A stretch of 32,000 nucleotides of DNA from Formosa sp. Hel1_33_131. Lineage in GTDB: Bacteria; Bacteroidota; Bacteroidia; Flavobacteriales; Flavobacteriaceae. The stretch is taken from assembly GCF_001735745.1 (NCBI RefSeq), contig NZ_CP017260.1, positions 2,520,001 through 2,552,000 of the forward strand. Reading direction: 5' to 3'. Each line of letters starts with the position of its first letter. Within the stretch, counting starts at the first letter, position 1. A program made the position numbers and the translations under genes. Positions 1 to 32,000 of this stretch are shown piece after piece. Below the pieces are notes generated by a model, which searched no databases, was not told the DNA's origin, and saw only the letters and a program-made list of their open reading frames with translations.

Positions 1-116
1 TCAAAAATAAATATAGGCAATACAGCCTCGTTATGTTTTAAGGCTTCAAACAATCCATGGTTGTCGTGCAGTCTTAAATCTCTTCTAAACCAAAATAGTG
101 ATACAGTTGTTTTCAT
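1..116 (-). CDS. Photolyase/cryptochrome family protein, N-terminal 38 codons only (gene continues past left edge)
   Basis: Absent from the ORF track because it is truncated. The reverse complement of 1-116 starts with ATG (116-114) and reads MKTTVSLFWFRRDLRLHDNHGLFEALKHNEAVLPIFIF. FWFRRDLRxxDN is the classic N-terminus of CPD photolyase / CRY-DASH proteins. Its ATG overlaps the TAA of the upstream gene by 1 nt (TAATG). Confidence 0.75.
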   Translation of the reverse strand, partial: MKTTVSLFWFRRDLRLHDNHGLFEALKHNEAVLPIFIF

Positions 117-577
117 TAATACGTTCCAAATAATTCGGTTAATTTCTTTTGTCTGTGGGCGAAAATTTCTTCCAATTTAGGTTTTACGATAAACGGATGC
201 ACGAGTTGCCCTAGCCATCCCAATGGGACTTTATAGTCAATGATGTCTTCCATTTCTACGCCGCCATCAATCGCCTTAATAAAGTGTTTGTGATGCCAAA
301 GTGCGTAAGGGCCGTAACGTTGTTCGTCCACAAAATAATGTTGGTCTTTCACTTGTGTGATTTCAGTCACCCATTTGGTTTTAATCCCCAAAAGAGGCGT
401 CACACTGTATTGGATAATCTGCCCAGGATACATAGGACGGTCGGCACCCGATAAAATATCAAAACTCATATAGGCTGGAGTGATGGTTTTTAGGTTTGCT
501 GGATTCGATAAAAATTCCCAAGCTTTTTCTACACTAATAGGTAGATTTTGCTTTTTGTGGACAGTGTAAATTTTCAT
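116..577 (-). CDS. SRPBCC (START/Bet v1-like ligand-binding) family protein
   Basis: 153-aa ORF. Size and pattern (VEKAWEFLSNPANL...YFVDEQ..GPYALWHHKHFI) fit the SRPBCC proteins that sit next to flavobacterial photolyase genes. It is translationally coupled to the photolyase. Confidence 0.6.
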   Translation of the reverse strand: MKIYTVHKKQNLPISVEKAWEFLSNPANLKTITPAYMSFDILSGADRPMYPGQIIQYSVTPLLGIKTKWVTEITQVKDQHYFVDEQRYGPYALWHHKHFIKAIDGGVEMEDIIDYKVPLGWLGQLVHPFIVKPKLEEIFAHRQKKLTELFGTY

Positions 578-579
578 AC

Positions 580-1041
580 TTAATTATATAATGCGATGTA
601 TAAGTTTAAAGAAGTTGCGAGTACCAACCAGATGCAATAGGGCAGTACATAAAAACGTTTATTCTTAAGGGAATTTTTAAATGCTATCAGGAAATAAAAC
701 ATTAATACCGTTAAAAGTATGATGTTAAGTAAGCCTATATTGATAAGGTGTCGATTGAAAAATAGATAATTCCAAATTATGTTCAACACGAATTGAGCGC
801 TAAATAGGAGTACAACTTTTTTGGATCGATTCACTTGAATTAAAAAAGTCATATACACTGAAAACAGAATCATAATACTGCTCCAAGCCACTCCAAAAAC
901 CCAGCCGGGTGGAGACCATTGTGCTTGATTCAGATTGATGTACCATTCGGTTCGTGGGCCGTCATTCATGAGCCAAGTTCCGATTGCAAGTGCACTAAAA
1001 TTAATGAGAATAAAAAGGAGTAAGCCTTTATAAAATTTCAT
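580..1041 (-). CDS. tspO: TspO/MBR (tryptophan-rich sensory protein) family membrane protein
   Basis: 153 aa with five hydrophobic segments. Trp-rich motifs WSPPGWVFGVAWSSIM and LNIIWNYLFF are typical of TspO. Confidence 0.85.
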   Translation of the reverse strand: MKFYKGLLLFILINFSALAIGTWLMNDGPRTEWYINLNQAQWSPPGWVFGVAWSSIMILFSVYMTFLIQVNRSKKVVLLFSAQFVLNIIWNYLFFNRHLINIGLLNIILLTVLMFYFLIAFKNSLKNKRFYVLPYCIWLVLATSLNLYIALYN

Positions 1042-1209
1042 TTAGCTGTTTAGTTTGTCAATTTCATCTAATAACCCTTGCGCTTCAGAATACTTCGCGT
1101 CACTCGCGGAGCGATTCGTTGTTGAAAGTTCGTGCCATTCTGACATTAACTTTTTATAACGATCTTGAAGTTTCTCGACTGGGGTCTTTTTTTTGAAAAT
1201 TCCGAACAT
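1042..1209 (-). CDS. Small conserved protein, Lacal_2735-like family (55 aa)
   Basis: Below the ORF-track size cut-off and found by manual translation: MFGIFKKKTPVEKLQDRYKKLMSEWHELSTTNRSASDAKYSEAQGLLDEIDKLNS. It fills the gap between tspO and gpx exactly. The MFG.FKKK...L..KY..L..E...LS..NR...D....EA pattern matches a small Flavobacteriia protein family as I recall it. Confidence 0.5.
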   Translation of the reverse strand: MFGIFKKKTPVEKLQDRYKKLMSEWHELSTTNRSASDAKYSEAQGLLDEIDKLNS

Positions 1210-1212
1210 AAC

Positions 1213-1767
1213 TTATTTTAATTGACGTGTTATTTTACTACTTAATGGTTTTGTAATCGAATAGAAATAATCTACAAAGGCTCCGTTACCATCGACTAAA
1301 TACTTTTGAAAATTCCATTTTACGGAAGTGCTTTTAACACTGTTTAAATCCTTGTTGGTTAACCACTTATATAGTGGGTGTTGATTATCTCCTTTAACGT
1401 CGATTTTTTCAGTCATTAAGAAAGTTACGCCGTAATTTTTTGAACAAAACGATTGTATTTGATCTGAAGTACCAGGCTCTTGACCGCCAAATTGGTTGCA
1501 AGGAACTCCGATGACCATCAGCTTATCTTGATAGGTGTCGTACAGTTTTTGAAGGTCTTCATACTGTCCCGTAAAACCACATTCAGAAGCAACGTTTACA
1601 AACAGGATGTGTTTTCCTTTGTAGTCGTTTAGATTGATGGGACTTCCATCAAGACTGTTAATTTCAATGTTATATAAAGACATAGTTTGGTTATTTATTA
1701 TTTGTGAATTAGTTTGAATTGAAACGAAAAACAAGATTGATAAAATCACTAATTTTAATGAATTCAT
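1213..1767 (-). CDS. Glutathione peroxidase (Cys-type), with N-terminal signal peptide
   Basis: FVNVASECGFTGQYEDLQKLY and VIGVPCNQFGGQEPG are GPx signatures. The hydrophobic N-terminus is MNSLKLVILSILFFVSIQT. Confidence 0.9.
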   Translation of the reverse strand: MNSLKLVILSILFFVSIQTNSQIINNQTMSLYNIEINSLDGSPINLNDYKGKHILFVNVASECGFTGQYEDLQKLYDTYQDKLMVIGVPCNQFGGQEPGTSDQIQSFCSKNYGVTFLMTEKIDVKGDNQHPLYKWLTNKDLNSVKSTSVKWNFQKYLVDGNGAFVDYFYSITKPLSSKITRQLK

Positions 1768-1770
1768 AGC

Positions 1771-2454
1771 TTATAATTTTAAAGAGACGATACCGCAATC
1801 TAGGTTAAAAATTTGCCCAGAAATTGACTTAGAGACGTCTGAAAGAAGGTATTCTGCCATGGCAGCAACTTCTGAAGGCTCTAGGTATTTTTTCAAAGGA
1901 TGACGCTGAATGGTACTTTCAATCATGCGTTCATTTCTAAGAAATTTAGCGGCTAATTCTGTATCCGTAATCGTTGGCGCAATCGCATTGACTCTAATTT
2001 TAGGAGCTAAATCGGCTGCTACAGACTTGGTCAGTCCTTCAACGGCAGATTTTGCAGTGGCGATGCTGGCATGAAATGGCATTCCTAATTTTGTAGCGAC
2101 CGTGCTAAACAAGACGATAGAAGCAGCCTCACTTTTGGTAAGTGCTTTTGTATAGACTTGAATGCATTTAACGGCACCAATTACGTTTATTTCAAAATCG
2201 GTTCTAAAATCATCGATACTCAACCTGTTGAATGGCTTGAGATTGATACTTCCTGGACAATACACCAGTCCATCAGCATCTTCAATTTCAGGTAATTCAT
2301 CGGCTAATACATCGCAGGAAAAATGTGATAAGTTAGCGTGTTGGAACTCCGGAGCCGTTCGACTGATATTGATGACTTGATGCTCTTTAAGCAAACTTTC
2401 GGTAATAGCTTTTCCAATACCTTTACTACCCCCAATAATAATAATTTTTTTCAT
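1771..2454 (-). CDS. Short-chain dehydrogenase/reductase (SDR) family oxidoreductase
   Basis: N-terminal Rossmann motif IIIGGSKGIGKAI. Its 227 aa is a classical SDR length. It lies adjacent to folE. Confidence 0.85.
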   Translation of the reverse strand: MKKIIIIGGSKGIGKAITESLLKEHQVINISRTAPEFQHANLSHFSCDVLADELPEIEDADGLVYCPGSINLKPFNRLSIDDFRTDFEINVIGAVKCIQVYTKALTKSEAASIVLFSTVATKLGMPFHASIATAKSAVEGLTKSVAADLAPKIRVNAIAPTITDTELAAKFLRNERMIESTIQRHPLKKYLEPSEVAAMAEYLLSDVSKSISGQIFNLDCGIVSLKL

Positions 2455-2675
2455 GCTGTTAGTGGACGTCCTTTTAAACGTTTTTCAATTTTTTGTTTGA
2501 TCGCGGTTAAGCGTTTCATTAAATCCATTAATTTTGGATCTTTAGAGGTTTTATAAATTTCATTGACTCCCAATATTAATCCTTTTACTTCTCTTGATGC
2601 TTCGATACGCTCACTTGTTGTTTTAAATGTAAGTGGTTTGAGTTCAAAAGCTTCTGCTTGTTTTACAACATCCAT
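2451..2675 (-). CDS. Hypothetical small protein (74 aa)
   Basis: The ORF is tightly packed between folE (3-nt gap) and the SDR gene (4-nt ATGA overlap), which suggests real coding. No family recognised. Confidence 0.4.
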   Translation of the reverse strand: MDVVKQAEAFELKPLTFKTTSERIEASREVKGLILGVNEIYKTSKDPKLMDLMKRLTAIKQKIEKRLKGRPLTA

Positions 2676-2677
2676 AG

Positions 2678-3367
2678 TTATAGTTTTAAATAATTTTGTA
2701 ATTCAGCAATTTTTGCTGAGGTATTAAAAGTGCCCCCATAAAAAGCGGTCACAGTTGCAGAGGTATCGTCTTTGATTCCTCTGGAAGACACACATAGGTG
2801 TTTTGCGTCAATAATGACTGCTACATCCTCGGTTCCCAAAATGCCTTTTAATTCTTCTGCAATTTGATTGGTAAGGCGCTCTTGAACCTGTGGTCGTTTG
2901 GCGTAATACTGTACAATGCGGTTGAGTTTAGACAATCCGATTACCTTTCCAGATGATATATAGGAAATATGTGCTTTTCCAATAATAGGCACAAAGTGGT
3001 GTTCGCAATTGGAATAAAATGTAATGTCTTTTTCTACCAGCATCTGGTTGTATTGATATTTATTATCAAATAACGCTACTTTTGGTTTATTTTTAGGGTT
3101 TAATCCAGAAAATATTTCATCAATATACATTTTAGCAACGCGTTCAGGAGTTCCTTTAAGAGAATCATCCGTTAAGTCTAAGCCCAAAACATCCATGATT
3201 TCTTCAAATAAAACAGCTATTTTCTTCTTCTTATCTCCATCTGAAAGCTTAAAAGCATCTTTCTTCATTGGCGTTTCTAACCCAGTAAAGAGGTGGTCAT
3301 CTCCAATTTCATGATTTGAAAATCCATTTAACAAATCTTCGTTTTCTGTAGTAACTTTAGTATTCAT
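2678..3367 (-). CDS. folE: GTP cyclohydrolase I
   Basis: The CEHHFVPIIGKAHISYI zinc/active-site motif, GLSKLNRIV..YAKRPQVQERLT and HLCVSSRGIKD are all characteristic of FolE type 1. Confidence 0.93.
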   Translation of the reverse strand: MNTKVTTENEDLLNGFSNHEIGDDHLFTGLETPMKKDAFKLSDGDKKKKIAVLFEEIMDVLGLDLTDDSLKGTPERVAKMYIDEIFSGLNPKNKPKVALFDNKYQYNQMLVEKDITFYSNCEHHFVPIIGKAHISYISSGKVIGLSKLNRIVQYYAKRPQVQERLTNQIAEELKGILGTEDVAVIIDAKHLCVSSRGIKDDTSATVTAFYGGTFNTSAKIAELQNYLKL

Positions 3368-3375
3368 ATAATGTT

Positions 3376-3648
3376 TTAACGCTTTGATATTTTATTGTGA
3401 GTTATTTGTCGTTGTCTTGTACATTTAAATCTTCCAGATTCAAAAGACCGTAATTTTTGATGTTTTGTTTTTCTGCCTTGAACCCGCGCCCGCCACAATC
3501 GGAAACTTTTTGGCTTCATATAGGTGCGCATTACCTTGATTACTTCTTGCTCAGTGAGTTTAAACTGGTGCTCAATCGCTTCAAAAGTGGTGCGGTCTTC
3601 CCACGCCATCTCAATAATTCGGTCTATTTCTATAACCCCTAAAGTCAT
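3376..3648 (-). CDS. TIGR03643/DUF2805-like small protein (photolyase/cryptochrome-associated family)
   Basis: IIEMAWEDRTTFEAIEHQFKLTEQEVIKVMRTYMKPKSFRLWRARVQGRKTKH matches the family that typically neighbours photolyase/cryptochrome genes. Confidence 0.8.
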   Translation of the reverse strand: MTLGVIEIDRIIEMAWEDRTTFEAIEHQFKLTEQEVIKVMRTYMKPKSFRLWRARVQGRKTKHQKLRSFESGRFKCTRQRQITHNKISKR

Positions 3649-3687
3649 AATGCAGGCATTTTATATTGTTCGTCGAATTCTATTTTT

Positions 3688-4083
3688 TCATTTAATAAAG
3701 ATCTTAAAAAAAAATTTATTTTCATGAAAAGTTTTCGTTTTTTTAAATTGAATAAATTTTCCTTGTGCATGAATGCTCATTCCATCTGTTTTGTAAAATA
3801 CTAAATGATAGAATGGAATTGCCCATGTGAAATTTCTGTGTCCCTTGGTAATGTGTATTAAAATACCTTTTTTACGCATTTCAATATTCGCGTAATTTAA
3901 ATCAGAAACTGTATTTAAAATGAGATTCAAATTAGGACTCACTTTATCAACGATCATGCGTTTTGATCCTATGCCACGACGTTTGATGGATTCAAAAAAA
4001 GTGTAAGGCTTACCAACAAAATTATTAAATATTTGTTTGTGTTCCTTGTTGTAGTATGTTGTATCTAGAACCAATGGAGTCAT
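3688..4083 (-). CDS. Hypothetical protein (131 aa)
   Basis: It is the only long ORF in this interval and is co-oriented with the cluster. No family recognised. It is preceded by the conserved 22-mer at 4126-4147. Confidence 0.4.
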   Translation of the reverse strand: MTPLVLDTTYYNKEHKQIFNNFVGKPYTFFESIKRRGIGSKRMIVDKVSPNLNLILNTVSDLNYANIEMRKKGILIHITKGHRNFTWAIPFYHLVFYKTDGMSIHAQGKFIQFKKTKTFHENKFFFKIFIK

Positions 4084-4125
4084 TTAAGTTTCAAACATAC
4101 ACAATGTTCAATCATTTAAAATAAC

Positions 4126-4147
4126 AATTAAACAAATATTAACATTT
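4126..4147 (-). promoter_or_regulatory. Conserved 22-nt motif, copy A (minus strand AAATGTTAATATTTGTTTAATT), candidate promoter/operator
   Basis: Exact 22/22 match to 8556-8577. It lies 43 nt upstream of the ATG at 4083. It contains AATATTTG, a near match to the Bacteroidota -7 box TAnnTTTG. Confidence 0.3.
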
Positions 4148-4158
4148 TTTATGTATGT

Positions 4159-5691
4159 TTAAAATTTCTCAGGGGTTTCTATGACTTGAGAAGCTCTTAA
4201 TTTCATGGCAATTAGCTCGTCAGTTGAGAACTTATTTAACACAGAATACATCATTTTCATACGGAAGTTTGTGGCCAGTTGAGGGCGTTTATCATCTAGA
4301 AAATTCCAGTATAAACTATTAAAAGGGCAGGCATTTTCTCCCAAGCGTTCTTTGACGTTGTATTGACAGCCACTGCAGTAATTACTCATTTTATTGATGT
4401 AACTGCCAGAAGACACATAGGGTTTTGTTGCAATCAAGCCTCCATCGGCAAACTGACTCATTCCGCGGGTGTTGGGAAGTTGTACCCACTCCAAAGCATC
4501 AATGTAAATCCCCAAATACCAATCGTCAACTTCATCGGGGTGGGTTTGGGTTAACAATAAATAATTCCCCGTAATCATCAAACGCTGAATGTGATGCGCA
4601 TAAGCGTTGTCCAAAGAATTATTTATTGTTTTGCTCAAGCAATTCATTTTTGTGTCACCCGTCCAAAAGAATTCTGGAATCGCATGGTGATTGTCAAGGG
4701 TATTTAAAGTCTTGTATTCAGGCATTTGTGCCCAGTACATACCCCGCATATATTCGCGCCATCCGATCACTTGTCTAATAAACCCTTCTACTTGAGATAT
4801 TGAAATTTCTTCGTGATTTGCTCGGTAATGAACCAAAACAGAATCCACAATTTCTTTGGGACTGATTAGTTTTAGGTTCATGGCAAACGACAGACGGGAG
4901 TGAAATAGATATACCTCCTCGTTGTGCAAGGCGTCTTGATAATCCCCAAAATGAACCAATAAATTTTGATTAAAATAATCAAGTTGTTCTAGGGATTGTT
5001 TTCTGTTTATGGGGTATGAAAAGGTAGTGTCATTAAAACGCCCGATGGTTTTAATGCTAGCAGTGTGAATCGTTTCTAATATATCTTTAACAGGGTTTTT
5101 AAAGTCTAAAAATGGAGGTATTTCTGGGGAGCCTTTCCATTTGTTACGATTGCTTTTGTCGTAATTCCACTCTCCACCTTCAGGTTGTTCGCCCTCCATC
5201 AAAATATGATGTTTCTTACGCATATACCGATAAAAGCGTTCCATTACAAATTGCTTTTTCCCTTCGTAAAAAACAGATAGTTCGTCACGTTTGGTATAAA
5301 AATGTTCGGTATCCACTTCTGACGATGGAATTGAAAGCGTACTGCAAATCGATTTCAGTTGCGTATCTAACCGGTATTCATCTGGCGATTGGTATTCAAA
5401 GGATTCAATGCCTTGAGAGTTGATAATATTTTTGATATTCTCTTCTAGATTCTGAAGGTTGGTAGTGTCGTCTAAAGTTAAATAAACAACCTTGTGACCT
5501 TGTGCCTCCAGTTGTTTTGAGAAATCGCGCATGGCTGCAAAAAACCCCACTACTTTTTGAATGTGGTGTTTCACATAATCCGTTTCTTGACGCATTTCAA
5601 ACATACAATACACGGTTGATTCTGAAACAGACGCATACCACGAATGTTGTGCGTTTAGTTGATCCCCAAGAATAAGACGAAGTGTTTTCAT
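4159..5691 (-). CDS. Fe-S cluster-containing cryptochrome/photolyase family protein (FeS-BCP / prokaryotic (6-4) photolyase type, COG3046)
   Basis: 510 aa. Four Cys at 351, 439, 442 and 455 (CLSK ... YCSGCQYNVKERLGENAC) have the same spacing as the [4Fe-4S] ligands of Agrobacterium PhrB (350/438/441/454 as I recall). IGWREYMRGMYW and AHHIQRLMITGN are family motifs. Confidence 0.9.
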   Translation of the reverse strand: MKTLRLILGDQLNAQHSWYASVSESTVYCMFEMRQETDYVKHHIQKVVGFFAAMRDFSKQLEAQGHKVVYLTLDDTTNLQNLEENIKNIINSQGIESFEYQSPDEYRLDTQLKSICSTLSIPSSEVDTEHFYTKRDELSVFYEGKKQFVMERFYRYMRKKHHILMEGEQPEGGEWNYDKSNRNKWKGSPEIPPFLDFKNPVKDILETIHTASIKTIGRFNDTTFSYPINRKQSLEQLDYFNQNLLVHFGDYQDALHNEEVYLFHSRLSFAMNLKLISPKEIVDSVLVHYRANHEEISISQVEGFIRQVIGWREYMRGMYWAQMPEYKTLNTLDNHHAIPEFFWTGDTKMNCLSKTINNSLDNAYAHHIQRLMITGNYLLLTQTHPDEVDDWYLGIYIDALEWVQLPNTRGMSQFADGGLIATKPYVSSGSYINKMSNYCSGCQYNVKERLGENACPFNSLYWNFLDDKRPQLATNFRMKMMYSVLNKFSTDELIAMKLRASQVIETPEKF

Positions 5692-5757
5692 TTAAAATAA
5701 TTTAGTTTGAAGTTGTAGGAGTTGCAACGCAGTGATTCGTGTATTTACAAATTAAAC

Positions 5758-5898
5758 TCAGCTCGATTGTTTTCGTAGACTGCTGCATTTTTTACTGCAA
5801 TATTTGACGGATTCCCAGTTTTTCTCCCATTTCTTTCGCCATGTAAATGGACGTTGGCATTGGACGCAAACTTTGGTAGGGAGATTTGTTTTTTTCAA
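5758..5898 (-). CDS. DUF2256 zinc-ribbon-like small protein
   Basis: [28 protein letters not shown] is the DUF2256 signature. The track ORF (5758-5979, ATG start) overlaps the upstream gene by 68 nt. A TTG start at 5898 gives [11 protein letters not shown]..., 46 aa, a typical family length with no overlap. The start is uncertain and the stop is firm. Confidence 0.7.
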
Positions 5899-5911
5899 TT
5901 CGAATACGGCT

Positions 5912-6532
5912 TTATTTCTTTGGACGTTGGTACTCGATGCGTTGTTTAAGAGCGGGCAAGGCATAGCCGTCCAAGCCATTTATGGCAACAATATTAGCTT
6001 TTGCTAAATTGACAAATCCATCGGTTTCAACAATATCATCTTGAATATACAAATCCTTTATTTCGGCAATGAGTTGCACGGTGTTATTGGTTTTGATGAT
6101 ATATTCCTCACAATAGGTGAGTGCCATCTGAATTGGTGCGCCTTTTACAAAGGGCGCATGCCAATCGTTTTTGTATTCTTCTTCCAGTTTTGTAATGTCA
6201 AATTCCGAGATACTTTTATCGTATTTAGCAGAGGTATGGTGCGCTTGCTCAATAATGTCTAAGTGGATATGATTCACTGTAAACTGCCCTGTTTCTTTGA
6301 TGTTATCATACGTATTTCTTGGCACATCAGACACGGGTCTAAAAACAATTCCTAGCAATGGAGGATTGGATCCTAAATGGGTTACAGAACTAAAAACAGC
6401 CACGTTTGGTGTGCCATCATTTGATTTGGTTCCAATGAGGTTTGCCGATTTAAAACCGGAGCAACTGTTCATCATGTTTATTCTGTAAACATGGTCTAAA
6501 TCATCAAAATCTTGCCGTCTTAAGTGTAACAT
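5912..6532 (-). CDS. Flavin reductase-like (FMN-binding split-barrel) family protein
   Basis: 206 aa. The pattern N-terminal region ...SANLIGT...[26 protein letters not shown]... resembles flavin reductase domain proteins. Assignment is by resemblance only. Confidence 0.5.
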
Positions 6533-7843
6533 TTAGTAGTTGTTAAATTGGTTAATTTTTACAGCCGAAGCTTTCAAATCAAACATTAAATTATACAGTC
6601 CAAAAAAGGTTCGGTTGATGTATATAAAATGCTTGGAACCACGGTTGCCGTTAAACTTTCGGAGTTCGGTGCTTTTGCTGTATCGTTGTGCTAAGTCTCC
6701 GATTTTATCAAAAAAATCAGGATTGGAAAAATCAAAGATTGGATCGTGAAAAGGCAGTGTAAACACACTTAATAACTCATGAAACATATCCGTAAAAAAC
6801 ACCAGTTCCTCGGGGGTATCGGTGGGTGTTAAAATTTCTAATTCGTATAATTTCTCTTTGAACAACGCAGGGTTGTCAATGATGTTTTTGTCAGATAATT
6901 CAAAGTAAGGAATGTAAAACTCATCGGGTATGGACTTCATACATCCAAAATCCAAAGCAATCAGTTGTGCATCTTCATTTATTAGAAAATTACCAGGGTG
7001 GGGATCTGCATGTACTTTTCTGAGCGTGTGAATTTGAAACATAAAAAAGTCCCAAAGAGCCTGTCCAAGTTGGTTTGCCTTGTCTTTATCCGTGTTGTAT
7101 TTTGTGAATTCAGAAAGATGTTCACCTTTCATAAAATCCATCGTGATGATGCGGTCTGAGGAGTAATCCTCGTAATATTCAGGAAACAACAAATTAGGGA
7201 TGTGAAGGCAAGCGTTCGCAATTTCTTTGCTTTGAGAAATTTCAAGATTGTAATTGGTTTCTTCCACCAATTTGTCTTCAACTTCTTGGAAATACTTGTC
7301 CGAATCTTTTCCTTTGATATTAAACATTTTGATGGCAATGGGTTTCACCATCGCCAAGTCTGATTTGATACTGTCTGCAACGCCAGGATACTGTATTTTA
7401 ACGGCCAATTGTTTGCCATCTTTTTCGGCTTTATGAACTTGACCAATACTCGCCGCATTGACGGATTCTGAGTCGAATTCATCAAAAATTTGGTTGGGGT
7501 GTTGCCCAAAATATTTTTTAAATGTTTTAATGACTAATGGAGAGGATAAGGGCGGAACTGAGAATTGAGCTAAAGAAAATTTATCCACGTAAGCTTGTGG
7601 TAAAATACTTTTTTCCATGCTCAACATTTGTGCCACTTTTAAAGCACTTCCTTTGAGTTGTTTTAATCCTGAATAAATATCTTCAGCATTGTTTTTATTG
7701 AGATTTTCTTTGGCTTCTGATTCTGTTTTGGTGATTTTTTCACCGTAATATTTTAGGTAGTTAACGCCTACCTTGGCACCCGTTGAAACAAGTTTTCCAG
7801 CGCGTTGTATTTTTGAAGTTGGAATTCGGTCGATTGACTTCAT
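6533..7843 (-). CDS. ABC1/UbiB/AarF atypical kinase family protein
   Basis: AASIGQVHKA, LAVKIQYPGV and HADPHPGNFL motifs are present. Length is 436 aa. Confidence 0.85.
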   Translation of the reverse strand: MKSIDRIPTSKIQRAGKLVSTGAKVGVNYLKYYGEKITKTESEAKENLNKNNAEDIYSGLKQLKGSALKVAQMLSMEKSILPQAYVDKFSLAQFSVPPLSSPLVIKTFKKYFGQHPNQIFDEFDSESVNAASIGQVHKAEKDGKQLAVKIQYPGVADSIKSDLAMVKPIAIKMFNIKGKDSDKYFQEVEDKLVEETNYNLEISQSKEIANACLHIPNLLFPEYYEDYSSDRIITMDFMKGEHLSEFTKYNTDKDKANQLGQALWDFFMFQIHTLRKVHADPHPGNFLINEDAQLIALDFGCMKSIPDEFYIPYFELSDKNIIDNPALFKEKLYELEILTPTDTPEELVFFTDMFHELLSVFTLPFHDPIFDFSNPDFFDKIGDLAQRYSKSTELRKFNGNRGSKHFIYINRTFFGLYNLMFDLKASAVKINQFNNY

Positions 7844-7844
7844 A

Positions 7845-8501
7845 TTAGTGCATGCTAATTTTTTCCTTGATTAAAAATTTTCCAAAATCCACAAAGCTTT
7901 TAAGAGGGGAGATGTTAATCAAATCGAAACTTGCGTTGATTGATTTCTCAATAAAAATATCTGTTTTCTCAAAAGATGTAGAAGTGTCATCCAACCAAAA
8001 TTTCATTGTGAGCATCAGTTGAATCCAGTAAGTTTCTTGAACCACACTGTCTTTAATTTGTTCTAATTGTTTATTTTTAATCTGTAGAACTTCAATATCT
8101 AATTGGTCAATGTAGTTCAGAAACTTTGAACGCAACCCTTTTAGTTTTTTTAAGTTCTCAAGTTGGTTGCTGCTTTCGTTTAAAGCATAGACCACATAAC
8201 TTCTATTGGCGGTTAAATTTTCAAAAAATGTAAAGTAGAAACTTAATAATTGATTTCGGGAATCGTAAGTAGGGTAGTCCTTACTGGACTCCAAAGTCTC
8301 TATAGTGTTTGTGAAAAACAGACTGAATATCGTACTTTCAAGGACTTCAAAATTCGCAAAGAATTTATAAAAATCAGCTTCCTCAAAGCCGTTAGATTTT
8401 GCAAAGGTATATATTGATTTCGGAGCGTGGTTGTGTTCTAAGACATGCTCCATATAAAGCTTAACTAGGGTGTTTTGTGTGAGGGTATTTTTTTTGGCCA
8501 T
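7845..8501 (-). CDS. TetR/AcrR-like transcriptional regulator
   Basis: N-terminal HTH-like segment PKSIYTFAKSNGFEEADFYKFFANFEVLE followed by an all-helical C-terminal part. There is a 1-nt gap to the ABC1 kinase gene. Confidence 0.55.
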   Translation of the reverse strand: MAKKNTLTQNTLVKLYMEHVLEHNHAPKSIYTFAKSNGFEEADFYKFFANFEVLESTIFSLFFTNTIETLESSKDYPTYDSRNQLLSFYFTFFENLTANRSYVVYALNESSNQLENLKKLKGLRSKFLNYIDQLDIEVLQIKNKQLEQIKDSVVQETYWIQLMLTMKFWLDDTSTSFEKTDIFIEKSINASFDLINISPLKSFVDFGKFLIKEKISMH

Positions 8502-8521
8502 AACATTTATAGATTATGGTG

Positions 8522-8549
8522 TAAAAATACATTTTGTTTAATAAATGTA
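8522..8549 (-). terminator. Possible intrinsic terminator of the MIP channel gene
   Basis: The minus strand reads TACATTT-ATTAAACA-AAATGTA (7-bp AT-rich stem) followed by TTTTTAC. This is a weak stem. Confidence 0.3.
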
Positions 8550-8555
8550 ATATAA

Positions 8556-8577
8556 AATTAAACAAATATTAACATTT
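8556..8577 (-). promoter_or_regulatory. Conserved 22-nt motif, copy B (identical to 4126-4147)
   Basis: Exact repeat. It lies 55 nt upstream of the TetR-like ATG (8501) and overlaps the last codons and stop of the MIP channel gene. Confidence 0.3.
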
Positions 8578-9228
8578 ATCATCACAACAATTGTCACTTT
8601 TGACAAGCTTACAACTAAAAACTGCAAGGAACATTCCAATAAAAGGTGCTGTAAGATACACCCATAAATGAGTGAAATTTCCAGAAGCAAGGGCAGGTGC
8701 TAAAGAACGAATGGGATTCATGGACGCTTTTGTTAAGGGGCCTGCAAACATGGCTTCTAGTAGAATGACACTTCCGACAGCAATCCCAGCAATGGGACCA
8801 ATTTCTTTACTTCCAGTTGAGACATTAATAATAACAACCATCAAGAAAAAGCTAAGCAGCAATTCTATAATAAAGACCTTCAAAGGTTCAATGTTAGGGA
8901 GTGTGGCTCCTAAATCACTTTCAGGAAAAAGAAACAGCAACACTAAGGAGGCAGCGAATGCTCCTATAAATTGCGCAACTATATATTTGGGAACTTCGTT
9001 CCAACTGAATTTTTTAGCCACTGCAAAGCCTACGGTCACTGCAGGATTAAAATGCGCCCCAGAGATATCTCCAAAAGCATAGATCATGGCCATTACAATA
9101 AGTCCCCAAGTGATGGCAACTCCTGGGTGGGTGATGGTGCCTCCAGTAAAATCATTGATCACCATGGCGCCACAACCACAAAAAATCATGCTAAAGGTTC
9201 CTATCGTTTCAGCGATGTATTTTTTCAT
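8569..9228 (-). CDS. MIP/aquaporin family channel
   Basis: Two half-helix boxes, HFNPAVT and SMNPIRS (the second box is NPI, not NPA). Six hydrophobic segments. Unusual C-terminal tail SDNCCDDKC. Confidence 0.9.
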   Translation of the reverse strand: MKKYIAETIGTFSMIFCGCGAMVINDFTGGTITHPGVAITWGLIVMAMIYAFGDISGAHFNPAVTVGFAVAKKFSWNEVPKYIVAQFIGAFAASLVLLFLFPESDLGATLPNIEPLKVFIIELLLSFFLMVVIINVSTGSKEIGPIAGIAVGSVILLEAMFAGPLTKASMNPIRSLAPALASGNFTHLWVYLTAPFIGMFLAVFSCKLVKSDNCCDDKC

Positions 9229-9742
9229 TCTATTTTTTTTTCAAAGATACAATCAAATTTTGTTATTTTTAGATATTGAAGTTTTACTATAATGTTAATA
9301 TGTATCTATAGTTATATCGGCTTTTGTTGTCAACCTATATACTTGTAAAAGTGACGAATCCTTTTTTATAGATTCTTCAAAAAAAACGTTACGCTAATAA
9401 AGAGTTTCCACTACGCTTAAAACGGATTCCCCTTAAAAAATGCTCTCTTCAAACTATACACTGCTTTCTGAAGTGCTTTTATCTACCTGATATAACTATA
9501 CATTACCCATACAATTGCTATTACATTAGATAATTCCAACCCAGTCCAAATTTTGTAAATCCTTGATTTTCTCAGTTTATTGGTATTCATTTTGTTAAAT
9601 TAGTTATAATCGAAAAGGTTTTTTAGTTTGTATGTTTTTTGTAGTGCTTTTTTTTATCACTCCAATGTTGCTTAGTCCCTATATTTAACAACAGTATAAA
9701 TAATTCTAAAATCAACTTTTAAATTAACTCTATTATTTTTAA

Positions 9743-12700
9743 ATGAACCAAATTATGAGAAACACCTTTATAAGATTAATTCTTTTTTTAATTACAACCA
9801 GCGCATTTGCTCAGGCAGATAAAGTAAAGGTGGTCAATAATGAAGACGGAATGAAATTAGTTGTCAATGGAGAAGACTTCATGATCAACGGAATGAATTG
9901 GGATTACTTCCCAATTGGTACAAATTACTCCTACAGTTTATGGAAGCAATCTGATGATGTCATTAAGGCAGCATTGGACGCAGAAATGGGCTTATTGAAA
10001 AACATGGGAGTCAATGTCATAAGGCAATATACAGGTGTACAGCCAAAATGGATACAATACATCTATGAGAACTATGGTATATATACTATGCTGAATCACT
10101 CCTTTGGACGTTACGGATTGACCGTAAACGGCGGATGGGTAGCAGTGACGGATTATAGAGATCCAGCAACCCAAGAGTTGTTGATGTCTGAAGCAACTAC
10201 ATTGGCTGAAGATTATAAAGACACGCCGGGTTTACTAATGTTCCTATTAGGAAACGAAAATAACTACGGTCTTTTTTGGGCAGGTGCTGAAACAGAAGAT
10301 TTTCCTGATGAAGAAGAAAAAAGAGATTTCGTTGGCGAAGAGCGTGGAAGACCGATGTACAAGCTGATGAACGATGCTACGATTAAAATGAAGAGTATTG
10401 ATTCCTCTCACCCCATAGCAATCTGTAATGGAGATGTCTTATTTATAGACATCATTGCTGAAGAGTGTAAAGACATCGATATTTTCGGAACCAATATGTA
10501 TCGTGGATCTTCTTTTACAGATGCATTCAAAACGGTTAAAGAAAAATTAGACATGCCTATTATGTTAACCGAGTTTGGTGCAGATGCATTTAACGCGATT
10601 GAAAATGCTGAAGACCAAAAAATGCAAGCCTATTATATGGTTGAAAACTGGAAAGATATTTACCAGAATGCTGCAGGTTTAGGGAAATCAGAGAATGCAA
10701 TAGGAGGTTTCACCTTTCAATTTAGCGATGGTTGGTGGAAATTTGGACAAACTAAAAATTTAGACATTCATGACAACAATGCCTCATGGGCAAATGGTGG
10801 TTATGCTTTGGATTTGGCTCCTGGTGAAAATAACATGAACGAAGAATGGTTTGGTATTTGTGCCAAAGGCCCTACAAATACTAGAGGACTTTATACCTTA
10901 TATCCACGTGCAGCATATTATGCATTAAAAACAGCACACCAATTAAATCCTTATGAAGAAGGTGTCACTCCAGAATTTGTAACAACTCATTTTGAGAACA
11001 TTCAATTAATGGATGCAGTTCTTCGAGCAAGAGGAGATAAAGCAGCTTTAGGAGGCAGTGAAAAAATTAAACTAAGCAATTTAAGAGCTGAGTTTTCAAC
11101 CTTTAATACAGGCGGTACACTTATTACAACTCCTGATAATGCAGATCCAAATACAAATGGATATCCAAATGAACTAGGTTTTGATCATATGCAATCTTAC
11201 TTTATTGGTGTAGAAGGGAATCCTACTTCTAATTTGCGTGCCAATGTGAATTTCAACATTCTTGGTCATGTTGCTGAGAATCCAATTGACGAAATATTTT
11301 ATGAAAATACAGGACGTTCATTTGAAGTTACTACAGACGATGGAAATGTAACTATTTCAGATCCAAACAGAGTTAAAATATACAATGCAGAATTTGATTG
11401 GAATGCTAAAGAATTTAATCTTAGAGGGTTTTACAGAACCGGGCATTACCACTGGGCTTATGAAGGCGATTTATTTAACTTGTACAGAGAAGCAAATTAC
11501 GGGCCTAATTTAGATTTGTATAACGGTGAAATTTCAGGTATTGAATTTGATGCCAAGGGAACACTAAAAGGTTTAAAAGCCGCTTTTGGTCCTCAACTTT
11601 GGTGGGGAGCAAATCCAGCAATATTATTGAAATATGGTAGAAATCTAGGTGGCTGGGATGTTGCTGCTGTTTACCACGAAGATATTGATGATGTAGGTAG
11701 GGCTGTTACTTCAATCGCCATACCACTTCCAAAAACACGTAGAGTCTCTTTGGCTGTCGAAAGACAATTTGGAGCTTTTAATTTTGAGATAGGTGGTTTA
11801 TGGGGAGGACAACCTCTAAACGGTCGTGAATTTCAAATAGCGGAAGGTACTACTGATAATTACATCATTTATACAGACAAAATCAACGAAAATGACAACT
11901 GGGGTGCAAAAGCCAAGTTATCCTATGAAAAGGGAGCTTTTAAATGGTATGCACAAGGCGCCAGCATGGGCTTAGTTGCTAATGGTGGATCGGATCAAAC
12001 ACAAACATTTACAGGTTGGAAATTGAAGGATTCTGGAAGTGGAAACCAAAACAACTTCCTTTCTGGTTTTTCATATACGTTTGGGGATTTTCAAATTGCC
12101 CCTAACTTTTTATGGCAAAAACCAATTGTGGGTGCCATGCCAAATGATTTAAATGGAGGCACTGGACGTCTGAGAAATATACAAGACGATCCATTTGCGG
12201 TAAGAGGAAACAGAGAAACCACTGCTGGAGAACTCTTATTTTCTTACGATCCAACACCAGGAACCTGGATGTACGAATGGGACAACGACCGAGCTGAAGA
12301 CGCAAAGTTCGCTTTCAATCTTGGCTTTGTATTTCGTCACCACCCAACAGCACAAGATGCAGCCGTTGGATTTTTAGCAAATCGTACTTCTTTTGCATTT
12401 CCGAATGCAGCACCTGCACAAGATTTATGGGAAGCACATTCACGCATCGTATCTAAAATGACTCCAGAAATTGGATTTATTGCCAACCTATATGCTGGTA
12501 ATGCACAGGCAAATGGTAGCGATCCTCGACTGATTCAACGTGTTGGAGGAGACATTCGATTGATTTATAATAAATTGAAATTGACCCATACATTTAAAAT
12601 TAACGATTGGGGACCTTTTGATTACCACCGAGATTTTAACTTGACGTACCCAGTACAATTAATGTTAGATCTATCGACCACCTTAGGAAAACCAGATTGG

Positions 12701-12892
12701 TTCATCCTTCCAAACACACAAGTAGGTGTCCGTGGAACATGGCGTTCATTAAATGAAAACTCGCCACGTTACTCACCTAATTTTGTGCCAGCTAACACAT
12801 TCCCACCAGTGCCTCCTATTAGTTCGGTAGGATTTCCTGACGGAAGTGAATGGGAAATTAGAACATACATACATATCAATATTGGAAAATAA
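9743..12892 (+). CDS. Secreted fusion protein: N-terminal clan GH-A (beta/alpha)8 glycosidase-like domain + about 620-aa C-terminal beta-barrel-like (putative outer-membrane) domain
   Basis: SPI signal peptide (LITTSAFA|QADK). GH-A motifs FMINGMNWDY, GVNVIRQY, LLGNENNYG (E172) and IMLTEFGAD (E277). The C-terminal part has many amphipathic G/Y/F/W-rich strands and no TM helices. No TonB box, plug or carboxypeptidase-regulatory motifs were recognised. Confidence 0.8.
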   Translation: MNQIMRNTFIRLILFLITTSAFAQADKVKVVNNEDGMKLVVNGEDFMINGMNWDYFPIGTNYSYSLWKQSDDVIKAALDAEMGLLKNMGVNVIRQYTGVQPKWIQYIYENYGIYTMLNHSFGRYGLTVNGGWVAVTDYRDPATQELLMSEATTLAEDYKDTPGLLMFLLGNENNYGLFWAGAETEDFPDEEEKRDFVGEERGRPMYKLMNDATIKMKSIDSSHPIAICNGDVLFIDIIAEECKDIDIFGTNMYRGSSFTDAFKTVKEKLDMPIMLTEFGADAFNAIENAEDQKMQAYYMVENWKDIYQNAAGLGKSENAIGGFTFQFSDGWWKFGQTKNLDIHDNNASWANGGYALDLAPGENNMNEEWFGICAKGPTNTRGLYTLYPRAAYYALKTAHQLNPYEEGVTPEFVTTHFENIQLMDAVLRARGDKAALGGSEKIKLSNLRAEFSTFNTGGTLITTPDNADPNTNGYPNELGFDHMQSYFIGVEGNPTSNLRANVNFNILGHVAENPIDEIFYENTGRSFEVTTDDGNVTISDPNRVKIYNAEFDWNAKEFNLRGFYRTGHYHWAYEGDLFNLYREANYGPNLDLYNGEISGIEFDAKGTLKGLKAAFGPQLWWGANPAILLKYGRNLGGWDVAAVYHEDIDDVGRAVTSIAIPLPKTRRVSLAVERQFGAFNFEIGGLWGGQPLNGREFQIAEGTTDNYIIYTDKINENDNWGAKAKLSYEKGAFKWYAQGASMGLVANGGSDQTQTFTGWKLKDSGSGNQNNFLSGFSYTFGDFQIAPNFLWQKPIVGAMPNDLNGGTGRLRNIQDDPFAVRGNRETTAGELLFSYDPTPGTWMYEWDNDRAEDAKFAFNLGFVFRHHPTAQDAAVGFLANRTSFAFPNAAPAQDLWEAHSRIVSKMTPEIGFIANLYAGNAQANGSDPRLIQRVGGDIRLIYNKLKLTHTFKINDWGPFDYHRDFNLTYPVQLMLDLSTTLGKPDWFILPNTQVGVRGTWRSLNENSPRYSPNFVPANTFPPVPPISSVGFPDGSEWEIRTYIHINIGK
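9821..10957 (+). other. Domain: clan GH-A TIM-barrel glycosidase-like module (GH2/GH5/GH158-type; family not resolvable by eye)
   Basis: Candidate acid/base Glu in GNEN (nt 10256-10258) and candidate nucleophile Glu in LTEFG (nt 10571-10573). They are 105 residues apart, as in retaining GH-A enzymes. Confidence 0.6.
11030..12889 (+). other. Domain: predicted large beta-barrel / all-beta region
   Basis: Alternating-polarity strands include LRANVNFNILG, FNLRGFYRTG, RVSLAVERQFGAFNFEIGGLWG, GAKAKLSYEKGAFKWYAQGASMG, FLSGFSYTFGDFQIAPNFLWQ, FAFNLGFVFRHH, VGGDIRLIYNKLKLTHTFKIN and the terminal EWEIRTYIHINIGK. Membrane-barrel status is inferred, not shown. Confidence 0.45.
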
Positions 12893-12904
12893 AAAACTGT
12901 AAAA

Positions 12905-14314
12905 ATGAAAAATATAAAATTTATGTATTCAAAAATTATGCTCCTCACGGGATTACTTTTTGTAATCACCATGAGTTGTGAGAGAGACATTTCTGATCAG
13001 GTAGAATTTGCACACTTATCTAAAACAGGTGAGATTTTCACAGATTCACCTATTGGACTTGGGAGTGATTTTTACTTTCCATACACAGGTTCAAAAGCAA
13101 CCGCTTGGTCAGTAGACGAAGGCGAAGGTTATGAAAGTTTTGCTTCCATGCGATTTGATGTGCCCAATGCAAATGATCCAGCAGGAAATTATGCAGGAGC
13201 CATATTTAGAGTTGATGGATCAGGACGTGACCTTACTGAATTTGATGCCTTAACCTTTTGGGCGAAAGCATCTCAAGGCGTTGTGATTGGTGAAGTAGGA
13301 TTTGGACAAGACTTTGGACTGAATAAATACCAAGTATCTGAAAACAATGTAAGTTTAAGTACCAACTGGCAAAAATTTGTGATTCCAATTCCAGATGCTT
13401 CAAAACTTTTTGATGAAAGAGGGATGTTTTGGTATTCGGCAGGAACCCAAAATACAGGTGGAAATGGTTATACGTTTTGGATTGATGAATTAAAGTTTGA
13501 AAAACTAGGAACCATCGGACAACCAAGACCCGCCATTTTAAATGGTAATGATGTTGTACAAGATGCCTTTTCAGGAATTGTTTTAGAATTAACAGGCTTA
13601 ACTCAAACCTTCAATTTGGGTTCTGGATTAAATAAAACAGTGAATGTCGCACCAAGTTATTTTGATTTTACATCTTCGGAACCAAGTTTGGCTTTCATAG
13701 ATGAATTTGGGAACATCTCTGTTAGTAGTGGTTCAGCTGTGATAACAGCGACTCTAGGAGGCGTAGAAGCAGAAGGCTCCATGACCATAAATGCAGTCGG
13801 TGCATTTGATGTAGCACCCACGCCAACAAGAGACCCGAGTGATGTGATTTCTATTTTTAGTGATAGTTATACAAACGTTCCAGTGGACTTTTTCAATGGT
13901 TACTGGGAACCTTGGCAAACAACACTGTCTTCTGATTTCGTAGTAGACGGTAACAACATGATCAACTACACTAATTTTAATTTTGTGGGAACTCAATTTG
14001 CCAACCCAACTGTGGATATTACAGATTATCCTAATTTACATGTAAATATCTACATTCCAGAAGAACCTGCCAATCTTGATTTTTTAATTACAGTGAGAGA
14101 TTTTGGGCCTGACCAAGCTGATGGTGGAGGTGATGATACATTCCAACAAATATTCTTTGATGGCGATGATTTTGAAGCAGGTACTTGGAGTACTTTAGAA
14201 GCTCAAATAACCTTGCCGACTCGAAATAATATGGGACTTATTATTTATGAAAACATTAATGGTTCTTCATTAAATGAACTGTATGTAGATAATATTTATT
14301 TTTATAAAAACTAG
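12905..14314 (+). CDS. Surface glycan-binding lipoprotein candidate: CBM-like domain + Ig-like (Big_2-type) domain + CBM-like domain
   Basis: Lipobox LFVITMS-C25 followed by the acidic ERDISD. Big_2-like segment SSEPSLAFIDEFGNISVSSGSAVITATLGGVEAEGSMTI. Beta-sandwich style ends FWIDELKFEKLG and LYVDNIYFYKN. Starts 12 nt after the barrel-fusion gene. Confidence 0.65.
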   Translation: MKNIKFMYSKIMLLTGLLFVITMSCERDISDQVEFAHLSKTGEIFTDSPIGLGSDFYFPYTGSKATAWSVDEGEGYESFASMRFDVPNANDPAGNYAGAIFRVDGSGRDLTEFDALTFWAKASQGVVIGEVGFGQDFGLNKYQVSENNVSLSTNWQKFVIPIPDASKLFDERGMFWYSAGTQNTGGNGYTFWIDELKFEKLGTIGQPRPAILNGNDVVQDAFSGIVLELTGLTQTFNLGSGLNKTVNVAPSYFDFTSSEPSLAFIDEFGNISVSSGSAVITATLGGVEAEGSMTINAVGAFDVAPTPTRDPSDVISIFSDSYTNVPVDFFNGYWEPWQTTLSSDFVVDGNNMINYTNFNFVGTQFANPTVDITDYPNLHVNIYIPEEPANLDFLITVRDFGPDQADGGGDDTFQQIFFDGDDFEAGTWSTLEAQITLPTRNNMGLIIYENINGSSLNELYVDNIYFYKN

Positions 14315-14341
14315 AGGATTATAAATTCAAAAAAACAAAAC

Positions 14342-15274
14342 ATGAATAAAATAAATAAATATAAGTTAAGGATTCAAACACTCGTGTTGATGTCTTTTCT
14401 TTTTGCATCATTTTTCACGATTTCCAGTTGTGATACAGACGAAACCCAAACGGTTGCCACGTTTACAAATTTAACGATGTCTGATGAGTTTGATGTTGAA
14501 GGTGCTCCTAATTCTGAAATTTGGAATTACGATACAGGAACAGGTATCGATGGTTGGGGTAATAATGAGTTGCAATATTATACAGACCGTTCAGAAAATG
14601 TAACCGTACAAAATGGACTGTTAGTAATTTCTGCGATTGAAGAAAATTATAACGGCTCCTCATTTACATCGGCAAAACTGGTTACCAAAGGAAAATTCTC
14701 TCAAGCCTATGGACGTTTTGAAGCACGTATTAAAGTTCCGGGAGGATCAGGTCTTTGGCCTGCATTTTGGCTCTTAGGAGAAAACGTCGATGTGGACGGA
14801 TGGCCTCAATGTGGTGAGATTGATATTATGGAGTACCGCAGACAAGAACCTACAAAAGTAAGCGGCTCTATACACGGACCAGGGTATTCTGGTTTAACAG
14901 ATCCACAGGGACAAGTGACCAAAAGTTACGACTTAGGAAATGACCGTTATGACGCAGGATTCCATGTGTTTGGAATTGAGTGGAGCCCTGATTACATCAA
15001 CTATTATATAGACGATGTATTGTACAATCAAATTACACCTTCTGATATTGAAGTCACACCAGCCGATGCTGTTTACATCCTAAACGATGGTGTTGCAGCG
15101 ACTGCTGATACCGAAGCAATTCCGGGGACTGATATTACTGGGGATTGGGTTTTTAACAAACCCTTCTATATCATTATTAATTTAGCTGTTGGAGGTAATT
15201 TCCCAGGAAATCCTGACAGTGGAGAGACGTTTCCACAAAACATGCTAGTAGATTACGTAAGAGTATATAAATAA
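14342..15274 (+). CDS. GH16 endo-beta-1,3-glucanase (laminarinase) lipoprotein
   Basis: GH16 catalytic motif GEIDIMEY (ExDxxE), plus WPAFWLLG and the MSDEFD start of the jelly-roll. Lipobox FTISS-C30-DTDE. Confidence 0.9.
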   Translation: MNKINKYKLRIQTLVLMSFLFASFFTISSCDTDETQTVATFTNLTMSDEFDVEGAPNSEIWNYDTGTGIDGWGNNELQYYTDRSENVTVQNGLLVISAIEENYNGSSFTSAKLVTKGKFSQAYGRFEARIKVPGGSGLWPAFWLLGENVDVDGWPQCGEIDIMEYRRQEPTKVSGSIHGPGYSGLTDPQGQVTKSYDLGNDRYDAGFHVFGIEWSPDYINYYIDDVLYNQITPSDIEVTPADAVYILNDGVAATADTEAIPGTDITGDWVFNKPFYIIINLAVGGNFPGNPDSGETFPQNMLVDYVRVYK

Positions 15275-15298
15275 TAAAAACAACTAATATAACAGACG

Positions 15299-17605
15299 AT
15301 GAAAAATTTATTTAAAATATTAAAAAAAGTTTCACTACTTATTTTAGCAATCAGTTTTATGGGTTGTGACGATGATGAAGCGGTTTTACCACAACTTACA
15401 GCTGGTTTTACACACACGATTAATGCAGATACTGGTACAGTCACCTTTATCAATACCTCAGTAAATGCCTCAACATACGCTTGGGATTTTGGAGATGAAA
15501 GTACTTCAACGCTTATTAATCCAGTAAACGTCTATGCAAACGGTACATACTTGGTGGTTTTAAAGTCCTCCAATGTCGCAGGAGCTTATGATATTTTTTC
15601 TGATGAGATTACAATTAATATTCCTGAAATCGCAACCTTACCAATTACGTTTGATGGTGTAAATACCAACTATGATGCAACCGTTTTTGATGGTACAAGT
15701 TTTGAGATTCTTACAAATCCAGATCTTTCAGGTACAAACGCAGTGGAATCTAATGTAGGAGCAGTTACAAACAGTGGTGCGACTTACGAAGGCTTGTTCT
15801 TTGAATTAGGGGCACCCGTAGATTTAACGACTGACAAGTCGATCAAAATGAATTTCTGGGCAAATGCACCAGTAAACGTTTTATTAAAACTTGAAGATGG
15901 TTCTGCAGCAAATGTAGAAGCTACAGCCAGTCATACAGGAACTGGTTGGGAAGAAATTATTTTCACTTTTAACTCTGCCGCGAGTTACTCACAACTTACC
16001 ATGTTTGTAGATGGTGCGGGAACAACCGATGGGACATTCTATTTTGATGATATTACACAAATAGTATCGCCTCCAACACCTTGTACAGCAGAAACAGTTG
16101 AATCAATTTCCGCTGCTGATTTGAATATAACATTTATGTCAGATCCAACGGCTAGTGTTGTTAATGATGGTGCTACATTTGAGTGGATAGACAATCCAGA
16201 TTTTGATAACGCAGTAAATACTTCTTGTAAAGTAGGGAAAATCACAAAATTAGGAAACAACCCTTGGGATAACAATCAAATTGTCTTAGATGCGAAATTG
16301 GATTTTAATGCCAATGAAGGTTTAAAAATGAAAGTTTGGTCTTCAAGACCAAACACTGAAGTTAGAATTAAACTTGAAGAAGATGGAACTCCAGCTACTA
16401 ATGTAGAAAAGTTTTTAACTACATCAGTTACTGATGGATGGGAGGAATTAAGCTTCGCTTTTACTAGTGTTGATAGTGACAAATACAATAAAGTGGTTCT
16501 TTTCTTTGATTTGAATGCAAACAACACAGATACTTATTATTTTGATGATTTGACATTATATGGAACAGGAACAGGTCCTGTAGTTTGTGATCCTGAAACA
16601 ACAGAGTCTTACAGTGCATCCAACTTAAACATGACGTTTCAATCCGATCCAACTGCAGACTTTATCACTGATGGTGCTAGTTTTTCATGGGTAGATAACC
16701 CAGACTTTGACAATACTGTAAACAGCTCTTGTAAAGTAGGTAAAGTCGTAAAAGCAAATAACAATGCTTGGGATAACAATCAATATGATTTAGACGCAAA
16801 ATTAGATTTTAATGCGAATACTGGCTTAAAAATTAAAGTATGGTCTGCAAGACCAAATACCGAAGTTAGATTAAAATTAGAAGAGATTGGAAATGCAGGT
16901 AATAATGTTGAGAAATTTTTCACAACTTCAGTAACAAGCGGATGGGAAGAATTGACGTTCCCTTTTACAGCTGCTGATAGTGGTAAATTTAATAAGCTTG
17001 TTATTTTCTTTGATTTAAATGCTAATAACACCGATACGTACTACTTTGACGACCTTAAGCTTTATGGTTCTGGCGGCGGTGGTGGCGGCGGTGGCGGTTC
17101 ATATAATCTTACGCTTCCTATTAATTTTGAGACAACAGGACATGGAGCAAGTTGGACTTGGAATGTTTTTGAAAATGATTCGAACCCACCAGTTGAATTC
17201 GTAGCAAATCCAAATGCATCAGGAATAAACACCTCAAGTACAGTGGCTAAAATCACGGCACTTCAAGCTGGACAACCTTATGTTGGTTGTGAAACCGCAC
17301 ATGGCGAAATGGGAATTACGTGGGATCTTTCTGCATCCAATGCGATCATTAAGATTATGGTTTACAAAACCGTAATCAGTGATGTTGGTATTAAACTAGT
17401 AAATACTACTAATGGCGCACAAGGAGAAATCAAAGTTCCAAACACTGTAATTAATGCATGGGAAGAATTGACATTTGATTTTACGAGTCGTATTGGAAAT
17501 GGATTAGATGGCTCTACAAATATTGATCAGATTGTTGTATTCCCTGATTTCAATGCAAGAACATCGGATAATGTAGTGTATTTCGATAACATTACGTTTC
17601 AATAA
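15299..17605 (+). CDS. PKD-domain lipoprotein with four CBM-like beta-sandwich modules (putative laminarin-binding surface protein)
   Basis: Lipobox SFMG-C23-DDDE. PKD motif TVTFINTS..YAWDFGDEST (about aa 33-108). Four modules each end in YFDD/YFDN (aa about 112-255, 262-429, 430-597 and 600-768). A G9 linker precedes the last module. Confidence 0.75.
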   Translation: MKNLFKILKKVSLLILAISFMGCDDDEAVLPQLTAGFTHTINADTGTVTFINTSVNASTYAWDFGDESTSTLINPVNVYANGTYLVVLKSSNVAGAYDIFSDEITINIPEIATLPITFDGVNTNYDATVFDGTSFEILTNPDLSGTNAVESNVGAVTNSGATYEGLFFELGAPVDLTTDKSIKMNFWANAPVNVLLKLEDGSAANVEATASHTGTGWEEIIFTFNSAASYSQLTMFVDGAGTTDGTFYFDDITQIVSPPTPCTAETVESISAADLNITFMSDPTASVVNDGATFEWIDNPDFDNAVNTSCKVGKITKLGNNPWDNNQIVLDAKLDFNANEGLKMKVWSSRPNTEVRIKLEEDGTPATNVEKFLTTSVTDGWEELSFAFTSVDSDKYNKVVLFFDLNANNTDTYYFDDLTLYGTGTGPVVCDPETTESYSASNLNMTFQSDPTADFITDGASFSWVDNPDFDNTVNSSCKVGKVVKANNNAWDNNQYDLDAKLDFNANTGLKIKVWSARPNTEVRLKLEEIGNAGNNVEKFFTTSVTSGWEELTFPFTAADSGKFNKLVIFFDLNANNTDTYYFDDLKLYGSGGGGGGGGGSYNLTLPINFETTGHGASWTWNVFENDSNPPVEFVANPNASGINTSSTVAKITALQAGQPYVGCETAHGEMGITWDLSASNAIIKIMVYKTVISDVGIKLVNTTNGAQGEIKVPNTVINAWEELTFDFTSRIGNGLDGSTNIDQIVVFPDFNARTSDNVVYFDNITFQ
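16082..17089 (+). repeat. Intragenic tandem duplication, 2 x 504 nt (two 168-aa CBM-like modules)
   Basis: Units 16082-16585 and 16586-17089 both start at a Cys codon. The hand alignment is gapless with 119/168 identical residues (71%). The antisense 83-aa ORFs at 16276-16527 and 16780-17031 mirror each other at the same 504-nt offset. Confidence 0.9.
17066..17101 (+). repeat. GGN simple-sequence tract encoding GSGGGGGGGGGS inter-domain linker
   Basis: ggttctggcggcggtggtggcggcggtggcggttca. This is a GC-rich island in AT-rich DNA. The antisense frame gives a poly-Pro artefact ORF. Confidence 0.9.
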
Positions 17606-17614
17606 TTAATAAAT

Positions 17615-17647
17615 AAGGCTAGGGAAAAATTATCTCTAGCCTTTTTA
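17615..17647 (+). terminator. Rho-independent terminator ending operon 1
   Basis: AAGGCTAG(GG)-loop-(CT)CTAGCCTT gives an 8-10 bp stem followed by TTTTTAT. It begins 10 nt after the stop codon at 17605. Confidence 0.6.
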
Positions 17648-17769
17648 TATTAAAATAGTCAATAGTTCAGCCAGAATTCATACAGGTAAGTTATCCGTAA
17701 AAGAAACGCTATAATTTTCGTTTATTAAAATAAATGAATTAAAACACGAATAAAAAGGTTATGATTAAG

Positions 17770-17798
17770 TTGTTTTTAACAAGCCTTTTTTATTTTTG
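17770..17798 (+). promoter_or_regulatory. Candidate Bacteroidota-type promoter for operon 2
   Basis: TATTTTTG (17791-17798) matches the -7 consensus TAnnTTTG. A TTG at 17770-17772 lies 18 nt upstream (-33-like). It is 114 nt before the ATG at 17912. Not validated. Confidence 0.25.
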
Positions 17799-17911
17799 AA
17801 ATTAGTATTTAAGTATTAAAAAAAACCAATCAACTCTAAGCAGTTAAAAGATATTAAAGAATTATAAAGCCTCAAAAAATCATAAATGGGGGTTTATTGA
17901 TAAAAAATTAA

Positions 17912-20900
17912 ATGACAAAGAAAGCTATTTTTTTAGGAAAAAATAAAGACGTGAATCAGGGTAAAGACATCGATGGAACCTTAGTCAACATTGACAACGA
18001 AGTCTATTATAAGATTTCGAATAGTGACAAAATGAGACCATTTTTCATGAGCATCGTTAGTGATTCAAATCACTGGATGTTTATTTCTAGTAATGGAAGT
18101 CTAACCGCTGGAAGAAAAAACTCTGAATTTGCATTATTTCCGTACTATACAGATGATAAAATCACGGAAGCAGCTGAAATCACAGGAAGTAAATCTATTT
18201 TCCAAGTAGTCAAAAATGATGAAGTTCATTTATGGGAACCTTTTTCGGATCGTTTTGCAGGAAAGTACAAAACCACTCGAAATTTATATAAAAACGAGTA
18301 TGGTAATAAAGTCTTGTTCGAAGAAATCAACCACGATTTAGAACTCACCTTTCAATACCAATGGAATTCTACAAACACCTTTGGATTTATAAAAAAATCG
18401 AAGCTTATCAATACTGCAACCTCTACTGTTGAAGTCAATGTATTGGATGGGATTCAAAACATTTTACCTTACGGCGTTGGTAGCGATTTACAAAATGCAA
18501 GTAGTAATTTAGTCGATGCCTATAAACGTAGTGAGTTAGAAAAAAGTTCAGGTTTAGGGATTTATGCTTTAAGCGCAATTATTGTAGATAAAGCAGAGCC
18601 TAGCGAAGCTCTAAAAGCAAATATTGTTTGGTCTTTAGGTTTAGACACTCCTAAATATTTACTCTCCTCCTTACAACTTGATAGCTTTAGAAAACAATAT
18701 GAAATTCAAGATGAGACGGATGTCAAAGCTGAAAAAGGCGCTTATTTTGTCAATTCTCAAATTGTATTAGCATCCCAAGAAGACAAAGAGTGGTTGCTTG
18801 TTGCAGAGGTGAATAAAAACCATTCCGCCATTGCAAAGTTGGTTAATAAAATTAAAACCAATGATGGTTTATGGGAATTGATAGACCAAAAAATTGAAAA
18901 AGGAACCACGCGTTTAATCGCCTTAAATGCGGCTTCTGATGGTTTACAGCTTTCCGCAGATAAATTTAGAGATACACGCCATTTCTCAAACACCTTGTTC
19001 AATATTATGAGAGGTGGGATTTTTGATAATAACTATCAAATTGAAAAATGGGATTTTAAAAATTACCTAGCAAAAGCCAATAAAAAAGTAGCAAGAACGA
19101 CAGAAGAAAATGTTGAAAAACTTCCTGAAAAGTTCACGCTTTCAGTGTTACAAGAACTCGCTCATCAAGTAGATGACACTAACTTTAGACGCCTTTGTTT
19201 CGAATACATGCCGTTAAAATTTAGCCGTCGTCATGGAGATCCGAGTCGTCCTTGGAATAAATTTTCAATCAACACCAAAAGTGAGATTGATGGTTCAAAA
19301 ATATTAGATTACGAAGGAAACTGGCGCGATATTTTCCAAAACTGGGAAGCATTGGCACATTCGTATCCTGCGTTTATTGAAAGTATGATCCATAAATTTT
19401 TAAACGCAACAACCTTTGATGGCTACAATCCATACCGTGTAACCAAAGGCGGATTTGATTGGGAAACTATTGAACCAGACGACCCTTGGTCGTACATCGG
19501 TTATTGGGGCGATCATCAAGTGATCTATTTACTCAAATTTTTAGAGTTTATTGAAAGCCACCAACCAGGTAAATTAGCAACTCTTTTTGATAAAGATTTA
19601 TTTGTCTATGCCAATGTTCCTTATAAGATCAAAAGCTACGACGCCTTGCTTGAAAATCCAAAAGATACCATTGAATTTGATGAAGCACTCGATCATAAAA
19701 TTAGAGAACAACGCGTAGAACTTGGAGCCGATGGTGCCCTACTTCGCGATGAGAATCGTTTTATTGTAAAAGTCAATTTCATTGAAAAAATACTAGCCAC
19801 CACTTTAGCAAAACTTTCAAACTTTATTCCAGAAGGTGGAATTTGGATGAATACGCAACGTCCTGAATGGAACGATGCCAACAATGCCTTGGTTGGTAGT
19901 GGGGTTTCTATGGTCACCTTGTATTATTTACGACGTTTCTTGAAATTCTTTGATACAGTCATAGTTCAATCGGACTTAGAAACCGTCGAAGTTTCTAAAG
20001 AACTCGTCACATTCTTTGATGCTATTTCAACGACCTTTAAAGATAACCAGAATTTACTATCCGGGCGTATCAATGATACAGACCGAAAAGTAATTTTAGA
20101 TGCCTTAGGAAATGCAGGAAGCAACTATAGAACTCAAATTTATAATGCCGCTTTTTCAGGAAGAAAAAGTGAACTATCTGTGAAGGATATAAAAGCATTT
20201 ATTGAGGTGAGTCTTCAGTATTTAGAGCACTCTATCGAAGTGAATAAACGAGAAGATAATTTATACCATGCATATAATTTAATGACCGTCAACGAAAACA
20301 ACAGCGTTTCAATTTCGTATTTAGATGAAATGTTAGAAGGTCAGGTTGCCGTTTTAAGTTCAAAATATTTATCAACCAAACAGTCCTTATCTGTTTTGGA
20401 TGCAATGAAAAACAGCAAGCTTTTCCGTCCAGACCAATACAGTTATTTATTATATCCGAATAAAGAATTAAAAGGATTCATTGGGCGTAACACAATTTCA
20501 GCAGCAGCTGTGTCATCGTCTAAATTATTAGGACAACTCGTAAGCGATAAAAATGTTCAAATTATAGAGAAAGATGTCAATGGTGATTACCATTTCAATG
20601 GAAATTTTAAAAATGCCAACGATTTAAAAGCGGCTTTAATCGAACTTTCAGGAACTTCTTACGAAGCACTCGCTCATTCAGAAACTCCAAAAATACTACA
20701 GATATTTGAAGAAGTATTTAACCATAAAGCCTTTACAGGTCGTTCAGGTACCTTTTATGGCTATGAAGGATTAGGATCCATCTATTGGCACATGGTGTCG
20801 AAATTGCAATTAGCAGTTTTGGAAAGCTGTAATTCAGCCATTGAATCGGAAGCTGATGCAGTGGATGTAGGGAATTTATTAGACCACTATTACGAAATAA

Positions 20901-21385
20901 ATGCAGGAATTGGTGTGCACAAATCACCAAAACTCTATGGAGCATTTCCAACCGATGCCTATTCGCATACACCGGCAGGAAAAGGTGCACAACAACCAGG
21001 AATGACGGGACAGGTAAAAGAAGATATTTTATCACGTTTTGGCGAACTAGGAGTGGTAGTTTCAGAAGGAACACTAGGATTCAATCCACGTTTACTACGA
21101 GGAAATGAGTTTTTGAAAGAAAGTAACATCTTTCATTACATCGCGATTCCTACTAAAAAAGACAGCATTTTGGTTTCAGAAGGTTCACTTTGTTTTACCT
21201 ACTGTCAAGTGCCTATTATATACACCATAGCAGAAGAAGACAGTTTAACGGTTGACTTCAGCAATGGAACCGCAAAAACGTTTAATAGCTTAAGCTTAGA
21301 TACAGAAACAAGCGAACACGTATTTAATCGTAATGGTGAAGTCGTTCAACTAAATGTACATATTAAAAAGAGTCGTTTAAAATAA
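17912..21385 (+). CDS. Cytoplasmic GH94-like (clan GH-Q) glycoside phosphorylase, most consistent with GH149-type beta-1,3-glucan phosphorylase
   Basis: 1157 aa with no signal peptide. RPEWNDANNAL (D655, nt 19874-19876) resembles the ADWNDCLN catalytic-Asp motif of GH94 phosphorylases. GNWRDIFQNWE resembles the RDxxQD phosphate/sugar-binding motif. Size and the GH16/GH17/GH30 context match what I recall for bacterial GH149. Confidence 0.6.
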   Translation: MTKKAIFLGKNKDVNQGKDIDGTLVNIDNEVYYKISNSDKMRPFFMSIVSDSNHWMFISSNGSLTAGRKNSEFALFPYYTDDKITEAAEITGSKSIFQVVKNDEVHLWEPFSDRFAGKYKTTRNLYKNEYGNKVLFEEINHDLELTFQYQWNSTNTFGFIKKSKLINTATSTVEVNVLDGIQNILPYGVGSDLQNASSNLVDAYKRSELEKSSGLGIYALSAIIVDKAEPSEALKANIVWSLGLDTPKYLLSSLQLDSFRKQYEIQDETDVKAEKGAYFVNSQIVLASQEDKEWLLVAEVNKNHSAIAKLVNKIKTNDGLWELIDQKIEKGTTRLIALNAASDGLQLSADKFRDTRHFSNTLFNIMRGGIFDNNYQIEKWDFKNYLAKANKKVARTTEENVEKLPEKFTLSVLQELAHQVDDTNFRRLCFEYMPLKFSRRHGDPSRPWNKFSINTKSEIDGSKILDYEGNWRDIFQNWEALAHSYPAFIESMIHKFLNATTFDGYNPYRVTKGGFDWETIEPDDPWSYIGYWGDHQVIYLLKFLEFIESHQPGKLATLFDKDLFVYANVPYKIKSYDALLENPKDTIEFDEALDHKIREQRVELGADGALLRDENRFIVKVNFIEKILATTLAKLSNFIPEGGIWMNTQRPEWNDANNALVGSGVSMVTLYYLRRFLKFFDTVIVQSDLETVEVSKELVTFFDAISTTFKDNQNLLSGRINDTDRKVILDALGNAGSNYRTQIYNAAFSGRKSELSVKDIKAFIEVSLQYLEHSIEVNKREDNLYHAYNLMTVNENNSVSISYLDEMLEGQVAVLSSKYLSTKQSLSVLDAMKNSKLFRPDQYSYLLYPNKELKGFIGRNTISAAAVSSSKLLGQLVSDKNVQIIEKDVNGDYHFNGNFKNANDLKAALIELSGTSYEALAHSETPKILQIFEEVFNHKAFTGRSGTFYGYEGLGSIYWHMVSKLQLAVLESCNSAIESEADAVDVGNLLDHYYEINAGIGVHKSPKLYGAFPTDAYSHTPAGKGAQQPGMTGQVKEDILSRFGELGVVVSEGTLGFNPRLLRGNEFLKESNIFHYIAIPTKKDSILVSEGSLCFTYCQVPIIYTIAEEDSLTVDFSNGTAKTFNSLSLDTETSEHVFNRNGEVVQLNVHIKKSRLK

Positions 21386-21400
21386 AATTTGTAAGATATT

Positions 21401-22693
21401 ATGAGAGCAACAAAGCATATATTAATTTTAATACTCCTTGTTTTTCTTGTAATATCTTGTAAAAATAAGCAATCAAATACGCAGAACCCGAACCAACAAA
21501 ATCAAAACGAAGTGACAGCTAAAGACATCTTAGGAAATTCAAAATATTTAGCGATCTCTTACGGAGGATATCGAAAAAAATCTCGAGATTTTCAACCCTC
21601 AATTGAAGAGTTAAAAGAAGATATGAAAATTCTTCATGCGATGAATATTAGAATATTGCGCACCTATAATGTGCGTTTGGCGCATACGTCTAATATTTTA
21701 AAAGCCATTCGGGAGTTGAAAAATGAAGATGCCAATTTCGAAATGTATATGATGGTTGGTGCTTGGATCGATTGTAAAAATGCTTGGACCGATCAACCGT
21801 TGAATCACCATGAAGAAAGCGAGAACAATGCCTCTGAGATTGATCGTGCAGTCGCTTTGGCACAAGAATTTCCAGATATTGTAAAAGTCATTGCCGTTGG
21901 AAATGAAGCCATGGTCAAATGGGCCGCCTCTTATTTTGTGCAACCCGCTGTGATTTTAAAATGGGTAAACCATTTACAAGCTTTAAAGAAAAAAGGAGAC
22001 CTATCCAAAGACTTATGGATCACCAGTTCCGATAATTTTGCTTCTTGGGGTGGGGGAGATCCTCAATACCATGTGGAAGATCTCACGAAATTAATCGAGG
22101 CTGTGGATTATCTATCTGTACATACCTATCCAATGCACGATACACATTACAATCCTATTTTTTGGGGCGTTTTCGGGGACGAAACCGAATTGTCAAGTTT
22201 GAAACGCATTGATATTGCCATGAACCGAGCCAAAACTTATGCCGTTTCACAAAGCGATAGTGTGGCAAGTTATATAAAGAGCTTGGGCATTAACAAACCA
22301 ATCCATATTGGTGAAACAGGTTGGGCAAGTTTTTCTAACGGTTATTACGGGGCTAAAGGCTCTAAAGCAACCGATGAGTACAAGGAGGCTATTTTTTACA
22401 ACCATATTCGTGAATGGACTAATGAAGCTAATATGTCATGCTTCTATTTTGAAGCCTTTGATGAACCATGGAAAGATGCGCATAACTCAGGAGGTTCTGA
22501 AAACCATTTTGGTTTATTTACGGTGGATGGTAAAGCAAAATACGTTCTCTGGGATTTGGTAGATAAAGGCGTTTTTGAAGGATTGACACGTGGCGGGAAT
22601 CCCATCACCAAAACCTATAATGGAAATAAAGAAGCACTATTCCTTGAGGTTGAATTGCCTCCGGTAAAAAAAGAAATCACAAAGAACCATTAA
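21401..22693 (+). CDS. GH17 beta-1,3-glucanase lipoprotein
   Basis: Lipobox LVIS-C20-KNKQSN with a Q/N-rich linker. VIAVGNEAMV (acid/base Glu) and IHIGETGWAS (nucleophile Glu) are present. FEAFDEPWK is typical of GH17. Confidence 0.85.
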   Translation: MRATKHILILILLVFLVISCKNKQSNTQNPNQQNQNEVTAKDILGNSKYLAISYGGYRKKSRDFQPSIEELKEDMKILHAMNIRILRTYNVRLAHTSNILKAIRELKNEDANFEMYMMVGAWIDCKNAWTDQPLNHHEESENNASEIDRAVALAQEFPDIVKVIAVGNEAMVKWAASYFVQPAVILKWVNHLQALKKKGDLSKDLWITSSDNFASWGGGDPQYHVEDLTKLIEAVDYLSVHTYPMHDTHYNPIFWGVFGDETELSSLKRIDIAMNRAKTYAVSQSDSVASYIKSLGINKPIHIGETGWASFSNGYYGAKGSKATDEYKEAIFYNHIREWTNEANMSCFYFEAFDEPWKDAHNSGGSENHFGLFTVDGKAKYVLWDLVDKGVFEGLTRGGNPITKTYNGNKEALFLEVELPPVKKEITKNH

Positions 22694-22694
22694 T

Positions 22695-24182
22695 ATGAAA
22701 CGTTTAAAAATACATCATTTTTTAATTTTATTCGCAATGCTCACAGCATGTACATCTAAAGAACCTTTGCAAGTAACCGTTTATGAAACGTCTGCGAATG
22801 GTAACAAGTTAACCGAAGTATCAGAATTTAGTACTTCTGAAAACCCTTCGAAAATTCAACTGAGTCCGGAACAAATATTCCAAACCATCACTGGTTTTGG
22901 GGGCTCATTTACGGAATCTTCTGCGTACTTACTAAATCGTTTGAGTAAAAAAAATAGAACTAAAATTATCGACGCTTACTTTAGTGAAAAAGGTGCCAAC
23001 TATTCATTGACCCGTACACATATTAGTTCTTGTGATTTTTCATTAAATAACTATACCTATGCGCCTATAGCGGATGATTTTGAGCTAAAACATTTCAGCA
23101 TCATAGAAGATATGGACGATTTAATCCCTATGATAAAAGACGCAATGGCCGTCTCTGAAGATGGATTTAAAATCATAGCTTCTCCATGGACCGCACCGCC
23201 TTGGATGAAAGATAATAAAGAATATGTTGGTGGTAAATTACTACCAGAATACTACGATACCTTTGCCTTATTTTTTTCTAAATACATAGATTATTATAAA
23301 GCTGAAGGCATTGATATTTGGGGTTTAACCCCCGTCAATGAGCCTCATGGAAATGGCAATAACTGGGAGAGTATGCATTTCTCTCCAGAAGAGGAAACCG
23401 ATTTTGTTCAAAACCATTTAGGACCAAAACTGGAAGCGGACGGAAAAGGAGCAATCAATATTTTAGGCTATGATCAAAACAGAGCTGGATTAAAAGAATG
23501 GGTCGATGTGATGTTTGAAAATGAAGCAGCTTCCAAGTATTATGCAGGAACCGCCATTCATTGGTATGAAAGTACTTATGATTTTTTCCCTAAAGCATTA
23601 CAATATGCTCATGACAAAGCACCTAACAAATACTTAATAGAAACCGAAGGCTGTGTAGATTCTGAAATTCCAAAATGGCAAGATGACAAATGGTATTGGT
23701 CTAAAGAGGCAACGGATTGGGGATTTGATTGGCGAGAGCAAGAAAAAAAATATTTACATCCAAAATACGCCCCTGTCAACAGATATGCCAGAGATATTAT
23801 TGGTTGCTTAAATAACTGGGTTGACGGTTGGGTCGATTGGAATATGGTATTGGACAGACAGGGTGGTCCAAACTGGTTTAAAAACTGGTGTGTTGCTCCT
23901 GTGATTGTAGATTCCGATAACGATGAAGTCTATTTTACGCCTTTGTATTATACGATGGCACATTTTAGTAAATACATACGACCCGGCGCCAAAGTGATTG
24001 GTCTGGATCATTCGGATACCGACCTACAAGTCACCGCTGCACAAAACCCTGATGGAACCATTGCAGTTGTGGTATTCAATGAAGGAACAACATTAAAAAC
24101 CTTTGAACTTTCTTTAGGAGAATCTTCAACAATAATAGCCATACAACCACAAGCCATACAAACGATTGTATTACCAAACTAA
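22695..24182 (+). CDS. GH30 family glycosidase lipoprotein (probable exo-beta-1,6-glucanase debranching laminarin)
   Basis: Lipobox MLTA-C19-TSKE. GFGGSFTESSAY, WGLTPVNEP (acid/base) and YLIETEGC (nucleophile) are GH30 motifs. Substrate is inferred from context. Confidence 0.85.
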   Translation: MKRLKIHHFLILFAMLTACTSKEPLQVTVYETSANGNKLTEVSEFSTSENPSKIQLSPEQIFQTITGFGGSFTESSAYLLNRLSKKNRTKIIDAYFSEKGANYSLTRTHISSCDFSLNNYTYAPIADDFELKHFSIIEDMDDLIPMIKDAMAVSEDGFKIIASPWTAPPWMKDNKEYVGGKLLPEYYDTFALFFSKYIDYYKAEGIDIWGLTPVNEPHGNGNNWESMHFSPEEETDFVQNHLGPKLEADGKGAINILGYDQNRAGLKEWVDVMFENEAASKYYAGTAIHWYESTYDFFPKALQYAHDKAPNKYLIETEGCVDSEIPKWQDDKWYWSKEATDWGFDWREQEKKYLHPKYAPVNRYARDIIGCLNNWVDGWVDWNMVLDRQGGPNWFKNWCVAPVIVDSDNDEVYFTPLYYTMAHFSKYIRPGAKVIGLDHSDTDLQVTAAQNPDGTIAVVVFNEGTTLKTFELSLGESSTIIAIQPQAIQTIVLPN

Positions 24183-24215
24183 CAAACTAACACACAAACT
24201 AAAAACCAACACATC

Positions 24216-25580
24216 ATGTCTAACACTCTTAACAAAGTCCCCTTAGGTCAAAAGATTGCCTTTGGCTTAGGAATGCTTGCCAACCAAATGTTTCCAGCAG
24301 CACTTGGAATTTTTATGGTCGTTCTCGTACAAAATTTAGGATTTCCAGGTTGGATGTGGGGAATCATATACTTTTTTCCGAGAATATTTGATTCTTTCAC
24401 AGATCCAATAATGGGGTTTATCTCAGATAACACCAAATCTAAATGGGGGAGACGTAGGCAGTATGTGTTTATTGGTGCGATTGTGATGGGAATTTCCTTT
24501 GCAATTATGTGGCAATTATATATAGATAGTGGCGTAGATTATAATTTTGTGTATTTTATGTTTTGGTCCTTTATCTTTTATTTAGGGCTCACTATTTTTA
24601 GTGTTCCTTACGTAGCGATGGGCTATGAGATGAGTGATGATTTTCATGAACGTACAAGCATCATGGCGGTTGCACAATGGATCGGCCAGTGGGCATGGGT
24701 TATAGCTCCATGGTTTTGGGTGATTATGTATATTAACGGCGATGATGGATGGTTTGAAACTGCAGAAGAAGCGACACGGACTTTAGCTATTTGGGTTGGT
24801 GTTATTTTAATGTTTGTGGCGATGGTTCCTGCACTATTTATCAAGAGTAAATCGACTTTAGACGAAGATTATGCCGATTTATCACTTAGTAATATTAAAG
24901 GAAGTTTTAAAGAAATCAAGTTAGGATTTCAAGAAGCGTTGAAAATTAAGCCGTTCCGTAAATTATGTATTTCAACTTTTCTAATTTTTAATGCCTTCAA
25001 TACGGTTGCTACATTTACCTTTTTTGTCATTGTATATCAGTTATTTAATGGAGATGCAGAAGCTGCAAATGCGGGATACTGGCCTTCGTTATTTGGATGT
25101 TTAGGGGCGTTGTCCACAACCTTTATCGTCATTCCGATTGTCACTAGGATGTCTCGTAAGCTAGGAAAGAAAAATGCATTTTTATGGTCTCAAGGGATTT
25201 CTATAATAGGGTACATACTCCTTTGGTTTTTATTGATTCCAGGAAAACCCTATATGTTTATTTTCGCCCTTCCTTTCTTCTCCTTTGGAATAGGAAGTTT
25301 ATTTACATTGATGATGTCCATGACTTCAGATGTAATTGATTTAGATGAATTAAATACAGGAAAACGAAGAGAAGGTATTTTTGGCGCTATTTATTGGTGG
25401 ATGGTCAAATTTGGTTTTGCAATTGCTGGAGCTTTGAGTGGAGTCATTCTATCCGTTATTGGTTTTCAAGAAGGCATTGCCTCTACGGAACAAGAAGGGG
25501 CTATCATTGGTTTGCGTGTATTCTTTTCGGGTTTCCCAATATTAGGAACTCTAATCGCTATGTGGATTATGCGTGACTAT
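24216..25580 (+). other. Domain: GPH/MFS transporter module (12 TM)
   Basis: The TM segments are arranged 6+6 around a charged central loop (KSKSTLDEDYADLSLSNIKGSFKEIK). Confidence 0.8.
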
Positions 25581-26564
25581 GATCTTACAGAAGAAAAAGC
25601 GGTAAAAATCAGTGCTGAACTAGCAAAACGAAAAGAGAAACCAACCTCTTTTTATCAAACAAATAAGTTAGCATCCTTACTCGCTTCAGGAATACAAATT
25701 GATTCGACTTCGGATACTGATTTCACTTCAAAATCGGATGCGGATATTAAAGCCCTGTTTTCAGAAACTTTAAATAAGGGTCTGCACGGCATGTGTTTTA
25801 GCCCGTATTTAGAAGGACAAAACATTGGAAATCAGTTATCGGAATCTCAAATCAGTCAACGTATGGATGTCATTGCACCTTACACTCAATGGGTGCGTTC
25901 ATTCTCCTGTACTGAAGGGAACGAGCATACACCTAAAATTGCCCACGAAAAACATTTAAAAACAATGGTGGGTGCATGGATCGGAAGTGATAAAGCTCAG
26001 AACGAAAAAGAGCTCAACACCTTAATCAAACTTGGAAAATCGGGGTTTGTAGATATCGCAGTTGTAGGGAATGAAACCTTGATGCGTGAAGAATTAACAG
26101 AAGAAGAATTGATTGCGTATATAAACCGTGTCAAACGCTCCCTACCAGGAATTCCTGTGGGTTATGTGGATGCCTATTACCAATTTGTAGAACGCCCTAA
26201 GCTGATTGATGCTTGTGACGTTATTTTAGCTAATTGCTATCCGTTTTGGGAAGGCTGTAGTATTGAGCAATCAGCAACGTATTTAAAGCAAATGTATGCC
26301 GTCACACAACAAGTAGCCAATGGGAAGCCTGTTATTATTACAGAAACAGGCTGGCCAAACCAAGGAGATCACACAAAAGATGCGGAACCTTCAGAAAACA
26401 ATGCGATGAAATATTTTATAGATACTGCCAATTGGGCGGGACAAAATGAAGTACCACTATTCTATTTCTCCTCATTTGATGAGTCATGGAAAGTACATCA
26501 CGAAGGAGATGTTGGAGCACGCTGGGGACTTTGGGATAAGAATGAGAATTTAAAATTTCAATAA
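24216..26564 (+). CDS. Fusion protein: 12-TM GPH/MFS-type sugar:cation symporter + C-terminal cytoplasmic GH17 domain
   Basis: A single uninterrupted 782-aa ORF. GPH motif RIFDSFTDPIMGFISD. I counted 12 hydrophobic segments in aa 1-455. Linker is aa 456-515. The GH17 part carries VVGNETLM (E620, nt 26073-26075) and IITETGWPN (E710, nt 26343-26345). Confidence 0.85.
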   Translation: MSNTLNKVPLGQKIAFGLGMLANQMFPAALGIFMVVLVQNLGFPGWMWGIIYFFPRIFDSFTDPIMGFISDNTKSKWGRRRQYVFIGAIVMGISFAIMWQLYIDSGVDYNFVYFMFWSFIFYLGLTIFSVPYVAMGYEMSDDFHERTSIMAVAQWIGQWAWVIAPWFWVIMYINGDDGWFETAEEATRTLAIWVGVILMFVAMVPALFIKSKSTLDEDYADLSLSNIKGSFKEIKLGFQEALKIKPFRKLCISTFLIFNAFNTVATFTFFVIVYQLFNGDAEAANAGYWPSLFGCLGALSTTFIVIPIVTRMSRKLGKKNAFLWSQGISIIGYILLWFLLIPGKPYMFIFALPFFSFGIGSLFTLMMSMTSDVIDLDELNTGKRREGIFGAIYWWMVKFGFAIAGALSGVILSVIGFQEGIASTEQEGAIIGLRVFFSGFPILGTLIAMWIMRDYDLTEEKAVKISAELAKRKEKPTSFYQTNKLASLLASGIQIDSTSDTDFTSKSDADIKALFSETLNKGLHGMCFSPYLEGQNIGNQLSESQISQRMDVIAPYTQWVRSFSCTEGNEHTPKIAHEKHLKTMVGAWIGSDKAQNEKELNTLIKLGKSGFVDIAVVGNETLMREELTEEELIAYINRVKRSLPGIPVGYVDAYYQFVERPKLIDACDVILANCYPFWEGCSIEQSATYLKQMYAVTQQVANGKPVIITETGWPNQGDHTKDAEPSENNAMKYFIDTANWAGQNEVPLFYFSSFDESWKVHHEGDVGARWGLWDKNENLKFQ
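25761..26561 (+). other. Domain: GH17 module fused to transporter C-terminus
   Basis: Gapless alignment to the downstream 302-aa GH17 at a 927-nt offset, with 156/258 identical residues (about 60%) by hand count. Confidence 0.85.
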
Positions 26565-26579
26565 TAAAACTACAGTACT

Positions 26580-27488
26580 ATGTCATTTAAAGAAGGTCAA
26601 CAATTTTCGCTAAAAAAAATCGATCAACCCTACGAATCTGGAGTTAATTTCACGAAACTATCTACAGAAGGTTTAGAAGAATTATGGAAACATACCTTAA
26701 ACAACGGAATGCACGGTTTGTGTTTTAGTATGTATGAAGACGGCCAAGGGCCTGGTAATAAAATTACAGAACATCAGGTTGATAGACGTATGCAAGTGAT
26801 CAAGCCTTACACCAAATGGGTGCGCTCATTTTCGTGTATTGAAGGCAATGAATTCATCCCTCGCATGGCGCACAAACACGGCATTAACACCTTGGTTGGT
26901 GCTTGGTTGGGTGATGACTTAGAAAAAAACGAAGAAGAACTAGAAGCCTTAATTGCATTGGCAAAAGAAGGCTGTGTAGATATAGCTGCCGTTGGCAATG
27001 AAGTGATGTATAGAGAAGAACTCACAGAAGCACAGTTGTTAGAATACATCCTTAGAGTAAAAGAAGCATTGCCCGGAATTCCAGTAGGCTATGTGGACGC
27101 TTATTATGAGTTTACACAGCGACCAAAAATCGCAAAAGCTTGTGATGTCATTTTAGCCAATTGCTATCCCTATTGGGAAGGCTGTAGCCAAGAAGACTCC
27201 TTAAATCACATTCAAAAAATGTTTGGCGAAGCAGTTGATGCGGCACAAGGAAAAAAAGTAATAATTACTGAATCTGGCTGGCCGAGTGAAGGCGGCAGTT
27301 TAAGAGGGGCGTTTTCATCTAAAGAAAATGCAATGCGCTATTTTATAAATGTCCAAAAATGGTCTAAAGAAGCCAATATAGATCTATTTTATTTCTCCTC
27401 CTTTGATGAATCATGGAAAGTGGGCACCGAAGGCGATGTTGGTGCCTATTGGGGTCTGTGGGATAAAAATGAGAAGTTGAAGTTTTAG
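26580..27488 (+). CDS. GH17 family protein, soluble, no signal peptide (cytoplasmic paralog of the fused domain)
   Basis: AAVGNEVMY and IITESGWPS catalytic motifs, plus FYFSSFDESWK. The N-terminus MSFKEGQQFSLKKIDQ is hydrophilic. Confidence 0.85.
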   Translation: MSFKEGQQFSLKKIDQPYESGVNFTKLSTEGLEELWKHTLNNGMHGLCFSMYEDGQGPGNKITEHQVDRRMQVIKPYTKWVRSFSCIEGNEFIPRMAHKHGINTLVGAWLGDDLEKNEEELEALIALAKEGCVDIAAVGNEVMYREELTEAQLLEYILRVKEALPGIPVGYVDAYYEFTQRPKIAKACDVILANCYPYWEGCSQEDSLNHIQKMFGEAVDAAQGKKVIITESGWPSEGGSLRGAFSSKENAMRYFINVQKWSKEANIDLFYFSSFDESWKVGTEGDVGAYWGLWDKNEKLKF

Positions 27489-27646
27489 GAATCGAATCGT
27501 TTAAAAAAGAAAGGTTTTTTGTTTGTTGGAGTGATTATTCTAGCACAACTTAAAACCTTTTTCTTATTTGACATTATAACAAACCCCTCTTATAAGTTTT
27601 ATTATTCCGTAATATTCAGTAGTTTTAAGTCCTCAAATTTATTGAA

Positions 27647-29185
27647 ATGCTCAAAAAAGTCTACGGAAGCGCTGTCTTTGGCGTGGAAGCACATACCATC
27701 ACTATTGAAGTCAATGTCGATAAAGGCATTGGTTACCATCTGGTAGGATTGCCAGATAATGCTATTAAAGAAAGTAATTTCCGTATTGCGGCGGCCCTTC
27801 AGAACAATGGTTATAAAATTCCTGGTAAAAAACTCATTATTAATATGTCGCCAGCCGACATGCGCAAAGAAGGCTCTGCCTATGATTTGCCCTTAGCGAT
27901 GGGAATTCTAACCGCCTCCAATCAAATTACAGAAGACCATATCGAGCGCTATATCATTATGGGAGAGCTCTCCTTAGACGGAACGGTGCAATCTATAAAA
28001 GGCGCACTACCCATAGCTATTAAAGCCTTAGAGGAAGGTTTTGAGGGATTTATCTTACCGAAAGAAAACGCCAAAGAAGCTGCCATCGTCAGTGGTTTGA
28101 AAGTGTATGGGGTTGAACACATCTCTGAAGTAATCGACTATTTTCATAACAACAAGCCCTTAGAACAAACCATTGTGGATACCCGAGCCGAGTTTCAAAA
28201 AAACCTTGAGCATCCCGAATTTGACTTTTCAGATGTCAAAGGGCAAGAGAGTATCAAGCGCTGTATGGAAATTGCGGCATCTGGTGGACATAACATTATA
28301 TTGATTGGCCCTCCGGGAGCAGGGAAAACAATGCTCGCCAAGCGGTTGCCTTCCATTTTACCTCCGATGACTTTGCACGAAGCATTGGAAACCACCAAAA
28401 TACATTCGGTTGTGGGGCGTGTTGGGGCTCAAAAAGGACTGATTGCACAACGCCCATTTCGATCGCCCCATCATACAATTTCAAACGTCGCTCTTGTGGG
28501 CGGTGGGAGCTATCCGCAACCTGGGGAGATTTCACTATCTCACAACGGCGTATTGTTTTTAGATGAATTGCCCGAGTTTAAACGTGAAGTTCTCGAAGTC
28601 ATGCGACAACCGTTGGAAGATCGAGAAGTCACGATTTCACGTGCGAAGTTTACAGTTACCTACCCAAGTAGTTTTATGTTGGTCGCCAGTATGAACCCAA
28701 GTCCAAGCGGGTATTTCAACGATCCGAATTCGCCAATGATGTCTTCAGCCACCGAAATGCAACGCTATTTAGGTAAAATTTCGGGACCTTTATTGGATCG
28801 TATTGACATCCATATAGAGGTGACGCCCGTGCCTTTTGAAAAGTTGTCAGACGAGCGAAAAGGGGAGTCCTCCGTAGATATTAGAAAACGGGTGACCAAA
28901 GCCCGTGAGCTGCAAACCAAACGCTTTGAGGATTCTGAGGTCGTACATTACAACGCACAAATGAACACCAAACAAATCCGGAAATACTGCAAGTTAGACG
29001 ACACGTCCATGCAGCTTTTGAAAACTGCTATGGAGCGTTTAAACTTATCTGCTCGTGCCTACGATCGCATCCTAAAAGTTTCCAGAACCATTGCCGATTT
29101 AGAAGGTGCTTTGTCTATTGAAAGCACTCATATTAGCGAAGCCATTCAATACCGAAGTTTGGATCGAGAGGGGTGGTTAGGATAA
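27647..29185 (+). CDS. comM: YifB/ComM family Mg-chelatase-like AAA+ ATPase
   Basis: The N-terminus MLKKVYGSAVFGVEAHTITIEV is typical of the family. Walker A LIGPPGAGKTMLAKR and LFLDELPEF are present. Length is 512 aa. Confidence 0.92.
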   Translation: MLKKVYGSAVFGVEAHTITIEVNVDKGIGYHLVGLPDNAIKESNFRIAAALQNNGYKIPGKKLIINMSPADMRKEGSAYDLPLAMGILTASNQITEDHIERYIIMGELSLDGTVQSIKGALPIAIKALEEGFEGFILPKENAKEAAIVSGLKVYGVEHISEVIDYFHNNKPLEQTIVDTRAEFQKNLEHPEFDFSDVKGQESIKRCMEIAASGGHNIILIGPPGAGKTMLAKRLPSILPPMTLHEALETTKIHSVVGRVGAQKGLIAQRPFRSPHHTISNVALVGGGSYPQPGEISLSHNGVLFLDELPEFKREVLEVMRQPLEDREVTISRAKFTVTYPSSFMLVASMNPSPSGYFNDPNSPMMSSATEMQRYLGKISGPLLDRIDIHIEVTPVPFEKLSDERKGESSVDIRKRVTKARELQTKRFEDSEVVHYNAQMNTKQIRKYCKLDDTSMQLLKTAMERLNLSARAYDRILKVSRTIADLEGALSIESTHISEAIQYRSLDREGWLG

Positions 29186-29263
29186 TTTACAGATATTAAA
29201 TTATAAGTTTACATTATCTTAATAATTACTTGACAAACAAATACTTAAGAAATCACTATAAGA

Positions 29264-29294
29264 AAAAACTATGACAATTCATAAGTTGTTTTTA
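29264..29294. terminator. Possible bidirectional terminator between convergent comM and aldehyde dehydrogenase genes
   Basis: AAAAAAC-TATGA-CAAT-TCATA(A)GTT-GTTTTT: an 8-bp stem with one bulge and a 4-nt loop. An A-run lies upstream and a T-run downstream. Confidence 0.4.
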
Positions 29295-29299
29295 AGTCT

Positions 29300-30676
29300 T
29301 TACCCTAGAAATTTAAACAGCCGCTTCAGCTTTTTAAGCTTGTTTGTGTAGGGCGCATAGCGTAGTGGAATGTCCAACCAATTTCCTTTAATAACGATGC
29401 CTTTTTTGTGCGAAAATGTATCAAATCCAAGCCGCCCATGATAGGCTCCAATACCACTTTCTCCGACCCCTCCAAAAGGTAATTTAGAGTTTCCGAAATG
29501 AATCATGGTATCGTTGATTGTGCCTCCTCCAAAACTATAAGTTTCAATCATCTTTTTGTAAAAAGATTTATTATTTGAAAAGACATAAAACCCAAGAGGT
29601 TTGTCATATTGACTTAAAACGGACTGGATGTCCTCTTCGGTTTCATAACTCAAAATGGGTAAGATAGGGCCGAAAATTTCATCTTTCATAACTTCTGAAT
29701 CCATAGAGGGTTCGTCAATTAGCGTAGGAGCGAGGTAGCAATCGGAGATGTCGTATGAACCTCCAAACACCACCTTAGAGTCGGTAAGCATCGTTGTCAA
29801 CCTAGATAAGTTGGCAGCATTGATAATCCGAGGGTAATCCTCGGATTCTTGTGGGTTTACGCCGTAAGCTTTCGTGATTTCGGTTTTTAAATCAGAAATC
29901 AACTGTGCTTTTACAGAGGAATGAACCAATAAATAATCAGGTGCTATACACGTTTGCCCTGCATTGACAAATTTACCCCATACCAATCGTTTTGCGATCA
30001 GTTGTGTTGGCATGCTGTCATCTACAATACAAGGATTTTTACCGCCCAATTCGAGTGTTAAAGGAGTTAAATAAGGTGCTGCAGCTTTGGCTACAATTTT
30101 CCCGACGGGAACACTTCCTGTAAAGAAGATGTAGTCCCAGCGTTCTTTTAAAAGCAAGGTGGTTTCAGGAATACCTCCTTGAATCACTTTGAGGTGTTCG
30201 GGTCTAAACACAGCACTTAGGATGTTTTCTAGTAACTGCGAGGTGTGCGTCGTATGCTCACTTGGTTTTAGAACTACTGTATTTCCTGCAGCAATGGCAG
30301 CGATGACAGGAGCAATTGCCAACTGAAACGGGTAGTTCCAAGGCGCAATAACCAATACAGTTCCGTAAGGCTCGCTGTAGATGAAATCTCTTGAGGGGAA
30401 ATTAAGTCCCGCAGCTCTTATTTTTTTGGGTTTCGACCAAGAGTCAATATGTTTTAAAGTGGCGTCAATTTCAGAGATGATAATACCGACTTCACTAAAA
30501 TAAGCTTCAAACTTCGATTTTTTAAAATCCTTATAAAGTGCTTCGTAAATAGCCTCTTCTTTTTTAAGAATCTCTGAACGAAGGTTGCTAAGTAATTTTT
30601 TAAGCATTCCGACATCACGAGTGGCACGTGTTTGAAAATACTGTTTTTGAGTCTCTAAAATTAATTTCGCTTCCAT
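29300..30676 (-). CDS. Aldehyde dehydrogenase family protein (ALDH3-like)
   Basis: LELGGKNPCIV and catalytic Cys motif GQTCIAPDY are present. Length is 458 aa. Confidence 0.9.
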   Translation of the reverse strand: MEAKLILETQKQYFQTRATRDVGMLKKLLSNLRSEILKKEEAIYEALYKDFKKSKFEAYFSEVGIIISEIDATLKHIDSWSKPKKIRAAGLNFPSRDFIYSEPYGTVLVIAPWNYPFQLAIAPVIAAIAAGNTVVLKPSEHTTHTSQLLENILSAVFRPEHLKVIQGGIPETTLLLKERWDYIFFTGSVPVGKIVAKAAAPYLTPLTLELGGKNPCIVDDSMPTQLIAKRLVWGKFVNAGQTCIAPDYLLVHSSVKAQLISDLKTEITKAYGVNPQESEDYPRIINAANLSRLTTMLTDSKVVFGGSYDISDCYLAPTLIDEPSMDSEVMKDEIFGPILPILSYETEEDIQSVLSQYDKPLGFYVFSNNKSFYKKMIETYSFGGGTINDTMIHFGNSKLPFGGVGESGIGAYHGRLGFDTFSHKKGIVIKGNWLDIPLRYAPYTNKLKKLKRLFKFLG

Positions 30677-30679
30677 AGT

Positions 30680-31414
30680 TTATACATCAATGTGATTCAT
30701 ACATTCCTTCCATAATACCTCGTTTGGAGGGGGCGCAGTAACGGATGTTAACTGCTCATTTACAGGATGTGTAAATGAAATATTTCGGGCGTGTAAATGG
30801 ATACTCCCGTCGGGGTTGCTACGGTCAAATCCATATTTCAAATCACCTTTGATAGGACTTCCAACAGTAGATAACTGACTTCTGATTTGGTGGTGTCTTC
30901 CCGTTTCAAGATTGACTTCAAGAAGGTGGTAGCGGTCCAAACTATAGATTAATTCATAATGCAGTACCGCCTTTTTACTTTGATCAACTTCTTTAATATA
31001 TGCTTTTGACTTGTTGTTTTTAGGATTTTTCTTAAGCCAGTGAATGAGTGTGTCTTTTAATTTTGAGGGCTTATTCTTCACAACAGCCCAATAAGTTTTA
31101 TTTATTTTTTTGTTCAAAAACAATGCATTCATTCTCGTGAGTGCTTTAGAAGTTTTAGCAAATACAACAATTCCGGTGGTAGGGCGGTCCAACCGATGCG
31201 TGACTCCCAAATAAACAGCCCCTGGTTTGTTGTACTTCTTTTTTATATACCCCTTTACAATATCACTGAGAGGCGTGTCTCCAGTTTTATCACCCTGAAC
31301 AAGGTCTCCAGAGCGTTTATTGATGACTATTAAATGATTGTCTTCATGAAGAATTTGAAGGTTGTCAATATTTGAAACAATCTTATCCATCAATTTAATA
31401 CTGTTCGTTTTCAC
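30680..31414 (-). CDS. RluA-family RNA pseudouridine synthase
   Basis: Catalytic-Asp motif [16 protein letters not shown], plus [14 protein letters not shown] and [10 protein letters not shown]. The first ATG (31414) overlaps panB by 20 nt. An alternative ATG at 31390 removes the overlap. Confidence 0.88.
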
Positions 31415-32000
31415 TAGGAAAGTCAGAAGATTTTACATCGTCAATGTATTGATTGATTGCTGTGGTCATTTCTTCGTGTAGGCTCAAATAGCGACGTAAA
31501 AAACGCGGGTGAAATTCTTGCGTCATTCCAAGCATGTCATGTAATACGAGTACCTGTCCATCAACGCCGCCACCAGCTCCGATTCCAATAACAGGGATGC
31601 TAATACTTTCAGCAACTTGTTGTGCTAAGGCTGCGGGAATTTTTTCAAGGACCAGAGCGAAGCAGCCTAGGCGCTCTAGAAGTTTTGCGTCTTCAATTAG
31701 TCGTAAAGCCTCTTCTTCCTCTTTGGCTCTTACGGTATAAGTTCCAAATTTATAGATCGATTGAGGTGTAAGTCCTAAATGGCCCATGACAGGAATTCCG
31801 GCATTTAATATCTTTTTAATAGAATCTTTAATTTCTTTACCGCCTTCTAACTTTACGGCATGTCCACCACTTTCTTTCATGATGCGAATTGCAGAGCGTA
31901 AGGCTTCTTTAGGGTCACTTTGATAGGTTCCAAAAGGCAAGTCAACCACCACCAGCGCACGATCGATGGCACGTACTACAGAAGACGCGTGGTAAATCAT
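31395..32000 (-). CDS. panB: 3-methyl-2-oxobutanoate hydroxymethyltransferase, C-terminal about 200 aa (gene continues past right edge)
   Basis: [27 protein letters not shown] and PVIGIGAG are PanB motifs. The M at the window edge is internal (about 70 N-terminal residues missing). Confidence 0.9.

What the first reader, a model, noticed from the sequence alone, without database searches (positions are those of the whole stretch)
9743..27488. Ten-gene laminarin-type utilisation locus with no SusC/SusD pair and no regulator
All ten co-directional genes point to beta-1,3/1,6-glucan use: GH16, three GH17 copies, GH30, a GH94-like phosphorylase, a GPH/MFS importer and PKD/CBM-like binding proteins. 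Laminarin loci with GH16/GH17/GH30 and PKD proteins are well known in marine Flavobacteriia. By definition they are organised around a SusC-like TonB-dependent transporter and a SusD-like lipoprotein. Neither is recognisable here. The first two positions of operon 1 hold a 1049-aa and a 469-aa protein. These are SusC-like and SusD-like in size and order but unrelated in sequence: GH-A + beta-rich region, and an all-beta CBM/Ig lipoprotein rather than a helical SusD. The flanks (MIP channel on the left, comM on the right) are housekeeping genes, so a SusC/D pair is not hiding next door. No HTCS, SusR, LacI, GntR or ECF/anti-sigma gene lies in the locus. This may be an alternative outer-membrane uptake module for a PUL-like system. 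I cannot tell from the sequence whether it has been described.
Basis: partly seen in the sequence, partly recalled or inferred. Interest (0 to 1): 0.8.

Follow-up and report, generated by a model that had tools for sequence, protein, structure and literature searches.

The report
Known Formosa laminarin locus, unrecognised barrel protein
This is the already published, laminarin-induced "PUL 2" of the marine flavobacterium Formosa sp. Hel1_33_131, and its own SusC/D transporters and regulator lie elsewhere in the genome; its first gene, however, looks like a laminarin-cutting enzyme fused to an undescribed outer-membrane barrel, which may be a second way to take laminarin into the cell.

Summary
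Window 9743-27488 holds nine co-directional ORFs, not ten, because the MFS importer and one GH17 are a single fused gene. Together they encode a complete beta-1,3/1,6-glucan pathway. There is no SusC, SusD or regulator in the locus or its flanks.

The locus is not new. The GH17 gene at 21401-22693 is 430/430 identical to PDB 6FCG (FbGH17A). The nine genes match FORMB_24670-24750, "PUL 2" of Formosa sp. Hel1_33_131 (Unfried 2018). That locus is laminarin-induced by proteomics. The same genome has two laminarin-induced SusC/D loci and a LuxR-family (BguR-type) regulator elsewhere.

What remains open is the first gene pair. The 1049-aa protein is a GH158/GH2-like clan GH-A domain with intact catalytic motifs, fused to a ~600-aa all-beta domain that has no Pfam, NCBIfam or PDB relative. 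I read that domain as a large outer-membrane barrel. The supports are the strand pattern, weak fold hits to 22-26-strand barrels, stand-alone homologues with signal peptides and C-terminal ...YxYxF, and published membrane-fraction enrichment. The barrel family occurs only in beta-1,3-glucan loci. The 469-aa protein is a CBM-Ig-CBM lipoprotein. The pair is conserved in about 590 genome loci, mostly without an adjacent SusC/D. A channel function is inferred, not shown.

The parts
9229..9742 (.). 514-bp AT-rich intergenic region upstream of the first gene. It is the presumed promoter/operator of operon 1. No regulator gene is here, whereas most related loci have a BguR-type gene at this place.
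   Evidence: no ORF of note; a ~935-aa Reg_prop/Y_Y_Y/LuxR gene lies upstream in 60 of 80 related loci but not here. No motif is shared with the second intergenic region.
9743..12892 (+). g1, 1049 aa (= FORMB_24670, annotated 'GH2 family'/hypothetical). It has a Sec signal peptide (aa 1-24, ...AFA|QA), a clan GH-A (beta/alpha)8 domain, and a C-terminal all-beta domain predicted to be an outer-membrane barrel.
9815..11032 (+). g1 N-terminal catalytic domain (aa ~25-430). It is a GH158/GH2-like clan GH-A TIM barrel. The putative acid/base is N171-E172 (LGNENN) and the putative nucleophile is E277 (TEFG).
   Evidence: Pfam Glyco_hydro_2_C at 8.5e-7. The family profile against PDB gives GH158 9ORO at 3.9e-4, BuGH158 6PAL at 4.9e-4 and GH2 1YQ2 at 4.2e-4, with both catalytic motifs aligned. 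These residues are invariant in 28-30 homologues and kept in 19 of 22 distant fused relatives. Foldseek hits are GH2/GH-A barrels.
11060..12889 (+). g1 C-terminal domain (aa ~440-1049), about 23-28 long beta-strands and no helices. It is predicted to be a large (~22-26-strand) outer-membrane beta-barrel of an uncharacterised family.
   Evidence: No Pfam, NCBIfam or PDB sequence match. DSSP of the AF2 model shows hairpins with 2-6-residue turns alternating with long loops (low pLDDT). Foldseek hits OprC, BtuB, LptD and SlpA barrels at E 1e-4 to 1e-3 with low TM. Stand-alone homologues have signal peptides and a C-terminal YxYxF. The identical protein is enriched in the membrane fraction.
12905..14314 (+). 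g2, 469 aa (= FORMB_24680). A lipoprotein with invariant Cys25 followed by E-R-D, and three all-beta domains: CBM-like sandwich, Big_2 Ig-like, CBM-like sandwich. It is a probable surface glycan-binding protein.
   Evidence: lipobox ...TMSC|ERD. (C25, E26 and R27 invariant). AF2 pLDDT 81.6. Foldseek hits CBM22, CBM30, CBM11 and Bacteroides SGBP-B 7KWB/7K44. No SusD Pfam hit. Detected only on laminarin in the published proteomes.
14342..15274 (+). g3, GH16 endo-beta-1,3-glucanase (= FORMB_24690). A lipoprotein (C|DTDE), probably surface-exposed.
   Evidence: Pfam Glyco_hydro_16 at 9.5e-24. N-terminus. Laminarin-only expression.
15299..17605 (+). g4, 768-aa PKD-domain/CBM-like lipoprotein (= FORMB_24700; C|DDDE).
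   Evidence: Pfam PKD_4 at 3.3e-8 and weak CBM_4_9-like hits. N-terminus. Induced 71- to 124-fold on laminarin.
17615..17643 (+). Terminator-like hairpin (11-bp stem, then a T-run) that closes operon 1. It is followed by a 270-bp AT-rich spacer with a TAnnTTTG box at 17791.
17912..21385 (+). g5, GH149 beta-1,3-glucan phosphorylase (= FORMB_24710). It has no signal peptide, so it is cytoplasmic.
   Evidence: NCBIfam NF058639 at 1805 bits. PDB 6HQ6 at 1680 bits. N-terminus.
21401..22693 (+). g6, GH17 endo-beta-1,3-glucanase FbGH17A (= FORMB_24720). A lipoprotein (C|KNKQ), probably facing the periplasm.
   Evidence: 430/430 identical to PDB 6FCG. Activity is described in Unfried 2018.
22695..24182 (+). 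g7, GH30 beta-1,6-glucosidase FbGH30 (= FORMB_24730), the debranching enzyme. A lipoprotein (C|TSKE).
   Evidence: Pfam Glyco_hydro_30 at 5.4e-78 plus GH30C..
24216..26564 (+). g8, a single 782-aa ORF (= FORMB_24740). It joins an MFS/GPH sugar:cation symporter (aa ~13-475) to a GH17 exo-beta-1,3-glucosidase domain, FbGH17B (aa ~500-782).
   Evidence: Pfam MFS_2 at 6.9e-66 and GH17 at 2.8e-9 in one ORF. TIGR00792. The published fusion is described.
26580..27488 (+). g9, 302-aa GH17 protein (= FORMB_24750). It has no signal peptide, so it is cytoplasmic.
   Evidence: Pfam GH17 at 5.6e-11..

Best explanation
The window is the chromosome of Formosa sp. Hel1_33_131 ('Formosa B') or a near-identical strain. 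Region 9743-27488 is its published laminarin-induced 'PUL 2' (FORMB_24670-24750), arranged as two operons.

Shown by published work on the identical proteins. The locus is switched on by laminarin. GH30 removes the beta-1,6 branches. GH17A cuts the beta-1,3 backbone. The MFS-GH17B fusion imports oligosaccharides and trims them.

Inferred from signal sequences and family membership. Laminarin is captured at the surface by the lipoproteins g2 (CBM-Ig-CBM) and g4 (PKD/CBM) and nicked by the surface GH16 (g3). Oligosaccharides then cross the outer membrane. GH30 and GH17A act in the periplasm. GH149 phosphorolyses imported oligomers to glucose-1-phosphate in the cytoplasm, next to the leaderless GH17 g9.

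Why there is no SusC/D or regulator. The genome supplies them in trans. Two laminarin-induced SusC/D pairs sit in PUL 1 and PUL 3, and a LuxR-family (BguR-type) regulator sits beside PUL 1.

My added inference. g1 is not a plain 'GH2'. It is a GH158-like retaining beta-glucanase domain covalently joined to a ~600-aa outer-membrane beta-barrel. That barrel belongs to a family unrelated in sequence to TonB-dependent transporters. The most likely role is a TonB-independent, beta-1,3-glucan-dedicated outer-membrane channel with its own tethered glucanase. The enzyme domain is most simply placed on the periplasmic side, because it precedes the barrel. g1 would work with the adjacent lipoprotein g2, in parallel with the SusC/D systems. 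This would be an outer-membrane counterpart of the inner-membrane MFS-GH17 fusion in the same locus.

My confidence by step: locus identity and pathway about 0.95; g1 C-terminus is an outer-membrane barrel about 0.75; it conducts laminarin oligosaccharides about 0.45.
For: Identity. g6 is 430/430 identical to PDB 6FCG, FbGH17A. The nine-gene order and annotations match FORMB_24670-24750 one to one. g5 matches the GH149 structure 6HQ6.

Induction (Unfried 2018, Table S3). FORMB_24670 (g1) is 1.19 %riBAQ in the membrane proteome on laminarin against 0.006 on glucose, a 196-fold rise. That exceeds either SusC-like receptor (0.46 and 0.45). Its fraction pattern (membrane > extracellular > soluble) matches the TonB-dependent receptors and not the lipoproteins g2 and g4. 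g2 and g3 were detected on laminarin only.

SusC/D and regulator in trans. FORMB_10080/10090 and FORMB_13580/13590; FORMB_10110, LuxR family; BguR function in F. agariphila.

g1 enzyme domain. Profile hits to GH158 and GH2, with aligned and invariant GNE and TEFG motifs.

g1 barrel. The AF2 secondary structure is all-beta hairpins with short turns alternating with long loops. Foldseek hits large outer-membrane barrels. There are 507 family representatives. They include 560-660-aa stand-alone forms with signal peptides and a C-terminal ...YxYxF, alignable over the whole domain.

Context. g1-g2 are adjacent wherever the sequence allows, in 80 loci drawn from about 590 hits. The arrangement BguR then g1-g2-GH16 with no SusC/D within 10 kb occurs in 47 loci, and SusC/D is adjacent in 14. 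Barrel homologues outside Bacteroidota also sit in beta-glucan loci, with GH16, GH17, a GH149-like gene, an oligosaccharide ABC importer, LacI and GH1. One is next to a CBM-repeat lipoprotein.

Against: In the fused branch the last residue is L, M, I or the tail I-G-K, not the aromatic residue typical of outer-membrane proteins. SusC proteins from related genomes do end in F.

BOMP gave FORMB_24670 only its lowest category and PSORTb returned 'unknown'.

No transport, topology or enzymatic data exist for g1 or g2. Formosa B shows TonB/SusCD-type 'selfish' uptake and has two induced SusC/D pairs, so no extra channel is needed to explain growth. In 14 of 80 loci g1-g2 sit alongside SusC/D. That fits an accessory role at least as well as a transporter role.
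Confidence: 0.7

Rival explanations
1. g1 is only a multidomain glycosidase. The C-terminal 600 aa would be soluble accessory beta-domains (Ig/CBM-like, as in GH2 and GH158 enzymes) that bind glycan or the cell surface. All outer-membrane transport of laminarin fragments would go through the SusC/D pairs of PUL 1 and PUL 3. The locus would simply be an enzyme-and-importer extension of those PULs.
For: GH2 and GH158 enzymes normally carry beta-sandwich domains after the TIM barrel. The g1 model is of low confidence. The fused branch lacks a C-terminal aromatic residue. SusC/D pairs are induced in the same cells. g1-g2 co-occur with SusC/D in 14 loci. Published annotations treat g1 as a GH2 or GH158 enzyme.
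Against: No Ig, CBM or other domain model matches the 600 aa, even at E<=10. The strands are long (9-14 residues) and form consecutive hairpins with 2-residue turns, not 5-8-residue sandwich strands. Homologues of this domain exist as stand-alone secreted proteins ending in YxYxF. The fraction profile resembles TonB-dependent receptors. Three distant relatives lost the catalytic motifs but kept the domain, so the domain has a role beyond assisting catalysis.
Confidence: 0.2
2. The barrel is a membrane anchor and not a channel. g1 would be displayed like an autotransporter or a barrel-anchored enzyme, so that the GH158-like laminarinase is held at the cell surface beside GH16 and the binding proteins. 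Uptake would still be by SusC/D.
For: The layout of N-terminal enzyme plus C-terminal barrel mimics type Va autotransporters (established knowledge). g1 is also found in the extracellular fraction at 0.67 %riBAQ. BuGH158 is a cell-surface enzyme in gut Bacteroides.
Against: A ~600-aa barrel is far larger than the 12-strand anchor of autotransporters. Bacteroidota normally anchor surface enzymes as lipoproteins, as g3, g4, g6 and g7 do here. Stand-alone barrels with no passenger sit in beta-glucan import loci beside ABC importers. A folded 400-aa TIM barrel would have to cross the outer membrane.
Confidence: 0.12
3. The strong form of the reader's idea: g1-g2 fully replace SusC/D. They would be the sole, self-sufficient outer-membrane uptake route for this locus and for the many genomes where BguR is followed directly by g1-g2.
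For: In 47 of 80 related loci the regulator is followed directly by g1-g2-GH16 with no SusC/D within 10 kb. g1 is more abundant than either SusC-like receptor on laminarin. The barrel family tracks beta-1,3-glucan loci across phyla.
Against: In this genome two SusC/D pairs are co-induced by laminarin. Fourteen loci have both modules side by side. No transport data exist.
Confidence: 0.15

Closest known systems
'PUL 2' (FORMB_24670-24750) of Formosa sp. Hel1_33_131, Unfried et al. 2018 (PMC6246565)
   Same: This is the same locus. It has nine genes in the same order. GH17A is 100% identical to PDB 6FCG. The MFS-GH17B fusion, GH30, GH149, GH16 and PKD protein are all the same.
   Different: Nothing differs in sequence terms. 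The paper annotated the first two genes as 'GH2 family'/hypothetical and 'glycoside hydrolase'/hypothetical. It did not assign them a membrane-barrel or binding-protein role.
SusC/SusD (TonB-dependent transporter plus lid lipoprotein) of Bacteroidota PULs
   Same: The gene order matches: a ~1000-aa predicted outer-membrane barrel protein followed by a ~470-aa surface lipoprotein. The pair leads a glycan locus and sits directly behind the regulator in most related genomes. It is highly induced by the substrate.
   Different: g1 has no Plug, no carboxypeptidase-regulatory-like N-terminal extension and no TonB box. It shows no profile similarity to SusC. g2 is all-beta and not the helical TPR-like SusD fold. 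g1 carries a glycosidase domain where SusC has its plug region. Any transport would be independent of TonB.
GH158 endo-beta-1,3-glucanases (BuGH158, PDB 6PAL; GH158(Pro), PDB 9ORO)
   Same: Both are clan GH-A TIM barrels with aligned N-E acid/base and E nucleophile motifs. Both are encoded in beta-1,3-glucan loci next to a GH16_3. A 2026 preprint lists GH158 among the enzymes of the syntenic F. agariphila laminarin PUL.
   Different: Similarity is only detectable at profile level (E about 4e-4). GH158 has a C-terminal 8-stranded Ig-like domain and is a ~400-aa lipoprotein. g1 has a 600-aa barrel-like domain instead. The activity of g1 is untested.
Sugar-specific porins of Proteobacteria (LamB maltoporin, ScrY, ChiP chitoporin)
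   Same: The proposed logic is the same: a TonB-independent, substrate-dedicated outer-membrane channel, co-regulated with the catabolic and import genes for one oligosaccharide class. The stand-alone barrel homologues sit beside ABC importers and LacI, as these porins do.
   Different: There is no sequence relationship. The barrel is much larger (about 560 aa mature, against 16-18 strands and about 420 aa). It is fused to an enzyme in Bacteroidota. No conductance data exist.
MFS-GH17 transporter-enzyme fusion (FbGH17B) in the same locus
   Same: It follows the same design principle: a membrane transporter covalently joined to a beta-1,3-glucanase, which couples passage to cleavage.
   Different: It is in the inner membrane, is alpha-helical, and has been characterised biochemically. 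g1 would be the outer-membrane analogue and is only predicted.
Exopolysaccharide secretion pairs of outer-membrane porin plus periplasmic hydrolase (PgaA/PgaB, AlgE/AlgL, BcsC/BcsZ)
   Same: A beta-barrel is associated with a (beta/alpha)8-type glycan-processing domain. The PgaB C-terminal domain appears among the Foldseek hits.
   Different: Those systems export polymer and are encoded with synthases. This locus has no glycosyltransferase. It is catabolic and is induced by external laminarin.

Membership tests
SusC-like TonB-dependent transporter (tested on g1) | Plug domain (PF07715) and TonB-dependent receptor barrel (PF00593/TIGR04056) | tested here: not met
   There is no hit at E<=0.01 for the whole protein or at E<=10 for either half. 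SusC from L003 and L017 score 5e-20 (Plug) and 2e-18 (barrel) with the same tool.
SusC-like TonB-dependent transporter (tested on g1) | N-terminal carboxypeptidase-regulatory-like extension and TonB box | tested here: not met
   There is no CarbopepD_reg hit. Residues 25-60 align to the first strands of GH158/GH2 catalytic domains instead.
SusC-like TonB-dependent transporter (tested on g1) | Barrel homologous to the 22-strand TBDT barrel | tested here: not met
   hhalign of the barrel-family profile A4 against a profile of nine laminarin-locus SusC gives probability 0.1%, E 0.55. Foldseek similarity to OprC and BtuB is weak (TM 0.11-0.14) and comes from a low-confidence model.
SusD/RagB (tested on g2) | SusD_RagB / SusD-like_2 / SusD-like_3 domains and an all-helical TPR-like fold | tested here: not met
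   There is no Pfam hit even at E<=10. The AF2 model (pLDDT 81.6) is all-beta with three domains. Its best fold matches are CBM22, CBM30, CBM11 and SGBP-B. SusD controls score 4e-30.
Canonical PUL (PULDB sense) | An adjacent susC/susD-like gene pair | tested here: not met
   None is present in 9743-27488 or anywhere in the 32-kb window. By the PULDB definition this is a 'CAZyme cluster', although Unfried 2018 named it PUL 2.
BguR-regulated laminarin locus | A ~940-aa Reg_prop/Y_Y_Y/LuxR one-component regulator adjacent to the locus | tested here: not met
   It is absent from the window. It is present upstream in 60 of 80 related loci. A LuxR-family gene, FORMB_10110, lies by PUL 1 of the same genome. 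That it controls this locus is an inference.
GH158 (tested on the g1 N-terminal domain) | Clan GH-A (beta/alpha)8 fold with N-E acid/base after strand 4 and E nucleophile after strand 7 | tested here: met
   The LGNENN (E172) and TEFG (E277) motifs align to the catalytic motifs of 9ORO and 6PAL. They are invariant in close homologues. The model shows TIM-barrel secondary structure.
GH158 (tested on the g1 N-terminal domain) | Significant match to the family (CAZy/dbCAN model) and a C-terminal Ig-like domain packed on the barrel | tested here: inconclusive
   Only profile-level E of about 4e-4 to the two GH158 structures, equal to the GH2 hit. No dbCAN library is available here. No Ig-like domain is recognisable. 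A preprint lists GH158 in the syntenic F. agariphila PUL without saying which gene.
Outer-membrane beta-barrel protein (tested on the g1 C-terminal domain) | Sec signal peptide, no hydrophobic helices, and all-beta amphipathic hairpins with short turns alternating with long loops | tested here: met
   Signal peptide. The only hydrophobic 19-mer is the signal peptide. The DSSP strand pattern is, from a low-confidence model.
Outer-membrane beta-barrel protein (tested on the g1 C-terminal domain) | C-terminal beta-signal ending in an aromatic residue | tested here: inconclusive
   The stand-alone homologues end in ...YxYxF/Y/W, 12 of 12 inspected. g1 and the fused branch end in hydrophobic-x-hydrophobic-x-hydrophobic with L, M, I or the tail I-G-K.
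Outer-membrane beta-barrel protein (tested on the g1 C-terminal domain) | Experimentally membrane-embedded closed barrel | not testable with these tools
   Only indirect evidence is available. FORMB_24670 is 6.5-fold enriched in the membrane fraction over the soluble fraction, like the TonB-dependent receptors. There is no structure.
GH149 beta-1,3-glucan phosphorylase (tested on g5) | Score above the curated family cut-off | tested here: met
   NF058639 at 1805.6 bits against a cut-off of 1150, full length. 1680 bits to 6HQ6.
GH17 FbGH17A (tested on g6) | Sequence identity to the crystallised enzyme | tested here: met
   430/430 identical to 6FCG chain A.

The most novel reading that the evidence does not exclude
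The first two genes encode an unrecognised kind of outer-membrane glycan-uptake module. It would consist of a large TonB-independent beta-barrel, from a family confined to beta-1,3-glucan loci of Bacteroidota and marine Gammaproteobacteria, plus a CBM-bearing lipoprotein partner. In Bacteroidota the barrel is covalently fused to a GH158-like laminarinase, so that passage through the membrane and cleavage are coupled. This would be an outer-membrane twin of the MFS-GH17 fusion and a second route for 'selfish' laminarin uptake beside SusC/D.
Probability: 0.4. Interest if true: 0.8.

Novelty: already known. Interest (0 to 1): 0.45.

Why it matters
Laminarin is one of the largest fluxes of fixed carbon in the ocean. 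Formosa sp. Hel1_33_131 is a model for the flavobacteria that consume it during diatom blooms. The locus itself adds nothing new. It is published, shown to be laminarin-induced, and three of its enzymes are characterised.

The open point is the protein at its head. It is the most abundant locus-encoded membrane protein on laminarin and is conserved at 64-97% identity in about 590 genome loci. It is still annotated as a 'GH2-type glycosidase'. If its C-terminal half is a glucan channel, current models would be incomplete, because they route all outer-membrane glycan import in Bacteroidota through TonB-dependent SusC/D. SusC/D-based proxies for laminarin use in metaproteomes would then miss a major component. 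The many 'SusC/D-less' laminarin clusters would also have an explanation. The hypothesis can be tested directly, because F. agariphila carries the same gene pair and can be manipulated genetically.

Tried and rejected
1. g1 as SusC or g2 as SusD: rejected by Pfam and NCBIfam with positive controls, and by hhalign.

2. Hidden SusC/D among large unassigned neighbours in related loci (1090/525, 1302/488, 1399/481 and 910/473 aa pairs). These turned out to be a tricorn-type protease with a Kelch protein, a sulfatase with DUF2961, an unknown with a GntR-aminotransferase, and an unknown with DUF1501.

3. Sequence relatives of the barrel domain in PDB, Pfam or NCBIfam: none found.

5. A Rosetta-stone argument from L085, where a GH-A ORF and the barrel are separate. 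I discounted it because the two ORFs overlap by 17 nt on a 2x-coverage long-read contig, so this is probably a frameshifted fusion.

6. A shared operator motif between the two intergenic regions: only A/T-rich 9-10-mers were found.

7. Sigma-70 promoter scan: fewer hits than in shuffled sequence, so uninformative for Bacteroidota.

8. An exopolysaccharide-export reading (porin plus hydrolase): rejected on context (no synthase, catabolic genes, induction by external laminarin).

9. g2 and g4 sharing a domain: no significant pairwise similarity.

10. Literature searches for any description of a GH-barrel fusion or a TonB-independent laminarin channel: nothing found in the searchable library. The library is incomplete, so this is not proof of absence.

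Full report
WHAT IS THERE. The window has nine consecutive + strand ORFs between 9743 and 27488. Gaps between them are 1-33 bp, except for one 306-bp gap after the fourth gene.

Domain searches give the following:
- g1: 1049 aa, with only a weak Glyco_hydro_2_C hit at residues 38-288.
- g2: 469 aa, with no family hit.
- g3: GH16.
- g4: a PKD-domain protein.
- g5: GH149 beta-1,3-glucan phosphorylase (NF058639, 1805 bits).
- g6: GH17.
- g7: GH30.
- g8: a single 782-aa ORF joining an MFS/GPH symporter to a GH17 domain.
- g9: GH17.

The 'GH94-like' enzyme is GH149. The flanks are an MIP channel and a comM-type ATPase. No TonB-dependent receptor, SusD or regulator model matches anything in the locus, even at E<=10 for g1 and g2. 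Real SusC, SusD and regulator genes from related loci score strongly with the same tool.

WHERE IT COMES FROM. g6 is identical over all 430 residues to PDB 6FCG, the GH17A of Formosa sp. Hel1_33_131. The nine genes correspond one to one to FORMB_24670-24750, the 'PUL 2' of that strain in Unfried et al. 2018 (PMC6246565).

That paper showed by subcellular proteomics that all nine proteins are induced by laminarin. It characterised FbGH30 (debranching), FbGH17A (endo; crystal structure) and FbGH17B, the GH17 domain fused to the MFS transporter. It also detected the proteins in a North Sea bloom metaproteome.

The same table lists two laminarin-induced SusC/D pairs elsewhere in the genome: FORMB_10080/10090 in PUL 1 and FORMB_13580/13590 in PUL 3. 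A LuxR-family regulator, FORMB_10110, lies beside PUL 1. Regulators of this type, about 940 aa with Reg_prop/Y_Y_Y/LuxR domains, were recently shown to be indispensable for laminarin use in F. agariphila and were named BguR. GH149 clusters without susCD had already been noted in Bacteroidetes as 'CAZyme clusters'.

So the locus, its induction and its lack of SusC/D are already known.

THE FIRST TWO GENES: g2. It has a lipoprotein signal with an invariant Cys25-Glu-Arg. A reasonably confident AF2 model (pLDDT 81.6) shows three all-beta domains: a CBM-like sandwich, a Big_2 Ig-like domain and a second CBM-like sandwich. The fold matches are CBM22, CBM30, CBM11 and the SGBP-B proteins of gut Bacteroides glucan loci. 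It is therefore a surface-glycan-binding-type lipoprotein and not a SusD.

THE FIRST TWO GENES: g1, enzyme domain. g1 has a Sec signal peptide followed by a (beta/alpha)8 domain. A profile of 28 orthologues hits the two solved GH158 endo-beta-1,3-glucanases (9ORO at 3.9e-4, 6PAL at 4.9e-4) and a GH2 (1YQ2 at 4.2e-4). The LGNENN and TEFG motifs align to their acid/base and nucleophile. N171, E172 and E277 are invariant. They are kept in 19 of 22 distant relatives; three relatives have lost them.

THE FIRST TWO GENES: g1, C-terminal domain. Residues ~440-1049 match no Pfam, NCBIfam or PDB sequence. The AF2 model of g1 is poor (pLDDT 52.5). Its secondary structure is nevertheless clear: no helices and about 23-28 strands of 9-14 residues, arranged as consecutive hairpins in which 2-6-residue turns alternate with 8-34-residue loops.

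Foldseek splits its hits between GH-A TIM barrels, for the N-terminus, and large outer-membrane barrels, for the C-terminus: OprC, BtuB, LptD and SlpA at E 1e-4 to 1e-3. The TM-scores for the barrel hits are low.

A full HMMER search with the C-terminal domain found 507 cluster representatives. Among them are 560-660-aa stand-alone proteins from marine Pseudomonadales and Oceanospirillaceae MAGs. They start with signal peptides, end in the classical outer-membrane signature ...YxYxF, and align with g1 across the whole domain, including the last strand.

In the published proteomes FORMB_24670 is 1.19 %riBAQ of the membrane fraction on laminarin. That is 196-fold over glucose and 2.6-fold above either SusC-like receptor. 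Its distribution is membrane > extracellular > soluble, like the receptors and unlike the lipoproteins.

Two points weigh against the barrel reading. In the fused branch the C-terminal residue is L, M, I or the tail I-G-K rather than aromatic. BOMP and PSORTb did not call the protein an outer-membrane protein. I put the outer-membrane barrel reading at about 0.75. It is not a TonB-dependent transporter, because it has no plug and no TonB box, and hhalign against SusC gives probability 0.1%.

COMPARATIVE CONTEXT. A scan of species-representative genomes found about 590 loci encoding g1 relatives at 64-87% identity. They occur in Flavobacteriaceae, Saprospiraceae, Lewinellaceae, Chitinophagales and Cytophagales-type MAGs.

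In the 80 loci fetched, g1 is followed by g2 wherever sequence is available, and almost always then by GH16. PKD, GH149 or GH3, GH17, GH30 and MFS-GH17 usually follow. Classifying the neighbours gave three groups:
- 47 loci have a BguR-type regulator directly followed by g1-g2, with no SusC/D within 10 kb.
- 14 loci have SusC-SusD, usually with an SGBP and a PKD protein, next to g1-g2.
- 19 loci have neither. Many of these are short contigs. The window and its 87%-identical relative L015 are true cases.

So the pair often occupies the position that SusC/D takes in a PUL, but it also coexists with SusC/D.

Outside Bacteroidota, barrel homologues lie in LacI-regulated beta-glucan loci. One is followed by a lipoprotein with three CBM-like repeats, an oligosaccharide-type ABC importer, LacI and GH1 (L082/L083). 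Another is next to an ABC importer and LacI (L086). Others sit among GH16, a giant CBM protein, two GH17 genes and a GH149-sized protein (L087, L085). The family therefore tracks beta-1,3-glucan use across two phyla.

HOW IT MOST LIKELY WORKS. Shown, for the identical proteins in the literature: laminarin induction; GH30 debranching; GH17A endo-cleavage; the MFS-GH17B fusion.

Inferred from signal sequences and family membership:
- g2, g3 and g4 are lipoproteins with acidic residues after the lipid-bearing Cys. They probably act at the surface, binding laminarin and nicking it with GH16.
- g6 and g7 are lipoproteins without such residues and probably act in the periplasm.
- g5 (GH149) and g9 lack signal peptides and probably act in the cytoplasm.

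Hypothesis: g1 is an outer-membrane barrel that conducts laminarin oligosaccharides without TonB. Its GH158-like domain is tethered to the barrel, most simply on the periplasmic side because it precedes the barrel. There it could cut the incoming chain and prevent back-diffusion. g2 would act as the glycan-capturing partner. This route would run in parallel with the SusC/D systems of PUL 1 and PUL 3.

The regulator is supplied in trans, probably by FORMB_10110. I rate the channel function at about 0.45.

Three rivals remain, each with its own test in the report sections. g1 could be a soluble multidomain glycosidase. The barrel could be a mere anchor that displays the enzyme. Or g1-g2 could fully replace SusC/D.

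NOVELTY AND SCORE. The finding as stated, a laminarin locus without SusC/D or a regulator, is a published and experimentally studied locus whose missing parts are encoded elsewhere in the genome. That is 'already known'.

I found no paper in the searchable library that describes this. It gains real, though indirect, support here. I therefore score overall interest at 0.45. I separately give the novel reading a probability of 0.4, with interest 0.8 if true.

Noticed in passing
L015 (CALSPC010000007.1), whole locus: The record is titled 'uncultured Rhodobacteraceae bacterium'. It nevertheless carries the same flavobacterial flanking genes and laminarin locus as the window at 82-87% amino-acid identity. 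The contig is probably mis-binned or the MAG mislabelled.
   Followed up: partly
L081 (ENA ERZ10646643 contig_13033), 10001-21266: This is the same locus as the window, but the genes for the 469-aa, PKD and GH30 proteins are each split into two ORFs. These look like long-read frameshift errors and not biology.
   Followed up: no
L018 ~9000-10000 and L020 ~9000-10000: An extra 332-333-aa GH-A ORF, 25% identical to the g1 N-terminal domain, lies immediately upstream of g1. It may be a stand-alone GH158-like paralogue.
   Followed up: no
window 28001-29000: GC content rises to 0.458 inside the comM-like gene (27647-29185), against about 0.37 in the rest of the window.
   Followed up: no
window 17791-17798: TATTTTTG matches the Bacteroidota -7 promoter box TAnnTTTG. 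It lies about 120 nt upstream of the GH149 start codon and downstream of the hairpin at 17615-17643. No such box is found upstream of the first gene.
   Followed up: partly
L085 9853-10599 and L087 10386-11126: A 246-248-aa ORF with no Pfam match follows the barrel gene in two non-Bacteroidota beta-glucan loci. It may be a conserved small partner protein.
   Followed up: partly
proteins P0268, P0287, P0350 (distant fused relatives of g1): These three have lost the GNE and TEFG catalytic motifs but keep the C-terminal barrel domain. This suggests pseudo-enzyme variants in which the barrel function is what is retained.
   Followed up: partly
L082/L083 2875-9782: In the Pseudomonadales MAG the stand-alone barrel locus lies directly downstream of a type II secretion gene run (gspC, D, E, F, G, H, I). 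That run appears to stop after gspI.
   Followed up: no
window 2678-8501 (- strand): An unrelated minus-strand block lies left of the locus. It holds GTP cyclohydrolase I, a photolyase-related DPRP protein, a flavin reductase, an ABC1 atypical kinase and a TetR regulator. Nothing links the TetR to the laminarin genes.
   Followed up: no

What the first reader, a model, noticed from the sequence alone, without database searches (positions are those of the whole stretch)
9743..12892. Glycosidase domain fused to a large predicted outer-membrane beta-barrel in one polypeptide
Residues about 27-405 carry the full clan GH-A signature, including both catalytic-Glu contexts: GNEN (E172) and LTEFG (E277). 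This suggests an active retaining glycosidase, with GH2, GH5 or GH158-type beta-1,3-glucanase as candidates. Residues about 430-1049 have no hydrophobic helices. They contain well over twenty short amphipathic strands rich in Gly, Tyr, Phe, Trp and Asn, ending in the amphipathic strand EWEIRTYIHINIGK. That composition fits a 20+ stranded OM barrel of TBDT or LptD size. The protein has a cleavable SPI signal, not a lipobox. An enzyme covalently joined to a barrel, at the head of a glycan operon, suggests two roles. One is a TonB-independent, substrate-specific channel with a tethered glucanase that feeds oligosaccharides into its own pore. The other is autotransporter-like surface display of the glucanase. 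Either would be an unusual way to couple depolymerisation and uptake in Bacteroidota.
Basis: partly seen in the sequence, partly recalled or inferred. Interest (0 to 1): 0.88.

Follow-up and report, generated by a model that had tools for sequence, protein, structure and literature searches.

The report
Glucanase fused to outer-membrane laminarin channel
One 1049-residue protein of a marine Formosa-type flavobacterium joins a laminarin-cutting enzyme to a large, plug-less outer-membrane barrel of an undescribed family, which probably lets algal beta-glucan fragments into the cell without the usual SusC/SusD transporter.

Summary
ORF 9743-12892 encodes a signal peptide, a clan GH-A TIM barrel and a roughly 600-residue all-beta C-terminus.

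The enzyme domain is closest to GH158 endo-beta-1,3-glucanases, and both catalytic Glu align with those of BuGH158.

AlphaFold2 with a deep alignment (pLDDT 88) gives 24-26 membrane-length amphipathic strands. Foldseek matches this part only to outer-membrane barrels. Relatives end in the classical ...Y.F assembly signal. No plug, TonB box, Pfam or NCBIfam match was found.

The window matches laminarin PUL 2 of Formosa sp. Hel1_33_131 gene for gene. There, published proteomics show the orthologue is induced about 200-fold by laminarin and is 2.6 times more abundant in membranes than the SusC-like transporters.

The fusion also occurs in Myxococcota and Gammaproteobacteria, always with GH16. 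Stand-alone barrels are the only outer-membrane gene in gammaproteobacterial GH16/ABC/GH1/glucokinase operons.

Best reading: a TonB-independent beta-1,3-glucan oligosaccharide channel with a tethered glucanase and a surface lipoprotein partner. Strand parity places the enzyme at the periplasmic exit rather than the surface, but I could not inspect coordinates, so the side remains unresolved.

The literature I could search calls the gene "GH2" or "hypothetical" and never mentions a barrel.

The parts
9743..12892 (+). Whole gene: signal peptide, GH158-like glucanase, linker and outer-membrane barrel (1049 aa plus stop). It is the orthologue of FORMB_24670 of Formosa sp. Hel1_33_131.
9743..9811 (+). 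Signal peptide, residues 1-23, with AFA|Q cleavage. It is signal-peptidase-I type with no lipobox. Most orthologues start at M5 (nt 9755).
   Evidence: Sequence. Q24 is invariant in A1. Published SignalP yes and LipoP no for the orthologue.
9812..10957 (+). Clan GH-A (beta/alpha)8 domain, residues 24-405, a remote GH158 relative.
   Evidence: Pfam GH2_C is weak. The AF2 strand/helix pattern fits a TIM barrel. Foldseek top hits are GH158 and GH157. The family profile matches BuGH158 6PAL at E 2e-8.
10253..10258 (+). N171-E172, the predicted acid/base pair in the GNEN motif.
   Evidence: It aligns with BuGH158 N136/E137 (mutagenesis reported in PMC7157763). N171 is kept in 448/450 and E172 in 447/450 family members.
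10571..10573 (+). E277, the predicted nucleophile in the TEFG motif.
   Evidence: It aligns with BuGH158 E220. Conserved in 447/450 family members.
10958..11065 (+). Linker, residues 406-441: two helices (410-418 and 422-436), then GGSEK.
   Evidence: DSSP of the model; pLDDT is 93-96 for residues 401-430 and 76 for 431-440. The linker is poorly conserved in distant relatives and absent from stand-alone barrels.
11066..12889 (+). Outer-membrane beta-barrel, residues 442-1049, 24-26 strands, no plug. No Pfam or NCBIfam family matches it.
12845..12883 (+). Last strand, SEWEIRTYIHINI (residues 1035-1047), the beta-signal-like segment. Relatives outside Bacteroidota end right after it in ...Y.F or L.
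   Evidence: E1038 98% conserved; position 1042 is Y in 94% and F in 6%.
12905..14314 (+). Partner lipoprotein, 469 aa, starting 12 nt downstream. It has a lipobox Cys followed by acidic ERDISDQ, then a CBM30/CBM11-like module, a Big_2 domain and a discoidin/CBM-like module.
   Evidence: The same gene lies directly downstream in 76/82 loci. Domains. Orthologue FORMB_24680 was detected in all three fractions only with laminarin, apart from a trace in the control membrane fraction.
14342..15274 (+). GH16 laminarinase-type lipoprotein (SSC|DTDE). Its acidic residues after the Cys suggest surface exposure.
   Evidence: Present in 77/84 related loci.
15299..17605 (+). PKD-domain lipoprotein (GC|DDDE), a likely surface glycan-binding protein.
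17615..17643 (+). Terminator-like hairpin (11 bp stem plus T run). It appears to close a first transcription unit of barrel, lipoprotein, GH16 and PKD protein.
   Evidence: This is a pattern match only, and the total number of such sites in the region is not above chance.
17912..27488 (+). Downstream part of the locus: GH149 phosphorylase (no signal peptide), GH17 and GH30 lipoproteins without acidic residues after the Cys, the MFS-GH17 fusion, and a GH17 without signal peptide.
   Evidence: Enzyme activities of the Formosa B orthologues are in PMC6246565.

Best explanation
The protein is an integral outer-membrane protein with two working parts.

1. Channel. Residues 442-1049 form a 24-26-stranded barrel without a plug. 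It acts as a TonB-independent, substrate-specific diffusion channel for beta-1,3-glucan (laminarin) oligosaccharides.
2. Enzyme. [quoted passage not shown] A short two-helix linker ties it to the start of strand 1.

Proposed sequence of events:
- The surface lipoproteins encoded just downstream capture and nick laminarin. These are the 469-aa CBM/Big_2 protein, the GH16 enzyme and the PKD protein.
- Chains thread through the barrel.
- The tethered glucanase, most probably at the periplasmic mouth (about 65% in my estimate), cuts them as they emerge. This prevents back-diffusion and keeps the gradient steep, a hydrolytic ratchet instead of TonB energy.
- Periplasm-facing GH17 and GH30 lipoproteins and the inner-membrane MFS-GH17 fusion finish the job.

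Shown: the architecture, conservation of the catalytic residues, the barrel-type fold, the genomic association, laminarin induction, and a fractionation profile like that of the TBDRs. Inferred: transport through the barrel, TonB independence, the side on which the enzyme sits, complex formation with the lipoprotein, and the substrate of the enzyme.
For: Fold:
- The AF2 model has pLDDT 88 and pTM 0.77. It shows a TIM barrel followed by about 26 strands of 7-17 residues.
- Foldseek matches the enzyme part to GH158 (9p26, 9oro, 6pal; E 1e-14 to 1e-12) and to GH157. It matches the rest to BtuB, MOMP, OpdQ, PfeA, ZnuD and PirA.
- About two thirds of the long strands have one hydrophobic face and one polar face.

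Enzyme:
- The family profile matches BuGH158 at E 2e-8, with GNE and TE.G aligned on N136/E137/E220.
- 447 of 450 relatives keep both Glu.

Barrel as a unit in its own right:
- The barrel alone hits 517 clusters at 50% identity.
- Stand-alone versions of about 590 aa have their own signal peptide and end in ...Y.F.

No plug or TonB-dependent signature: no Pfam or NCBIfam match to the C-terminal part.

Context:
- Among 84 loci, the lipoprotein is directly downstream in 76/82, GH16 is present in 77, GH17 in 51, GH149 in 50 and GH30 in 38. SusC/D-like pairs occur in only 12 of 55 loci with full flanks.
- Distant fused members in Archangium and two MAG contigs sit with GH16, GH1 or GH3, an ABC or MFS importer, and two conserved small lipoproteins.
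- Stand-alone barrels sit in glucokinase-[barrel]-SBP-ABC-GH1-GH16 or LacI-GH1-GH16-CBM4_9/GH16-[barrel] operons. No other outer-membrane uptake gene is present there; a TolC-type OEP gene downstream belongs to an apparent ABC export set.

Expression (PMC6246565 Table S3): FORMB_24670 is at 1.19 %riBAQ in membranes on laminarin against 0.006 on glucose. Its membrane > extracellular > soluble profile is like that of the TonB-dependent receptors, and it is 2.6 times more abundant than either laminarin-induced SusC-like protein.

Side of the enzyme:
- All tight 2-4 residue turns fall between even and odd strands. Almost all long loops fall between odd and even strands. Strand 1 therefore starts on the short-turn side, as does the C-terminus.
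- Precedent: PlpD's N-terminal enzyme domain, long assumed to be secreted, is periplasmic (PMC11116518).
Against: - No transport, conductance or enzyme assay exists for any member of the family.
- I could not inspect model coordinates. Barrel closure, lumen occlusion and the position of the GH domain are inferred from secondary structure, confidence scores and Foldseek hits only.
- A 26-stranded barrel without a plug would be a very wide hole unless loops fold inward. That is assumed, not seen.
- BuGH158, the nearest characterised enzyme, is predicted to act at the cell surface, and one relative carries an N-terminal CBM4_9. Both fit an external enzyme.
- 12 of 55 loci also carry SusC/D, and Formosa B has SusCD-containing laminarin PULs. 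The barrel may therefore be auxiliary rather than the main import route.
- Three family members have lost both catalytic Glu, so hydrolysis is not essential to every member.
Confidence: 0.6

Rival explanations
1. Same channel, but the glucanase is on the cell surface. The linker helix threads the lumen as in type Va autotransporters, or the domain is otherwise exported. The enzyme then cuts laminarin at the channel mouth and feeds oligosaccharides into its own pore.
For: BuGH158 and BuGH16 are both predicted to be cell-surface enzymes in Bacteroides uniformis. A helix at 422-436 lies immediately before strand 1, as in autotransporters. One relative has CBM4_9 ahead of the GH domain, which is typical of enzymes meeting polymeric substrate. 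The gene is co-transcribed with three lipoproteins whose acidic residues after the Cys suggest surface exposure.
Against: Strand parity puts the start of strand 1 on the periplasmic side, only 5 residues after the helix. The 15-residue helix is short for spanning a barrel and could not fill a 26-strand lumen. Stand-alone barrels work without any such helix. Exporting a 400-aa TIM barrel (750 aa in tandem variants) needs a mechanism for which nothing here gives evidence. A surface GH16 is already encoded. PlpD shows that assuming an N-terminal enzyme is secreted can be wrong.
Confidence: 0.25
2. The barrel is only a membrane anchor. It holds the glucanase at the outer membrane, with a closed or loop-filled lumen, and glycan import goes through SusC/D or other transporters elsewhere in the genome.
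For: 12 of 55 loci carry SusC/D next to the gene. Formosa B has two other laminarin PULs with SusCD. Lumen openness has not been tested.
Against: Stand-alone barrels with no enzyme are conserved inside gammaproteobacterial uptake operons that have no other outer-membrane uptake component. A barrel of about 600 residues is an expensive anchor compared with a lipid tail. Barrel loop motifs are conserved across phyla, which suggests a function of their own.
Confidence: 0.08
3. It is an export porin for a self-made beta-glucan, with a periplasmic trimming hydrolase. This would parallel BcsC/BcsZ, PgaA/PgaB or AlgE/AlgL in synthase-dependent exopolysaccharide systems.
For: The architecture of an N-terminal periplasmic domain plus a C-terminal barrel resembles PgaA and BcsC (established knowledge, not tested here).
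Against: No glycosyltransferase or synthase lies in any of the loci examined. The neighbours are catabolic enzymes, sugar importers, glucokinase and LacI/ROK/BguR-type regulators. The orthologue is induced by external laminarin.
Confidence: 0.02

Closest known systems
GH158 endo-beta-1,3-glucanases (BuGH158, PDB 6PAL; GH158(Pro), PDB 9oro/9p26)
   Same: Both have the clan GH-A TIM barrel. They are the best structural hits (E 1e-14 to 1e-12) and the best profile hits (E 2e-8). The N-E acid/base pair and the Glu nucleophile align exactly. Both are encoded in beta-1,3-glucan utilisation loci.
   Different: Identity is only 12-15%, and a single-sequence search finds nothing. BuGH158 is a lipoprotein with a C-terminal Ig-like domain that shapes the active site. 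Here the signal is SPI type, and the TIM barrel is followed by two helices and a 600-residue membrane barrel.
SusC/SusD glycan importers of Bacteroidota
   Same: Both pair an outer-membrane barrel gene with a surface lipoprotein gene immediately downstream, at the head of a PUL and induced by the substrate.
   Different: There is no plug, TonB box, carboxypeptidase-regulatory-like domain or TIGR04056 match. The barrel has 24-26 strands rather than 22. The partner is a CBM/Big_2 protein, not a TPR-fold SusD. The system also occurs outside Bacteroidota.
Sugar-specific diffusion channels (LamB/ScrY maltoporins, ChiP chitoporin, CymA, OprB) - recalled from established knowledge
   Same: The proposed working principle is the same: TonB-independent passage of a linear oligosaccharide through a dedicated barrel encoded in the catabolic operon. 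Foldseek finds weak similarity to OprD-type OpdQ and to MOMP.
   Different: There is no sequence relationship. The known channels have 12-18 strands, often form trimers, and have no fused enzyme.
MFS-GH17 fusion (FbGH17B, FORMB_24740), encoded in this same locus at 24216-26564
   Same: It is a transporter covalently joined to a beta-1,3-glucan hydrolase, described as coupling hydrolysis and uptake (PMC6246565). The locus would then have one such fusion in each membrane.
   Different: It is an inner-membrane alpha-helical transporter with the enzyme at the C-terminus and a different GH family. It is already described, whereas the outer-membrane fusion is not.
PlpD (type Vd) and autotransporter enzymes such as EstA and NalP
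   Same: An N-terminal globular enzyme is fused to a C-terminal outer-membrane barrel. PlpD's enzyme domain is periplasmic (PMC11116518), as I infer here.
   Different: Those barrels have 12 or 16 strands and belong to the Omp85 or autotransporter families, with a POTRA domain or a pore-filling helix. They are not transport channels for nutrients and no glycosidase is involved.
[quoted passage not shown]
   Same: It is an outer-membrane beta-barrel protein reported to have beta-glucanase activity.
   Different: GluM is a homologue of Oar. Oar is a TonB-dependent-transporter-like protein by my recollection, since the primary paper is not held. It has no GH-A TIM barrel and belongs to a different family. 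Corallococcus genomes carry separate members of the present family.
LptD (26-stranded barrel with an N-terminal periplasmic domain and a lipoprotein partner) - recalled from established knowledge
   Same: Similar strand number, an N-terminal soluble domain on the periplasmic side, and a partner lipoprotein.
   Different: No sequence or Pfam relationship was found. LptD exports LPS, and its partner LptE plugs the lumen.

Membership tests
GH158 (CAZy, clan GH-A) | (beta/alpha)8 fold closest to GH158 structures | tested here: met
   Foldseek ranks 1-4, 6 and 7 are GH158 entries, E 2.5e-14 to 1e-11. Model pLDDT is 88.
GH158 (CAZy, clan GH-A) | Asn-Glu acid/base after beta4 and Glu nucleophile after beta7, aligned with BuGH158 N136/E137/E220 | tested here: met
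   In the HMM alignment, chain residues 114/115 and 198 correspond to N136/E137 and E220 after the 22-residue offset. Mutagenesis is reported in PMC7157763.
GH158 (CAZy, clan GH-A) | Significant sequence similarity to family members (CAZy/dbCAN assignment) | tested here: inconclusive
   The profile of 141 relatives gives E 2e-8 to 6PAL and 8e-8 to 9oro. The single sequence gives nothing, and identity is 12-15%. dbCAN was not available. A 2026 preprint lists a GH158 in the Formosa agariphila laminarin PUL, but I could not verify that it is the orthologue.
GH158 (CAZy, clan GH-A) | C-terminal Ig-like domain packing on alpha7/alpha8 and shaping the cleft (seen in BuGH158) | tested here: inconclusive
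   DSSP of residues 325-405 shows only short strands and helices, with no 8-stranded sandwich. Coordinates were not inspectable.
GH158 (CAZy, clan GH-A) | Endo-beta-1,3-glucanase activity | not testable with these tools
   Needs an assay of residues 24-405 on laminarin or curdlan oligosaccharides.
GH2 | Match to the GH2 TIM-barrel model | tested here: met
   PF02836 gives E 1e-5 to 7e-7 and 25-29 bits against a cut-off of 21. It covers profile positions 7-220 of 302. The match is weak.
GH2 | N-terminal sugar-binding jelly-roll and Ig-like domains ahead of the TIM barrel | tested here: not met
   The TIM barrel begins at residue 28, right after the signal peptide. The protein should not be filed as GH2.
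TonB-dependent transporter / SusC | N-terminal plug domain, TonB box and TBDT barrel signatures | tested here: not met
   No Plug, TonB_dep_Rec, CarboxypepD_reg or TIGR04056 match. The region ahead of the barrel is the GH domain. Stand-alone relatives start the barrel about 8 residues after the signal peptide.
BAM-assembled outer-membrane beta-barrel proteins (general class) | Signal peptide, even series of amphipathic antiparallel strands, tight periplasmic turns alternating with long loops | tested here: met
   The parity of short and long connections is consistent along all 26 strands.
BAM-assembled outer-membrane beta-barrel proteins (general class) | C-terminal beta-signal ending in an aromatic or hydrophobic residue | tested here: met
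   Family members end ...E.Q.Y..Y.F, L or I. Position 1042 is Y or F in 100% of sequences. The Bacteroidota clade, including this protein, adds G-K after the strand, so the match is internal rather than terminal.
BAM-assembled outer-membrane beta-barrel proteins (general class) | Experimental outer-membrane location | not testable with these tools
   Published sub-proteomes of the orthologue show membrane > extracellular > soluble, like the TBDRs. This is supportive but is not a topology experiment.
Type Va autotransporter | 12-stranded barrel (PF03797) with a pore-spanning helix and a secreted passenger | tested here: not met
   No Pfam match. The model has about 26 strands. Passenger secretion was not tested.
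Sugar porins (LamB, OprB, OprD/ChiP, KdgM families) | Sequence membership in one of these Pfam families | tested here: not met
   No Pfam match at E up to 1 for residues 415-1049 or for stand-alone relatives. There is only weak structural similarity to OpdQ and MOMP.

The most novel reading that the evidence does not exclude
This is a previously unrecognised, phylum-spanning outer-membrane glycan import machine that needs neither SusC/D nor TonB. It would consist of a 26-stranded channel, a surface CBM lipoprotein lid or feeder, and a glucanase tethered at the periplasmic exit. The glucanase would act as a hydrolytic ratchet and pull laminarin chains inward. In bloom-forming flavobacteria such as Formosa Hel1_33_131, this would be the dominant laminarin entry route. 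Together with the MFS-GH17 fusion, the cell would then have a transporter-enzyme fusion in each membrane.
Probability: 0.35. Interest if true: 0.9.

Novelty: new variant of a known kind. Interest (0 to 1): 0.8.

Why it matters
Laminarin is one of the largest fluxes in the marine carbon cycle. Its uptake by Bacteroidota is modelled, and even quantified in the field, through SusC/D expression.

In a model bloom bacterium, the most abundant laminarin-induced outer-membrane protein is instead an unannotated barrel fused to a glucanase. The barrel has no Pfam, NCBIfam or PDB relative. At least about 590 loci in species-representative genomes carry the family, and thousands of metagenomic protein clusters do.

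If the barrel is a channel, three things follow:
- PUL definitions that require SusC/D miss a common uptake route.
- The "selfish uptake" model needs a TonB-independent branch.
- A covalent channel-enzyme couple offers a simple, testable case of transport made directional by hydrolysis.

It would also correct a widespread misannotation ("GH2 beta-galactosidase").

Tried and rejected
- First AF2 run. With 66 close relatives (76-97% identity) it gave pLDDT 59 and pTM 0.43, too poor to use. I replaced it with a 141-sequence alignment that includes relatives at 34-49% identity.
- Model coordinates. They are not exposed, so I could not check barrel closure, pore occlusion or the side of the GH domain directly.
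- Home-made mean-field DCA. On 454 sequences (Meff 178) it failed its own control: only 1 of the top 80 barrel pairs fell in adjacent strands, and the signal was dominated by indel regions. I discarded it.
- Link to GluM. I considered that the myxobacterial outer-membrane glucanase GluM might belong to this family. I rejected this because its homologue is Oar. The primary papers are not held.
- Lipobox search. I looked among 357 full-length relatives for an N-terminal lipobox as a clue to which side the N-terminus lies on. Effectively none has one.
- Lipoprotein homology. BLAST between the 469-aa lipoprotein and the two small lipoproteins of the distant loci gave E of about 0.1-0.6, not significant. 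Homology is left open.
- GH2 assignment. Rejected because the N-terminal GH2 domains are missing.
- Exopolysaccharide export. Rejected on genomic context.
- Literature. Six full-text searches found no paper mentioning a barrel, porin or membrane domain for this gene. It appears as "GH2 family" or "hypothetical" in PMC6246565 and as "GH2 beta-glycosidase" in PMC13188888. "GH158" is listed for a related PUL in a 2026 preprint.

Full report
**What is there.** The ORF at 9743-12892 (+) is real and encodes 1049 aa. It begins with a signal-peptidase-I type signal (…TSAFA|QADK) that has no lipobox. It carries LLGNENNYG (E172) and MLTEFGAD (E277) and ends …EWEIRTYIHINIGK. Most orthologues start at the second Met and are 1045 aa long.

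The window matches Formosa sp. Hel1_33_131 ("Formosa B") FORMB_24560-24750 gene for gene. The order is glutathione peroxidase, GTP cyclohydrolase, and so on to aquaporin, followed by the nine genes of laminarin PUL 2. The 90% identity cluster of the protein contains a Formosa sp. MAG entry. The gene is therefore the orthologue of FORMB_24670. Unfried et al. 2018 list that gene as "GH2 family" or "hypothetical protein".

**The N-terminal domain.** Pfam gives only a weak GH2 TIM-barrel match (E 1e-5 to 7e-7), and NCBIfam gives nothing. A profile of 141 relatives finds the GH158 endo-laminarinase BuGH158 (6PAL, E 2e-8) and GH158(Pro) (9oro, E 8e-8), ahead of GH2 beta-galactosidases.

In that alignment the family's GNE and TE.G fall exactly on BuGH158 N136/E137 and E220. 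Mutating those residues abolishes BuGH158 activity (PMC7157763). Foldseek with the confident model ranks GH158 structures first (E 2.5e-14), followed by a GH157 laminaribiose complex and GH2 glucuronidases.

Among 450 fused family members, R94, N118, N171, E172, Y253, E277 and W331 are each at least 98% conserved. 447 members keep both Glu, and three divergent members have lost both. The TIM barrel starts right after the signal peptide, so the N-terminal domains that define GH2 are absent. [quoted passage not shown] Activity and specificity are inferred.

**The C-terminal domain.** Residues 415-1049 have no Pfam match and no PDB sequence match. A first model from close relatives was poor (pLDDT 59). 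I collected distant relatives, and the second model reached pLDDT 88 and pTM 0.77.

After two linker helices (410-418 and 422-436), the model shows 26 strands of 7-17 residues between 442 and 1047, plus a few short loop hairpins. About two thirds of the long strands have one face that is at least two-thirds hydrophobic and one face that is mostly polar. Foldseek matches this part to outer-membrane barrels only: BtuB, MOMP, OpdQ, PfeA, ZnuD and PirA (E 1e-9 to 1e-7).

The last strand is conserved: E1038 in 98% of sequences, and Y or F at 1042 in all. Outside Bacteroidota the proteins end directly after it in …Y.F or L, the classical assembly signal. The Bacteroidota clade adds Gly-Lys. There is no plug, TonB box or TBDT signature.

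**Topology.** Numbering the 26 strands, every tight turn of 2-4 residues lies between an even and the next odd strand (2-3, 4-5, 8-9, 10-11, 12-13, 14-15, 16-17, 20-21, 22-23). Almost all loops of 18-36 residues lie between an odd and the next even strand.

By the usual rule that tight turns are periplasmic, strand 1 begins and strand 26 ends in the periplasm. Only GGSEK separates the last helix from strand 1. The glucanase is therefore attached at the periplasmic rim, unless helix 422-436 threads the lumen as in autotransporters.

I could not see coordinates, and a home-made covariation analysis failed its control. The side therefore remains an inference, at about 65% periplasmic. PlpD is a reminder that an N-terminal enzyme on an outer-membrane barrel can be periplasmic despite earlier belief. 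On the other hand, BuGH158 is predicted to be a surface enzyme, and one relative has an N-terminal CBM4_9.

**Neighbours in the window.** Twelve nucleotides downstream lies a 469-aa lipoprotein (…MSC|ERDISDQ). It has a CBM30/CBM11-like module, a Big_2 domain and a discoidin/CBM-like module. A GH16 lipoprotein (C|DTDE) and a PKD lipoprotein (C|DDDE) follow. After them comes an 11-bp terminator-like hairpin.

The second block encodes GH149 without a signal peptide, GH17 and GH30 lipoproteins without acidic residues after the Cys, the MFS-GH17 fusion, and a cytoplasmic GH17. The first unit thus looks like the outer-membrane and surface module. The second looks like the periplasmic, inner-membrane and cytoplasmic module. 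These compartments are inferred from signal sequences.

**Neighbours elsewhere.** A scan of species-representative genomes found at least 591 related stretches. The best 80 are all Bacteroidota: Flavobacteriaceae, Saprospiraceae, Lewinellaceae, Chitinophagales and Cyclobacteriaceae.

| Feature | Count |
|---|---|
| 469-aa-type lipoprotein directly downstream (gap usually 5-26 nt, conserved SC\|ERD.SDD start) | 76 of 82 loci |
| GH16 present | 77 of 84 loci |
| GH17 present | 51 of 84 loci |
| GH149 present | 50 of 84 loci |
| GH30 present | 38 of 84 loci |
| BguR-type regulator upstream (absent from this window) | 43 of 55 loci with at least 8 kb on both sides |
| SusC/D-like pair present | 12 of 55 loci with at least 8 kb on both sides |

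**Distant relatives.** The fusion persists down to about 28-37% identity in Myxococcota (Archangium, Myxococcus, Corallococcus), Bradymonadia and Gammaproteobacteria. In Archangium gephyra and two MAG contigs it sits with GH16, GH1 or GH3, and an SBP_bac_5/ABC or MFS_2 importer. Two conserved small lipoproteins follow immediately after it.

The barrel also exists alone. These versions are about 590 aa, have their own signal peptide and end in …Y.F. In Gammaproteobacteria they are arranged as glucokinase-[barrel]-SBP-ABC permeases-ATPases-GH1-GH16, or as LacI-GH1-GH16-CBM4_9/GH16-[barrel]. These operons contain no other outer-membrane uptake gene; a TolC-type OEP gene downstream belongs to an apparent ABC export set. 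This is the strongest argument that the barrel itself is the outer-membrane passage for beta-glucan oligosaccharides, and that the glucanase is an add-on.

**Expression.** Table S3 of Unfried et al. gives the following %riBAQ values for FORMB_24670:

| Condition | Soluble | Membrane | Extracellular |
|---|---|---|---|
| Laminarin | 0.18 | 1.19 | 0.67 |
| Glucose | 0.0012 | 0.0061 | 0.0115 |

This is about 200-fold induction in membranes. The fraction profile is like that of the TonB-dependent receptors. The membrane abundance is 2.6 times that of either laminarin-induced SusC-like protein (0.46 and 0.45). The partner FORMB_24680 was detected in all three fractions only with laminarin, apart from a trace in the control membrane fraction. 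Both proteins were also detected in bloom metaproteomes.

**Mechanism and rivals.** I conclude that this is a TonB-independent laminari-oligosaccharide channel with a covalently tethered GH158-like glucanase and a surface CBM lipoprotein partner (confidence 0.6). The enzyme most likely sits at the periplasmic exit and acts as a ratchet.

The rivals are:
- The same channel with the enzyme outside (0.25).
- The barrel as a mere anchor (0.08).
- Exopolysaccharide export (0.02).

The anchor idea conflicts with the enzyme-less barrels found in uptake operons. The export idea conflicts with the catabolic context and with induction by laminarin.

**Comparison with known systems, and novelty.** The enzyme is a distant GH158 relative. 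The barrel belongs to no described family.

- It would work like LamB or ChiP-type sugar channels, but it is far larger and unrelated in sequence.
- Its gene pairing with a lipoprotein recalls SusC/D and LptD/E.
- The enzyme-barrel fusion recalls PlpD and autotransporters.
- The inner-membrane MFS-GH17 fusion in the same locus is its conceptual twin.
- GluM, the myxobacterial outer-membrane glucanase, is an Oar homologue and a different protein family.

In six full-text searches I found no paper that mentions a barrel or membrane domain for this gene. As late as 2026 it is called a "GH2 beta-glycosidase". The library does not hold most subscription journals, so prior description cannot be excluded. 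I rate it a new variant of a known kind: a substrate-specific outer-membrane channel from a new barrel family, fused to a glycoside hydrolase.

Noticed in passing
window 24216-26564 (+): An MFS/GPH sugar transporter is fused to a C-terminal GH17 domain. It is the known FbGH17B fusion of Formosa B (PMC6246565). Together with the barrel-glucanase fusion, the locus would have a transporter-enzyme fusion in each membrane.
   Followed up: partly
window 17615-17643 (+): A strong terminator-like hairpin (11-bp stem, T run) lies in the 306-nt gap between the PKD gene and GH149. It splits the locus into a surface/outer-membrane unit and a periplasm/inner-membrane/cytoplasm unit.
   Followed up: no
window 9229-9742 and upstream: No BguR-type (Y_Y_Y/LuxR, about 880 aa) regulator lies next to this PUL, although 43 of 55 related loci have one directly upstream. 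Here the upstream neighbours are an aquaporin and a TetR-family gene on the other strand. How this copy is regulated is open.
   Followed up: no
P0148, P0166, P0234 (distant family members): Three fused relatives have lost both catalytic Glu (GSSHNWG / F[ST]LGG; GNDKVF / HGIGAD) yet keep the whole architecture. This suggests a binding-only role for the domain in some lineages.
   Followed up: partly
L002 13218-14416; L003 13129-14849; L004 13224-14506: In Myxococcota-type loci the barrel gene is followed by two conserved small lipoproteins of about 185 and 215 aa. The second is internally duplicated in L003 (387 aa) and has faint CBM_11 similarity. Their similarity to the Bacteroidota 469-aa lipoprotein is not significant (E about 0.1-0.6).
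   Followed up: partly
P0239, P0125, P0286, P0289, P0302, P0337: Some relatives carry extra N-terminal modules ahead of the GH domain. P0239 has CBM4_9. The 1340-1378 aa forms have about 340 extra residues, which in P0125 begin like a second copy of the GH domain.
   Followed up: partly
window 12905-14314 and 15299-17605: The 469-aa lipoprotein and the 768-aa PKD lipoprotein fall into one single-linkage homology cluster across loci, although they do not hit each other directly. Some loci have longer fused versions of 630-1136 aa. They may share the laminarin-binding modules described as CBMxx/CBMyy in bioRxiv 2023.09.07.556657.
   Followed up: no
window 9743 vs 9755: Two in-frame start codons are present (M1, M5). 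Nearly all orthologues are annotated from the second, giving 1045 aa. Either start leaves the signal peptide intact.
   Followed up: no
window residues 835-856 of the protein (nt 12245-12310): The motif YDPTPGTW.YEWDND.(R/K)EDA is among the most conserved segments of the barrel, including in stand-alone forms. By strand parity it lies on the periplasmic side, which is unusual for a 21-residue connection. It could be a docking site or a segment that enters the lumen.
   Followed up: no

Follow-up and report, generated by a model that had tools for sequence, protein, structure and literature searches.

The DNA analysed here (the window, 32,000 nucleotides from Formosa sp. Hel1_33_131) carries neighbouring ORFs whose families follow the order GH149 - GH17A - GH30 - MFS-GH17 - GH17, matching FORMB_24710 to FORMB_24750 of laminarin PUL 2 (Table 1). 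The MFS-GH17 gene is a single frame running from ATG to TAA with no interruption, and an exact-sequence look-up demonstrated that its product is 100% identical over 782 aa to AOR29491.1 / WP_069677648.1 of the same strain. On this exact match the ORF is FbGH17B (FORMB_24740), the known MFS-GH17 fusion of laminarin PUL 2, with the same locus, the same gene order and no difference in sequence. The first-pass annotation of the window had read the ORF as a transporter joined in one frame to a GH17 domain, and both the ORF call and the Pfam searches bear this out.

Table 1. Position in the window of the MFS-GH17 fusion, its parts and the adjacent genes.
Feature	Position	Strand	Identification and basis
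GH149 β-1,3-glucan phosphorylase FORMB_24710	17912..21385	+	NCBIfam NF058639, 1805.6 bits vs cut-off 1150; without signal peptide
GH17A endo-laminarinase FORMB_24720, FbGH17A, PDB 6fcg	21401..22693	+	Pfam; 430-aa 6fcg chain; lipoprotein signal peptide
GH30 exo-β-1,6-glucosidase FORMB_24730, FbGH30	22695..24182	+	Pfam GH30 5.4e-78; lipoprotein-type signal at ORF start as read here
MFS-GH17 fusion, whole ORF, 782 aa	24216..26564	+	FORMB_24740 / AOR29491.1 / WP_069677648.1 = FbGH17B; ORF call, exact-sequence match
GPH/MFS_2-type cation:sugar symporter domain, residues 1-452, 12 TM helices	24216..25571	+	Pfam, TIGR00792, AlphaFold2, MelB match
D59...T62-D63 within RIFDSFTDP	24390..24404	+	Alignment to MelB RIWDAINDP; codons checked
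Tail helix EEKAVKISAELAKRKEK (459-474) and S/T/D-rich low-confidence linker (475-500)	25572..25715	+	AlphaFold2 secondary structure, pLDDT
GH17 module, residues 501-782: N-terminal helix 508-520 and (β/α)8 barrel	25716..26561	+	Homology, Foldseek; reported exo-β-1,3-glucosidase
E620, catalytic acid/base by position (VVGNE)	26073..26075	+	Aligned with VGSE of RmBgt17A; codon checked
M623, position of transglycosylation-linked Tyr (VGNETLMR)	26082..26084	+	Literature and motif survey
E710, catalytic nucleophile by position (IITETGWP)	26343..26345	+	Aligned with Glu -> Ala site of active-site mutant 4wtr; codon checked
Free 302-aa GH17, FORMB_24750 / AOR29492.1	26580..27488	+	Fused-domain paralogue; Tyr144 kept (VGNEVMYR); without signal peptide

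Unfried et al. (ISME J 2018, 12:2894; PMC6246565) described the fusion as FORMB_24740, found it to be induced by laminarin and termed such fusions common among marine Flavobacteriia. In the same study the recombinant GH17 domain of FbGH17B acted as an exo-β-1,3-glucosidase, releasing glucose from the products of FbGH17A; the protein is reported by proteomics as enriched in the membrane fraction, and a supplementary table gives AOR29491 as a cytoplasmic membrane protein with 12 TM (PMC6246565). Moreover, most "variant 1" laminarin PULs, including those of gammaproteobacterial MAGs, carry an MFS-GH17 fusion (Sidhu et al., 2023). The novelty implied in the first-pass annotation is therefore not upheld, since the fusion was published in 2018 for the same protein of the same strain (PMC6246565), and no new entity is added here. 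What we add, all of it in silico, concerns the topology of the protein and the origin and divergence of its GH17 domain.

A sequencing, assembly or frameshift artefact joining two genes, which the annotation had asked to be excluded, was rejected on grounds of conservation. All of the 120 best homologues listed contain both domains; they show 76-100% identity, are nearly all 777-792 aa long, come from many independent assemblies and differ in length by whole-codon indels in the linker. The exact protein sequence was present on seven contigs, including a 2.74-Mb genome. Among 80 species genomes with a free GH17 gene, an intact MFS-GH17 ORF lies directly upstream of it in 34, and in these 34 the differences in linker length are indels of whole codons that keep the frame. 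We found no support for an artefact beyond a single split case, genome L033, where the fusion is split so that an MFS (465 aa) and a GH17 fragment (203 aa) are separate; as FORMB_24740 is also seen by proteomics in the membrane fraction (PMC6246565), an artefact is hardly conceivable. As to whether orthologues are fused or split, the fused state thus holds for 34/80 genomes and a split for only 1/80, while in 40/80 the MFS gene is simply unfused. In a further 2/80 the fusion is cut by a contig end, and in 3/80 an MFS gene was not seen upstream of the free GH17, the contig ending there in two of the three. An internal start in the linker that would yield a free GH17 protein was considered for ATG only and rejected, as residues 453-522 contain no Met.

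The N-terminal part of FbGH17B matched Pfam MFS_2 over residues 16-459 (6.9e-66, with 223 bits where 27 is the cut-off), and the best NCBIfam match was the model TIGR00792 gph of the GPH cation symporters (TC 2.A.2), at 183.8 bits under its cut-off of 231.35. Because MFS_2 passes its cut-off and TIGR00792 does not, we place the domain among the MFS_2/GPH-like transporters with no named equivalog. In the AlphaFold2 model, whose mean pLDDT is 80.2, 12 TM helices lie between residues 10 and 452, and the motif RIFDSFTDPIMGFISD lies at residues 56-71, in agreement with the GPH/MFS-type transporter with this motif and 12 hydrophobic segments originally annotated. Foldseek matched the domain end to end with the melibiose permease MelB (GPH; 4m64, 7l16) at a TM-score of 0.83, the two sharing the 12-helix MFS fold at about 18% identity. 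The near-full-length alignment to 4m64 places the Asp pair D59/D63 on the Asp residues of MelB RIWDAINDP in helix II, giving a common RIxDxxxDP pattern. In an alignment of 26 fusion proteins (alignment A2), conservation of D59, T62 and D63 reaches at least 90%. We take the MelB residues to be D55/N58/D59 and the site to have a cation-binding role. In contrast, MelB K18/D19, presumably sugar-binding residues, are not conserved, their positions being N23/Q24 in the window protein, and MelB carries no enzyme domain. No assay of transport by the fusion turned up in the literature.

On which side of the inner membrane the GH17 domain lies decides whether the cargo of the transporter is glucose or oligosaccharides, whether the fusion serves as a product sink that holds the inward oligosaccharide gradient steep, and how carbon is divided between hydrolysis, yielding glucose, and phosphorolysis, yielding glucose-1-phosphate and saving ATP. 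Laminarin turnover is a large flux of the marine carbon cycle. The fusion abounds in Flavobacteriia associated with blooms and in some Gammaproteobacteria (PMC6246565; Sidhu et al., 2023). The wording of Unfried et al. (2018) implies hydrolysis ahead of uptake, and its text names no membrane face for the GH17 domain (PMC6246565). A search for a stated face of FbGH17B found none in PMC6246565 (main text and the supplement passages searched), PMC11005184, PMC13188888, PMC10108472 or PMC11345257. A cytoplasmic GH17 domain, if true, would reverse the published order of hydrolysis and product uptake into import of oligosaccharides followed by cleavage by the exo-glucosidase at the exit of the transporter.

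Twelve TM helices with both termini in the cytoplasm are predicted from the helices of the AlphaFold2 model, the MelB fold match and a K+R count of 21 in the predicted cytoplasmic loops vs 1 in the periplasmic loops. In MelB, both termini lie in the cytoplasm. The 4m64 alignment covers residues 10-479 of the query, so that the tail following the last TM helix of the window protein is matched to MelB's own C-terminal tail. Beyond the TM helices the model has a helix in the tail (459-474), then a linker modelled with low confidence (475-507) and a helix at 508-520 leading into the barrel, tail and linker together comprising about 50 aa; given the low confidence of the linker, the model is unreliable on how the two domains are arranged relative to each other. 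A hydropathy scan of the ORF revealed no hydrophobic segment beyond residue 460, and a 13th TM segment that would flip the GH17 domain to the periplasm was rejected, since 19-residue hydropathy peaks at no more than 1.06 beyond residue 480, inside a barrel strand. An even helix count together with a cytoplasmic N-terminus would therefore leave the GH17 domain in the cytoplasm, as the first-pass annotation had argued from the even number of TM segments, and on the helix count, the K+R bias, the MelB match and the lack of a 13th segment the domain probably faces this side.

A periplasmic GH17 domain on the same protein would break oligosaccharides down to glucose on the outer side of the inner membrane, leaving the MFS domain to take up glucose. 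This would suit the order of hydrolysis and uptake implied by the 2018 wording as well as the in vitro cascade GH30 -> GH17A -> GH17B, in which glucose is the last product (PMC6246565), and enrichment in the membrane fraction, as given in that study, is compatible with either face. However, the 12 helices and the 21:1 K+R bias put both termini inside, MelB homology runs through the C-terminal tail, and no further hydrophobic segment is present to carry the GH17 domain across the membrane. Moreover, its nearest free relatives, FORMB_24750 and MlGH17B, are without a signal peptide, and entry of glucose only would leave the cytoplasmic GH149 and free GH17 without substrate. We thus consider a periplasmic location unlikely. 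The predicted cytoplasmic location of MlGH17B and FORMB_24750 also indicates that the rarity of cytoplasmic GH17 enzymes was overstated in the first-pass annotation.

The (β/α)8 barrel of the AlphaFold2 model spans residues 523-782. Pfam PF00332 (GH17) was detected at the C-terminus with 37.5 bits against a gathering cut-off of 28.2, the aligned part being the C-terminal third of the profile only, and phmmer matched residues 546-778 to 4wtp (3.7e-29). The closest solved structure is RmBgt17A, the β-1,3-glucanosyltransferase of Rhizomucor miehei (4wtp/4wtr), superposed by Foldseek over 273 columns with a TM-score of 0.83 and an rmsd of 2.7 Å. In the alignment with this transferase (4wtp), E620 and E710 fall on its catalytic Glu residues, and both are invariant in alignment A2, as is the Trp-Glu pair W678/E679 (PFWEG), which RmBgt17A shares and which is noted as conserved in the form of Trp191/Glu192 in MlGH17B (PMC11005184). 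Both catalytic Glu contexts that the annotation had pointed out, VVGNE and IITETGW, are thus retained at the codons given. In contrast, the aglycone-site Tyr located three residues after the acid/base Glu is absent from the fused domain. This residue, linked to transglycosylation, is Tyr102 in RmBgt17A and Tyr136 in MlGH17B, and Met in FbGH17B (PMC11005184). RmBgt17A is a secreted fungal transferase, whereas the window domain, with Met623, is a reported exo-hydrolase.

We also considered whether the fused domain might in vivo mainly disproportionate or transglycosylate the chains taken up, in the manner of MlGH17B, or bind sugar as a gate and so regulate the transporter. Its 53% identity to the transglycosylase MlGH17B, the conserved W678/E679 pair and a Tyr that 8 of the 34 genome-derived intact fused domains still have speak for such a role. 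On the other hand, the recombinant domain is reported to release glucose (PMC6246565), the Tyr is replaced by Met623 here and by M, L or H throughout the metagenome homologue set of 129 fused proteins, and an invariant pair of catalytic Glu residues argues against a purely binding function. Such a role therefore appears improbable, even more so than a periplasmic location, and the transglycosylation that had been suggested for the fused domain is disfavoured by the Met at the position tied to this activity.

The gene neighbourhood fits hydrolysis in the cytoplasm, because GH149 and the free GH17 both lack a signal peptide; each of the remaining six cluster proteins has one, which in five of the six, GH17A and GH30 among them, is of the lipoprotein type. 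Profile searches of the cluster ORFs showed no inner-membrane transporter other than the window fusion. Of the lipoproteins, FbGH17A is an endo-laminarinase that generates oligosaccharides and FbGH30 an exo-β-1,6-glucosidase (PMC6246565). A laminarin PUL of Muricauda lutaonensis has the same order, GH2 - GH16 - PKD - GH149 - GH17A - GH30 - MFS - GH17B, but there MFS and GH17 are separate genes (PMC11005184, PMC13188888). MlGH17B of this locus is a β-1,3-glucanosyltransglycosylase, and its counterpart in the window is probably not the fused domain but the free FORMB_24750, which keeps the Tyr and is 58% identical to the fused GH17 module over 281 aa without gaps.

Taken together, we favour, at a probability of about 75%, a pathway in which periplasmic lipoproteins would first cut laminarin, GH30 by debranching and GH17A by endo-cleavage, into short β-1,3-gluco-oligosaccharides, as the literature describes in vitro. 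The 12-helix GPH-type symporter would then take up these oligosaccharides by means of a cation gradient, and the GH17 domain, tethered at the cytoplasmic face by a flexible linker of about 30 residues, would trim the incoming chains to glucose; the exo-β-1,3-glucosidase activity of this step is known in vitro, and its cytoplasmic location is what we infer here. The free GH17 FORMB_24750, with its transglycosylation Tyr, and the GH149 phosphorylase would act alongside it in the cytoplasm, where GH149 is presumed to use imported oligosaccharides. Transfer of the products of the fused domain to the phosphorylase, as envisaged in the annotation, is doubtful, because the reported product is glucose and glucose is no substrate for phosphorolysis. 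It is more likely that the fused GH17 and GH149 are competitors for the oligosaccharides brought in, or share them. In PsortB and subproteome data, as given in PMC6246565, GH149 is listed as "OM" or possibly surface-tethered, which would weaken the picture of a cytoplasmic module.

Neighbour-joining trees, the only kind built, had no outgroup and were read as unrooted splits with bootstrap values. In these trees the fused GH17 domains form a single split apart from the free GH17 genes, with a bootstrap of 100/100, and judged by sequence the fused domains of the surveyed genomes thus constitute one clade separate from the free genes. In the motif survey the Tyr was found in 86/86 and 133/133 free GH17 copies, whereas M, L, H or Y occupies its position in fused domains; it seems, from this sampling, to have been mostly lost from the fused domains and always kept by the free copies. 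Hence, the fused domain of the window looks like an extra, diverged GH17 copy beside the free FORMB_24750. We lean, with clearly less assurance than for the pathway itself, towards the combined reading that a cytoplasmic GH17 degrades imported laminari-oligosaccharides, that the fused domain would have a single origin by duplication of the downstream free GH17 followed by loss of the Tyr, and that the result would be a cytoplasmic module of three enzymes.

A precedent for a bacterial GH17 domain inside a larger multi-domain, membrane-associated protein and dealing with intracellular β-1,3-glucan is provided by NdvB-type cyclic β-1,3-glucan synthases such as Glt1 of P. aeruginosa, in which the fusion partner of GH17 is a GT2 synthase and the role is biosynthetic. 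Glt1, listed as 'cyclic β-1-3-glucan synthase', is about 28% identical to FbGH17B (PMC11005184).

The 782-aa reading frame joins a transporter to a GH17 domain without interruption from ATG to TAA, as the first-pass annotation had read it. Pfam assigned residues 16-459 to MFS_2 (6.9e-66) and the C-terminus to GH17 (37.5 bits; gathering score 28.2), and the top NCBIfam match, the GPH cation symporter TIGR00792, scored 183.8 bits without reaching its trusted cut-off of 231. The transporter motif RIFDSFTDPIMGFISD and both catalytic contexts, VVGNE with E620 and IITETGW with E710, lie where that annotation had placed them. In phmmer searches against PDB sequences, melibiose permease MelB (4m64) aligned with residues 10-481 and 4wtp, a Rhizomucor miehei GH17 β-1,3-glucanosyltransferase (PDB), with residues 546-778 (3.7e-29), E710 standing opposite the Glu replaced by Ala in the active-site mutant 4wtr. 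An AlphaFold2 model made from 26 fusion sequences (mean pLDDT 80.2, pTM 0.61) contains 12 transmembrane helices, in agreement with the 12 hydrophobic segments counted earlier. Foldseek aligned the transporter half with MelB (target TM-score 0.83) and the GH17 half with 4wtp (TM-score 0.83, rmsd 2.7 Å), and found no solved chain covering both domains. A sequencing or assembly join of two genes was excluded, as the best 120 homologues from NCBI, JGI, ENA, Logan and Tara assemblies (76-100% identity, nearly all 777-792 aa) carried both Pfam domains in 120/120 cases and differed in length by whole-codon indels sited in the linker.

Features of the fusion ORF and of the surrounding gene cluster
Feature	Position	Strand	Basis or signal peptide
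GH2-like protein, FORMB_24670, 1049 aa	9743-12892	+	type I signal peptide
469-aa protein, FORMB_24680	12905-14314	+	lipoprotein signal peptide
GH16	gene cluster		lipoprotein signal peptide
PKD protein	gene cluster		lipoprotein signal peptide
GH17A	gene cluster		lipoprotein signal peptide
GH149 phosphorylase	17912-21385	+	NF058639, 1805.6 bits; signal peptide absent
GH30, FORMB_24730	22695-24182	+	lipoprotein-type signal, ORF begins MKRLKIHHFLILFAMLTAC
Fusion ORF, ATG-to-TAA, 782 aa	24216..26564	+	ORF reading
12 transmembrane helices	fusion residues 10-452		AlphaFold2 model
Tail helix	fusion residues 459-474		AlphaFold2 model
Linker, low-confidence	fusion residues 475-507		AlphaFold2 model
Helix	fusion residues 508-520		AlphaFold2 model
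(β/α)8 barrel	fusion residues 523-782		AlphaFold2 model
Free GH17	26580..27488	+	signal peptide absent

Exact-sequence look-up identified the fusion as AOR29491.1/WP_069677648.1, titled 'sugar transporter, MFS family [Formosa sp. Hel1_33_131]', on the 2,735,158-bp genome of this strain, and the downstream ORF as AOR29492.1, 'glycoside hydrolase, GH17 family'. Unfried et al. (2018, ISME J 12:2894, PMC6246565) list these in supplementary tables as FORMB_24740 (cytoplasmic membrane, 12 TM) and FORMB_24750 (cytoplasmic, signal peptide absent), so the window corresponds to laminarin PUL 2 of 'Formosa B'. In that paper, the MFS part of FORMB_24740 is given 12 helices, the protein is induced by laminarin and enriched in the membrane proteome, and its GH17 domain, produced recombinantly, acts as an exo-β-1,3-glucosidase, converting the oligosaccharides of FbGH30 and FbGH17A to glucose (Unfried et al., 2018). 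The sequence observation is correct, and the fusion, whose novelty had been left unchecked, is already known and characterised from this very gene. As FbGH17B (AOR29491.1) it is also listed with 53% identity to the transglycosylase MlGH17B and with the transglycosylation Tyr replaced by Met (Allahgholi et al., 2024, PMC11005184).

Using the AlphaFold2 helix boundaries, the predicted cytoplasmic loops of the fusion hold 21 Lys+Arg, compared to 1 in the predicted periplasmic loops. Both termini of MelB are cytoplasmic, and the MelB alignment spans helix I to the C-terminal tail, with RDYDLTEEKAVKISAELAKRKEK of the fusion opposite a 23-residue MelB stretch. A hydropathy scan found no hydrophobic segment after residue 460, the top 19-residue Kyte-Doolittle mean beyond residue 480 being 1.06, within a barrel strand, and the closest free relatives, FORMB_24750 and Muricauda MlGH17B, lack a signal peptide. 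The in silico evidence therefore favours the cytoplasmic face for the GH17 domain, as had been argued from the even number of helices. That line of argument holds up and is a little more exact than what was published: the searched text of Unfried et al. (2018) nowhere specifies the face on which the domain lies.

Within the transporter, the Asp pair of the MelB RIWDAINDP motif has its aligned counterparts in D59 and D63, which is consistent with cation coupling, whereas K18/D19 of MelB are replaced by N23/Q24, suggesting a sugar specificity different from that of MelB. The fusion was the sole inner-membrane transporter found in the gene cluster. For a phosphorylase and a GH17 located in the cytoplasm to act, chains of DP ≥2 have to reach the cell interior, so the MFS domain would import oligosaccharides and not glucose. 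The family profile alignment of GH149 begins at residue 18; its cytoplasmic reading is tempered by a published PsortB 'OM' call and a possible surface tethering proposed in the supplement (Unfried et al., 2018). A non-cytoplasmic location would be odd for such a phosphorylase. For FORMB_24730, whose ORF opens here with a lipoprotein-type signal, the published table lists a cytoplasmic protein without signal peptide and the main text a periplasmic one (Unfried et al., 2018); either the deposited start codon or the published prediction may be off.

We propose that GH30 debranches and GH17A endo-cleaves laminarin in the periplasm, as shown in vitro in the literature, and that the GPH domain would import short β-1,3-oligosaccharides in a cation-coupled manner. 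The tethered GH17 would then exo-hydrolyse these to glucose, an activity seen in vitro at what is a presumed location, with the free GH17 and GH149 probably using imported chains in parallel. A plausible benefit of the tether is that prompt removal of imported substrate would keep its internal concentration low. The earlier suggestion that the phosphorylase receives the products is improbable in that form, because the reported product is glucose.

No SusC/TonB-dependent receptor or SusD was matched in the nine cluster proteins (9743-27488) or the ten scanned flanking ORFs. The receptors for uptake across the outer membrane must be encoded elsewhere, e.g., in PUL 1 or PUL 3, whose receptors are named by Unfried et al. 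(2018). FORMB_24670 gave only a weak GH2_C match (9.7e-6) and FORMB_24680 no family match in Pfam or NCBIfam; both rank with the proteins that laminarin induces most strongly in the published table (Unfried et al., 2018). Such PULs are written with a 'GH0' member, an unclassified glycoside hydrolase, by Sidhu et al. (2023, PMC10108472), who found the MFS-GH17 fusion in most variant 1 laminarin PULs, those of gammaproteobacterial SAR92, Luminiphilus and SAR86 MAGs among them.

Whether orthologues are fused or split was addressed by a pattern scan that used the free GH17 alignment as query and covered one genome per species; the best 80 loci of at least 545 relatives were kept, and both arrangements occurred. 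Immediately upstream of the free GH17, 34/80 loci carried an intact MFS-GH17 ORF (775-835 aa) and 40/80 an unfused MFS (465-546 aa), 60-74% identical to the window transporter in 10 of the 40; the fusion was interrupted by a contig end in two loci and split in one, and no MFS was found in three, the contig ending there in two. Fusions occur in Dokdonia, Polaribacter, Flaviramulus, Lutibacter, Nonlabens, Patiriisocius, several freshwater Flavobacterium species and Saprospiraceae MAGs. As a free GH17 lies beside every fused locus among the 80, the fused domain is an additional copy. The split locus (Saprospiraceae MAG JADJNF010000001.1, 4926-6987) has an MFS of 465 aa and a fused-type GH17 fragment of 203 aa upstream of an intact free GH17; it could be a pseudogene or result from a frameshift or a long-read indel error.

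In neighbour-joining trees without outgroup, 35 fused domains formed one split from all free copies (bootstrap 100/100) and grouped with a few 'second' free copies of 294-296 aa (73/100). Mean identity was 60% among fused domains and 75.5% among free copies. Counting from the acid/base Glu, all free copies carry Tyr at the third residue downstream (86/86 genomic, 133/133 metagenomic) compared to L/H/Y/M in genomic and M/L/H in metagenomic fused domains; in the window, M623 of the fusion corresponds to Y144 of the free copy. These data agree with one duplication of an MlGH17B-like enzyme of the cytoplasm, after which one copy fused to the transporter and may have drifted towards hydrolysis, a functional reading that rests on Allahgholi et al. 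(2024). The 294-296-aa GH17B-type gene is a third copy in six loci (L005, L006, L045, L058, L072, L079); it directly follows the 302-aa free copy in five of them and lies ~3.5 kb further on in L058.

Four homologous GPH transporters (50%-cluster representatives P0277, P0280, P0286 and P0293; 34-45% identity to the window MFS) have a ~175-375-aa insertion between helices 3 and 4, in a predicted periplasmic loop, which in P0293 is a WD40-type β-propeller; soluble domains are here joined to transporters of this family in another manner than in the window fusion. P0282 (763 aa) is an MFS_2-GH17 protein that may be an independent fusion, given an MFS only ~23% identical to that of the window, and P0297 (796 aa) fuses GH30 to GH17 without a transporter. 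The transglycosylation-site Tyr is absent in both (LGNETLLR and VGNEVLLR, respectively). A divergently transcribed MIP/aquaporin-family channel gene (8569-9228, minus strand) lies ~500 bp upstream of the cluster, adjoined by genes for a TetR-type regulator, an ABC1 kinase-like protein and a flavin reductase.
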